DNA from: Candidatus Hermodarchaeota archaeon
Lineage (GTDB): Archaea > Asgardarchaeota > Heimdallarchaeia > Hodarchaeales > Hodarchaeaceae
DNA: 32,000 nt
NCBI GenBank assembly: GCA_048886185.1
Contig: JBHLKY010000006.1
Span: 1-32,000, forward strand
Direction of reading: 5' to 3'
This document shows positions 1 through 32,000 of this stretch, piece by piece (position 1 is the first letter of the stretch; every line of letters starts with the position of its first letter). The notes beneath the pieces were generated by a model. It searched no databases. It was not told the origin of the DNA and saw nothing but the letters and a program-made list of their open reading frames with translations. Both the position numbers and the translations under genes were made by a program.

Positions 1-16
1 TGTTCACACGTTTCTA

Positions 17-1162
17 TTAATTTACAAAGGGATTATCATATTTGAGGATGACATCAGCCACTTCTGGTCTCATTTGCTCTTTTGGTGGTCTTTTTCCTTT
101 GATTAAGCTCTCTCTAATTTTTGTTCCACTAAAATTGATATGATACTCAGGAGGATGGGGACAGATCTTTTCATTCACTACTGATCCGCATTTTGTGCAA
201 TGTGAAAAAGATCTGAAGAACAGAGGGACAATATCTAAATCAGGAAAATCATCAAAAATGTCTTGTGCGGCAAACGGAGGGTAATAATCTCCTACACCTG
301 CGTGATCCCTACCGACAATAAAATGCGTACATCCATAATTTTTTCGCATAATAGCGTGTAAGATTGCTTCTTTAGGCCCTGCGTAGCGCATTTCTGTCAG
401 AAGAGTGACGAGAACTGCCCGTTGCTTAAGATAATAGTTATCAATTAGTTCCTGATAAGATTTTAAAATGACATCATCCTTAAAATCTCCTTGTTTCTTT
501 TTCCCAATGACTGGATTAATGAATAACCCATCTACGAAGGTTAAGGCAGCTTTTTGGACATACTCATGGCCAATATGAGGCGCATTTCGTGTCTGGAAGC
601 CCACAACTGTTTTCCATCCTTTAGCTCGGAATAACACACGAGACTCTTTGGGTGTCAAATGATATTGAGGGAATGGGACTTCGGGACGCTTTAGTAGATC
701 AATCGTGCCCCCTAGAAATGTTGTCTCTTTTGAAAATATCCTGTTCACTCCTGGGTGCTTTTGATCGGTAGTTCCAAATACTGCTTGTACCCATTTCTTT
801 TTATTTGGTTGAAATTTATCCTCAAGATCAAAAAGAGCTACCGGTTCTCCTTGATAGGTTAAAACGACTTGATTATCCTTTTCTATTTTAGTTGCTTGTG
901 TCTCATTCATATCAAAGGTGATTGGGATCGTCCATGCTAGGCCAGTGGTGAGTCGACTTGTTTTTAAGACTGATTCAAACTCTTGTTTCGTCATATATCC
1001 TTCTAATGGACTGAAAGTTCCAATAGCAATATTTTCAATTTCAATGTATGTTTCAAGATCAATTGCTATTTGCTCAAATTCGGTTATCTCGTCTTTCAGA
1101 CGACCTGATTGATTTGTAGAAAGAAGACGGTTGGTCAATCGTCCCCCGTGAGCTTTCACCAT
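17..1162 (-). CDS. sat: Sulfate adenylyltransferase (ATP sulfurylase, Sat type)
   Basis: 381 aa; QTRNAPHIGHE (QxRNxxHxGH) and VGRDHAG motifs; C-terminal CxxC..C.H zinc site (HCTKC..CPH) and FSGTKIR; AGGAG upstream overlapping the stop of the preceding gene. Confidence 0.96.
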   Translation of the reverse strand: MVKAHGGRLTNRLLSTNQSGRLKDEITEFEQIAIDLETYIEIENIAIGTFSPLEGYMTKQEFESVLKTSRLTTGLAWTIPITFDMNETQATKIEKDNQVVLTYQGEPVALFDLEDKFQPNKKKWVQAVFGTTDQKHPGVNRIFSKETTFLGGTIDLLKRPEVPFPQYHLTPKESRVLFRAKGWKTVVGFQTRNAPHIGHEYVQKAALTFVDGLFINPVIGKKKQGDFKDDVILKSYQELIDNYYLKQRAVLVTLLTEMRYAGPKEAILHAIMRKNYGCTHFIVGRDHAGVGDYYPPFAAQDIFDDFPDLDIVPLFFRSFSHCTKCGSVVNEKICPHPPEYHINFSGTKIRESLIKGKRPPKEQMRPEVADVILKYDNPFVN

Positions 1163-1175
1163 GGTGATCGGGCTC

Positions 1176-1382
1176 CTACAAATATCCTAGTCTTTCAAGA
1201 CGCTTCTTTATTTCTTCCTCTTCCTCTGGATCAAGATCATCCGTACTTTCTGACTGTAAAACCTGCATTAAAATGTGTTCAACGTAATCGTCGACTGATT
1301 GAAAATTATTTTGCTTGATTTTCTGTTCTAGCAATTTAAATAGATGTTTAGAAATATTTATTGCTTCCATTTTCGAAGACAT
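1176..1382 (-). CDS. Small CopG/ribbon-helix-helix family protein with acidic linker and LxxLGY tail
   Basis: 68 aa; beta-strand AINIS followed by two helices (FQSVDDYVEHIL); ends EEEEEIKKRLERLGYL; 13 nt gap to sat start. Confidence 0.75.
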   Translation of the reverse strand: MSSKMEAINISKHLFKLLEQKIKQNNFQSVDDYVEHILMQVLQSESTDDLDPEEEEEIKKRLERLGYL

Positions 1383-1607
1383 TGCTCTTACCTACTAATT
1401 ACACTGCATTATTCTTCTTTTATACAAATAAAATCTATTTAAGACACTATAAGATTGAAAAAATAATGTTTAATTAACTATTATGATTTCTGAATTTCTC
1501 TCCCAAAACAATAAAAAATGGAAATGATGCTATTCTTTACCTATTATCAGTTTTATATTTCTCTTAAATAATGTCAATCATCCAAAATAGATAGTTAATT
1601 CTGTATT

Positions 1608-1823
1608 TTAAGTATATCCTAGTTTTTCAAGTTTTTCCAGCACTTGTTTTTTATCGTCCTTTGAGAATGGTATTTCTCCCTTCTTTGGTTCTGTAACTAG
1701 CTCTCGAAGAATGAACGCAACGAATCTCGATACTGATGTAAAACCTGTTCCTTCAATGCGCTGTTGAACCTTTTCATACAGGATTTTTGGGATGGATACT
1801 GTTGTATAGTCAGATGGACTCAA
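1608..1823 (-). CDS. Small CopG/ribbon-helix-helix family protein, paralog of 1176..1382
   Basis: 71 aa; TTVSIPKILYEKV...GFTSVSRFVAFILRE is a typical archaeal RHH pattern; ends LEKLEKLGYT; TTG start with GGTGA SD just upstream. Confidence 0.8.
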   Translation of the reverse strand: MSPSDYTTVSIPKILYEKVQQRIEGTGFTSVSRFVAFILRELVTEPKKGEIPFSKDDKKQVLEKLEKLGYT

Positions 1824-2062
1824 TTAATCACCACAGTTTCGTGTGTTATAATAAATGATTTTTCTTATCACTTTATTTTATTGAATATTCTCCTATTATT
1901 TTAATATTTATCATTCCTTTCAAGCTTTCATTGTCAGATGCTAGATAATGAAAAGGAAGATTATGTTAAGATTAGTATAGTGAGAGCCTAGGAAAATTCA
2001 ATTCAACCAATATATAAGAAAATTTTACCAAATTTTCCATTAATTACTTTTAGGTTGGATTA

Positions 2063-3199
2063 CTAGCCAGAGAAGAGGAACCCGAATAAGACAAAGGATG
2101 TAATTAATGTCAATATTGTATTATAAATAGTGGCCACTGTATAGGCTCCTGTTGGTTTCCAACCCATTTTAGTAAAATCAGAAAGTGTTGTAGTTAAGCC
2201 AATGCATACAAAAGCCATGGCAAAGAACCACTTGGCGATATTTCCCAATAAGTTAGCTGTCTCTAAGGGTATGATACCAATTAAGGGTAACGCAAGAACC
2301 ATGGTTAACAAGAATCCAATCACAAATTTGGGAAATCGAGTCCATAGTTCCTTTGGACTTGGACGGAGTTCATCTTTTTTCTCATAAAATGAGAAATACA
2401 AAGCCAAGAAAAAAGCAACAAAGCCAATCATTACATTTTGAGTTATTTTAACGATTGCTGCTAAATCAGCTGCTGTTTCGCCATGTATCGATCCAGCAGC
2501 TAAAACAGCTGCTGTTGTATCGATGTTTCCGCCAATCCATGCGCCAGCAACAACATCTGGGAAGCCTAAGAATAGTGCAACGTAAGGAAAAATGAACATA
2601 AGGGGGAGGGAAAAAGCTATTACAAGCGTAACGGTATGAGCTAATTGTTTCTTTTCTGCTAGTACAGCACCAGCTGCAGCAATCGCTGCTGATACACCAC
2701 AAACTGAAACAGCTGTTGCTAAGACAGCAGCAAATTTTGCTTCAAGTTTGAATATTTTAACTGCAGTATAATATGCAACCATAAAAACAGTGATTATAAC
2801 AAGCATCGCTTGGAGAAATGCTGCTAGAAAATACCCCGCCAATACATCGATTTTAGCAAAATCAGCACCAATTTTTGCTCCATAAATGACTAAACCGATT
2901 TTTAAGAGGAGTTCTGTACGGATCGTCCCTTTAAATTGTCTATAGGTAGTACTTGACGCTGGTATTGCTACTAATACATTACTTATGATTAAACCAATTA
3001 TAACAGCATATACTACGTATTCTATCACTGGTTTGCTAGTATTTGGTTCCACTATCCTGGGAAGAAAGTTAGATGTCCAAGCTAGAAGTATTAGAACTGG
3101 TAACGTAACTATAAAAATCAAATAGGATGTCTTAGCAGAAAGTGGTGGTACTTTCATTTCAGTATTATCATTTTCTAACGTATTATTCCTATCTGTCAT
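2063..3199 (-). CDS. YeiH / putative sulfate exporter (PSE) family membrane transporter
   Basis: About 10 hydrophobic segments; motifs LLKIGLVIYGA, SVCGVSAAIA, GGNIDTTAAV, IVKITQNVMIG. ORF track starts at 3217, but ATG 3199 (MTDRNN) lies 2 nt after the stop of the upstream small ORF and is preferred. Confidence 0.85.
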   Translation of the reverse strand: MTDRNNTLENDNTEMKVPPLSAKTSYLIFIVTLPVLILLAWTSNFLPRIVEPNTSKPVIEYVVYAVIIGLIISNVLVAIPASSTTYRQFKGTIRTELLLKIGLVIYGAKIGADFAKIDVLAGYFLAAFLQAMLVIITVFMVAYYTAVKIFKLEAKFAAVLATAVSVCGVSAAIAAAGAVLAEKKQLAHTVTLVIAFSLPLMFIFPYVALFLGFPDVVAGAWIGGNIDTTAAVLAAGSIHGETAADLAAIVKITQNVMIGFVAFFLALYFSFYEKKDELRPSPKELWTRFPKFVIGFLLTMVLALPLIGIIPLETANLLGNIAKWFFAMAFVCIGLTTTLSDFTKMGWKPTGAYTVATIYNTILTLITSFVLFGFLFSG

Positions 3200-3201
3200 T
3201 A

Positions 3202-3387
3202 TTACCACGTGATCCAATCAAGTAATCCTAATAAAGCAAGTAACACGATGATTAACCCAACAAAGAGGGATAACCAGTCTTCATTTATCCACTGAAAATA
3301 TCGCATAAATCCTTCTGAAGGAGTTTTCTCATTTTGGCCACTAATGACCATATCTTTTGTCTTTTTTTCGCTATTAAGCCCCATCAT
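3202..3387 (-). CDS. Small single-TM membrane protein, probable detached N-terminal helix of the YeiH-family transporter
   Basis: 61 aa; NEDWLSLFVGLIIVLLALLGLL resembles the EDW-W-G N-terminal helix of long YeiH proteins (recalled, not searched); TAA-TA-ATG junction with the transporter; GGAG upstream. Confidence 0.65.
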   Translation of the reverse strand: MMGLNSEKKTKDMVISGQNEKTPSEGFMRYFQWINEDWLSLFVGLIIVLLALLGLLDWITW

Positions 3388-3546
3388 TTATTCTCCTTTG
3401 GATAGAGATGCTATTCTTAACGGAAAACACACTGGATCAGTATTCTTTTAATAGATATCGGTATAAAACATTATTAGACTTGGAACAACTCTATATATAT
3501 TCCAATGATTTTACTTTTCCTTAAGCGATAATTTTAGGAAATAACC

Positions 3547-4653
3547 ATGCCAACCATTTCTTATTTCATCAGTGATCACGGATTTGGACACGCTTCTCGG
3601 AGTGTAGCTATTATCCGCTCTTTATTAGAATGTGATTTAGAGCTTTCAATCAATATTCACACATCAAATCCATTATCTTTTGTAAGAAGGTCATTAATCA
3701 ATATTGATGACCCTCAACGCGTGGATTTTCATAAACAAACCAATGATATAGGTTTTATTGGAGATAAGACAACAGGTAAGATAGATTATCAAAATACAGC
3801 GAAAGAGGTCAATTCGTGGATAAAGGAGTGGTATTCCACATACATTTTTGAAGAATACCAATACCTAAAAGCCAAAGGTGTTGATCTTATTATATCTGAT
3901 ATTGCTCCTCAACCCTTCTTACTGGCAGAAAAGCTAGAAATCCCTAGCATTGCCATTAGTAATTTCACTTGGCTTGATATCTATCAGAACCCTGCTTTTA
4001 AGCTTGACGATTTGAATTCTATCTGGAAAGCCTATCGTGAAGCATCGCTTGGGTTACTGTTACCTTTTAACTTGAATAACACTGTTTTCTGTTCAACGTT
4101 AGAGACGCGTTTGGTCAGCCGTACTCCAACTCGTACCAAGCTCCAGATGCGTAAGAAATTAAGCTTAGAATCAAGTATACCAGTCATTTATGCTGGTACA
4201 GGTTTGTCATTAAGAACTCCCTTCTTAAAGGAATGGCTTGAAAACACTGAGGTAACATTCATCATTGGAGGGCAACATGAACTAAGGCATAATAATGTAA
4301 AAGCCATTCCAACTGATGACTCTGAGGGTCAAGATTACATTGCTTGCAGTGATCTTGCCCTTATAAAACTTGGATACAGCTCTGTTTCAGAAGCAATTCG
4401 TTCTAAAGTTCCAATTATTGGCATAGATTTTCCTGAGACTGCAGAAACAAAGCACATGAAAAAAATCATTGAAGATCTTGGAGTTGGAATATGTATTACA
4501 TCTGAAGAATTTTTTCAAGGAAGATGGCAAAAAGAAATCTCAAATGTATTTGAGATGAGGCGGAATTATTCACATTTACCAGAACGATTTGTTAAAGCTG
4601 GTGAAACACAGATTGCTAATATTATTTTAGACCTTCTCGAAGAAATTATATGA
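3547..4653 (+). CDS. GT-B fold glycosyltransferase-like protein (GT28 / L-arabinokinase N-terminal-domain-like)
   Basis: 368 aa; ISDHGFGHASRS N-terminal motif, DLIISDIAP, KLGYSSVSEA in the C-terminal Rossmann domain. Confidence 0.7.
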   Translation: MPTISYFISDHGFGHASRSVAIIRSLLECDLELSINIHTSNPLSFVRRSLINIDDPQRVDFHKQTNDIGFIGDKTTGKIDYQNTAKEVNSWIKEWYSTYIFEEYQYLKAKGVDLIISDIAPQPFLLAEKLEIPSIAISNFTWLDIYQNPAFKLDDLNSIWKAYREASLGLLLPFNLNNTVFCSTLETRLVSRTPTRTKLQMRKKLSLESSIPVIYAGTGLSLRTPFLKEWLENTEVTFIIGGQHELRHNNVKAIPTDDSEGQDYIACSDLALIKLGYSSVSEAIRSKVPIIGIDFPETAETKHMKKIIEDLGVGICITSEEFFQGRWQKEISNVFEMRRNYSHLPERFVKAGETQIANIILDLLEEII

Positions 4654-4683
4654 TTTTCAAGTATGATTTTCCTATCTAAGAAT

Positions 4684-5253
4684 CTATCTTGAAGTCTTCA
4701 ATAGATCAGCTTTAGTAATTATACCACCAATTTTTCCCTTTTCTGTAACTAAGACTGCTGCTGAAAATTGAAGTAAGCTCGTAATAGCATTTAGTGGAGT
4801 TTTTCGATTTACAACAGGAAAGACATCATCCATGATTTCTTCAACTGGTTTGTCTACTATTTCTTCTAAGGTCTTCCCTCTTAACAATACATCTAACAAA
4901 GTCTCTTCAGTCACACTTCCGATATTTTTTCCATTTGATGAAAAAACTGGGACTTGAGAAATCCCTTCTTTTCTCATTAATTCGAATACGTGTTGAATAG
5001 TGTCATTGGTTTTTACAAATATTACTGGTGACATAATTTCATAAGCTTTCGTCTGATTTTCATGGTCAATTGAAAAAAGGATCTTATGCATTCGTTGTAT
5101 CAGCTTATATGAGGGATTAATAGATCCGGCCTCTATCTTTGCTATCATTGATTGCGAGACCTCCATCCTTTGAGCCAATTCTTCCTGTGTAAGCCCCATG
5201 GATTTACGCATTCGTCTGAATTCATCCAAATCAGGTAATACCGCCCTCGACAA
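4684..5253 (-). CDS. XRE-type HTH plus tandem CBS domain transcriptional regulator (archaeal COG3620-like)
   Basis: 189 aa; GLTQEELAQRMEVSQSMIAKIEAGSINPS HTH, then CBS pair (ISQVPV..GSVTEETLL; GIITKADLL); TTG start. Confidence 0.9.
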   Translation of the reverse strand: MSRAVLPDLDEFRRMRKSMGLTQEELAQRMEVSQSMIAKIEAGSINPSYKLIQRMHKILFSIDHENQTKAYEIMSPVIFVKTNDTIQHVFELMRKEGISQVPVFSSNGKNIGSVTEETLLDVLLRGKTLEEIVDKPVEEIMDDVFPVVNRKTPLNAITSLLQFSAAVLVTEKGKIGGIITKADLLKTSR

Positions 5254-5395
5254 CTCATTTTCCGCCGTACATATAAGTTTAATAAAATTCAGTTTGATGT
5301 TCGGAGAATAAAATTAGTTAAAAAATATTCCCCACATGAATATTCTTAACAGTAACATATGAATTGAGTTTAAAAAAACACATCTTTGATTCGCA

Positions 5396-6451
5396 TTGTC
5401 TCAATATTATTCTATTTTGACAGGTATCCATCCCCTTTCGGAAACTCTAATCAAAAGAATCTTTGATTTCAAGTATGGCCGAGCCTCTTCGCCTGAGCAT
5501 GTAAAAATTGCCTTTGAAAAAGATATTAAAGATTTAATAACCCTATTATCAGATGCGTTTCCAATTGCTATCTCTATTGGAAATCTAGGGTGGTGGGATC
5601 TTTTCAGGCCATTCTCAGAGAAATTACAAGGTCTTTCTCGTGGGGATGGGATCGGAGATCTTCCAGTCGCACGTAATCCATTAACGAACACTTTTTATCG
5701 ACAACCTATTGTTGAGGGAGAAATTTCCCATACTGATTCTGTACTCCTAACAGCAACCCATCCTTTTTTAGATGGTAACATCATTCAAACCAAATTTTTA
5801 CCAATGGAATCTAGACGGAAGGGGTGGAGTTTATGTTTACCAGGGCCTTTTTCTTTCTCCAGAGCTGTTATTTTTAACTCAGAGGGTCAAAAAATCTACA
5901 GAACAAGAAACGATTTTATGAACGCGTTTTCCCAGATCTTGAAACACGAGCTCTCATATCTCTCTAAAGAAGGGTTTTCCCACATTATTATCGATGAAAG
6001 CTCCCTTGCTTGGGAGGAAGTAGATACTGAGACATTATCCCTGTTGGGGGATTTATGGAACCAAATCATCGCTAGTTCATCGTTAAAGATTATTTTTCAT
6101 ACTTACCAAAATCTAAACGAAGAAAAGTTTCAATTACTCTTGGAATCTAAAGCTTGGGCTATTGGTATCGATTGTGTCGCGAATAATCCTCGAGAGTTAG
6201 CTAATTATGATTTTAATGGAAAAAACCTCTTGGCTGGTGTTGTTGATGCCCAAAGTTATCTTAGAGATGCTAATGATAATCTATTAGTTGAAACTGATAA
6301 CGAATTAGTCAAATTAGGAAGTGTATTAGCTAAAACAGAAGCAGAGAATATCATTCTTGCTCCAACGACACGGTTAGAATTTGTCCCACGATCTGTGGCT
6401 GATTTGAAAATACAACAGCTGGGAAAAGCCATAGCCGCATTGCGAGGATAG
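5396..6451 (+). CDS. Cobalamin-independent methionine synthase family, N-terminal-half-like subunit (no Zn ligands)
   Basis: 351 aa; TGIHP, WWDLFRPF, TNTFYRQP, IIIDESSL, AGVVDA and LAPTTRLEFVP match the MetE N-barrel pattern; lacks the HxC and terminal Cys ligands; TTG start; 11 nt gap to next gene. Confidence 0.75.
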   Translation: MSQYYSILTGIHPLSETLIKRIFDFKYGRASSPEHVKIAFEKDIKDLITLLSDAFPIAISIGNLGWWDLFRPFSEKLQGLSRGDGIGDLPVARNPLTNTFYRQPIVEGEISHTDSVLLTATHPFLDGNIIQTKFLPMESRRKGWSLCLPGPFSFSRAVIFNSEGQKIYRTRNDFMNAFSQILKHELSYLSKEGFSHIIIDESSLAWEEVDTETLSLLGDLWNQIIASSSLKIIFHTYQNLNEEKFQLLLESKAWAIGIDCVANNPRELANYDFNGKNLLAGVVDAQSYLRDANDNLLVETDNELVKLGSVLAKTEAENIILAPTTRLEFVPRSVADLKIQQLGKAIAALRG

Positions 6452-6462
6452 GAGGTGGTATA

Positions 6463-7734
6463 GTGATGATTGATCAAGCTTATCCTTTTAATTTATTATT
6501 ACCAACTCATGAAATTGGTTCAATGCGAAAACTCAATGCAACAATACTCGCTTTACAGGGAAGGCCTATCCCCCCTGAACATCTAGAGGAAATCAACTAT
6601 TGGTGGCCAAAATTAGAGTTAGGGGATCCTGATGAGGCAATAACTTTACTTACGAATAAGCCTTCAAGCACCACGAGTGATTTAGAAGAGTGGCAATTGG
6701 AAGTATTAAAGCTAAGACTGCAATTTAATGTCCGCTTCTTAGAAAGTACAGGATTAGATTTCATTTTCAGCGGAGAAGCGTGGAGACGGGAGATGTATGA
6801 GCATGCTGCCCAAGATATTGATGGAATTTATTTAGAAAAAGAACATATCAGATCGTTTGATGATCGTTTCTACAAACCCGGTGTTCGTGTTAAAAACGTG
6901 GCTGTCCGACGGAAAAAACCAATTTATATTGATGAATTGGAGTACACTCAAGCCATCGCTAAAAAGCCACTCAGATTTTGTTTCACAGGTCCTTATACGA
7001 TTTTTAATTGGACTATTAAGCCCTCAAGCGATTCTCAATTCTTATTTGATCTAGTTGATAGTGTTTTCATCCCCGAGATTAAAGAAGCAATCAAAACTGG
7101 TGTTCGCTTTATCACATCTGATGAACCTGCTTACACTACTATTCCTAGCGATAGAGACCTATATACAGAAGCTTATAACAGATTTTTCAAAGGTGTTGGC
7201 AGAATTGCGAAAGAACATGATTGCCTGCTAGGATTTCATACCTGTTTCTCCCATCGTTATGATATTTTATATGAAGACCTTCCAGTCATTCCATGGGATT
7301 TTGTAAGCCTAGAATATGCGAATCGTGATTTTAAAACACTTGGAACAACTCATAGTGAACGACCGTCTTATAAAGAAGGAATAGAAAGGGTGATTCAAGT
7401 ATTTAATGAAGGCAGTCGTTGTAAATTTGCACTAGGTGTGCTAGAAGTTCACGCGGATCACCAATTTACGGAAGAAGAGCAACAGTTGGGAACAGCTTAT
7501 AATCATTTACGCGATCTGATTCGAGATCGGCTTCTTTATCAAACACGGTTAATATATAACGAATTGGGGGAAGAAGGGGCCTTTCTATTACTTTCTGCTC
7601 CAGATTGCGGATTAAGACCTGTTCAAAAAATAAATTATCTGCATACAATGCTTTCTGCTATGGTTGATGGAACTCAAGTAGCACGAAAGCTCCTAGTTGA
7701 AGAGTTGAATTTACCTTCCAAAAGGATTAATTGA
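6463..7734 (+). CDS. metE: Cobalamin-independent methionine synthase, catalytic (C-terminal-half) subunit
   Basis: 423 aa; HEIGS, GEAWRREMYEH, TGPYTIFNW, DEPA; Zn ligands GFHTC (HxC), SLEYA (E) and PDCGLR (C); SD GGAGGTGG; start GTG 6463 or ATG 6466. Confidence 0.85.
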   Translation: MMIDQAYPFNLLLPTHEIGSMRKLNATILALQGRPIPPEHLEEINYWWPKLELGDPDEAITLLTNKPSSTTSDLEEWQLEVLKLRLQFNVRFLESTGLDFIFSGEAWRREMYEHAAQDIDGIYLEKEHIRSFDDRFYKPGVRVKNVAVRRKKPIYIDELEYTQAIAKKPLRFCFTGPYTIFNWTIKPSSDSQFLFDLVDSVFIPEIKEAIKTGVRFITSDEPAYTTIPSDRDLYTEAYNRFFKGVGRIAKEHDCLLGFHTCFSHRYDILYEDLPVIPWDFVSLEYANRDFKTLGTTHSERPSYKEGIERVIQVFNEGSRCKFALGVLEVHADHQFTEEEQQLGTAYNHLRDLIRDRLLYQTRLIYNELGEEGAFLLLSAPDCGLRPVQKINYLHTMLSAMVDGTQVARKLLVEELNLPSKRIN

Positions 7735-7793
7735 AATGAACTGTAGTTGTTTCAAAAATATACGAAGAAAATTAAGAAAGAAGGAATGAAGAA

Positions 7794-8957
7794 ATGGTTT
7801 CTGCTCGTCATTTATTTACCTCTGAATCTGTTACCGAAGGTCATCCAGATAAAATGGCTGACCAAATATCGGATGCAATATTAGACGCAATTTTAGAAAA
7901 TGATCCCCATGCCCATGTAGCATGTGAAACATACTTAACCACCGGAATGGCTTTAATTGGCGGAGAAATTTCTACAACGACATATGTTGATATTCAACAG
8001 GTCGTTCGCGATAAAATTAAAGACATAGGCTACACAGACTCGAGAATGGGTTTTGATTACAATTCTGTTGCGGTGTTAAATGCTATCCACGAACAAAGCA
8101 CAGATATTTCGCAAGGTATCGAACGAATCCGTCCAGAAGAACAGGGTGCTGGAGATCAAGGGATGATGTTTGGATATGCCTGCAAAGAAACTGACTCGCT
8201 AATGCCTTTACCAATTGTACTTGCTCACGGATTAACAAAGCAACTAGCCGTAGCACGAAAAAATAATGAGATTACGTGGCTACGTCCTGATGGAAAATCT
8301 CAAGTAACAGTTGATTATAGTAATGGAAAACCAATTAGTGTATCCTCGGTTGTTATTGCTGCACAACATAGTGAAGAGGTCACCCATGGCGAAATTAAAG
8401 AGGAAATCATTTCAAAAGTAATCATGAAAGTAATTCCTAAACAATACTTGACAGATGAAACAGAGTACTTCATTAATGAAACGGGACGCTTTGTCATAGG
8501 GGGTCCACATGGTGATACTGGATTAACGGGTCGTAAGATCATTGTAGACACATATGGTGGTGTTGGTTCACATGGAGGTGGTTGTTTCTCAGGGAAGGAT
8601 CCCTCTAAAGTAGATCGTTCTGGTTCCTATGTCGCACGCTGGGCAGCAAAAAATGTTGTGGCAGCTGGATTAGCGAATGAATGTGAGATTCAAATTGCCT
8701 ATGCTATTGGTGTCGCCAAACCACTGTGTATCAATCTGGACACTAAAGAAACGAACATTATTCCAGAACTAGATATTTTAGATCTTATCAAGCAGCATTT
8801 TGATTTCCGACCAGGTATAGTGATAGAGCGACTTAAGCTTAAACGACCGATCTACGCGAAAACAGCAGCGTATGGTCATTTTGGCCGTGATGATCCTGAT
8901 TTCACATGGGAAAATACGGATATGGCTCAGATTTTACGTGAAGATGCTGGGATATAA
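7794..8957 (+). CDS. metK: S-adenosylmethionine synthetase, bacterial/eukaryotic type
   Basis: 387 aa; [59 protein letters not shown]. Confidence 0.98.
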
Positions 8958-9108
8958 TTATAGGTTTATCTCTGGGTTATTATTCGCTCCTGTCTCTGAA
9001 ATCATATATGAGAAAAGTCACCTTTGCTTGATTGTTATTCATTAATTTCTTAAAGTTACCATATTATCGAATTTTGATTAATTATAGAATAAATTTTTGG
9101 TGTAAACG

Positions 9109-10041
9109 ATGAGTAGGAGCACGATGGCACAATTGTTTGCGCGTTTACCCATAAATTTGCGATATGTCTTAAGTGAACTATTAATTAGTGCTTATAACTT
9201 CGATGCTCGAATTCTAAAAGATTATATTGATGGGAAATTTGCCACAACGTTCAATTACTCAAATGAATCAATAGCCAAAATAAAGGCCCTCCATGATCGC
9301 CATAAAGGTGAAAGATGTTTTATTCTTGGCAATGGCCCGAGTTTAAATCGAACTAATCTTACTAATCTAAGAAATGAGGTTTCCATTGCCTCCAGTGGAA
9401 TCTTTCACATCTTTAAAGAAAATTCATATAGACCAACATACTATACAGTTGTAGATTTCATTTTTGCTCAACAATATGCTAGAATTATTGACAAGGTTAT
9501 CAAGAATGACAATATTACAGGGATTTTATTGAATTCCCTAAAAAAGTACATTCAAGGAGATCCTAGTACAATATGGGTGAATTTCTTACCAACATGGATA
9601 CATGGCCATTATTCTCAGTACACACAAGAAAACATGGAAACGAATCGAGAAAAGCCTCTACTACCTGAATTTAGCGAGAACCTTGTCCGTGGAATTCATG
9701 ATGCAGGGACAGTCACTTATGTTAATTTACAATTGGCCCTTTACATGGGTTTTAGTGATATCTATTTGATTGGTGTTGATCATAATTATAAAGTCAAAGA
9801 AACAATCGTTACAGAGAATCCAGACATCCTAATAAGTGATTATGAAGTTGATCCCAATCATTTTAGTCCTAATTACACCCCAAAGGGACATAAAATGGCT
9901 GTACCAAGAGTAACTATAATGGAATCAGCCTATTACAAAGCCCGCAAAGTTGCAGAATCGCGGGGTGTTAATATCTATGACGCAACAAAGGGGGGACAAT
10001 TAAAGGTCTACCGAAAAATAGATTATGATTCGTTATTCTGA
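9109..10041 (+). CDS. DUF115 / Maf / GT42-like protein, candidate nonulosonic-acid transferase
   Basis: 310 aa; RCFILGNGPSL and GTVTYVNLQLALYMGFSDIYLIGVDH are the two family motifs; overlaps the convergent neuA by 9 nt. Confidence 0.75.
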   Translation: MSRSTMAQLFARLPINLRYVLSELLISAYNFDARILKDYIDGKFATTFNYSNESIAKIKALHDRHKGERCFILGNGPSLNRTNLTNLRNEVSIASSGIFHIFKENSYRPTYYTVVDFIFAQQYARIIDKVIKNDNITGILLNSLKKYIQGDPSTIWVNFLPTWIHGHYSQYTQENMETNREKPLLPEFSENLVRGIHDAGTVTYVNLQLALYMGFSDIYLIGVDHNYKVKETIVTENPDILISDYEVDPNHFSPNYTPKGHKMAVPRVTIMESAYYKARKVAESRGVNIYDATKGGQLKVYRKIDYDSLF

Positions 10042-10752
10042 TTTTGATCTCTTTTTCATTAATTTTTCAGCTTCATTTAGCCTCTCTTGGGTATCAATAT
10101 CGATTTTATTTTCAGGAATATTATCCAAAATCAGAGGTAATATCCGATCCCCTGTCATTGATCCCATATTAAGGATAATACATGACCGAACTACATCTAT
10201 GTAGCCTGTTTGCCAATAAACGGGAACTAAAACTTGTCGGGGTTGATTATATGCTTCTTTAATTTTAGTTTTTATTATTGGCTCTAAATACCCTTCATTA
10301 CCGATTTTCCACATTTTGTAGGGGTTTTCATCAGGAGTGACTACAGCTCGAACACTATGAGCGTCAGAATTATCTAGTAGAAGTTTGATGGCTTTGTCAA
10401 CAATGGATGTTTCTCGTAGCGGGCTTGTCGGTCGCAGATGGACAACAATTTCGGGACAATATTCCTCCTTCTCTAATAACCACATCAAAGCGTGAGTAAA
10501 GACAGGTAAATCTGGAGTGAGATCTTGAGAAAATATGCTAGGTCGAATGAAGGGGACCTCTGCTCCGTAATTCTTACTAATTTCTGCAATCTCTTTATCA
10601 TCAGTTGAAACGATTATTCTATTGATCAATTTACTTTCTTGTGCAATTTTAATTGAATAATAGATTAGAGGCTTATTCGATAGGAGTGCTATATTTTTCC
10701 TAGGAAGTTTCTTTGAACCTCCTCGTGCAGGAATCAACGCTAAAATATCCAT
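10033..10752 (-). CDS. neuA: Acylneuraminate (CMP-nonulosonate) cytidylyltransferase, copy 1
   Basis: LIPARGGSKKLPRKN, VSTDD, RPTSPLR, IDIDT; ATG 10752 preferred over the track's TTG 10764. Confidence 0.9.
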   Translation of the reverse strand: MDILALIPARGGSKKLPRKNIALLSNKPLIYYSIKIAQESKLINRIIVSTDDKEIAEISKNYGAEVPFIRPSIFSQDLTPDLPVFTHALMWLLEKEEYCPEIVVHLRPTSPLRETSIVDKAIKLLLDNSDAHSVRAVVTPDENPYKMWKIGNEGYLEPIIKTKIKEAYNQPRQVLVPVYWQTGYIDVVRSCIILNMGSMTGDRILPLILDNIPENKIDIDTQERLNEAEKLMKKRSKSE

Positions 10753-10807
10753 TATAAATCCCAATCAGCTCTCGAGTTTATTGTATCATTGAAATATTTT
10801 GTTTTAA

Positions 10808-11647
10808 TTACCAACAGGTCCAACCACCGTCAACAATGAGATTTGCTCCAGTCATATAGGATGATGCGTTAGATAAGAGAAAAATAATGGCTCCTTGATA
10901 CTCGTTTCTTTCAGCCATTCTTCCCATTGGAACACGATAAGAATAATTCTTGACAAACGTCTCATCGTGACCATCAAAAACGCCACCTGGAGTTAATGTA
11001 TTGACTCGTATTTTATTTTTCGCCCAATATGTTGCTAGATAACGTGTAAAGTTTAAGACCGCACTTTTTGTTGTAGCATATCCAATAGGAGTATTGAAGG
11101 CTGTTTCTCCGTATTGACTTTTAATACCTTGATAGATGCGTTGATCAGGGGAGACAAGTCCATAAGTAGAAGCGATATTAACGATAGAACCTCCATCAGG
11201 ATTCTTTTTCATTTCTATTCCGATTTTTTGTGTTACAATAAACATCCCTGAAATATTAGTATCTATTGCTAATTTCCAAAGTTCTAATGGATAAGTCTCG
11301 AAAGGAGAAAAATATTCTTTTAATTCCTTACTTCCTTTGGCAATCGTTAATGCTGCGTTATTTATCAGCCCATTTATTCTACCAAATTTGTCTAGTGTTT
11401 GATCGACTAGGTTTTCTACGCTTCTTTCTGAGGTGATATCTACCTCGCATGCTAAACCTTCTTTACCTGTTTTATTTTCCAACTCTTTTAAGAATTGATC
11501 AGCTTTGTCTAATCGAATATCTGCAATGACTGGATTTCCCTTAGCTATGGATATGGCTTCTGCATATGATTTTCCCAAAAGCCCCATTCCCCCTGTAATA
11601 ATGATGACTTTATCTTTTAAGCTAAATAACTCTTCAATGGTATGCAT
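10808..11647 (-). CDS. Short-chain dehydrogenase/reductase, PtmA-like
   Basis: 279 aa; TGGMGLLG cofactor motif, NNAA, S-YxxxK (YATTK), RVNTLTPGG, DGGWT; co-oriented between a Gfo/Idh/MocA gene and neuA. Confidence 0.9.
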   Translation of the reverse strand: MHTIEELFSLKDKVIIITGGMGLLGKSYAEAISIAKGNPVIADIRLDKADQFLKELENKTGKEGLACEVDITSERSVENLVDQTLDKFGRINGLINNAALTIAKGSKELKEYFSPFETYPLELWKLAIDTNISGMFIVTQKIGIEMKKNPDGGSIVNIASTYGLVSPDQRIYQGIKSQYGETAFNTPIGYATTKSAVLNFTRYLATYWAKNKIRVNTLTPGGVFDGHDETFVKNYSYRVPMGRMAERNEYQGAIIFLLSNASSYMTGANLIVDGGWTCW

Positions 11648-11660
11648 TTTCCTTCCTTCA

Positions 11661-12626
11661 TTATTTAACAGTTTTTACCTTTAACACAACATTAAGTACT
11701 TCTATCCCATCTTCTATGGTAACCATGGGATTTTCATTGTTTTTAATGCAGCCGAGAAAATGATTAATTTCCTCGATAAACATATCATTTCTTTCAAAGT
11801 TTGTTGGAGTTTTGAAGACTTCTTCCTGCTTTGTTGAACGCTCATAAATCGTTAAAGAATTTTTGTAATAATCCCAAATTATCTTACCTTTCTCTGCAAT
11901 TATTTCAAGAGTTCTGTTAGGAGGTTCTTGTAGGTAATCAAGAAAAATTGATCCTATTATCCCGTTTTCATGTTTAAGGCTCATAATGGAGCACTCATCG
12001 GTAGTGGTATTCAGAACTTTTTTTTCGCTTAATAGGCCTTGTGATTCTTTGACACGACCAAAAAACCATATAACCATATCTATATCGTGACTTAAGGTTA
12101 GAAGGGTGCCTCCTCCTAAATCATCTCTTGCGCTATAGCCTTTTCTATAATCCTCCCATGGATGCCAGCTAGGAAGAAATTCTCCATAAATACTACGATA
12201 ACCTACGACTTCTCCAATTCTATTGTTTTTGAGAATACTTTTGATCTCTTTCAGAAGAGGATGGAATCGCATATTATAACCAACCATAGCAATAATGCCT
12301 TTTTCTTCTACAAGCCTTTGAAGGGTATTTAATCCCTCTAATGAGTTTGATATGGGTTTTTCAATAAATAAATGAGCTGTAGTTTTTTTAAGAACTTTTA
12401 ATGCCAATGGAATATGTAGACTTGTTGGATTGGTCAGAAATATGATGTCTGGTTTTTCATTGAGGGCTTCATCAAGATTAAAATACTCTTTCACGTTATT
12501 TTTTTCGCAGAATTCCTCTTTCTTTAGGCGCGATCTGAAAGCAATAAGATCATGATAACCGAGAAATTTTAAGTTTGTTATGTGTCTTTTTCCTATTGAT
12601 CCAAGTCCAATCATCAAAATTTTCAT
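11661..12626 (-). CDS. Gfo/Idh/MocA oxidoreductase, PtmF-like, copy 1
   Basis: 321 aa; IGLGSIGKRH, EKP, GYNMRFHP, LPSWHPWEDYR, SHDID. Confidence 0.9.
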   Translation of the reverse strand: MKILMIGLGSIGKRHITNLKFLGYHDLIAFRSRLKKEEFCEKNNVKEYFNLDEALNEKPDIIFLTNPTSLHIPLALKVLKKTTAHLFIEKPISNSLEGLNTLQRLVEEKGIIAMVGYNMRFHPLLKEIKSILKNNRIGEVVGYRSIYGEFLPSWHPWEDYRKGYSARDDLGGGTLLTLSHDIDMVIWFFGRVKESQGLLSEKKVLNTTTDECSIMSLKHENGIIGSIFLDYLQEPPNRTLEIIAEKGKIIWDYYKNSLTIYERSTKQEEVFKTPTNFERNDMFIEEINHFLGCIKNNENPMVTIEDGIEVLNVVLKVKTVK

Positions 12627-12932
12627 TCATACACGCTCTAATTAGCTTTTTATCATCCTTTGAGAGTATTATGTCTAGAGATTTGTTAGTTCGATTGCAG
12701 TGTTTTAATCTTGAATCATCCTTTAATATTTCTGGCTATTTTTATTAATACTTTAAAAATGAAATTAATCTTTTGCGTCCTGATTGATTCAACTCCCTCT
12801 TCCATTCTAATTTCCTAAATACGAATAATATAATAAATGATAAGAAAAATACAGCATAATTTATTTACCAAAGGGCTAGACTTTGACTACTGTCTGACGA
12901 AAAGTAATTTTAATTGATGGGTTAAAATCGAA

Positions 12933-13820
12933 GTGCAAGAAATGAAGGAAATAATTATTGGAGATAAACAAATTTCAGAAGAATCACCAGTTTTTTTCAT
13001 CGCAGAAATTGGCATAAACCATAATGGTGAATTAGATCTCGCCAAAAAAATGATTGACATGGCAGTCTATTGTAATGCAGATGCAGTTAAATTTCAAAAA
13101 AGAACGTTAGATCTTTGTATCCCTCCTGAAATGAGAAATCGAATAAAGGAAACACCTTGGGGAGAAATGACCTACTATGAATATAAAGAAAGATTAGAAT
13201 TTGGTGAATCAGAATATAGAGAGATTGATCAATATTGTCAAGAGAAAAAGATTTTATGGTCGGCTTCTGCTTGGGATATACCTAGTTTGACTTTCTTAGA
13301 AAAGATGGGAGTTCCTTATCACAAGATTCCTTCTGCGCAATTAACAAACAGGGAGCTTCTTCTTTCTGCTAAAGAAACTAATAAACCAATATTTTTATCC
13401 ACTGGAATGAGTACTGAAGAAGAAATTAAAAGGGCAATAGAGATCCTAAAGGATACCCCTTTAATAATAATGCACAGTAATTCTGCATATCCTTCGGTGA
13501 ACGGTGATTTAAACCTTTCATATATCCCTAAACTGAAAGAATTATATCCCGAACATATTGTTGGCTATAGTGGGCATGAAGAGGGAATTTCAGCAAGTCT
13601 TGTCGCAGCAACTCTAGGAGCTAAAGTAATCGAAAGACATGTAACAATCAACCGTGCAATGTGGGGTACAGATCAAGCAGCATCAATAGAATTTAGTGGG
13701 CTTCGAAGAATAGTTCGTGATTTGAAGAAGCTTCCAATTTGGCTAGGAAATGGGAAGAAAGTGGTAACACCCTCAGAACTTCCAGTGAAGAAAAGATTAA
13801 GAAATGTTGAAACCCTTTAA
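12933..13820 (+). CDS. neuB: NeuB-family synthase lacking the C-terminal SAF/AFP domain; NANS / KDN-9-phosphate-synthase-like
   Basis: 295 aa; IAEIGINHNG, KFQKR, LSTGMS, GYSGHEEG, IERHVT; ends right after the TIM barrel; start GTG 12933 or ATG 12942. Confidence 0.88.
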   Translation: MQEMKEIIIGDKQISEESPVFFIAEIGINHNGELDLAKKMIDMAVYCNADAVKFQKRTLDLCIPPEMRNRIKETPWGEMTYYEYKERLEFGESEYREIDQYCQEKKILWSASAWDIPSLTFLEKMGVPYHKIPSAQLTNRELLLSAKETNKPIFLSTGMSTEEEIKRAIEILKDTPLIIMHSNSAYPSVNGDLNLSYIPKLKELYPEHIVGYSGHEEGISASLVAATLGAKVIERHVTINRAMWGTDQAASIEFSGLRRIVRDLKKLPIWLGNGKKVVTPSELPVKKRLRNVETL

Positions 13821-13970
13821 AAAATCCTAGAATCACTATTGTCTCTTTGTAAATGTTGCTGTAAAGTTTTGAACTCCACCCTTAATCAAATAATACTAAA
13901 AGCTATCTAATTCAAAGTTTGAAAAGTCATTCTCAAATGATAGAAAATTGCTGAATTTTGACATATACTC

Positions 13971-14498
13971 ATGCAAGGAGATGATGTAGTGAATAACATC
14001 AAGGTGAAGAATATCAAAGCCCTTAAGCAAATTAAAAAAGTGAAAATGGCAATCTTTGATATTGATGGGGTTTTTACTGATGGTAGTGTCTACATTGACT
14101 CAAACGGGAGAGAAATGGTTAAATTTTCACGAATAGATGGAAAAGGAATTGAGCTGTTAATAGAAGCAGGGATTCATGTTGGGATAATTTCATCGGAAGC
14201 TAGCGATGCAGTTAAGTACAGAATGAATAAACTAAACATTTCAGAGGTACATCTGGGTATTAGGAACAAATTAGAGAGTTATAATAGTATAAAAGAGAAA
14301 TTTCAGCTTTCAGATCATGAGATATGCTATTGTGGGGATGATATCCAAGATATCCAAATCTTAACAAGATGTGGATTCTCCTGTTGCCCAAAAAATGCTC
14401 AAAATGAAGTGAAGGATATTTGCGATTATATTTCAGAATATGAAGGAGGAAGCGGATTTGTTAGGGATATATGTAACATTTTATTAAATGCTACATAA
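13971..14498 (+). CDS. KdsC-family (C0 HAD) phosphatase, candidate nonulosonate-9-phosphate phosphatase
   Basis: 175 aa; FDIDGVFTDG (DxD), SRIDGKGI, ISS, CGDDIQD, GGSGFVRD. Confidence 0.88.
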   Translation: MQGDDVVNNIKVKNIKALKQIKKVKMAIFDIDGVFTDGSVYIDSNGREMVKFSRIDGKGIELLIEAGIHVGIISSEASDAVKYRMNKLNISEVHLGIRNKLESYNSIKEKFQLSDHEICYCGDDIQDIQILTRCGFSCCPKNAQNEVKDICDYISEYEGGSGFVRDICNILLNAT

Positions 14499-14523
14499 GT
14501 AATTTATCTTATGTCTCACTGAA

Positions 14524-14557
14524 TATACAAAAGTAAGCAAATTTTGGCTTTTGTATA
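14524..14557. terminator. 10-bp perfect inverted repeat (possible terminator hairpin or operator)
   Basis: TATACAAAAG (14524-14533) and CTTTTGTATA (14548-14557), 14-nt spacer, 25 nt after the phosphatase stop. Confidence 0.35.
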
Positions 14558-14656
14558 ATAGAAAGCACATTGAAAATGGATTCTTCTTAATATTGAAGCT
14601 GATTATCTTTTTTATCTCTAAATGACTTAATTAATCTTAAATTTTATTGCACAAAA

Positions 14657-16033
14657 TTGATGAAAATGACCATCAATGTTGCTGTAATTGGTATGGGGTA
14701 TGTTGGGGTCCCCATTGCTGCCTTACTTGCCGATACTGGTGTCTTTAAAGTTACAGGTATACAAAGACGTTCAAAACGGTCAGGATGGAAGATTGATTAT
14801 CTTAATCAAGGCAAATGCCCCATAAAGAATGAACCTGAACTCCCAGAATTAATTTCCAGAGTCGTTAAGGAGAAAAAGTCTTTTTCAGTCACAGATGACA
14901 TTTCTATTGTAAGAAGCATGGATTATATACTAATCGACGTTCAAACACCAACTGATGAACAAAATATCCCCCAATATGTGTCTTTAAAGGAAGTTAGTAA
15001 TCAGGTAGGTCAAAATCTATCAAAAGGAACAACGGTCATCATTGAATCAACTTGTGCTCCAGGGACGACCGATTTCATTGTAAAACCCATCATTGAAGAA
15101 GCTTCATCATTCAAATGTGAAAAAGATTTTTTTCTGGCCTTTGCTTATGAAAGGGTCATGGTTGGCAGGTTGATTTACAATATTTTAAATTATCCCCGAA
15201 TAGTAGGTGGTGTCGGGTCTGAAAGCTCAAAGAAAGCAAGTTGGTTATATAAACATGTTTTGAAAAATGAGGTTGTAGAAACCACAGCACTTACAGCGGA
15301 GCTTGCAAAAGTAGTGGAAAATACTTATCGTGATGTTAATGTTGCCTTTGCAAATGAAGTAGCTTTAATTTGTGAATCGCTAGGAGCAGATGTTTATGAA
15401 GTACGGGATCTTGTAAATAATCTCCCTTTCATCGAGGGAAGGGGAAACCCTCATCGTAATATGCACATACCAGGAGCAGGAGTGGGAGGCCACTGTCTTC
15501 CAAAAGATCCTTGGTTATTAAAATATGGTGTAATGAAACATGGAAAAAAACCAGTTCAGCTTAATGTAATTGAAGCAAGTCGTCTTCGGAATTTTTTCAT
15601 GCCAAAACATGTAGTTGCTCTTCTAAAGGAATGTGAAGCTGAAACTAATCGGTATCATTCTAAAGATCAGAAAATCGCAATTTTAGGGGTCGCTTTTATT
15701 GAAAACTCTGATGATCCTCGGAATACTCCCACACGATATCTAGTAAATATTCTTGAAAAAGAGAATTATACATATGCTGTCCACGATCCCCTTGTGCGCC
15801 AAGATGAGGTAGATTTCCCTTTTTCAACGAATTTGGAGGAAGTTATCCGTGATTCGGATGCATTAATTATTGTAACAGCCCATCAAGAGTATAAAAACTT
15901 AAATCTAACTCATACTAAATCCTTGATGAAAAAAGAACCAATATTAATTGATGGAAGAACAACATTTAATCCTGAAGAAATTATCAACTTAGGTTTTTGT
16001 TATCGAGGAGTGGGCCGTGGTCAATATCGCTGA
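14657..16033 (+). CDS. Nucleotide-sugar dehydrogenase (UDP-ManNAc / UDP-GlcNAc 6-dehydrogenase family, WecC/WbpA-like)
   Basis: 458 aa; GMGYVG, IESTCAPGTT, KVVENTYRDVNVAFANE, catalytic GVGGHCLPKDP, DDPRNTP. Confidence 0.9.
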   Translation: MMKMTINVAVIGMGYVGVPIAALLADTGVFKVTGIQRRSKRSGWKIDYLNQGKCPIKNEPELPELISRVVKEKKSFSVTDDISIVRSMDYILIDVQTPTDEQNIPQYVSLKEVSNQVGQNLSKGTTVIIESTCAPGTTDFIVKPIIEEASSFKCEKDFFLAFAYERVMVGRLIYNILNYPRIVGGVGSESSKKASWLYKHVLKNEVVETTALTAELAKVVENTYRDVNVAFANEVALICESLGADVYEVRDLVNNLPFIEGRGNPHRNMHIPGAGVGGHCLPKDPWLLKYGVMKHGKKPVQLNVIEASRLRNFFMPKHVVALLKECEAETNRYHSKDQKIAILGVAFIENSDDPRNTPTRYLVNILEKENYTYAVHDPLVRQDEVDFPFSTNLEEVIRDSDALIIVTAHQEYKNLNLTHTKSLMKKEPILIDGRTTFNPEEIINLGFCYRGVGRGQYR

Positions 16034-16113
16034 CTGATCACTTTTTTCTCCTCGTTCTATTTATAGAAGAGATTTAAAGGAATAAAACAGTTAAAACTGG
16101 AGATTAAAGGCAA

Positions 16114-18063
16114 GTGGCTGATATAGATACAGTTATTCTTATTTATTCGGATTTTTTAACTAATTTACCTGGGAGCTATTTTGATAAGGGAAATAAAATT
16201 GTTTCATGCTCAATCGAAACCTCATCATTCCTTAAGAAACAGAATATAATGTTTTTCACGTTAAAAGATTATTTTCAAGAAAAGCTTAATTTCTCATATA
16301 TTACTCAAACATGGATAGAAACCTGGGCGTTTTTGTCAAAAGGTAACACATATCCTTTTCTTGATATTTTTAAGAGTGAAAATATAAATTTTTGGTGGTT
16401 TATAGATATAGAACTTTTTTACCGATTACAGAATCATCTTCGTTCTATATCTGAACTTGTCAGAATCATTGAGTACGATTCTCCTAAAAAAATTATTCTT
16501 CTTGACAGTGATAACGAAAGAATTAAGCTTTTTAAACAAATTTGCCTAATAAAAAAAGTACAGCTCGTAGTTAAAACAAATAACCTAAAATTGATGTCTG
16601 AAGATTTATTACAATCATTAAAAAATGTAATTCTAGTTTTTTGGCGCCTTTTGAGAATGAGAAACATTAGAAAATGGTCAATGAAGTATCAAAAAACCTT
16701 AGATCAATATAATATACGTTATTTTAATAATACTTTCAAAAAAGGGATTTTTTTAACTCATCCAATGCATTGGCGCCCTTCTAATGATCCTTCAAAGTAT
16801 GGAAAGAAAGAAAACTACTATTTCAATCAATTATTTGAACAATTCTCTAATTATCAAATTCAACCTATTGAACTGCAAGTTGTAAGAAGAAAAAAGCCAA
16901 ATATACAAGTTATTAAAGAAATGGTTTCTACAGAATATGGTATTCCAATCAAACTTTTGCCTAGTTATAGTACGAAACGAACATATGATAGTAAAACTGT
17001 TATTAAAATTATTGAAAACAGATTAATTGTACAATTTCAGGATACCCAGTTTTTGCAAAGCTTAAATTTCCGAGGAATTCCCTTACATAAATATGTACTG
17101 TTGTATGTTTTAGAGCTACTAAAAAGTAATGTGCCAGTCGTTTTGGAGACTATTGAACAAATTAAAGAAATGATTTCAATAGAGGAGCCCTCTTTCATTT
17201 TTTTGATAAATGAATATTCACTATATGAAAGAGCAACACTTATAGCAGGAAAAATGATGAATACTCCATCTTTTGCAATGCAGCACGGGCTAATCACAGC
17301 AGATTCGCGAGGATATGCTATTAAATCGGATATTGCAAAAGGATTACATTTTAAACTTCCTCCACGCCCAAATAAAACCTTGGTTTATGGTGAATATTTT
17401 GCAAAATTATTAATTAATTATGGTGATTATACTCCTGACCAAATCTTTATTGTGGGAAACCCTACGTGGGATAATTTGCACCAATATAAATCTCATTATG
17501 ATCTCAAGTCAATACGGATGAAATTGAAAATTCCAGAACAACAGAAAGTTATCTTACATGCAACAGAGAATTTACCAGGTGGATTAAACATTGGAGTCAC
17601 AAATTTAATAATAAACACATTTCTTAATATTACTGATGGTAGATATTTCCTCTTAATTAAAGTTCATCCTGGAGAAAAAATTGAATCTTATAAGCATCTT
17701 CTTCCAGATGATAGAAATGATATCTTAATCATTAAAGATGTAGCTCTTGGAGAAGTTCTATCTATATCTGACGTTTTAATAGCGGCCTATTCAACAACAG
17801 TATTTGACGCAGTTATAAGTAATGTTCCAGCAATAACTCTTGCGATCTCGTATGAGTTAATGAATACTTTTTTTTATGATCTAAATGTCTCATTTAAAGC
17901 GGATGAAACAAATCTTGGTCATGTTTTGAAGAATCTCTTAGATGAAAAGATGGATAATTCTTTCCAGAAAATGCGGGTTCAAATCACTGAAGAATTTGCA
18001 GCTGGTTTAGATATGAAATCAATAGACCGAATTATTACTGTTCTGAGAAATGAAAGTAAATAA
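16114..18063 (+). CDS. Large GT-B / capsule-biosynthesis-type protein, candidate nonulosonic-acid transferase
   Basis: 649 aa; MQHG, VYGEY, VGNPTWD, IKVHPGE, YSTTVFDA in the C-terminal half; GTG start; very AT-rich. Confidence 0.6.
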   Translation: MADIDTVILIYSDFLTNLPGSYFDKGNKIVSCSIETSSFLKKQNIMFFTLKDYFQEKLNFSYITQTWIETWAFLSKGNTYPFLDIFKSENINFWWFIDIELFYRLQNHLRSISELVRIIEYDSPKKIILLDSDNERIKLFKQICLIKKVQLVVKTNNLKLMSEDLLQSLKNVILVFWRLLRMRNIRKWSMKYQKTLDQYNIRYFNNTFKKGIFLTHPMHWRPSNDPSKYGKKENYYFNQLFEQFSNYQIQPIELQVVRRKKPNIQVIKEMVSTEYGIPIKLLPSYSTKRTYDSKTVIKIIENRLIVQFQDTQFLQSLNFRGIPLHKYVLLYVLELLKSNVPVVLETIEQIKEMISIEEPSFIFLINEYSLYERATLIAGKMMNTPSFAMQHGLITADSRGYAIKSDIAKGLHFKLPPRPNKTLVYGEYFAKLLINYGDYTPDQIFIVGNPTWDNLHQYKSHYDLKSIRMKLKIPEQQKVILHATENLPGGLNIGVTNLIINTFLNITDGRYFLLIKVHPGEKIESYKHLLPDDRNDILIIKDVALGEVLSISDVLIAAYSTTVFDAVISNVPAITLAISYELMNTFFYDLNVSFKADETNLGHVLKNLLDEKMDNSFQKMRVQITEEFAAGLDMKSIDRIITVLRNESK

Positions 18064-18133
18064 ACAAACATTGAGAAAGAAACGAATAAATAGTATTTAG
18101 GAAAGCTCAGATAAATGTAGAATTAAATTAATC

Positions 18134-19441
18134 TTAATTCACTCGTGCAAAACCAGAATGAGCTACAGGCCCGTCTAATTTGTTTAAAATGTTATGTTGA
18201 TCCAAAGCTTTTCGAATATCTGAGAAAACTTCATTCGCATCTTCCGTATATGCTTCTACAATATCTTTTGTATGTTTATATGCAACATAAACAGAGTCAG
18301 AGGCCAAATATCCCCTTTTTAACATTTCTTGGGTAAAAAATGTCCTCATCGGAAGACTTTGATCGTAATGGTTGAAAGAAAAGTGAGATAATGGAGGGAT
18401 TCCTGTTATCGTAAGATTTAACTTATTTTCATCTGCAAGTATCTTCCAATTATAACGAATTAATTTACCTATTTTAATAAGGTGTGATTGGACTTTTTCT
18501 CTTTGCATCTTCTCAATAGTAGCTATTGAAGCAACTGGACCAATCCGTTCGGTCCAAAAAGTACTGCTGATAAAGCTATTCTGTGCTGCATCCATGACTT
18601 CAGACGTTCCAACAATAGCAGCCATTGGATATCCATTTGAAATTGCTTTACCATAAACAACAATATCAGGAATAACATTATATTGCTTAAAAACTCCTCC
18701 GAGGTTCATTCGCCATCCAGTTGTGATTTCGTCAAAAATAAGAACGGCGTCAATTCGATTAGCGATTTCTCTAATCTTCTGAAGAAAAGAATTTTGTGGT
18801 TCATAGTTTCTCATTGTTTCTAGGACAATGACACCAATGTCATGGCTGTCAACAAGATGCTCAAACTGATCTATTTTGTTATATTTAAAAGGAATTGATG
18901 TCCCTTTTAATCCTCTTGGAACTCCTGCAGGATCTAATCCTGGTAATAAATGGCCGTCCAAGCTCTTTATATCATGTAAATTGGCTGAAAGATACCAGTC
19001 ATGCCATCCATGATATCCACAGAAAGCCACGAAATCTTTTTTAGTGAAAGCACGAGCAATTCGAACTGCTACAGTCATTGCTTCCCCACCTGATCTCACA
19101 AATCTTACCATTCCAGCCCACGGATCTATTTTGAGTAGTAGTTCTGCTAACTCGATTTCTTCAGGACAGTTTAAAGTAGCCATAGATCCTTTATCTATAA
19201 TATTTTTGACTGAGGAGTCAACATCATCATCAGCAAACCCTAGAATGCAAGCACCAATTCCCATTGTTGTCATATCAATATATTTCTTATTATCCAAGTC
19301 CCATACTTCGACCCCTTTTGCCTTTTGGTAGTATGCAGGCCAAAGTTCTGGTAAAAATAATTCAGCTCGCTTAGAAAGTAATTGTGATCCTCCAGGGATA
19401 ATTTTCTTGGCCCTTTTCCATAATTTTTGTCCTGATGACAT
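18134..19441 (-). CDS. Class III PLP aminotransferase (GSA-aminomutase-like, glycan-cluster type)
   Basis: 435 aa; IIPGGSQLLSKR, GYHGWHDW, FDEITTGWR, PLP lysine in YGKAISNGYP. Confidence 0.88.
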   Translation of the reverse strand: MSSGQKLWKRAKKIIPGGSQLLSKRAELFLPELWPAYYQKAKGVEVWDLDNKKYIDMTTMGIGACILGFADDDVDSSVKNIIDKGSMATLNCPEEIELAELLLKIDPWAGMVRFVRSGGEAMTVAVRIARAFTKKDFVAFCGYHGWHDWYLSANLHDIKSLDGHLLPGLDPAGVPRGLKGTSIPFKYNKIDQFEHLVDSHDIGVIVLETMRNYEPQNSFLQKIREIANRIDAVLIFDEITTGWRMNLGGVFKQYNVIPDIVVYGKAISNGYPMAAIVGTSEVMDAAQNSFISSTFWTERIGPVASIATIEKMQREKVQSHLIKIGKLIRYNWKILADENKLNLTITGIPPLSHFSFNHYDQSLPMRTFFTQEMLKRGYLASDSVYVAYKHTKDIVEAYTEDANEVFSDIRKALDQHNILNKLDGPVAHSGFARVN

Positions 19442-19759
19442 TTTTTAACGCACCATATTTTATATTTAGTTAAATAAATAAAATATCAAGCTACTTTTCC
19501 TCTGAAATGACTGGTGTACTGATTTAACATTTAATTTCTATTTTTCTGCAGGAAAATGAAGATTATTTATCCTAAGATTAGAGTATGGTGTTGGTTCTTA
19601 TAAAGCTCTCTTTGAAAAGTGAATTAGGAGAAATCTATAAAGATATTTAGAATTCGCTTGTCTCCTACAGCTATCAATCTTTTTAGGTTTTTCTAGCCTG
19701 AATCTATTGATTTGATGGAATTTGCCCCAATATTAAGAATATTCTTTATTTGGATTAAC

Positions 19760-19817
19760 TCTTATGACAAAGTACACTATCCTACACATATAAATTGGAG
19801 AATAATCTTATGACAAA
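19760..19817 (+). repeat. 12-bp direct repeat TCTTATGACAAA duplicating the neuA-2 start region
   Basis: Copies at 19760-19771 and 19806-19817; the second contains the neuA start ATG. Confidence 0.6.
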
Positions 19818-20526
19818 AAATACTACTCAAATCTTAGGAATTATTCCAGCAAGAGGTGGATCTAAACGATTACCTAATAAGAATATTAAATCCCTGATGG
19901 GGAAACCTCTCATTGCATGGACAATAGAACAGGCAAATAAAAGCAGATTATTGACTAAAACGATAATAAGTACTGATGATGAGAAAATAGCTGGTATTGC
20001 AAAGGAATTTAATGGATTAGTTCCATTTAAACGTCCTCCAGAATTAGCTAAAGATGATACGTCCAGTTATGATGTTATATTTCATGCTCTTGACTTTTTT
20101 AATAGCCAAGGGGAGAACTACGAAATTGTTGCCCTTTTGGAACCTACTTCACCTTTGAGAGATGATGATGATATAGATAATGCCATTAGATCTTTTCTAG
20201 AGAACTATGATAAATTTAATAGTCTTATTAGCATAGGGGAAATTCATTTGGAACATCCCGCCCATGCAAAACGAATTACAAACAGCTTTATTAGTCCTTT
20301 TTGTCCTGAAACCTCAAAATCTACAAAACTAACTAATACAAAAGCATATTTCCCATATGGAGTTATATATATATCAAAGGTCTCTTCTCTTAGAAAACAT
20401 AATAGCTTTTATCAGCCAAAAACGATGTATTATCTCATTAAAAGATGGCAAACCTATGAAGTTGATGATATATTCGATTTCTATTGCATTGAGAAAATAA
20501 TGGAAATGAGAGGTACGAACAAATGA
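19810..20526 (+). CDS. neuA: Acylneuraminate (CMP-nonulosonate) cytidylyltransferase, copy 2
   Basis: IIPARGGSKRLPNKN, ISTDD, EPTSPLR, EVDDIFD; ATG 19810 with GGAG 9 nt upstream preferred over TTG 19795. Confidence 0.9.
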   Translation: MTKNTTQILGIIPARGGSKRLPNKNIKSLMGKPLIAWTIEQANKSRLLTKTIISTDDEKIAGIAKEFNGLVPFKRPPELAKDDTSSYDVIFHALDFFNSQGENYEIVALLEPTSPLRDDDDIDNAIRSFLENYDKFNSLISIGEIHLEHPAHAKRITNSFISPFCPETSKSTKLTNTKAYFPYGVIYISKVSSLRKHNSFYQPKTMYYLIKRWQTYEVDDIFDFYCIEKIMEMRGTNK

Positions 20527-21521
20527 AATTCTTAATTATTGGACTTGGATCAATGGGTAAGCGCCGAATACGAAATCTAAAAGCATTAGGTCTTGAGTCA
20601 AACCAAATTTTTGGTTATGATATACGCAAAGATCGATTAATAGAAGCAGAAAGCAAGTATGGGATTAATATCAAGGAAAGCCTTGATGAAGAAATATGGA
20701 ATTCTGTTGATGGTGTTATTATATCCACTCCTCCTGATAAACACCTAGAATACTTATGGTATGCTGCAAGGCAAAAATTACCCATTTTTGTCGAAGCAAG
20801 CGTTATTTTAGAGGGATTAGAAGAATTTCGGAACTTTGTACAAGAGAAAGGAATTTTAGTTGCCCCATCTTGTACAATGAGATTTCATCCCTCCATCAGA
20901 ACTATAAAAAAGATTGTTTCAAGTAAAAAATATGGTAAAGTGACAAGTTTCTATTATATTAGCGGACAATACCTACCAGATTGGCATCCTTGGGAAAACA
21001 TCAAAGATTATTATGTTAGTCAAAAAGAAACTGGTGGGTGTCGTGAAATCGTACCTTACGAACTTACTTGGATGGTGGATGTTTTTGGATTTCCTCAAGA
21101 AATTTCAGGTTTCTATGAAAAGACCTCTAACCTTGACACACATATTGATGATGTTTATGTTATTAATTTAAAGTATAAAGACTTTCTTGGTTCATTAAAT
21201 GTAGATGTTGTGGCACGACATGCCACGAGGTTCTTTGTTTTGAATTTACAAAGAGGCCAACTATTGTGGGATTGGAATACCAAGCAAATCAGATTCTATG
21301 ATGCTGATGAAAAAAGGTGGATAGTCTATCATGAACCAGAGGGGACATCAGTTGAGGGATATGAAAAAAATATCATTGAGGAGATGTATATAAACGAATT
21401 ACAAGCTTTTATCAGATCCATAACAACTGGTGATCCATTTCCAAATACCCTAGAAGATGATATCAAAGTCTTAACTCTTCTAACATTGATTGAGAAATCA
21501 AAAAAAGGAATTAAAGTCTGA
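20523..21521 (+). CDS. Gfo/Idh/MocA oxidoreductase, PtmF-like, copy 2
   Basis: 332 aa; IGLGSMGKRR, TMRFHP, YLPDWHPWE; ATGA overlap with neuA copy 2. Confidence 0.88.
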   Translation: MKFLIIGLGSMGKRRIRNLKALGLESNQIFGYDIRKDRLIEAESKYGINIKESLDEEIWNSVDGVIISTPPDKHLEYLWYAARQKLPIFVEASVILEGLEEFRNFVQEKGILVAPSCTMRFHPSIRTIKKIVSSKKYGKVTSFYYISGQYLPDWHPWENIKDYYVSQKETGGCREIVPYELTWMVDVFGFPQEISGFYEKTSNLDTHIDDVYVINLKYKDFLGSLNVDVVARHATRFFVLNLQRGQLLWDWNTKQIRFYDADEKRWIVYHEPEGTSVEGYEKNIIEEMYINELQAFIRSITTGDPFPNTLEDDIKVLTLLTLIEKSKKGIKV

Positions 21522-21814
21522 TGACCTTAAATTATTCTTTTAAGTCTGAAATAAACTACCTCTTAAGTTAATTTATGGAGATAAAAAGAAATAATAACAA
21601 GGAAAAGAAGGCGTGAAAAGAATTCAAGGCGTGTTAATAACTCTGATGTAATATAATGCTTTTATATTTAATAAGAGAATTGAATTTCTTCATTATGACA
21701 AAAGAATGCTTTTTTTCTATAAATCATAATATCAACCCAAATTATAAGAATATATACTTAAAGGGATACAAAATGGAGAGAGATTAATAAAATACAGGAA
21801 TTGATGTCTATTAA

Positions 21815-23305
21815 ATGGATACTGAAAGAACAGAATATTCTGAAGAGAAGATTGTCTCGAAGAAAAAGCGAACCTCATCCTTCTTTAAAGTAGTCCTTAT
21901 TTCTTGGGGTTTTATTAAGCTTAGAGGGGTAATATTCAATAAAATTTTCACAAATATACTATCTAAAGACGATTTTGGCCTATTCAATTTTCTATATCAA
22001 ACTGCAGTTTTTATAGGCACAATTTCATGCTTGGGAGTGAATGATGCAGTTTTTCGATTTACAAGTATCTATTCCGAAGAAAATGATAGAAAAAGAATAA
22101 GTAATCTAATGATTACTTCCATATTTATAGTTTCAGGTATCTTTGTAGTCGTTTTTGGCATTTTTCTAGTTCTTTCAAAAATTGGGGTTCAAAATTTTAA
22201 TGATTTAGCAATCGTGTTAATTGGAAGTTATAGTTTTTTCTTTTTGATTCAAATCTTAGTGAATGGTTATATACAAGCTGAACAGAGGTCTTTCGGTTAC
22301 ATTCTACTATCTGTAATTATTGTTTATTCAAATCTTATATTGTCTGTCATTTTTACAATTTTCATTAACTCTGGCGCCAATGATTTACTTTTAGCTTATA
22401 TTTTAAGCCAGGGGATTTTTGTGACTTTTTATCTTTTAAAATTCATTGTTGACAATGGTATTGGGCAGTTTGATTTAGATGAACTCAAAAATGTTATGAA
22501 ATACTCACTTCCACGTTTAATCATATACCCATTCTTACCTATGTTTAACTATCTACTATATTTTCTATTGAATTTTTTTAATGGATCAGATGCGGTTGCT
22601 TTGTTTGTTATAACTTTATCAGTTGCAGGCCTTTTGAATATTATTGATAACGCTTTTTTTATGCCCTTTGCTGGACTGCAATATAATTTATTTGATGCCA
22701 AAGAACATAAATCATTGAAATCTTTAGTTAATAAGTTAATTCGCATCTATATTGCTTTTCTGATCCCTATTATTTTGTTAATTTGGATTAATTCATCACT
22801 ATTAATTGCAATATTCGCTAATGAAGAATACATTACTTCGGAAACGGTTTTTGGTACTTTAATCCTTGCTTTGGGATTTTTATTCAAAGCTTTACTTCGA
22901 TTCACCTGTCAAGGCCCATATTTCTATCAAAAAACTGCAAAAATATCTGTATTATATCTTTGTGCTGTTGTTGCTTCAAGTGTTTTAGGCTTATTTCTTA
23001 TCCCGCTTTTAGGGATAGTTGGAATGGCTATTTCGTTAACTTTGCATGATTTATTCAGATGGCTATTTGTCTTTCCATATTCTCAAAAATTATTTCCAAT
23101 AGAATTTTCTACACTTAAAATTGTTTCAATAATAATTCCAACCTCTGCCTTTATCTTATGTATCATGATTTTATCTATATTTTCCTTACCTACATTGTTA
23201 ATTTCGGTTTTGTGTGTATTAGTTTATTTTGGGCTTTTATTTGGCTTAAAAATTGTTCATGTGAATGAAGTAAAGAGATTATTCAAAACTATTTTACCGA
23301 GATAG
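21815..23305 (+). CDS. Oligosaccharide flippase (Wzx/MOP family)
   Basis: 496 aa with about 13-14 hydrophobic segments; ILSKDDFG and LGVNDAVFRF N-terminal pattern; GIVGMAIS near the C-terminus. Confidence 0.85.
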   Translation: MDTERTEYSEEKIVSKKKRTSSFFKVVLISWGFIKLRGVIFNKIFTNILSKDDFGLFNFLYQTAVFIGTISCLGVNDAVFRFTSIYSEENDRKRISNLMITSIFIVSGIFVVVFGIFLVLSKIGVQNFNDLAIVLIGSYSFFFLIQILVNGYIQAEQRSFGYILLSVIIVYSNLILSVIFTIFINSGANDLLLAYILSQGIFVTFYLLKFIVDNGIGQFDLDELKNVMKYSLPRLIIYPFLPMFNYLLYFLLNFFNGSDAVALFVITLSVAGLLNIIDNAFFMPFAGLQYNLFDAKEHKSLKSLVNKLIRIYIAFLIPIILLIWINSSLLIAIFANEEYITSETVFGTLILALGFLFKALLRFTCQGPYFYQKTAKISVLYLCAVVASSVLGLFLIPLLGIVGMAISLTLHDLFRWLFVFPYSQKLFPIEFSTLKIVSIIIPTSAFILCIMILSIFSLPTLLISVLCVLVYFGLLFGLKIVHVNEVKRLFKTILPR

Positions 23306-23423
23306 AAATTATTCTCTATAAAGAGAAATAACATAAAGAGCTAAGATTAATTTGTAATAATTAAAACGAGATAAGAAAATTGCTTTAATATTTATTATAT
23401 ATACACCCATAAAGGGAGATTTT

Positions 23424-24470
23424 ATGAAATCTATAAGAATTGGGAAGAAAACTATTGGAGAAGGAAATCCATGTTTCATTATAGCTGAAGCTGGAGTAAA
23501 TCACAATGGTTCTCTTGAATTAGCAAAAAATCTTGTCGATGTAGCAAAGAATGTTGGTGCTGATGCAGTAAAATTTCAAACGTTTAAACCAGAAAGGTTA
23601 GTTACAAGATATGCAAAAAAGGCTGATTACCAAAAAGCTACAACATTAGAGGAATCCCAGCATGAAATGCTTATGAAACTAAAATTGACAGAAAGACAAT
23701 TTAAAGATTTAAAGGACTATACAACAAAAAAAGAGATTATCTTCTTATCTACACCTTTTGATTTAGAAACAGTTGAGTTTCTTGATAAACTTGATATTCC
23801 AGCTTTTAAAATTGGTTCTGGTGATGTAACAAATATTCCTTTATTGGAACATATCGCAAAGAAATTGAAACCAATAATTCTATCAACAGGAATGTCAAAT
23901 TTAGGAGAGATTGAGAATGCTATAGAGACCATTACAAATTGTAATAACGAAAATATAATTCTCCTTCACTGTGTGACCAGCTATCCTACTCCCATTGAAG
24001 CTGCGAATTTAATGGCAATAGGTACATTACGTAAAGCATTTAAGAGATTAGTTGGATTTTCAGATCATACTCTTGGAATTCTTGCACCAATTATCGCTAT
24101 TTCCTTAGGAGCATCAGTTATTGAGAAACATTTCACATTAGATAAAAAATTGAAAGGGCCAGATCATCAAGCATCTTTAGAACCAAATGAATTTGCCGAA
24201 ATGGTCAGGATGATTAGAACAGCAGAGAAAGCATTAGGAGACGGTATAAAGAAATTAGAAGATGTAGAAAAGGAAATAAAGAAGGTAGCTAGGAGAAGTA
24301 TTGTAGCTAGATCAGAAATCTTGCCTGGACAGATAATCTCTGAAGAAAATCTAGATATCAAGAGGCCAGGAATAGGATTGGAACCAAAGCATTTTAATCA
24401 AGTTATAGGAAAAAAAGCAAAACGGAAAATCAGTGAAGATGAATTAATTTCATGGGACCTACTGGAATAA
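23424..24470 (+). CDS. neuB: NeuB-family nonulosonic acid synthase with SAF domain (NeuB/LegI-like)
   Basis: 348 aa; IAEAGVNHNG, KFQTF, KIGSGDVTN, GFSDHTLG, GPDHQASL, C-terminal RRSIVA..KRPGIG SAF domain. Confidence 0.93.
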   Translation: MKSIRIGKKTIGEGNPCFIIAEAGVNHNGSLELAKNLVDVAKNVGADAVKFQTFKPERLVTRYAKKADYQKATTLEESQHEMLMKLKLTERQFKDLKDYTTKKEIIFLSTPFDLETVEFLDKLDIPAFKIGSGDVTNIPLLEHIAKKLKPIILSTGMSNLGEIENAIETITNCNNENIILLHCVTSYPTPIEAANLMAIGTLRKAFKRLVGFSDHTLGILAPIIAISLGASVIEKHFTLDKKLKGPDHQASLEPNEFAEMVRMIRTAEKALGDGIKKLEDVEKEIKKVARRSIVARSEILPGQIISEENLDIKRPGIGLEPKHFNQVIGKKAKRKISEDELISWDLLE

Positions 24471-24517
24471 TTTCTGAGCTCATTGTTGAAAGATTATAAT
24501 TAGAGTAAGGATTTCAA

Positions 24518-25687
24518 ATGCCAAAGAGAAAAGTATGTGTAATTACAGGAACTAGAGCCGAATATGGTTTATTAAAACCAGTAATGAATAAGATTATATC
24601 ATCCAAAAGCTTAACATTACAAATTATTGCTACAGGAATGCATTTATTACCTGAATTTGGATCGACTGTTGAAGAAATAAAAAATGATGGTTTTAAAATT
24701 GATGCAAGAGTTCCTATTGTTGTTGGAGGGGATGATAAATTGTCAATGAGTATGTCAATAGGTCTTGGTATCATTGCCATTTCTCAAAGTTTAGAAACGT
24801 TAAATCCAGATCTTGTTGTTGTTTTAGGTGATAGATTTGAAATATTCGCTGCTTCGATAGCTGCAGTCTATAGTGGAAGAGTATTAGCCCATCTCTGTGG
24901 AGGAGACAGCCCTGAAGGAGGTTATGATGAATATACTCGACATTCGATAACAAAAATTGCTCATTTACACTTTCCTATGACTGAGAAAAGTGCTAATAGG
25001 ATAATTAAAATGGGGGAGAATCCTAAGAATGTACATGTTGTTGGGTACACTTCTCTAGATACGATTCTAAATAAAGAGCTCCCCAACAAAATAGAACTCT
25101 CTAAAAAATATAACTTGACTCTAGATAAGCCACTTGTTCTAGTTACGCATCATCCTATTAGCACTATTCCCAATGAGGTTCAATTTGAAGTTCAATCCAT
25201 TTTAGATGTAATTGTCGAACTACAATTGAATTGTCTGATAAGTTTCCCCAATGTTGACCCAGGAGGAAAACGCATATTGAATGTTATCAAGAAATTTGCA
25301 GAGTCTTATCCTTCTCTCATTCAGGTTTATAATACTATACCTTATGAAGATTATTTAGGACTCATGAAGATTGCTGATGTGATGGTTGGGAATTCAAGTA
25401 GTGGTATTCTAGAGGCACCAGCTTTTAATTTACCATTTATAAATGTTGGTAAACGACAACAAGGGAGAGAGAGAGCTAATAATGTTATTGACGTTGAGGC
25501 TACCAGAGAAGATGTAAAAAAAGGAATTGAAAAAGCATTATATGATGCAAAATTCCTAGATGAAATAAGGAAAGGAATGAATCCTTTTGGAGATGGAAGG
25601 GCAAGTGAACGCATTGTCAACATTCTTGAAAAGGTGAAAATAGACAAAGAGCTGATTAAAAAAAGATTTTTTGAAGAAACATCCTAG
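24518..25687 (+). CDS. neuC: Hydrolysing UDP-GlcNAc(-derivative) 2-epimerase (NeuC/LegG-like)
   Basis: 389 aa; TGTRAEYGLL, TGMHL, LGDRFE, GNSSSGILEAP, GKRQQGRE, FGDGRAS. Confidence 0.93.
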   Translation: MPKRKVCVITGTRAEYGLLKPVMNKIISSKSLTLQIIATGMHLLPEFGSTVEEIKNDGFKIDARVPIVVGGDDKLSMSMSIGLGIIAISQSLETLNPDLVVVLGDRFEIFAASIAAVYSGRVLAHLCGGDSPEGGYDEYTRHSITKIAHLHFPMTEKSANRIIKMGENPKNVHVVGYTSLDTILNKELPNKIELSKKYNLTLDKPLVLVTHHPISTIPNEVQFEVQSILDVIVELQLNCLISFPNVDPGGKRILNVIKKFAESYPSLIQVYNTIPYEDYLGLMKIADVMVGNSSSGILEAPAFNLPFINVGKRQQGRERANNVIDVEATREDVKKGIEKALYDAKFLDEIRKGMNPFGDGRASERIVNILEKVKIDKELIKKRFFEETS

Positions 25688-25702
25688 AAAGGACGTTAGG
25701 CG

Positions 25703-26140
25703 ATGAATGAAAAACGATTCAAAGAATGGAAGTTGCCAAAAATTCAACATGGAAAGCTAACACAATGGAATTGGTTAGTTCAATATCCAGAAAATCTTAC
25801 AATTGGTAAATTTTCGGATATCGGTGCATTTACTTATATAAATGCTAAATATGGTGTAGAAATTGGTGAGTTTGTACAAATAGGGTCACATTGTTCAATA
25901 TATTCTGAATCAACTATTGATGGTAAACAAGGTAAAGTTACATTTGAGAGGAATGCCCGTTTGGGTAGTCATTCTCTTGTTATGCCAGGAATAAGAATAA
26001 AAGAAAATTCTATCATTGGAGCACATAGTTTTGTAAATACAAACATTCCAAGTGGAGTTGTAGCTTTTGGTATTCCAATTCAAATTAGAAGAAACTTAAC
26101 CACAGAAGAAATTCAAGAACAATATAATAAGATGCAGTGA
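25703..26140 (+). CDS. Hexapeptide-repeat (left-handed beta-helix) acyltransferase
   Basis: 145 aa with repeated [IV]Gxxxx hexads (IGKFSD IGAFTY, IGEFVQ IGSHCS, IGAHSFV) and terminal FGIP. Confidence 0.88.
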   Translation: MNEKRFKEWKLPKIQHGKLTQWNWLVQYPENLTIGKFSDIGAFTYINAKYGVEIGEFVQIGSHCSIYSESTIDGKQGKVTFERNARLGSHSLVMPGIRIKENSIIGAHSFVNTNIPSGVVAFGIPIQIRRNLTTEEIQEQYNKMQ

Positions 26141-26220
26141 TCATCAATTTAATACTATTAAAAGACTACATCCAATCCTCTAACTACTTGTTTAATATTT
26201 AAATTTGAATAATAGAATAT

Positions 26221-27354
26221 ATGGTTACTAAAATGAACATTCCTTTATTTAAAATATATTTTGATGAAAAAGATCTCAAATCTGTAAACAAAATCATTCA
26301 ATCAGGCATGTATTGGGCTATAGGACCTGAAATTAATAAGTTTGAAGAAGAAATTAATAGATATATAGGAAAAAAATATTGCGTATTATTTAACTCTGGT
26401 ACTTCAGCATTACATGCAATCCTACAAGCTTATAATGTTAAAAATCAAGATGAGGTTATTGTACCTTCATTTACTTTTATTGCAACTGCAAATGCCCCTT
26501 TATTTGTTAGGGCAAAACCAATTTTTGCTGATATTGAACCAACCACATTAGGACTGGATCCTGAAAGTGTATTGGAGAAAATTACTTCAAAGACAAAAGC
26601 ACTTATACCAGTTCATTACGGAGGGTGTCCAGCTGACATTAAAAATCTTAAAGAAATTGCACAAGACCATAAATTACTTTTAATCGAAGATGCTGCTGAA
26701 TCTTTTGGATCAAAACTAGAAGATCAAATGATTGGAACATTTGGAGACAGTAGTATGCTTAGTTTTTGTCAGAATAAGATAATTACTACTGGAGAGGGAG
26801 GAGCAATAATAACAGATTCGAAAGATATCTTCGAAAAACTCCTTTTATTCCGCTCTCATGGACGATTAGAGGATAAGAATTATTTTACTTCTCCTATTTC
26901 TGGTGATTATGTCAGTTTGGGTTATAATTTAAGAATGTCAAATATTAATGCTTCTTTAGGATTATCACAATTAGATAAAGTAGAAGAAATTATTTCAATG
27001 AGAATAAAAAGAGCTAAATACTATATTAACCAATTGAAAAGAATTAGCGAAATAACTCTTCCTTATATCCCACAAAATGCAAGGCATGTATTCCAGTTAT
27101 TTTCTATTCAGGTAAAGCATCATCAAAGAAGTGATTTAATCAAATTTCTAACATCAAAAGGAATTATGTCTAAGGTTTATTTTTCACCGATTCACTTAAC
27201 GTATTTTTACAAGGAAGTATTAAAGTACAAAGTTAGCTTACCAGTAACAGAATCTATTTCAAAAGAGACACTTAGCTTACCAATTTACCCTGCAATGAAT
27301 GAAAAAGAATTAGAATATGTATCTAGTGCAATGATGGATTTTTTTAACTCATGA
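26221..27354 (+). CDS. DegT/DnrJ/EryC1/StrS sugar aminotransferase
   Basis: 377 aa; NSGTSALH, SFTFIATAN, EDAAES, PLP lysine SFCQNKIITTGEGG, GYNLRM; start may be ATG 26233. Confidence 0.93.
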   Translation: MVTKMNIPLFKIYFDEKDLKSVNKIIQSGMYWAIGPEINKFEEEINRYIGKKYCVLFNSGTSALHAILQAYNVKNQDEVIVPSFTFIATANAPLFVRAKPIFADIEPTTLGLDPESVLEKITSKTKALIPVHYGGCPADIKNLKEIAQDHKLLLIEDAAESFGSKLEDQMIGTFGDSSMLSFCQNKIITTGEGGAIITDSKDIFEKLLLFRSHGRLEDKNYFTSPISGDYVSLGYNLRMSNINASLGLSQLDKVEEIISMRIKRAKYYINQLKRISEITLPYIPQNARHVFQLFSIQVKHHQRSDLIKFLTSKGIMSKVYFSPIHLTYFYKEVLKYKVSLPVTESISKETLSLPIYPAMNEKELEYVSSAMMDFFNS

Positions 27355-27371
27355 ATTAATGGTGAATTGTA

Positions 27372-28445
27372 ATGAAAACTGATTTTTTTGAAAACAAAGT
27401 TATATTAGTCACTGGAGGAGCAGGTTCAATTGGTAGTGAACTTGTAAAACAGCTTCTAAAACTCAATGTGAAAGTAGTTCGAGTAATTGATACTGATGAG
27501 ACAGAACTATTTTTCATGGAACATTCACTAGATTCTGATCGATTACGAGTTTTTATTGGCGATATAAGAGATAGTGAAAGAATGAATTTAGCAATGGAAA
27601 ATGTAGATATAGTATTCCATGCAGCTGCTTTAAAGCATGTACCTTTATGTGAAAAAAATCCATTTGAAGCTGTTAAAACTAATATTATAGGTACCCAAAA
27701 TTTAATTCAAATTGCTCGATCTAATAAAGTTAAAAAGTTTATTACGATTAGTACTGACAAAGCTATTAATCCAACTAATGTCATGGGGGCGACCAAACTC
27801 CTTGCTGAAAGATTAACCATTGCAGCATATCATTACACAGATTATAGAGATACTTCTTTTTCTTCAGTAAGATTTGGTAATGTTCTAGGGTCTCGAGGAT
27901 CTGTTATTCAGGTTTTTATAGATCAAATTCAAAAAGGAGGGCCAATAACAGTTACAGACCTCAATATGACTCGCTTTATCATGAAGATTGACCACGCTGT
28001 TCAATTAGTTTTGAGAGTAGCAACACTTGCAAAAGGAGGGGAAATTTTTATCCTAGAAATGCCAGCAGTAAATCTAAAAGATTTAACGGAAGTCTTAATT
28101 GAATTAACAGCTCCTTTATATGGTTATGTTCCTAATGACATAAAAATTAAGATCATAGGTAATAGAATTGGCGAAAAAGAACATGAGGAACTCCTAAGTG
28201 AATATGAAACAATCAATTCCTACTTATTGAAGTATGAAAATCTATATATACTCACTCCCAAGGATCCATCTTATCATCCAGATGTTTTGTTGTCCTATTA
28301 TAAACAGATGGGGGCATCTATAAAGGATATTAAGCAGATCCAAATCAAATCTTCCTCTGAAGCAGATTTACTTTCTAAATCACAAATTAAGTCTTTATTA
28401 AAGGAATTTATTTCCGATTTAACTTCAAAAAAATTCATAATATAG
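27372..28445 (+). CDS. UDP-GlcNAc 4,6-dehydratase family (PglF/CapD catalytic-domain-like, no TM domain)
   Basis: 357 aa; TGGAGSIG, HAAALKHVP, STDKA, MGATK, VRFGNVLGSRGSV, GEKEHEEL; GGTGA SD. Confidence 0.9.
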   Translation: MKTDFFENKVILVTGGAGSIGSELVKQLLKLNVKVVRVIDTDETELFFMEHSLDSDRLRVFIGDIRDSERMNLAMENVDIVFHAAALKHVPLCEKNPFEAVKTNIIGTQNLIQIARSNKVKKFITISTDKAINPTNVMGATKLLAERLTIAAYHYTDYRDTSFSSVRFGNVLGSRGSVIQVFIDQIQKGGPITVTDLNMTRFIMKIDHAVQLVLRVATLAKGGEIFILEMPAVNLKDLTEVLIELTAPLYGYVPNDIKIKIIGNRIGEKEHEELLSEYETINSYLLKYENLYILTPKDPSYHPDVLLSYYKQMGASIKDIKQIQIKSSSEADLLSKSQIKSLLKEFISDLTSKKFII

Positions 28446-28507
28446 TTTTATTTTCTTTAACATTCAAGTGTAGTATTATCTTTAGAGGAAGAAGGATAAT
28501 TTTTTAG

Positions 28508-29323
28508 CTAGTAAAAATTCTGTTGATTATCTGTTTTAGTGATCAAGCGATTATAAAGTCTAATGTATTTTTCAACGGGTGTTTGTTCGGTTTCAGTGAT
28601 TATTTCTCCAGTATCGACTAAAACTTTACACCCACTAGCAATGGCTTCCAAACCAGCTTTACTTAATACTTCTCTAGAGGTAAGCCCTTTTAGGTCAAGT
28701 ACATACTCAAAAGAAGATAAAAACTCTGGAAATTCATTAAATGGAATGACTTTTAGTGGTTGGTCGGCCATGCGGTTTAAAATTGTTAATTCAAGATTAT
28801 TTTCTTTCGCAAAATTTTTAGCTTCTTCTGTTTTATCGACTGGAGGCGTCCTTATGAACAATGCTGTCCCTTTCCTTTTATTACCATGATCTTTAAAACT
28901 TGGTGAAATTGGACGACCATAATATTCTACTCCCTCACGAAGCAAATCCTTTGTACTTACAAGAATTTTTGTGGCTAATCTTTTCACGTATATTGGTATT
29001 TCTCTACCTCGGATTTCTGTCCCATGGTATTGAAATACAATGGGAACCCGTGGAGAAAATAATTTCGCAAGAATTAATCCCTTAGTCCAAGCACGAACAT
29101 GAATTAAATCTGGTTTAAAGCTTAGAATATGTTTGATAATGATAAAGGAGTATTTTATAACACCACAATCTGGTACAAAATTAAAATCATAATTTTGGCA
29201 AATGTACATATTATCATACTTTGCTCTATGTATTACATACGACTTTCCATACCCATTTCTATTAATATACTCAGAAATGATAGAACCATTACCAGCTATT
29301 TCACAAATGTTTAATATCTTCAT
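28508..29323 (-). CDS. Compact GT4-like glycosyltransferase
   Basis: 271 aa; PDLIHV, YHGTEIR and an EX7E motif (EVLSKAGLE) followed by AIASG. Confidence 0.7.
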   Translation of the reverse strand: MKILNICEIAGNGSIISEYINRNGYGKSYVIHRAKYDNMYICQNYDFNFVPDCGVIKYSFIIIKHILSFKPDLIHVRAWTKGLILAKLFSPRVPIVFQYHGTEIRGREIPIYVKRLATKILVSTKDLLREGVEYYGRPISPSFKDHGNKRKGTALFIRTPPVDKTEEAKNFAKENNLELTILNRMADQPLKVIPFNEFPEFLSSFEYVLDLKGLTSREVLSKAGLEAIASGCKVLVDTGEIITETEQTPVEKYIRLYNRLITKTDNQQNFY

Positions 29324-29415
29324 TCATTAATCACTTATTGTCAACTAAATTGGAGTGGTTTCTTAGCAGATAGCCTTTTGGTATCTAACTTGTGATCAAT
29401 TCTTGATTTTAGAAA

Positions 29416-30018
29416 TCAATCTTTAACAACTAATTTTATTAATTCAAAAGCCTCTGCAAATTCTGCACGAATTTGAGTTCCACGAGTCTGAACAATACTC
29501 CATTGGAAATTTTCCTGAAAATAATTTCTATTTTTTTGAGATCTATAACACATGAGAGCCTTTATCTTTTGCTCAATGTTTTCTTTCGATAATTGGACAA
29601 AACAATTGGCTTGGAAAATGATATTATTCCAAGGAAGTTCATAACCCCAGATTGTGGAGTCTTTAAAGGCACGAATAGCCTCATTACAAATGACTTGATG
29701 GTCTTGATGGAGATCACGAGTAGAAGGGATAAATACAAGATCAATGTCTTCAGAAATGCTAAGGTTGTACAAGAAATCTAAGATTTCTTGACGTTTTAGG
29801 AAAAAATTACGTCGGGGGAAGTCAAGAATTTCTATTTTTTCTATACCGAGAATTTTTGTACTTTCTTTGACTTCTATAATTAATTGTTCATTTTCACACC
29901 ATGAAAAAACAATAAAATGAATATTATTACCCATTTTCAGGAATTTATCCAATGTACCCCCGCAACCAAGCTCCGCATCATCTGTATGGGGACTAAGTAC
30001 AAGAATATTTTCAAACAT
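29416..30018 (-). CDS. PIG-L/LmbE family N-deacetylase
   Basis: 200 aa; SPHTDDAELGCGG and HQDH metal-binding motifs, KIKALMCYRSQ, AEAF. Confidence 0.9.
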   Translation of the reverse strand: MFENILVLSPHTDDAELGCGGTLDKFLKMGNNIHFIVFSWCENEQLIIEVKESTKILGIEKIEILDFPRRNFFLKRQEILDFLYNLSISEDIDLVFIPSTRDLHQDHQVICNEAIRAFKDSTIWGYELPWNNIIFQANCFVQLSKENIEQKIKALMCYRSQKNRNYFQENFQWSIVQTRGTQIRAEFAEAFELIKLVVKD

Positions 30019-30547
30019 GAGTTAACACCACTTTGTTGTATGTAATTGAAGTGAGTTAGAGTAGAATTACCATTTGAAACCACATTTTGAAATATTTTTC
30101 ATACTTGTGGCTCGTGTAGTGGTCTATTCTTAATGTATTTATTGTTAGTACAGGAGATTTTCACCTTGAAAAAAGAAATCCTAGTTCAAATTGAATATAG
30201 AATCTTTTGGGAGTCTTTTTCTGCTTCTGAATGAATCGAAAAATAGTAAAAAGTATCTGTTGAACCTCAATAATGAACTTGTGCTTTTGTAGTTCGATAT
30301 TCTTGTAGAAGTTGTATTTTGGTAGTAAATTATAGGTGTAAAACTATTCTGAATGTTGTTTCTAAAAATTGACGATGATAATTTACTCTCGCAGTTCAAT
30401 ACTGTGGAAATGTGTTCAAATTAATTTCAGAGAAGACACAAACTCAAAGTCTATGAAATAATTAATCTATAACAATGTATTTGAGGGAATTCATGACCCT
30501 TTCTGGTCAAGTATGGTAAATAAAGCAACTTCTAATATAAGAAGGAA

Positions 30548-31660
30548 TTAAAGCTCTTTTACAGTAGGAACAGTAGGAATTGCCTTGTTTAACTCTCTTA
30601 ATATTCGATCTGAGGCTTTTCCGTCACCATAGATCGAAGGTTTGGCAATAATTTTCTTCTTGATCATTACTTCAATCGCTTGTGCTATCAATATTGGATT
30701 ATTCCCTACAATTTCATTAGCTCCTTCTTCAACGGTTTCCAACCATTCTGTCTTGTTCCTTAATGTTATACAGGGAACTTCTAACAGGTATGCCTCTTTT
30801 TGTAACCCCCCAGAATCAGTTAACACTAATTTGCTATTCGCAACTAAATTTAAAAAAATATGATATGATTGGGGGTCTATCAATTTGATATTCGGTGGAA
30901 TTTTAATGTTTGTTTTTTCTATAATCTTTTTAGTGTGTGGATGAATGGGAAATATGGAAGAAATCCCAGTTTTTCCAATTGAAAGGAATATTTTATTAAG
31001 CTTCTCTGAGTCAGCCAAGGTTTCACGTCTGTGAAGAGTCATAATTAAATAGTTTTTCTCCTCAATTCTTAAATTATCAGCTGTAGACTCAAATAATTTC
31101 TTATCAATTATCCTCTTTTTTTCTGAAATTAATAATTCTTGCATTGTATCACCAGTAAAGATAATTGCGCCGAGGGCTGATTCTTTTTCTAAATTCTGAA
31201 TAGCTGTTTTAGTTGGAGCGAATAGAAGGGCCGATCCATGATCGATTAATCGACGGTTAATTTCTTCTTGCATCCTTAAATCAAAACTTCTTAGTCCTGC
31301 TTCGATATGACATACAGGAATTTTCAGGAACATACCCGTAAGGGCTCCCGCTAATGCTGAATTGGTGTCCCCTGGAATTAGCAATCCATCAAATTCTCCC
31401 TTCTTGAGAATGGGAGTAAGTTTCTCGATAATTTTACAAATGTGATAGTCCGTGGATCCTGACCGTACATCTAATTCATGATCAGGAGAATCCATTAACA
31501 GATTTCTAAAAAATAAATCGGATAGATAAGAGTCATAATGCTGCCCAGTGAAGATATGGACAATTTCAATCTCAGTTAGCGATTTTACATTCCTAAGAAT
31601 AGGTACAGATTTAATAATTTGGGGTCTAGTCCCTGTAACAAGTGCGTACTTTTTTACCAT
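30548..31660 (-). CDS. wecB: Non-hydrolysing UDP-N-acetylglucosamine 2-epimerase (WecB/WbpI-like)
   Basis: GTRPQIIK, TGQHYD, GDTNS, HIEAGLRS, EEINR, TDSGGLQKEA, YGDGKAS; start ATG 31660 (or 31669). Confidence 0.92.
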   Translation of the reverse strand: MVKKYALVTGTRPQIIKSVPILRNVKSLTEIEIVHIFTGQHYDSYLSDLFFRNLLMDSPDHELDVRSGSTDYHICKIIEKLTPILKKGEFDGLLIPGDTNSALAGALTGMFLKIPVCHIEAGLRSFDLRMQEEINRRLIDHGSALLFAPTKTAIQNLEKESALGAIIFTGDTMQELLISEKKRIIDKKLFESTADNLRIEEKNYLIMTLHRRETLADSEKLNKIFLSIGKTGISSIFPIHPHTKKIIEKTNIKIPPNIKLIDPQSYHIFLNLVANSKLVLTDSGGLQKEAYLLEVPCITLRNKTEWLETVEEGANEIVGNNPILIAQAIEVMIKKKIIAKPSIYGDGKASDRILRELNKAIPTVPTVKEL

Positions 31661-32000
31661 AATAACCATCAGCTTAATCTAATAAATAATAATTTTATTG
31701 AAATGAACTATTATATATTTAAAAAAAGTGGTTTCGGGTAAATATCGTGAACTAGCCTGAAGTTCTAACAGAATCACCTTTTCAATAATATATTAATTAT
31801 CATTACCTTTTTGAAAAATATGTCTAGTCTTTTACTAATATAATCTGAAAAGGGGGTTCTGATTAAAGAATATTTTTCAACTTTCTTGGCAAATTAGCCA
31901 GCTGGTATTTGAATAAAAATTTTCGTGTCTTTTGTTGACGGGATGAAAGATTAAATTGCCATCCGTTTGAAAAATAACCTGCTATAAGTCGTACCGCGGA

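Follow-up and report, generated by a model that had tools for sequence, protein, structure and literature searches.

The window, a 32,000-nt stretch of DNA from a Candidatus Hermodarchaeota archaeon, contains a gene for a 189-amino-acid protein with an HTH_3 domain and a CBS pair (here called REG), divergent from a split metE and metK across a gap of 142 nt between REG and metE-N (5254-5395). Pfam and NCBIfam matches, together with the coordinates, bear out the description of this locus in an earlier note as an HTH-CBS regulator divergent from metE-metE-metK. The genes and the elements between them are listed in Table 1.

Table 1. Genes and candidate control elements of the REG-metE-metK locus, with positions counted from the first letter of the window
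Feature	Position	Strand	Description
REG	4684-5253	-	XRE-type HTH_3, linker helix, CBS pair; Pfam matches, alignments A1 and A2, AlphaFold2 model
REG candidate TATA/BRE	5277-5289	-	AATTTTATTAAAC on the minus strand; holds the first AATAAAATT; weakly conserved
Extra half-site-like element GAATAA	5306-5311	.	Overlaps the second AATAAAATT
Candidate operator	5325-5343	.	19-bp inverted repeat ATATTCC-CCACA-TGAATAT (ATATTCCCCACATGAATAT)
Predicted metE BRE and TATA	5350-5363	+	CAGTAA-CATATGAA; from archaeal consensus
metE-N	5396-6451	+	351 aa, conserved TTG start; Meth_synt_1 (PF08267), E 1.4e-10
metE-C	6463-7734	+	423 aa, catalytic domain; Meth_synt_2 (PF01717), E 7.7e-18
metK	7794-8957	+	Bacterial/eukaryal-type SAM synthetase; TIGR01034, 587 bits (cut-off 309)

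Judged by sequence, metE-N and metE-C are a cobalamin-independent methionine synthase in its split form, with a Meth_synt_1-like domain and a Meth_synt_2 domain on neighbouring genes and with scores that do not attain the NCBIfam equivalog cut-offs. metE-N matched the NCBIfam entries for crenarchaeal split MetE, and metE-C matched PRK04326 (E 1.4e-37), in each case with a score under the cut-off. Orthologues of metE-N had a metE-C partner in every case, and metE-C is the sole Meth_synt_2 gene of the genome; its translation contains the motifs H-T-C, L-E-Y, and P-D-C-G, which presumably correspond to the zinc ligands of E. coli MetE. The metK gene begins 59 nt past metE-C and matched all three S-AdoMet_synt domains (PF00438, PF02772, and PF02773), and a search of the genome for an archaeal-type MAT (PF01941) found none. 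A promoter candidate of its own, AAAATATA, lies about 30 nt 5' of the metK ATG. Transcription of metK may proceed by read-through from the metE promoter or from its own promoter.

The REG protein, present in one copy in the genome, matched HTH_3 (PF01381) at residues 13-59 (E 4e-13) and CBS (PF00571) in two stretches (E 7e-18) in Pfam. It fits a COG3620-like architecture, in which an XRE-type HTH at the N terminus precedes a single CBS pair within about 185 to 200 aa, and both modules are visible in its AlphaFold2 model (mean pLDDT, 88). Its recognition helix reads SQSMIAKIE followed by xGx[IL][NS]PSY, which places it in the subfamily described below, and residues S33, Q34, S35, I37, A38, K39, and E41 are invariant in alignment A1. 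The second CBS domain carries a canonical G-I-I-T-K-A-D, an instance of the G-h-h-T-x-x-D ribose-binding motif found at adenosyl-ligand sites, with T180 and D183 invariant in alignments A1 and A2. A sequence search against solved structures returned generic CBS pairs alone (MJ0100 at E 2e-5). The best Foldseek matches were AcuB with AMP, ADP, ATP, or Ap4A, the regulatory domain of human cystathionine beta-synthase with SAM, and MJ0100 with SAM or MTA, and the structural matches also included CcpN and c-di-AMP binders, all with similar scores. In sequence and fold, SAM-, MTA-, AMP/ATP-, and c-di-AMP-binding CBS pairs were matched equally well by REG.

The candidate operator consists of the half-sites TATTCC (5326-5331) and TGAATA (5337-5342), 11 bp apart from centre to centre, and for this pattern, with one mismatch allowed, 0.21 occurrences per window are expected. 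The left arm, ATATTCC, is identical in 8/8 orthologous Asgard loci, and the right arm is degenerate in two relatives (L016 and L019). The operator ends 6 nt before the BRE/TATA-like block of metE, and this block (CAGnAAyATATGAA) aligns to it without gaps in 5 of the 8 loci. Throughout the genus of the window, the operator centre keeps a constant distance of 61.5 nt to the metE-N start, and the distance to REG ranges from 52 to 180 nt. Transcription of metE is predicted to start at about 5385-5388, giving a predicted leader of about 8 to 10 nt. The call of a TATA/BRE for REG leans on the archaeal promoter consensus; its centre lies about 28 nt 5' of the TTG start, which would make the mRNA leaderless.

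The earlier note had singled out two copies of AATAAAATT (5281-5289 and 5307-5315) and a palindrome, GAATATTC (5338-5345), with the caveat that such AT-rich motifs could be due to chance. All are present at these positions, and the caveat proved apt for AATAAAATT, which occurs seven times in the window versus 4.3 expected; since 12 of 100 shuffles reach seven, the repeat is not significant by itself. As an operator it was rejected, its count being at the chance level and the repeat not being conserved as such, and its first copy coincides with the expected REG TATA box. The caveat does not apply to GAATATTC, which is no stand-alone palindrome and instead forms the right arm, and hence half, of the inverted repeat at 5325-5343. 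The GAATAA element recurs in L016 and L017, the two relatives closest to the window, and was not seen in more distant orthologous loci.

Conservation of the divergent arrangement, a check that the earlier note had proposed, was found in 7/7 assessable relatives, which span two families and regulator identities of 71% down to 36% and which all keep REG, metE-N, and metE-C together. Within the class, 57 of 61 genomes either had both REG and metE-N (12) or lacked both (45); 4 genomes had one alone, and one of the genomes with metE only is a case of a contig end at which the operator is still visible. REG and metE lie on separate contigs in genome G054, which has three perfect operators, every one of them at one of these two promoters. 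Genome G050 has metE-N, no REG was found in it, and no operator is present 5' of its metE-N. In five relatives, 6 of the 11 perfect operators were at REG, metE, or metF-metK promoters and 4 were within ORFs, and the reversed control pattern gave 0 sites in the same five genomes. No operator was present 5' of metK in the two genomes in which this gene is unlinked from REG (G005 and G052). Because metK may be served by a separate promoter and lacks the operator when unlinked, the conserved target in the genus is the split metE and not necessarily the whole metE-metE-metK operon named in the earlier note.

A loose scan of the genome of the window, allowing up to two arm mismatches, gave 118 matches, of which 16 were intergenic. 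A large regulon was rejected, as there was no intergenic enrichment and the flanking genes (acyl-CoA dehydrogenase, peptidase M3, helicase, DUF72, ThiF, and others) were unrelated. In the same genome, no operator-like site was found 5' of ahcY or 5' of the single Cys/Met PLP-enzyme gene; given these absences and that at unlinked metK, whatever regulon this lineage has is very small.

The subfamily defined by the invariant SQSMIAKIE helix ranges over Asgard archaea, Bathyarchaeia, Aenigmarchaeota, Iainarchaeota, and Micrarchaeota. In 65 of 87 loci it adjoins genes of methionine/SAM metabolism, and, like these loci, the window has pathway genes (split metE and metK) divergent from the regulator. 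The seven kinds of partner were archaeal MAT (19 loci), metY/metX (14), cysteine-synthase-like PALP (9), bacterial metK (9), split metE (8), a DUF39-CBS homocysteine enzyme (5), and metF-metK (1); the DUF39-CBS gene is the divergent partner in five Bathyarchaeia loci. The regulator tree shows 16 or more switches of partner type, and the archaeal-type and bacterial-type SAM synthetases are unrelated in sequence. The palindrome TATTCC-N4/5-GGAATA, with up to two mismatches, occurs within 160 nt 5' of the regulator in 60/79 loci versus 1.6% of 1470 control windows. The operator in the window (TATTCC-N5-TGAATA, 5326-5342) is an imperfect member of this family, with an N5 spacer and one mismatch to the consensus in its TGAATA arm. 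In Bathyarchaeia, the site lies on the core promoter of the regulator itself, 35 to 36 nt 5' of its start, and autoregulation is likely in most lineages. Some loci contain an additional palindrome and an additional small HTH protein. Among the 22 loci without a methionine/SAM neighbour are a cyclase-linked clade, in which the operator is missing as well, and a clade linked to TiaS, in which it is mostly missing.

HTH-CBS homologues (E <= 1e-20) were found in 78 of 151 Asgard genomes. The 24 Asgard loci inspected outside the class of the window belong to another subfamily, with the helix SQSLIARIE...DPRLSTL and with hypF/IF-2B partners, and no operator was found in them. An Asgard-wide methionine/SAM regulator was rejected on these grounds.

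The earlier proposal of a dedicated protein regulator of methionine/SAM genes is thus strongly supported: the linkage is conserved, the partner varies within one pathway, and the operator occurs at an unlinked metE. The regulator is paired with pathway genes, and the conserved operator is confined to the promoters of the regulator and of the pathway. The full explanation, which we consider probable, is that REG serves methionine/SAM synthesis as a transcription factor, local in its action and sequence-specific, that binds the operator and senses an adenosyl end-product. Judging from co-occurrence, the palindrome at 5325-5343 is very probably the docking site of REG, which would bind it as a dimer, a state suggested by half-sites one helical turn apart. 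Bound there, REG would modulate recruitment of TFB/TBP to the split metE promoter, and read-through from that promoter would probably extend its effect to metK. The CBS pair would most likely bind an adenosyl end-product, SAM or alternatively SAH or MTA, and ligand binding would alter DNA binding by REG, such that expression of methionine synthase tracks the supply of SAM. A site directly 5' of the BRE fits activators and repressors equally well. REG may well exert SAM-dependent repression, and activation relieved by SAM is a serious possibility, at slightly less than an even chance.

Alternatively, REG might bind the operator and sense, in place of SAM, SAH, or MTA, adenylate energy charge (AMP/ADP/ATP) through its CBS pair, as CcpN and AcuB do, thereby gating the ATP-costly synthesis of methionine and SAM. 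Adenine nucleotides are the most frequent ligands of CBS pairs, AcuB is the best Foldseek match and the CBS pair of CcpN was matched too, and the invariant Lys181 within the T-K-A-D of the ribose motif could, speculatively, contact a phosphate. However, the partners (MAT of either type, metE, metY/metX, DUF39, and metF) all belong to one pathway and not to general energy metabolism, and the SAM-bound human CBS domain and SAM/MTA-bound MJ0100 match about equally well, which makes sensing of energy charge unlikely.

It is considerably less probable that the palindrome is a promoter element or the site of another factor and that the HTH-CBS gene is merely syntenic, regulating something else or only itself. 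REG is tied to the palindrome by co-occurrence, the Bathyarchaeia site on the core promoter of the regulator would indicate autoregulation at most, and some loci have the additional palindrome and small HTH protein. Nevertheless, the operator tracks the regulator across the 60/79 loci and is missing at metE-N of G050, in which no regulator was found, the Asgard HTH-CBS proteins whose recognition helix differs are also without it, and the perfect sites of G054 occur only at the regulator and the unlinked metE. Control by an RNA element (a riboswitch or leader), with the neighbouring regulator irrelevant, would resemble the SAM riboswitches that are the common solution in bacteria, but it is highly improbable here and the earlier view that no SAM-riboswitch-like structure is present is confirmed, as Rfam gave no match at the gathering score in the whole window or at E <= 1 in 4600-9100, the fold of the metE leader region (5365-5460) was no better than that of shuffles (z = 0.06), the predicted leader is about 8 to 10 nt long, and the conserved blocks lie 5' of the TATA-like box.

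The proposed end-product-sensing regulator has partial counterparts among known systems. MetJ of E. coli, which uses SAM as its corepressor, binds met-box operators, and is encoded divergently from metBL, resembles REG as a dedicated protein regulator divergent from its target operon, with short repeated half-sites, autoregulation (likely for the REG subfamily in most lineages), and an end-product effector (presumed for REG). Unlike REG, with its XRE-type HTH, CBS pair, and archaeal TBP/TFB promoter, MetJ is a ribbon-helix-helix protein restricted to bacteria and has no separate sensor domain; REG matched no MetJ family in Pfam or NCBIfam, and the two are unrelated in sequence. CcpN of Bacillus subtilis, which controls gluconeogenesis and responds to adenine nucleotides, shares with REG the design of an N-terminal HTH and, behind it, a CBS pair for adenosyl-ligand sensing, whereas its targets (gapB, pckA, and sr1, which it represses) are different and it belongs to another domain of life. 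Its CBS pair (3fv6) ranked 21 among generic CBS pairs, no better than dozens of others, and no CcpN model was among the NCBIfam matches of REG. The CBS pairs of the sulfur-amino-acid enzymes MJ0100 (DUF39-CBS) and human cystathionine beta-synthase are like that of REG in fold, and their solved complexes with SAM (and MTA), 3kpb and 4uuu, were matched by the REG model at the level of generic CBS similarity; these pairs regulate an enzyme in cis, whereas that of REG is fused to a DNA-binding domain. SAM riboswitches and the ArsR-type bacterial proteins SahR and SamR exert the SAM/SAH feedback on methionine-cycle genes that is proposed for REG, but the former are RNA and the latter are unrelated to HTH_3-CBS proteins.

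Among archaeal proteins, HhpR of Pyrococcus yayanosii has four CBS domains and is a transcriptional activator that acts at a UAS 5' of the TATA box (PMC11705074). It thus resembles REG as an archaeal CBS-domain protein with a site directly 5' of a TATA box, the same promoter geometry as that of the operator in the window. It differs in having no HTH, where REG has an HTH and two CBS domains, and in serving the hydrostatic pressure response, and REG is not a member of its family (27 bits against the NCBIfam HhpR model NF053603; cut-off, 520). Thermococcales proteins with an HTH plus CBS domains have merely been listed as uncharacterised (PMC11705074).

In bacteria, methionine and SAM, the universal methyl donor, are under the control of MetJ, MetR, SahR, and six or more classes of riboswitch. 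In the full-text literature outside subscription journals, we found no paper on this HTH_3-CBS family and no description of a regulator that governs methionine or SAM synthesis in archaea, in agreement with the claim of the earlier note that such a circuit had not been described. Two elements are new: the layout in an Asgard archaeon, where the operator keeps a fixed position at the metE promoter, and the test on a regulon whose members are unlinked. Tentatively, REG could represent in Asgard archaea a pan-archaeal family of SAM- (or SAH/MTA-) sensing transcription factors that share the one operator TATTCC-N4/5-GGAATA and would constitute the first dedicated methionine/SAM regulator known in Archaea; in the Heimdall-type lineage, the operator would have moved from the core promoter of the regulator to a fixed place directly 5' of the metE BRE, where REG would act on a eukaryote-like TBP/TFB promoter, either as an activator under ligand control or as a BRE-proximal repressor.

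The locus supplies a concrete candidate protein together with a 19-bp site and a target promoter that are both defined, and archaeal SAM sensing thereby becomes addressable in vitro, without genetics. If the ligand is SAM, the CBS-HTH combination would be a compact protein-based SAM biosensor. The subfamily stays linked to the pathway even after replacement of the SAM synthetase gene by one of an unrelated type, and, given this retained link and its broad range, a single result would annotate hundreds of genomes.

The HTH-CBS regulator gene and the first gene of the split metE, metE-N, are divergent across a 142-nt spacer. The window is from an Asgard archaeon, and among named homologues, those nearest to the regulator came from Hodarchaeota and Heimdallarchaeota MAGs. 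The metE-C translation carries the motifs H-T-C, L-E-Y, and P-D-C-G, at positions that we take to be those of the zinc ligands of E. coli MetE. One regulator gene and one Meth_synt_2 gene were found in the window's genome (G000), and the whole genome had no archaeal-type SAM synthetase (PF01941); the metE and metK genes of the window are therefore the only recognizable MetE and the only MAT of G000, which relies on a bacterial/eukaryal-type MetK. The MJ1255-family glycosyltransferase gene, which is syntenic within the genus (54 to 72% identity in loci L016, L017, L020, and L025), forms the border to a nonulosonic-acid gene island.

Features of the regulator-metE locus
Feature	Position	Strand	Description
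MJ1255-family glycosyltransferase gene	3547-4653	+	convergent with the regulator gene
regulator	4684-5253	-	189 aa; XRE-type HTH_3 domain, then two CBS domains (Pfam)
inverted repeat	5325-5343		ATATTCC-CCACA-TGAATAT
metE-N	5396-6451	+	match to the N-terminal domain of cobalamin-independent methionine synthase
metE-C	6463-7734	+	match to the catalytic domain of cobalamin-independent methionine synthase
metK	7794-8957	+	bacterial-type SAM synthetase; TIGR01034, 587 bits

The regulator was detected in 14 of the 61 genomes sampled from the same class, and 10-kb flanks, taken for matches on longer contigs, gave seven assessable loci. The earlier note had proposed conservation of the divergent arrangement in relatives as a check, and the arrangement is conserved: the regulator gene was divergent from metE-N/metE-C in all seven loci, six of them from the same genus (regulator identity, 60 to 71%) and one from another family (36%). 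The presence or absence of the regulator is coupled with that of metE-N: 12 of the 61 genomes had both and 45 had neither, with 2 having the regulator but not metE-N and 2 having metE-N but not the regulator. Relatedness among the genomes, and the incompleteness of many of them, make these counts a pattern rather than a statistic. One of the metE-only cases is a contig end at which the operator is still visible. The gene metK follows metE-C in four of the seven loci; in others, an MTHFR-like gene takes that position and metK is located elsewhere. Within the genus, 18 of 21 genomes had a bacterial-type metK, irrespective of the regulator. In the class sample this type also occurred in families f3 and f5, and the 12 genomes of family f4 and the 2 of family f2 yielded none. 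No operator preceded an unlinked metK. Because metK is nearly universal regardless of the regulator and lacks an operator when unlinked, the conserved target in the lineage is the split metE. In L021, L023, L029, L030, and L031, the MTHFR-like (metF) gene that replaces metK lies about 2.3 to 2.6 kb from the regulator gene, and in genome G049 (L024:5447-6403) the regulator is divergent from metF-metK, without metE.

Two motifs in the divergent spacer, the repeated word AATAAAATT (5281-5289 and 5307-5315) and the palindrome GAATATTC (5338-5345), had been placed at the correct coordinates. The repeated word did not hold up as an element, with 7 copies in the window versus 4.3 expected and no conservation of the repeat. 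The palindrome marks a real site; it is, however, not complete in itself, forming the right arm of the longer inverted repeat in the table. An RNA switch found no support: in line with the earlier note, which saw no SAM-riboswitch-like structure, there were zero Rfam family matches even at E <= 1, and the short metE leader showed nothing unusual in its fold.

Alignment of the 110 nt before metE-N from eight Asgard loci revealed four conserved blocks: ATATTCC, which is invariant; a GAATA-like arm 5 to 6 bases further on, well matched in six of the loci, the other two having a degenerate copy; CAGnAAyATATGAA, whose sequence would fit the archaeal BRE and TATA consensus; and the TTG start. In the window, L028, and L029, 61.5 nt separate the operator center from the metE-N start; on the regulator side, the distance to the start ranges between 52 and 180 nt. 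In the wider family, the half-sites have a center-to-center spacing of 10 bp, and those of the window one of 11 bp, which fits a dimeric HTH protein on one helix face. The right arm ends 6 nt upstream of the BRE-like hexamer. Archaeal activators bind at sites that abut the BRE on its upstream side, the HhpR UAS being an example (PMC11705074); a protein bound there could alternatively hinder TFB. No further convincing operator sites were found in the window's own genome, and the regulon is thus local. A separate motif, GAAGGAATG(A/G)A, stands 4 to 8 nt before the metK start (7772-7793 in the window, same position in L108 to L123) in most of the genus members inspected, whether or not they have the regulator, and three loci have the variant GGAAGGTT; it probably acts in ribosome binding or as a leader element, unrelated to the operator despite containing GGAAT.

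The pairing of regulator and palindrome, and the reading of metE as a target and more than a neighbor, have their strongest support in the following comparison. In G054, a genome from another family of the class, the regulator gene and metE-N are on separate contigs. There, a perfect copy of TATTCCAATAGGAATA is located some 90 nt upstream of metE-N, just ahead of a TATA-like run, two perfect operators precede the regulator gene, and these three are the only perfect operators genome-wide. Five relatives had 11 perfect sites, versus 0 for the reversed control pattern: 6 at regulator, metE, or metF-metK promoters, 4 inside ORFs, and 1 elsewhere. Genome G050, with metE-N and no detectable regulator, had no operator site.

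A profile scan of one genome per species, in which neighboring genes were clustered and named with Pfam, gave 80 loci from Asgard, Bathyarchaeia, Aenigmarchaeota, Iainarchaeum, Micrarchaeota, and other lineages. A methionine/SAM gene lay within 3 kb of the regulator in 65 of 87 loci, mostly as the divergent neighbor, and 22 loci had none. The partners included the following: archaeal-type SAM synthetase (PF01941; 19 loci); an O-acetylhomoserine sulfhydrylase-like gene followed by a metX-like hydrolase (14 loci); a PALP (cysteine-synthase-like) enzyme and bacterial-type metK (9 loci each); split metE (8 loci); the DUF39/HcyBio-CBS homocysteine enzyme of the MJ0100 family (5 loci); and MTHFR-metK (1 locus). 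In the regulator tree each clade has its own partner, with at least 16 changes of partner type. The two kinds of SAM synthetase show no sequence relationship, and the regulator is therefore linked with the pathway rather than with any one gene. These lineages all keep the recognition helix SQSMIAKIE unchanged, and 60 of 79 loci had TATTCC-N4/5-GGAATA (<=2 mismatches) in the 160 nt upstream of the regulator, versus 1.6% of 1470 control windows. In Bathyarchaeia, the operator center lies 35 to 36 nt before the regulator start codon, independent of the partner; this position, on the regulator's own core promoter, points to autoregulation there.

Several other features were observed at the compared loci. 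A second palindrome, ATAACGGCGTTAT (variants include ATAACGCACTTAT), lies beside the TATA-like box of Bathyarchaeia metY/PALP genes in the intergenic regions of L058, L061, L064, L067, L072 to L078, L082, and L095 to L105; these loci also encode a 107- to 134-aa HTH_3-only protein, and the palindrome may serve a second regulator, encoded in this cluster of sulfur-amino-acid genes, as its operator. At L022 (G015:C7, family f4), a perfect operator precedes the start of the regulator gene (9739-10314) by about 26 nt. The regulator gene is divergent from cdhC, which encodes the beta subunit of acetyl-CoA synthase, and genes for two CBS-only proteins follow the regulator gene; no methionine gene is adjacent, and this regulator may have a connection with the Wood-Ljungdahl pathway through its methyl branch. 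The bacterial-type metK of one Micrarchaeota genome (L085:2444-4768, minus strand) contains an in-frame intein with a LAGLIDADG endonuclease (PF14890, PF14528), and in G055, an Asgard genome of the window's class, an open frame of 838 aa that matches metK in two separate parts (G055:C38:64000-66489) suggests a similar insertion.

An HTH-CBS homologue was found in 78 of 151 Asgard genomes. The 24 loci inspected outside the class had the recognition helix SQSLIARIE...DPRLSTL, with hypF and IF-2B-like neighbors, and the TATTCC operator was absent from all 24; the SQSMIAKIE family is not Asgard-wide. The second-subfamily regulator is divergent from the hydrogenase maturation gene hypF in other Asgard classes. 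At L176, the one locus checked for this, it is followed on the same strand by an IF-2B/MtnA-like gene, and ORFs of similar size follow it at L178, L179, and L185; the IF-2B family includes methionine-salvage and AMP-metabolism enzymes. Three direct repeats of TAATATTC(T/C)TA, 13 nt apart, precede the HTH-CBS gene at L177, L181, L182, L183, and L186.

The AF2 model of the regulator is good (pLDDT, 88), and in Foldseek it matched CBS pairs that bind SAM, MTA, AMP/ATP, or c-di-AMP, with little difference in score. The canonical ribose motif, G-I-I-T-K-A-D, is present in CBS2, where T180 and D183 are invariant, and CBS1 lacks the ribose-motif aspartate, so the regulator likely has one adenosyl site. 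The pathway context alone suggests SAM, SAH, or MTA as the ligand.

The regulator resembles SAM-responsive MetJ in its predicted function but lacks the RHH fold and is not a member of that family; in architecture it resembles CcpN, with no CcpN model among its NCBIfam matches. It would be one of the HTH repressors or activators that respond to a ligand and bind palindromic operators. Thermococcales HTH-plus-CBS proteins have been named as uncharacterized (PMC11705074), and a full-text literature search found no description of the family. New here are the Asgard layout, in which the operator is tied to the metE promoter with N5 spacing and with split metE and bacterial-type metK as partners; the coupling of the regulator with metE; the unlinked-regulon test; and the separation from the second Asgard HTH-CBS subfamily. 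With a regulator predicted to bind DNA at the metE promoter, the locus opens archaeal SAM sensing to direct testing.

Follow-up and report, generated by a model that had tools for sequence, protein, structure and literature searches.

The sugar island at positions 9109-31669 of a 32,000-nucleotide stretch of DNA (the window) from a sediment Asgard archaeon (Hodarchaeales) raises the question of whether a single archaeal locus makes two different nonulosonic acids, and whether such a system is new. At the genomic level, the two-pathway reading of the first-pass annotation is borne out: the locus divides into two separable modules, A and B, which stand alone in some congeners and together in others, and each module brings a CMP-transferase of its own as well as a candidate transferase that co-varies with it. 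All genes of the earlier list were found at the coordinates given as unbroken ORFs whose family matches exceed curated cut-offs; scores below a cut-off are marked as such. The two NeuA-type CMP-transferases, the two candidate transferases of different families and the single flippase listed earlier were all found. Two NeuB synthases were also present, but these are 36% identical and thus distant paralogues from different subfamilies, not unrelated proteins, and the two Gfo/Idh/MocA oxidoreductases (29% identical to each other) are PtmF-like at the family level only. The locus is probably a surface-glycan island with two independent ulosonic-acid modules that follow the routes proposed below.

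Module A (9109-14498) is a constant component of its site on the chromosome in some members of the genus. NeuB-1 (12933-13820, + strand) is a NeuB-family synthase that lacks the SAF domain (PF03102, 237 bits; its database entry, of 292 aa, begins 3 codons downstream), with the SAF-less structure 6NCS as top PDB match and orthologues of 71-81% identity in four congeners. Residues E25, K53, Q55, H215, E234 and H236 are invariant in its subfamily, and its score against the NeuB equivalog model is below cut-off (234 against 399.65). The position of N. meningitidis E134 is Gln in NeuB-1 and variable across the subfamily, so NeuB-1 may use a substrate unlike those of the enzymes studied to date. The candidate ulosonate-9-phosphate phosphatase (13971-14498, + strand) is a KdsC-type C0 HAD protein (TIGR01670, 138 bits, cut-off 107) with DxDGV and GDxxxD motifs. 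The CMP-ulosonate synthetase, cytidylyltransferase A (10033-10764, - strand; CTP_transf_3, PF02348, 81.7 bits), retains the PARGGSK..KN, PTSPLR and DID motifs in comparison with 6IFD, and its orthologues (77-79% identical) adjoin NeuB-1 in the closed congener G010 and in G017.

The sequences support a Kdn-type phospho-sugar route for this core trio, in which NeuB-1 would condense a hexose 6-phosphate, mannose-6-P being the likeliest, with PEP, the HAD protein would remove the 9-phosphate, and cytidylyltransferase A would form the CMP-sugar; sugar A is predicted, in chain length and identity, to be Kdn or redox-modified Kdn. Among NeuB-1 homologues in 80 named genomes, a HAD gene lies within 6 kb in 66, a CMP-transferase gene in 67 and both in 58, and HAD-NeuB (P0039) and CTP_transf_3-HAD fusions occur. 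This NeuB-HAD linkage, together with the fusions, supports the earlier proposal of a phosphorylated route for one sugar. The known CMP-Kdn pathways of Bacteroides thetaiotaomicron (Kdn-9-P synthase BT1714, phosphatase BT1713 and CMP-Kdn synthetase) and Prymnesium parvum (PMC6200933) set the precedent, and module A, as known from its genes, resembles them in combining a NeuB-family synthase, a KdsC-type C0 HAD phosphatase and a cytidylyltransferase, with amino-sugar enzymes absent. The likeness to BT1714/BT1713 is one of family and gene linkage; the module A phosphatase falls below the NCBIfam Kdn-9-P phosphatase cut-off (132 bits against 180), and module A also differs in its additional Gfo/Idh/MocA and SDR pair, its Maf-fold transferase and its Asgard host.

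The leading alternative, itself unlikely, is that sugar A is not nine-carbon: NeuB-1 would act on a pentose or heptose phosphate to give an octulosonic acid resembling Kdo, or an acid of some other length, the KdsC-type enzyme would dephosphorylate it and the WaaZ (Kdo III)-like protein would transfer it, and the locus would make one nonulosonic and one other ulosonic acid. In its favour, the phosphatase scores slightly higher against KdsC models (138 and 135 bits) than against the Kdn-9-P phosphatase model, its best structural matches are KdsC structures, the module A transferase and its orthologues match Pfam WaaZ_KDO_III, and the unconserved E134 equivalent makes sugar specificity unpredictable. 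However, the Kdo-8-P synthases characterised so far belong to the KdsA/DAHP-type family, not to NeuB. The characterised phospho-route NeuBs, moreover, all yield nine-carbon products (PMC6200933), and close members of the subfamily in Streptomyces occur in loci of CMP-transferase, HAD and NeuB only, in a group whose walls contain Kdn (PMC11481543).

Two further genes accompany the core trio, an SDR that is PtmA-like at the family level (10808-11647, - strand; adh_short_C2, 141 bits; YxxxK) and Gfo/Idh/MocA oxidoreductase A (11661-12626, - strand; PF01408, PF22725 and PF02894; GxGxxG and EKP motifs). In G010, G014 and G017 the SDR stays with module A, and orthologues of oxidoreductase A there are 71-74% identical. 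The pair is predicted to oxidise and reduce CMP-sugar A, probably epimerising it. A comparable arrangement is found in the ela, aci and epa modules of Acinetobacter baumannii for 8-epi-legionaminic, acinetaminic and 8-epi-pseudaminic acids, where the ela and aci sets replace lgaG, EpaA/EpaB make 8-epi-Pse, and a cytidylyltransferase has beside it one or more oxidoreductases and an SDR, which convert a finished nonulosonic acid into an isomer (PMC9676051, PMC12053666). Module A resembles these in gene types, whereas its set accompanies a Kdn-type phospho-route synthase. It is rather improbable that the pair instead acts upstream of the synthase in a PtmF/PtmA-like manner, altering the hexose phosphate so that sugar A would be an amino (neuraminic-type) sugar and not Kdn. 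PtmF and PtmA have been placed in the opening, precursor-supplying part of the Campylobacter legionaminic pathway and a ptmA-legF-ptmF type trio is conserved in Leg clusters (PMC4481668), and the SDR weakly matches the PtmA model (132 bits, cut-off 350). Against early action, no acetyltransferase, amidotransferase or aminotransferase is present in module A of G010, of G017 or of the Caldiserica cassette, which holds the same set of five genes; late action has the Acinetobacter precedent; and most lineages have the core trio with neither Gfo nor SDR, just 9 of the 80 loci including all four partners, a pattern consistent with tailoring as an optional, late-acting step.

Transfer of sugar A is assigned to a Maf/DUF115 (MptE-like, WaaZ_KDO_III-like) candidate CMP-ulosonate transferase of 310 aa (9109-10041, + strand; PF01973, 53.7 bits, cut-off 34.6). 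Its AF2 model (pLDDT 87) has the fold of the Maf flagellin transferases (5MU5, Z 14.7) and of GT42 CstII/Cst-I (Z 11-12), although it corresponds to the central domain only, lacking the N- and C-terminal Maf domains, and it also resembles archaeal MptE/HPPK (MjHPPK, Z 10.9). The gene adjoins the CMP-ulosonate synthetase, its homologues among relatives occur only in the NeuB-1-bearing G010 and G019, and distant homologues are located in glycan loci.

Module B (16114-28445), some 12.5 kb long, occupies a variable segment that separates a conserved UDP-sugar dehydrogenase from WecB. It encodes a UDP-GlcNAc 4,6-dehydratase (27372-28445, + strand; Polysacc_synt_2, PseB/PglF-like; PF02719, 350 bits; TGxxGxxG and TDK motifs), a DegT-family aminotransferase (26221-27354, + strand; PglE/LegC/PseC-like; PF01041, 376 bits; PseC 307 and LegC 272 bits, both below cut-off), a short hexapeptide-repeat N-acetyltransferase of 145 aa (25703-26140, + strand; NeuD/PglD-like; Hexapep 44.5 bits; TIGR03570, 55 bits, below cut-off; 67% orthologue in G016), a hydrolysing UDP-sugar 2-epimerase (24518-25687, + strand; NeuC/LegG-type; TIGR03568, 427.6 bits, cut-off 235.9) and NeuB-2 (23424-24470, + strand), a SAF-bearing synthase that is LegI-type by context (PF03102, 329 bits; TIGR03569, 460 bits, cut-off 399.65). 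The nearest homologues of NeuB-2 reach at most 64% identity, some being annotated by JGI as N,N'-diacetyllegionaminate synthase. CMP-NulO synthetase, or cytidylyltransferase B (19795-20526, + strand; CTP_transf_3, PF02348, 100 bits), retains PARGGSK..KN and PTSPLR, with EVD in place of DID. This full set supports the legionaminic-like second route suggested earlier, and its sequences support the prediction of a complete UDP-route pathway in which UDP-GlcNAc would pass through dehydratase, aminotransferase, acetyltransferase, 2-epimerase and NeuB-2 in that order to a legionaminic-type 5,7-diamino sugar, then activated by cytidylyltransferase B. The 4,6-dehydratase may be inverting or retaining, which bears on the stereochemistry of sugar B. 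The same enzymes make up the pathways of Legionella (NeuABC with PglFED-type steps), Acinetobacter (lgaA-G), B. subtilis (sps; PMC7439481) and Halorubrum sp. PV6 (PMC6137143), and B. subtilis SpsE (1VLI) is the best solved relative and top PDB match of NeuB-2. Module B differs in gene order, in the short form of its acetyltransferase, in an identity of at most 64% to any named homologue, and in two extra genes that may further modify sugar B, namely oxidoreductase B (20523-21521, + strand; PF22725 and PF01408; GxGxxG), whose start runs 4 nt into the end of the cytidylyltransferase B gene, and a class III (HemL-like) aminotransferase (18134-19441, - strand; PF00202, 130 bits). Orthologues of the latter occur only in G005, G008 and G012, all holders of a SAF-type NeuB, and in G008 and G005 they are separated from the NeuB gene by 3-8 kb.

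The candidate transferase for sugar B is a 649-aa TagB/BFO_1060-type protein (16114-18063, + strand; C-terminal Glyphos_transf, 36.5 bits) with a GT-B fold model (pLDDT 88.6). Among its 43 aligned relatives, 43 match TIGR04396 and 42 BFO_1060, all below cut-off, and in the family HP motif H518 is invariant and P519 nearly so. A SAF-type NeuB is present in 9 of the 10 relatives with a homologue, on the same contig in six of these. The protein shares the TagB-like GT-B fold, HP motif and Pse/Leg pathway linkage with the Tannerella forsythia Pse/Leg-derivative transferases (Tanf_01245, TFUB4_00887, BFO_1060), a genetically validated family with ManNAcA as acceptor (PMC5420450), but its profile match is weak (42 bits, cut-off 200), it has an extra N-terminal region of about 200 residues and its host is archaeal. 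The ManNAcA acceptor is matched by nearby UDP-ManNAcA-forming genes, WecB (30548-31669, - strand; non-hydrolysing UDP-GlcNAc 2-epimerase; TIGR00236, 280.6 bits, cut-off 210; 83% orthologue in G010) and a UDP-ManNAc dehydrogenase-like nucleotide-sugar 6-dehydrogenase (14657-16033, + strand; TIGR03026, 347 bits; archaeal UDP-ManNAc dehydrogenase model 307 bits, below cut-off 750; 76-87% orthologue in G010). With expression presumed, these conserved flanking genes would probably supply ManNAcA as acceptor sugar, and the Wzx-type flippase (21815-23305, + strand; PF01943, 50 bits) would flip the lipid-linked glycan. Both transferases are candidates named from fold, weak profile matches and co-occurrence.

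The gene order of G010 is MetE-MetK-Maf-CMPa-SDR-GFOa-NeuB1-HAD-dehydrogenase followed by PIG-L and WecB, with module B absent; the G017 contig bears module A by itself, G016 lacks module A but has orthologues of module B (57-67%), and G014 and a 77-kb Logan contig carry module A with another Leg-type module. The chromosomal position of module A is the same in relatives, and the module is found again in bacteria; two-pathway loci recur among relatives. It is very unlikely that only one pathway functions here, with module B a recent or decaying cassette or module A a silent relic, and a single nonulosonic acid displayed: module B is missing from G010 and its segment is variable, AT-rich (GC 0.29-0.34 against 0.35) and next to a truncated GT4, but the 17 pathway ORFs of the two modules are all unbroken and keep their catalytic motifs, orthologues of module A in several species lack stops and share 71-87% identity, the A-plus-B architecture recurs as above, and read depth is even over both modules in four runs.

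The suggestion of an undescribed archaeal sialylation system was overstated, since both module kinds are widespread, bacteria and other archaea being known to have them, and archaeal legionaminic-acid glycosylation has been published (PMC6137143). A strong NeuB match was observed in about 60 of the 251 genomes sampled from the source phylum, and a literature search found no published account of Asgard nonulosonic acids.

The Asgard-like host proposed earlier was confirmed by marker genes, with a eukaryote-like actin (442 bits) and r-protein S8e in the genome and F420 genes (Cof) on the locus contig, and NCBI names the orthologues of locus genes as Heimdallarchaeota/Hodarchaeales. The gene linkage is real and no assembly artefact, as each module junction is bridged by contigs from separate assemblies of four sediment runs (11000-21564, 14611-21846, 18987-30900 and 21579-30900; all from one study, two possibly the source of the MAG). 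An origin as a bacterial contaminant or through a chimeric join is scarcely credible despite an estimated bin contamination of about 5% and bacteria among the best named relatives of single genes, given these bridging contigs, the GC and tetranucleotide signature that the 233-kb contig shares with the rest of the genome, the archaeal/eukaryotic PriS/PriL primase subunits about 15 kb downstream, and the MetE-MetK-module A-WecB synteny with a closed 4.94-Mb Heimdallarchaeota genome.

Between module B and WecB lie a GT4 glycosyltransferase consisting of the N-terminal domain only (28508-29323, - strand; 271 aa; Glyco_transf_4, 27.5 bits, below cut-off) and a PIG-L family de-N-acetylase (29416-30018, - strand; PF02585, 51 bits), which is only 40% identical to its G010 counterpart against about 80% for the flanks. 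The 62 nt between the GT4 and the stop of the next gene leave no space for a C-terminal domain, and the GT4 is probably a remnant at the cassette edge. A GT2 glycosyltransferase found by ORF and Pfam matches (31863-32000, - strand) is cut by the window end, beyond which the contig encodes a GT4, an LPG_synthase_TM protein and a ManC-like gene. The AglB gene is located on a different contig.

All genes named in the first-pass annotation (two NeuB synthases, two NeuA cytidylyltransferases, two PtmF-like oxidoreductases, two candidate transferases and one flippase) were recovered in the ORF listing and by profile searches. In module A (9109-14498), the genes encoding oxidoreductase Gfo A, an SDR protein and the CTP_transf_3 cytidylyltransferase A form a tight operon on the minus strand (10033-12626), and the gene of a PF01973 (MptE/Maf-like) protein (9109-10041) overlaps the end of the cytidylyltransferase A gene tail to tail. 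The genes encoding NeuB-1 (295 aa, no SAF domain) and a KdsC-type HAD phosphatase (175 aa) are divergent from this operon (12933-14498). Module B (16114-28445) encodes, in order, a 649-aa protein, a class III aminotransferase, cytidylyltransferase B, oxidoreductase Gfo B (its gene overlapping that of cytidylyltransferase B by 4 nt), Wzx, the SAF-bearing NeuB-2, a NeuC-type hydrolysing 2-epimerase, a short hexapeptide acetyltransferase, a DegT aminotransferase and a Polysacc_synt_2 4,6-dehydratase, and is followed by a truncated GT4 gene, a PIG-L deacetylase gene and WecB.

The two NeuB proteins, which had been called unrelated, are 36% identical to each other and thus distant paralogues; cytidylyltransferases A and B share 48% identity across their N-terminal halves, and the Gfo/Idh/MocA oxidoreductases A and B share 29%. 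The N-terminal and PTSPLR signatures and the C-terminal acidic motif are kept in both cytidylyltransferases, and the HAD, Gfo, SDR and dehydratase genes likewise have their motifs. The only gene that looks truncated is that of the GT4 (28508-29323, minus strand, 271 aa), which has the N-terminal domain and no space for a C-terminal domain, and which is probably a scar that recombination left at the border of the variable cassette.

The window proteins were compared with relatives by tblastn. In the closed genome of a congener (G010), the order MetE-MetE-MetK-Maf-cytidylyltransferase A-SDR-Gfo A-NeuB-1-HAD-dehydrogenase was observed with 66-87% identity. Directly after the dehydrogenase (14657-16033, plus strand, in the window), G010 has PIG-L (40%), about 3.4 kb of other genes (ATP-grasp and GT4, standing where the window has module B) and WecB (83%; 30548-31669, minus strand, in the window), and the whole 16114-29323 segment is absent at this site. 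This comparison indicates that the dehydrogenase and WecB are the conserved flanks of a variable segment, an arrangement like that of bacterial O-antigen and capsule loci. Since PIG-L (29416-30018 versus L024:392-1045 in G010) is only 40% identical to its counterpart whereas the flanking genes are about 80% identical, it is part of the variable segment.

In other relatives, module A stands by itself on its contig (G017), is missing where module B orthologues (57-67%) occur with a GT649-like gene, a relative of that of the 649-aa protein, and Wzx (G016), or is accompanied by a different Leg/Pse-type set (G014). On a 77-kb metagenome contig (the Logan contig) with an 85% identical NeuB-1, the backbone is unchanged, and after it comes a legionaminic-type module in rearranged form, which encodes a cytidylyltransferase, a Wzx, a GT4 and a Glyphos_transf protein of its own. 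Among the 40 relatives, four congeners have a NeuB-1 orthologue (71-81%) and fourteen genomes have a SAF-type NeuB. The proposal that the locus holds two pathways is thus borne out at the genomic level, the modules being separable across relatives and each having its own enzymes. Upstream, at 4684-8957, an HTH-CBS regulator gene is divergent from the two genes of a split MetE and from that of a MetK of bacterial/eukaryotic type (PF00438, PF02772, PF02773). In G010 and the Logan contig, this block likewise stands directly upstream of module A. Just past WecB, G010 has an ORF of 1741 aa without a Pfam match (L024:7770-12995), which may be a giant surface protein beside the glycan locus.

Both synthases exceed the PF03102 cut-off of 22.1 bits (NeuB-1, 237 bits; NeuB-2, 329 bits), and the metal and PEP ligands (N. 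meningitidis E25, K53, Q55, H215, E234 and H236) are invariant in alignment A1, which includes both. NeuB-2 has a SAF domain (50.8 bits); NeuB-1 ends at residue 295 without one, like 6NCS, its best solved relative, and the 'environmental' clade (PMC8208679), and is therefore placed in the SAF-less subfamily. This subfamily is very large (about 292 aa, SAF-less) and, at 58-70% identity, is common to Hodarchaeota, Thermoplasmatota, DPANN archaea, Caldiserica, Actinomycetota and Bacteroidales. The residue corresponding to E134 of N. meningitidis, at a position which a survey suggested to be tied to the use of phosphorylated substrates (PMC8208679), is Gln in NeuB-1 and varies across the whole subfamily.

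The HAD phosphatase passed the cut-off of the KdsC subfamily model TIGR01670 (138 bits, cut-off 107) and remained below that of the Kdn-9-P phosphatase model NF058599 (132.4 bits, cut-off 180). NeuB-1, the KdsC-type HAD and the cytidylyltransferase are adjacent in the window, G010, G014, G017, G019 (a further relative) and the Logan contig, and the HAD adjoins the NeuB-1 gene in each of the five relatives for which surrounding DNA is available. Fusions were also found, namely an N-terminal HAD-NeuB fusion (P0039) and, beside the synthase in Thermoplasmatales and Bacteroidales, CTP_transf_3-HAD fusions. Five genes of module A recur on a Caldiserica contig, as HAD-NeuB-cytidylyltransferase-Gfo-SDR. 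The CTP_transf_3-HAD fusions are about 385 aa long, lie next to short NeuBs (L030 and L031, Bacteroidales; L032, Thermoplasmatales) and have the domain order of animal CMP-sialic acid synthetase; in the Bacteroidales loci a B12-radical SAM enzyme and a methyltransferase are encoded between the fusion and the short NeuB.

Linkage was surveyed in 80 named species genomes with a member of the NeuB-1 subfamily (47-54% identity), counting neighbours within 6 kb. A HAD was found in 66/80, a cytidylyltransferase in 67/80 and both in 58/80; SDR genes were present in 34 and Gfo genes in 12, while nine genomes had all four and five had a Maf-like gene. The Streptomyces loci consist of cytidylyltransferase-HAD-NeuB only, and Kdn-teichulosonic acid has been reported in streptomycete walls (PMC11481543). 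The phospho-route to Kdn has been characterised in B. thetaiotaomicron (genes BT1714/BT1713) and P. parvum (PMC6200933). On the basis of the HAD and cytidylyltransferase linkage, the Streptomyces trio with Kdn in the wall, and the B. thetaiotaomicron and P. parvum precedent, the core trio of module A is read as a predicted Kdn-type phospho-route. The reading that the short NeuB and the phosphatase supply a thiamine-dependent enzyme for sugar branching was rejected for this locus, which has a cytidylyltransferase but no gene of a TPP enzyme within it or next to it. An ATP sulfurylase gene (17-1162) lies 8 kb upstream of the locus, and 14 of the 80 named genomes (L042-L121) have a homologue of it no more than 6 kb from a NeuB-1-family gene, which may be a hint of sulfated glycans.

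The grouping of cytidylyltransferase, oxidoreductase and SDR (10033-12626) is kept in G010, G017 and Caldiserica, and in the Ela/Aci/Epa-type modules a cytidylyltransferase is likewise grouped with an oxidoreductase and an SDR, the likeness being one of gene grouping. In Acinetobacter, the ela/aci sets stand in for the plain cytidylyltransferase lgaG, and 8-epi-pseudaminic acid is made by EpaA/EpaB (PMC9676051, PMC12053666). By analogy, Gfo A and the SDR are read as an optional late tailoring pair, which would act on the Kdn-type sugar. That the pair instead supplies the precursor, as PtmF/PtmA do (PMC4481668), remains a rival to late tailoring.

For module B, the NeuC/LegG-type 2-epimerase (TIGR03568, 427.6 bits; equivalog cut-off 235.9) and NeuB-2 (TIGR03569, 460.4 bits; equivalog cut-off 399.65) both exceeded their models' thresholds. 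The co-directional genes at 25703-28445 encode the 4,6-dehydratase (PF02719, 350 bits), the aminotransferase (PF01041, 376 bits) and the acetyltransferase (Hexapep, 44.5 bits), and this dehydratase/C4 aminotransferase/N-acetyltransferase set recurs in G016 and the Logan contig. The dehydratase scored 296 bits against the PseB model and 84 bits against the LegB model, each below cut-off. By these profile matches, the enzymes of module B are a predicted UDP-route legionaminic pathway set. A PseG-type hydrolase and a GNAT acetyltransferase mark the pseudaminic series; because a NeuC and a hexapeptide acetyltransferase are encoded instead, the gene content points to a sugar of the legionaminic rather than the pseudaminic series. 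The best solved relative of NeuB-2 is SpsE, which belongs to the B. subtilis legionaminic pathway (PMC7439481). The closest homologues of NeuB-2 show no more than 64% identity; JGI annotates some of them as legionaminate synthase, and those with names are from ANME-1 archaea. Orthologues of the class III aminotransferase were found in three congeners only, all with a SAF-type NeuB and in two of them 3-8 kb from NeuB, indicating that this enzyme is an accessory of SAF-NeuB modules; more speculatively, it could convert a hydroxyl to an amine together with Gfo B.

A PDB sequence search returned no match for either candidate transferase, and their folds were predicted instead. The Maf-like protein (PF01973, 53.7 bits; cut-off 34.6) gave a model with pLDDT 87, whose best match was the catalytic domain of the Maf flagellin glycosyltransferase (5MU5 residues 240-510; Z 14.7, rmsd 4.0 Å, 205 residues aligned), followed by GT42 sialyltransferases (Z 11-12) and M. 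jannaschii HPPK (MjHPPK, Z 10.9), with a sharp fall below Z 8. The protein was found in only 2 of 40 relatives (G010 and G019), both holders of NeuB-1, and the 35 searched relatives that lack a NeuB-1-type gene all lack it too, a distribution that argues against a housekeeping role as MptE, the archaeal 6-hydroxymethylpterin diphosphokinase. That assignment is disfavoured, given this patchy occurrence, the position of the 40%-identical homologues in bacterial glycan loci and the MjHPPK fold match ranking below that of Maf.

The 649-aa protein has a Glyphos_transf/BFO_1060/TIGR04396 region at its C-terminal end, and its model (pLDDT 88.6) adopts a GT-B fold for which Foldseek returned generic GT-B neighbours (WecB-like epimerases, MshA and TagF) that do not discriminate function. 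It scored 41.8 bits against NCBIfam BFO_1060_trans, below the cut-off of 200; among its aligned relatives, TIGR04396 was matched by 43/43 and BFO_1060 by 42/43 (best E 2e-36), below cut-off. On these scores, the protein is treated as a distant relative of the BFO_1060 family and not as a member. Its HP motif is conserved, with H518 invariant and P519 nearly so. Of the ten relatives with a homologue, nine also have a SAF-type NeuB, on the same contig in six. BFO_1060-family proteins of Tannerella are genetically validated transferases of Pse/Leg derivatives, adding the sugar onto ManNAcA (PMC5420450), and WecB and the UDP-ManNAc-dehydrogenase-like gene, which flank the variable segment, would produce UDP-ManNAcA. 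The only STT3 (AglB) match in the genome is on contig C3, not on the contig of the locus.

The archaeal (Asgard-like) origin proposed for the DNA was upheld. The contig, whose first 32 kb are the window, is 233 kb long and belongs to a genome of 4.84 Mb in 75 contigs (96% complete, 5% contamination). This genome has genes for a eukaryote-like actin (442 bits) and for r-protein S8e, and about 15 kb downstream of the locus lie F420 genes together with those of PriS and PriL, the archaeal/eukaryotic primase subunits. GC and tetranucleotide usage of the contig fit the genome, with the locus, slightly AT-rich, at about the 90th percentile of distance. An Rfam search with archaeal and bacterial models found no SSU rRNA in the genome, so the taxonomy is based on protein markers and on the NCBI names of orthologues, which are Candidatus Hodarchaeota, Hodarchaeales and Heimdallarchaeota. 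The same contig carries a tRNA-Ala(GGC) whose 30-nt intron lies at a non-canonical position (ARAGORN; G000:C6:222826-222930).

Depth was even over the locus in four separately assembled sediment-metagenome runs of one study, and contigs from these runs span 11000-21564, 14611-21846, 18987-30900 and 21579-30900, so that the two halves of the locus are physically linked. Among the runs listed for the locus there was no RNA run. At two intergenic spacers (14507-14640 and 21545-21923), the assemblies of all four runs split into several short alternative contigs differing in few letters, which indicates strain micro-heterogeneity. A variant without most of module B, which one contig joint of run X3 (16557>27641) would suggest, was discounted, as the joint has only 21 matching letters on one side.

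Nonulosonic acids cap surface glycans and control recognition by viruses, partners and hosts, and Hodarchaeales have been proposed among the closest archaeal relatives of eukaryotes. A special evolutionary tie to the eukaryotic sialic acid pathway found no support, since the nearest relatives of NeuB-1 are prokaryotic and a protein-atlas look-up gave only bacterial (Actinomycetota) short-NeuB clusters. A literature search found no paper linking Asgard archaea to nonulosonic acid biosynthesis; N-glycan masses of Prometheoarchaeum syntrophicum have been published. Few measured archaeal cases have been reported, among them legionaminic acid on the S-layer N-glycan of Halorubrum and pseudaminic acid in Methanobrevibacter, and of the 122 archaeal genomes surveyed in 2013, <20% had pathway genes (PMC6137143). 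To call the locus an undescribed system was an overstatement: it holds a further predicted legionaminic pathway and, in module A, a predicted variant of the Kdn-type route with putative redox tailoring.

The joint reading, rather unlikely when taken as a whole, is that the Hodarchaeales surface bears two undescribed sialic-acid-like sugars, namely a Kdn with redox tailoring (an epimerised or keto form), which an animal-style phospho-sugar route would make and a sialyltransferase-fold enzyme would transfer, and a legionaminic derivative further aminated by Gfo/Idh/MocA and the class III aminotransferase, with the second module a cassette swapped between species, probably under virus pressure, and some form shared by about a quarter of the sampled genomes of the phylum. 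The locus itself shows that this Hodarchaeales genus keeps the predicted phospho-route module and exchanges a second cassette, of legionaminic type, at a fixed site. Glycoproteomics of Asgard enrichments gains concrete masses and marker ions to seek, and the six-gene set (synthase, phosphatase, CMP-transferase, Gfo, SDR and Maf-like transferase) offers a compact way to define the product of a very widespread uncharacterised cassette. Strong NeuB matches (E <= 1e-40) occur in about 60 of the 251 genomes that were sampled from the window's phylum, and several of these genomes have 3-5 copies. On one contig of another genome of this phylum, five NeuB-family matches, one with an in-frame TAG, lie within about 57 kb (G171:C10:510644-567870).

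Follow-up and report, generated by a model that had tools for sequence, protein, structure and literature searches.

The window, which denotes here the whole stretch of 32,000 nucleotides that was analysed, contains two genes of the NeuB family in different surroundings (Table 1). The first encodes a synthase without a SAF domain and is followed on the same strand by a HAD phosphatase gene, the open reading frame of which starts exactly 150 nt past the synthase stop at 13820; a divergent operon across the intervening AT-rich region encodes two oxidoreductases and a NeuA-like cytidylyltransferase. The neighbourhood of the synthase–phosphatase pair showed neither a kinase gene nor one of the GNE type, and inspection by eye of the intergenic regions 12627–12941 and 13821–13970 revealed nothing notable. 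The second NeuB gene, which served as a contrast and an outgroup in the comparisons, encodes a protein with KFQTF and GFSDHTL motifs and a SAF domain that passes the NeuB equivalog model TIGR03569 (460.4 bits against a cut-off of 399.65), while the NeuC of the window sits in a Leg-type operon separate from the synthase–phosphatase pair.

Table 1. Features of the window, with the basis or context of each assignment
Feature	Position	Strand	Basis or context
MptE/Maf-like (DUF115) protein, candidate transferase for a CMP-activated ulosonic acid	9109..10041	+	Faint match to WaaZ (Kdo transferase)
CTP_transf_3 cytidylyltransferase (NeuA/PseF-like), predicted CMP-nonulosonate synthetase of the pathway	10033..10764	-	Domain match, related loci
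SDR oxidoreductase, predicted tailoring or epimerization step	10808..11647	-	Co-occurs in 31/80 loci
Gfo/Idh/MocA oxidoreductase, predicted tailoring step	11661..12626	-	Co-occurs in 12/80 loci; syntenic in a congener (L104)
AT-rich intergenic region from which the GFO-SDR-NeuA operon (-) and the NeuB-HAD genes (+) diverge	12627..12941	.	Presumed promoters
SAF-less NeuB-family synthase, predicted nonulosonate-9-phosphate (Kdn-9-P-like) synthase	12942..13820	+	Motifs, Pfam, homologues, tree
C0-type HAD phosphatase, YrbI/KdsC fold, predicted nonulosonate-9-phosphate phosphatase	13971..14498	+	DxD, GDDxxD, E76/R84/K87
NDP-sugar dehydrogenase (UDP-ManNAc dehydrogenase-like), directly downstream of the HAD gene	14657..16033	+	NeuB-HAD-dehydrogenase order kept in congener G217
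Class III aminotransferase, possible amination tailoring, link to the module uncertain	18134..19441	-	Homologues in AT3-SDR-HAD-NeuB modules
Classical NeuB/LegI with SAF domain, not in the phosphorylated route	23424..24470	+	NeuC/acetyltransferase/LegC/LegB-like operon

The synthase open reading frame (12933–13820, + strand) translates into 295 amino acids and includes the motifs KFQKR, WGEMTYYEYKERLEF and GYSGHEEG. Its mechanical start is the GTG at 12933, but the probable start is the ATG at 12942, where the homologues begin, yielding a protein of 292 amino acids identical to P0003, the numbering of which is used below. The only Pfam domain found was NeuB (PF03102; residues 40–276, E = 2.5e-70), with a score of 237 bits against a gathering cut-off of 22.1; Pfam gave no match to the SAF domain (PF08666), and the protein stops after the barrel, some 53 residues short of the ends of SAF-bearing relatives. 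The catalytic residues of the family are intact, including the metal-binding His and the Lys/Gln pair of KFQ, and the invariant columns of the alignment include E22, K50, Q52, K128, S131, H212, E231, H233 and D244; a KLRNxxTL tail at the C terminus is conserved as well. The motifs, domain contents and spacing given for both NeuB genes and the HAD gene in the preliminary description were confirmed by translation, Pfam and the TIGRFAM models, and none of these matches can be put down to chance. The synthase scores below the cut-offs of both the NeuB/NnaB equivalog TIGR03569 (234.1 versus 399.65) and the PseI equivalog TIGR03586 (170.1 versus 340.25), and a search of the ESM Atlas returned generic NeuB clusters and nothing more specific. 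Overall identity is not discriminating, as the window synthase is 37% identical to fish NANS and the classical second NeuB 39%. The best solved match is 6NCS, a SAF-less NeuB from Leptospira borgpetersenii (E = 7e-44), which displays KFQAY and GYSDHS and, unlike the window synthase, has no loop insertion, and is for these reasons assigned to another SAF-less lineage; no solved structure was found from the clade of the window synthase itself.

The use of a phosphorylated substrate by human NanS has been attributed to its α2–β2 loop (PMC8208679). The equivalent loop of the window synthase, TPWGEMTYYEYKERLEF, is a homologous but distinct variant that can be aligned to the SWGKTYGEHKxxLEF type of NANS; in general form, TPWGEMTYxEYKxxxEF aligns to xSFGKTYGEHRxxLE, which is common to animal NANS and to BT1714-type synthases (defined here as the neighbours of phosphatases scoring above the cut-off of NF058599), whereas the loop of classical NeuB/LegI enzymes is unrelated. 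At the position that corresponds to N. meningitidis E134, the window synthase lacks an acidic residue and has Gln, and other members of its clade have Lys, Ser or Leu; NANS, BT1714-type and classical enzymes carry Asp there. Since both this acidic residue and the SAF domain are missing, the chemistry or the substrate of the synthase may differ. The literature yielded no assayed member of this SAF-less clade, and the case for a phosphorylated substrate is therefore built on context.

Part of this context is provided by the phosphatase. The HAD protein scores 138.2 bits with the YrbI-family model TIGR01670, above its threshold of 106.95, and keeps the catalytic motifs DxD (D30, D32) and GDDxxD (G122-D123-D124...D127), but falls below the cut-offs of the equivalogs for KdsC, the KDO-8-P phosphatase (NF007019; 135 versus 208), and for the KDN-9-P phosphatase BT1713 (NF058599; 132.4 versus 180). 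In overall similarity it is nearer to the KDO-8-P phosphatases in the PDB, and in the HAD tree it occupies a long, weakly placed branch (support 72). It carries, however, Glu76, Arg84 and Lys87, a pattern displayed by the BT1713-type phosphatases above the NF058599 cut-off (Glu in 13/13, Arg in 13/13 and Lys in 12/13) and by all 24 sampled HADs that adjoin SAF-less NeuBs, whereas ten putative Bacteroidales copies of KdsC have Gly or Ala at position 76 and a variable residue at 87, and the Glu/Lys pair is likewise missing from solved KDO-8-P phosphatases in PDB alignments. In BT1713 the three residues are presumably Glu56, Arg64 and Lys67, which we take to act in the substrate site. The HAD protein is also matched by PDB chain 3ewi, named N-acylneuraminate cytidylyltransferase, which we take to be the C-terminal domain of CMAS. 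It is the only YrbI-family copy in the genome (96% complete), in which no match to DAHP_synth_1, the family of KdsA, was found.

The association of the two genes extends far beyond this archaeon. Among 80 related loci sampled from many phyla, a HAD homologue lies within 6 kb of the synthase in 65, nearly always on the same strand and directly adjoining it, and a CTP_transf_3 (NeuA-type cytidylyltransferase) gene is present in 69. The genes are also found fused, as HAD–NeuB (P0041, P0128), as NeuB–NeuA (P0129) and as a single NeuA–HAD–NeuB protein of 683 amino acids (P0126); NeuA–HAD fusions are encoded next to the synthase gene in Streptomyces as well as in other Asgard genomes. Within the Asgard archaea, HAD genes adjoin six of the eight KFQKR/GYSGHE-type loci and none of the 11 classical NeuB loci. 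The NeuA of the window is ~50% identical to the NeuA encoded directly upstream of HAD–NeuB in Chloroflexota modules, and the congener G217 keeps the order SDR-GFO | NeuB-HAD-dehydrogenase. Adjacency across phyla, together with repeated fusion, indicates that the synthase and the phosphatase share a pathway.

In the phylogenetic tree, which was computed without the Prymnesium (algal) Kdn-9-P synthase and with eukaryotic NANS sequences (Oryzias, Asterias) obtained by a search with P0233, the window synthase falls in a separate SAF-less clade (support 100/100) and is not nested among classical, non-phospho NeuB/LegI sequences, which answers a point raised by the preliminary description. The BT1714-like synthases form a clade of their own (100/100) and eukaryotic NANS groups with SAF-bearing proteins of FCB-group bacteria (96/90), so that the SAF-less, classical, BT1714-like and NANS groups are each well supported. 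The supports of the deep backbone are only 13–63, and a rooted KFQKR/GYSGHE clade is thus not claimed; KFQK and GYSGHE, previously presented as signatures of the NANS type, turned out to be common to a much wider set of proteins. The SAF-less branch holds thousands of sequences from soil, sediment and marine bacteria and from archaea, and the nearest relatives of the window synthase are a mix of both, which bears out the earlier caveat about the wide occurrence of the clade in bacteria. It takes in the single NeuB of 59 of 61 Streptomyces genomes, and is patchy in Asgard archaea (about nine of 201 genomes, and two of nine congeners).

Taken together, the gene order, the fusions, the BT1713-type phosphatase signature, the related loop and the lack of a KdsA-family match make the 9-phosphate route put forward in the preliminary description the best reading of the locus, and we consider it fairly probable that the two genes encode the synthase and the phosphatase of a three-step CMP-nonulosonate pathway that proceeds through a phosphorylated intermediate to a sugar resembling sialic acid, probably Kdn or a derivative. 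Kdn is favoured by the presence of the Streptomyces NeuB in the clade, since teichulosonic acid, the wall polymer to which the NeuA/NeuB cluster of that genus is assigned, contains Kdn. The SAF-less NeuB would form Kdn-9-P or a close analogue by condensing a hexose 6-phosphate, mannose-6-P being the likeliest, with PEP, and the HAD protein would strip the 9-phosphate from this intermediate; the NeuA-like protein encoded in the divergent operon (10033–10764) would convert the product into its CMP-sugar. The Gfo/Idh/MocA protein and the SDR probably tailor the sugar, and the Maf-like protein, homologues of which were found near the module in three of the 80 loci, may be the transferase that adds it to a surface glycan. 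The added oxidoreductases suggest an end product that may be something other than plain Kdn.

The synteny, the fusions and the phosphatase signature would fit equally well a phosphorylated route of the animal style, inferred for a Leptospira fusion, in which ManNAc-6-P is converted through Neu5Ac-9-P to Neu5Ac. We regard this substrate as unlikely. The genome of the archaeon offers no convincing NanE (marginal, partial matches only, the best at 29.6 bits) and the NeuC of the window lies in the other operon, that of the Leg type. The teichulosonic-acid wall polymer of Streptomyces contains Kdn rather than Neu5Ac, and in N. meningitidis NeuB it is Arg314 that contacts the N-acetyl group. This arginine, which is needed for activity, is supplied by the SAF domain (PMC8208679) that the window synthase lacks; on the other side stand the Leptospira precedent itself (PMC3438082) and a putative ManNAc-6-P 2-epimerase, SCO4873, in the S. 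coelicolor cluster. The synthase might instead take another or a pre-modified sugar phosphate, either an oxidized, epimerized or aminated hexose 6-phosphate or a pentose 5-phosphate leading to a Kdo-like octulosonate, so that the product would be an undescribed ulosonic acid. The recurrence of SDR (31/80), Gfo/Idh/MocA (12/80) and class III aminotransferase (5/80) genes in the related loci, the loss of the acid at the E134 position, the variant loop and the overall closeness of the phosphatase to KDO-8-P phosphatases are all consistent with such a substrate. Nevertheless, Streptomyces modules devoid of oxidoreductases still keep NeuA-HAD-NeuB, from which it follows that the core of the module needs no such enzymes, the Glu/Lys pattern of the phosphatase is of the KDN-9-P type and not that of KdsC, and the cytidylyltransferase is far closer to PseF/NeuA than to KdsB (150 versus 53 bits). 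To our knowledge, moreover, there is no NeuB-family KDO-8-P synthase, and we judge this reading improbable.

A synthase acting on an unphosphorylated sugar, as classical NeuB does, would leave the HAD protein to serve another purpose, such as housekeeping hydrolysis of sugar phosphates. The 150-nt gap might reflect separate transcription of the two genes, and the best solved match, the Leptospira 6NCS, is an uncharacterized SAF-less NeuB. However, it would be hard to explain why the genes adjoin each other in 65 of 80 loci from different phyla and have been fused repeatedly, the classical NeuB loci of Asgard archaea never carry the HAD gene (0/11), and the status of this protein as the sole YrbI-family copy, in a genome with no KdsA-family match, also speaks against it; we therefore hold this alternative to be very improbable. 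Returning to the favoured route through a 9-phosphate, a bolder extension concerns the archaeal, Chloroflexota and Bacteroidota modules in which the genes for Gfo/Idh/MocA, SDR, NeuA, HAD and SAF-less NeuB, and sometimes a class III aminotransferase, occur together, the last as AT3-SDR-HAD-NeuB in Chitinophagales and Ignavibacteria (L101). It is conceivable, albeit doubtful, that the product of this extended module, formed through the phosphorylated route, is a tailored nonulosonic acid of the Kdn type that has yet to be described, either an epimer or an amino derivative; if so, the SAF-less clade would constitute a third type of 9-phosphate synthase, biochemically distinct from NANS and BT1714.

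The present reading gives a testable function to a very large, uncharacterized branch of NeuB proteins that includes those of nearly all Streptomyces sampled, and this branch probably represents the principal route by which prokaryotes make sugars of the Kdn type. The reading also predicts that at least some Asgard archaea have the capacity to display two different nonulosonic acids on their surface. The bearing on the origin of eukaryotic sialic acid synthesis, to which the preliminary description had drawn attention, is weak, because animal NANS falls with bacterial proteins that bear a SAF domain and the clade is patchy in Asgard archaea; a gene so distributed, with other proteins standing closer to animal NANS, does not demonstrate an archaeal ancestry. 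Forcing the SAF-less and eukaryotic sequences together costs 29 lnL units and is not rejected by the AU test (p-AU 0.094), and a specific sister relationship of the SAF-less clade to eukaryotic NANS is a more remote proposition.

The inferred logic of the locus is that of animal NANS, NANP and CMAS, in which a sugar 6-phosphate and PEP yield a 9-phosphate that is dephosphorylated and activated with CMP. Oryzias NANS (37% identity) has KFQK, a WGxTY-type loop and GYSGHE in common with the window synthase, and the CMAS-like NeuA–HAD architecture occurs beside members of its clade. In contrast, animal NANS (Oryzias, Asterias) carries the SAF/AFP domain PF08666 and lies in a different clade, and animal NANP is a member of another HAD subfamily. 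The resemblance to NANS and KDN-9-P synthases noted previously does not extend to orthology: NANS was rejected as an orthologue on account of the missing SAF domain and the separate clade, and BT1714 since the synthases of its type, at 344–384 amino acids and 33–39% identity, possess the SAF domain and GYSDHS (GLSDHT in one) in place of GYSGHE, mostly lack KFQKR and form another clade. Streptomyces provides synthases of the same SAF-less clade (47–51% identity), with one match per genome (in G004 the single NeuB-family match) and the order NeuA-HAD-NeuB, but with NeuA fused to HAD and without SDR and Gfo/Idh/MocA partners. In S. coelicolor, the NeuA/NeuB cluster SCO4873–4882 (NeuA, SCO4880; NeuB, SCO4881) has been assigned to a teichulosonic-acid wall polymer (PMC3479208, PMC13011467); the species matched here were other Streptomyces, and the equation of their genes with SCO4881 is accordingly an inferred one. 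The module occurs widely among bacteria and archaea; it is a known kind of system, for which published prokaryotic precedents already exist in Bacteroides and Leptospira. The KDN pathway of Bacteroides thetaiotaomicron, with the KDN-9-P synthase BT1714 and the KDN-9-P phosphatase BT1713 (Wang et al., 2008, as cited in PMC6200933), likewise joins a NeuB-family synthase to an adjoining C0 HAD phosphatase of the YrbI fold, sharing with the window the Glu/Arg/Lys positions of the phosphatase and a related α2–β2 loop, and in Leptospira interrogans it was likewise the pairing of synthase and phosphatase, in a NeuB–phosphatase fusion, from which an animal-like phosphorylated route was inferred in a prokaryote (Ricaldi et al., 2012, PMC3438082).

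The window's NeuB-family synthase (P0003) carries the motifs quoted in the preliminary description and, as stated there, lacks a SAF domain, its Pfam match being the NeuB barrel alone (237 bits); the HAD gene does begin exactly 150 nt 3' of the synthase ORF. The synthase scored below the cut-offs of the curated NeuB (234 versus 399.65) and PseI (170 versus 340.25) equivalog models. The HAD protein lies above the YrbI-family cut-off (138 versus 107) and below those for the KdsC (135 versus 208) and BT1713-type KDN-9-P phosphatase (132 versus 180) equivalogs.

Relatives of the synthase number in the thousands, and an exhaustive profile-free search returned 1743 cluster representatives at E < 1e-30. 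The best 120, from both archaea and bacteria, match over the full length at 58-85% identity and are nearly all ~292 aa long; the closest named homologue is from Candidatus Hodarchaeota (71%), and 12 of the 120 aligned with a mean column identity of 75%. Among the conserved features are KFQKR, ETPWGxMTYxEYK..EF, GYSGHE and MWGTDQAAS, together with a KLRNxxTL tail at the C terminus. The clade no longer has an acidic residue at the position of N. meningitidis E134, which is Gln in the window synthase (Q133, within the Ala-Gln-Leu of PSAQLT at window 13338-13346) and Lys, Ser or Leu in other members; NANS, BT1714-type and classical NeuB proteins keep Asp. This loss may reflect a changed substrate contact after removal of the SAF domain. 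SAF-less NeuBs are a known, uncharacterised environmental group (PMC8208679). Comparison with the PDB gave no solved structure for the clade: the best match, 6NCS, a SAF-less NeuB from Leptospira borgpetersenii, differs in having KFQAY and GYSDHS without the loop insertion, so that SAF has been lost in more than one NeuB lineage.

The proposed NANS likeness stands only in part. KFQK, the WG-TY loop and GYSGHE are common to the window synthase and Oryzias latipes NANS, which was retrieved, with that of Asterias amurensis, by searching with a NANS-like representative, but a NANS grouping was not recovered in the trees. Overall identity is uninformative, since Oryzias NANS has 37% identity with the window synthase and 39% with the window's classical NeuB. 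NANS-like and BT1714-like proteins have in common the loop xPYxxxNSFGKTYGEHRxxLE, which takes the variant form TPWGEMTYxEYKxxxEF in the SAF-less clade and is replaced by an unrelated sequence in classical NeuB/LegI proteins; this alpha2-beta2 loop has been credited with ManNAc-6-P use by human NanS (PMC8208679). BT1714-type synthases, defined as NeuB genes adjoining above-cut-off BT1713 equivalogs, share 33-39% identity with the window synthase and differ from it in length (344-384 aa), in bearing SAF and in having GYSDHS.

IQ-TREE analyses (quick search, 101 rows; careful search, 62 rows) placed the window synthase within its own SAF-less clade (100/100), closest to the homologue P0004 and a congener's copy (100/98). 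Classical NeuB/LegI and BT1714-like proteins each formed a group (100/100 in both cases), and eukaryotic NANS fell separately alongside FCB-group, Cloacimonetes and Marinimicrobia proteins that carry SAF (96/90); the backbone does not resolve the order of these four groups. Joining the SAF-less clade with eukaryotic NANS is not favoured (a cost of 29 log-likelihood units), although the AU test falls short of rejecting it (p-AU 0.094). Two other Asgard genomes encode SAF-bearing KFQKR/GYSGHx-type proteins (L109, G251:C14, with GYSGHE; L111, G284:C184, with GYSGHD) whose loops are very near that of animal NANS (RPYESPHSFGRTYGEHR..LEF in L109); a KdsC-fold HAD gene follows in both and NeuA precedes in L109. 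The tree showed no specific grouping of these two with eukaryotic NANS. The suggested bearing on the origin of eukaryotic sialic acid synthesis is weak: orthologues with at least 44% identity occur in about nine of the phylum's 201 genomes and in only two of nine congeners (80% and 50% identity). The gene is thus accessory, probably horizontally exchanged, and is not a conserved Asgard trait traceable to eukaryotes.

A classical KDO-8-P role for the phosphatase is unlikely, since it is the only YrbI-family gene in the source genome, in which DAHP_synth_1, the family that includes KdsA, had no match. The window HAD was aligned with 13 Bacteroidales BT1713 equivalogs scoring above the cut-off, with ten HADs that are second copies in those genomes (putative KdsC) and with 24 HADs adjoining SAF-less NeuBs. 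Glu occupies position 76 in all nonulosonate-linked HADs and BT1713 equivalogs, and each of the ten putative KdsC proteins has Gly or Ala there; at position 87 the linked and equivalog HADs have Lys with one exception and putative KdsC varies, and Arg84 is nearly universal. We take positions 76, 84 and 87 to be Glu56, Arg64 and Lys67 of BT1713, its reported KDN-9-P specificity residues. The Glu/Lys pair is also absent from solved KDO-8-P phosphatases aligned with the window HAD. In the HAD tree the window HAD falls outside the KdsC-like clade; its branch there is long and its position weakly supported.

The pairing recurs widely. Scanning species genomes gave 80 loci with synthases 47-55% identical to that of the window, from Streptomyces and other Actinomycetota, Chloroflexota, Bacteroidota, Ignavibacteriota and others, in which neighbours were counted by tblastn with the window proteins. 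Of the 80, 65 have a HAD homologue no more than 6 kb away, nearly always directly adjacent on the same strand, and 69 have a CTP_transf_3 gene, the commonest order being NeuA-HAD-NeuB; SDR (31), Gfo/Idh/MocA (12) and class III aminotransferase (five) genes also recur. Among Asgard loci, HAD adjoins six of eight synthases of the window type and none of 11 classical NeuBs, whose partners are NeuC, LegB and LegC. Fusions join HAD to NeuB (P0041, P0128), NeuB to NeuA (P0129) and, in the metagenomic P0126 (683 aa), NeuA, HAD and SAF-less NeuB, all three pathway steps, in a single polypeptide; NeuA-HAD fusions adjoin SAF-less NeuB in Streptomyces and other Asgard genomes. At L106 (2458-3633), L105, L107 and L087 (Streptomyces bungoensis), one ORF beside the SAF-less NeuB has an N-terminal CTP_transf_3 and a C-terminal KdsC-like HAD domain, the architecture of vertebrate CMAS.

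In the window, the pair is embedded in a glycan island (see table). The NeuA of the divergent operon is the ~50%-identical counterpart of the Chloroflexota module NeuA, so that this operon belongs with the NeuB-HAD pair. The island's aminotransferase is homologous to that of modules suggested to yield an aminated product; these, with the order class III aminotransferase-SDR-HAD-NeuB (L068, L072, L074, L069, L101; no HAD match in L069), occur in Chitinophagales, Ignavibacteria, Chloroherpeton and one Bacteroidales genome. A relative of the 649 aa protein adjoins a BT1713-type phosphatase at L094. With 587 bits, the window's S-adenosylmethionine synthetase matches TIGR01034, the model of the bacterial-type enzyme MetK, even though its genome is that of an archaeon.

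Features of the window around the synthase-phosphatase pair
Feature	Position	Strand	Remarks
S-adenosylmethionine synthetase	7794-8957		preceded by two MetE-like genes
Maf/MptE-like protein			island member
Gfo/Idh/MocA-SDR-NeuA operon			divergent; island member
NeuA of this operon	10033-10764		
SAF-less NeuB ORF	12933-13820	+	ATG at 12942 by homologue starts; 292 aa
HAD phosphatase	13971-14498	+	175 aa
NDP-sugar dehydrogenase			island member
Large GT-B-like protein			island member
649 aa protein	16114-18063		weak C-terminal matches only (Glyphos_transf, BFO_1060, surface-carbohydrate GT-B families); N-terminal ~430 residues without match
Class III aminotransferase	18134-19441		island member
Second NeuA and second Gfo/Idh/MocA			island members
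Flippase-like protein			island member
Complete legionaminic-type operon			island member
Classical SAF-bearing NeuB of this operon	23424-24470	+	KFQTF, GFSDHT

As to the sugar, 59 of 61 sampled Streptomyces genomes have one matching NeuB gene, from the SAF-less clade, and in S. bungoensis the NeuB family as a whole gave one match. Streptomyces teichulosonic acid is a polymer made of Kdn. The PhoP-activated S. coelicolor cluster SCO4873-4882, with NeuA (SCO4880) and NeuB (SCO4881), is given as the teichulosonic-acid wall-polymer cluster in PMC3479208 and in PMC13011467, citing Ostash 2014. This link and the BT1713-type phosphatase signature favour Man-6-P to Kdn-9-P, which is most likely to be the core reaction; ManNAc-6-P is a possible alternative substrate. 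The additional oxidoreductases suggest product tailoring in the source archaeon. The outcome is a sound functional prediction for a kind of pathway already known: the animal-like phosphorylated route has been demonstrated in Bacteroides (as cited in PMC6200933), and in Leptospira a fusion of synthase and phosphatase led to its being inferred there (PMC3438082), and the archaeal member is new.
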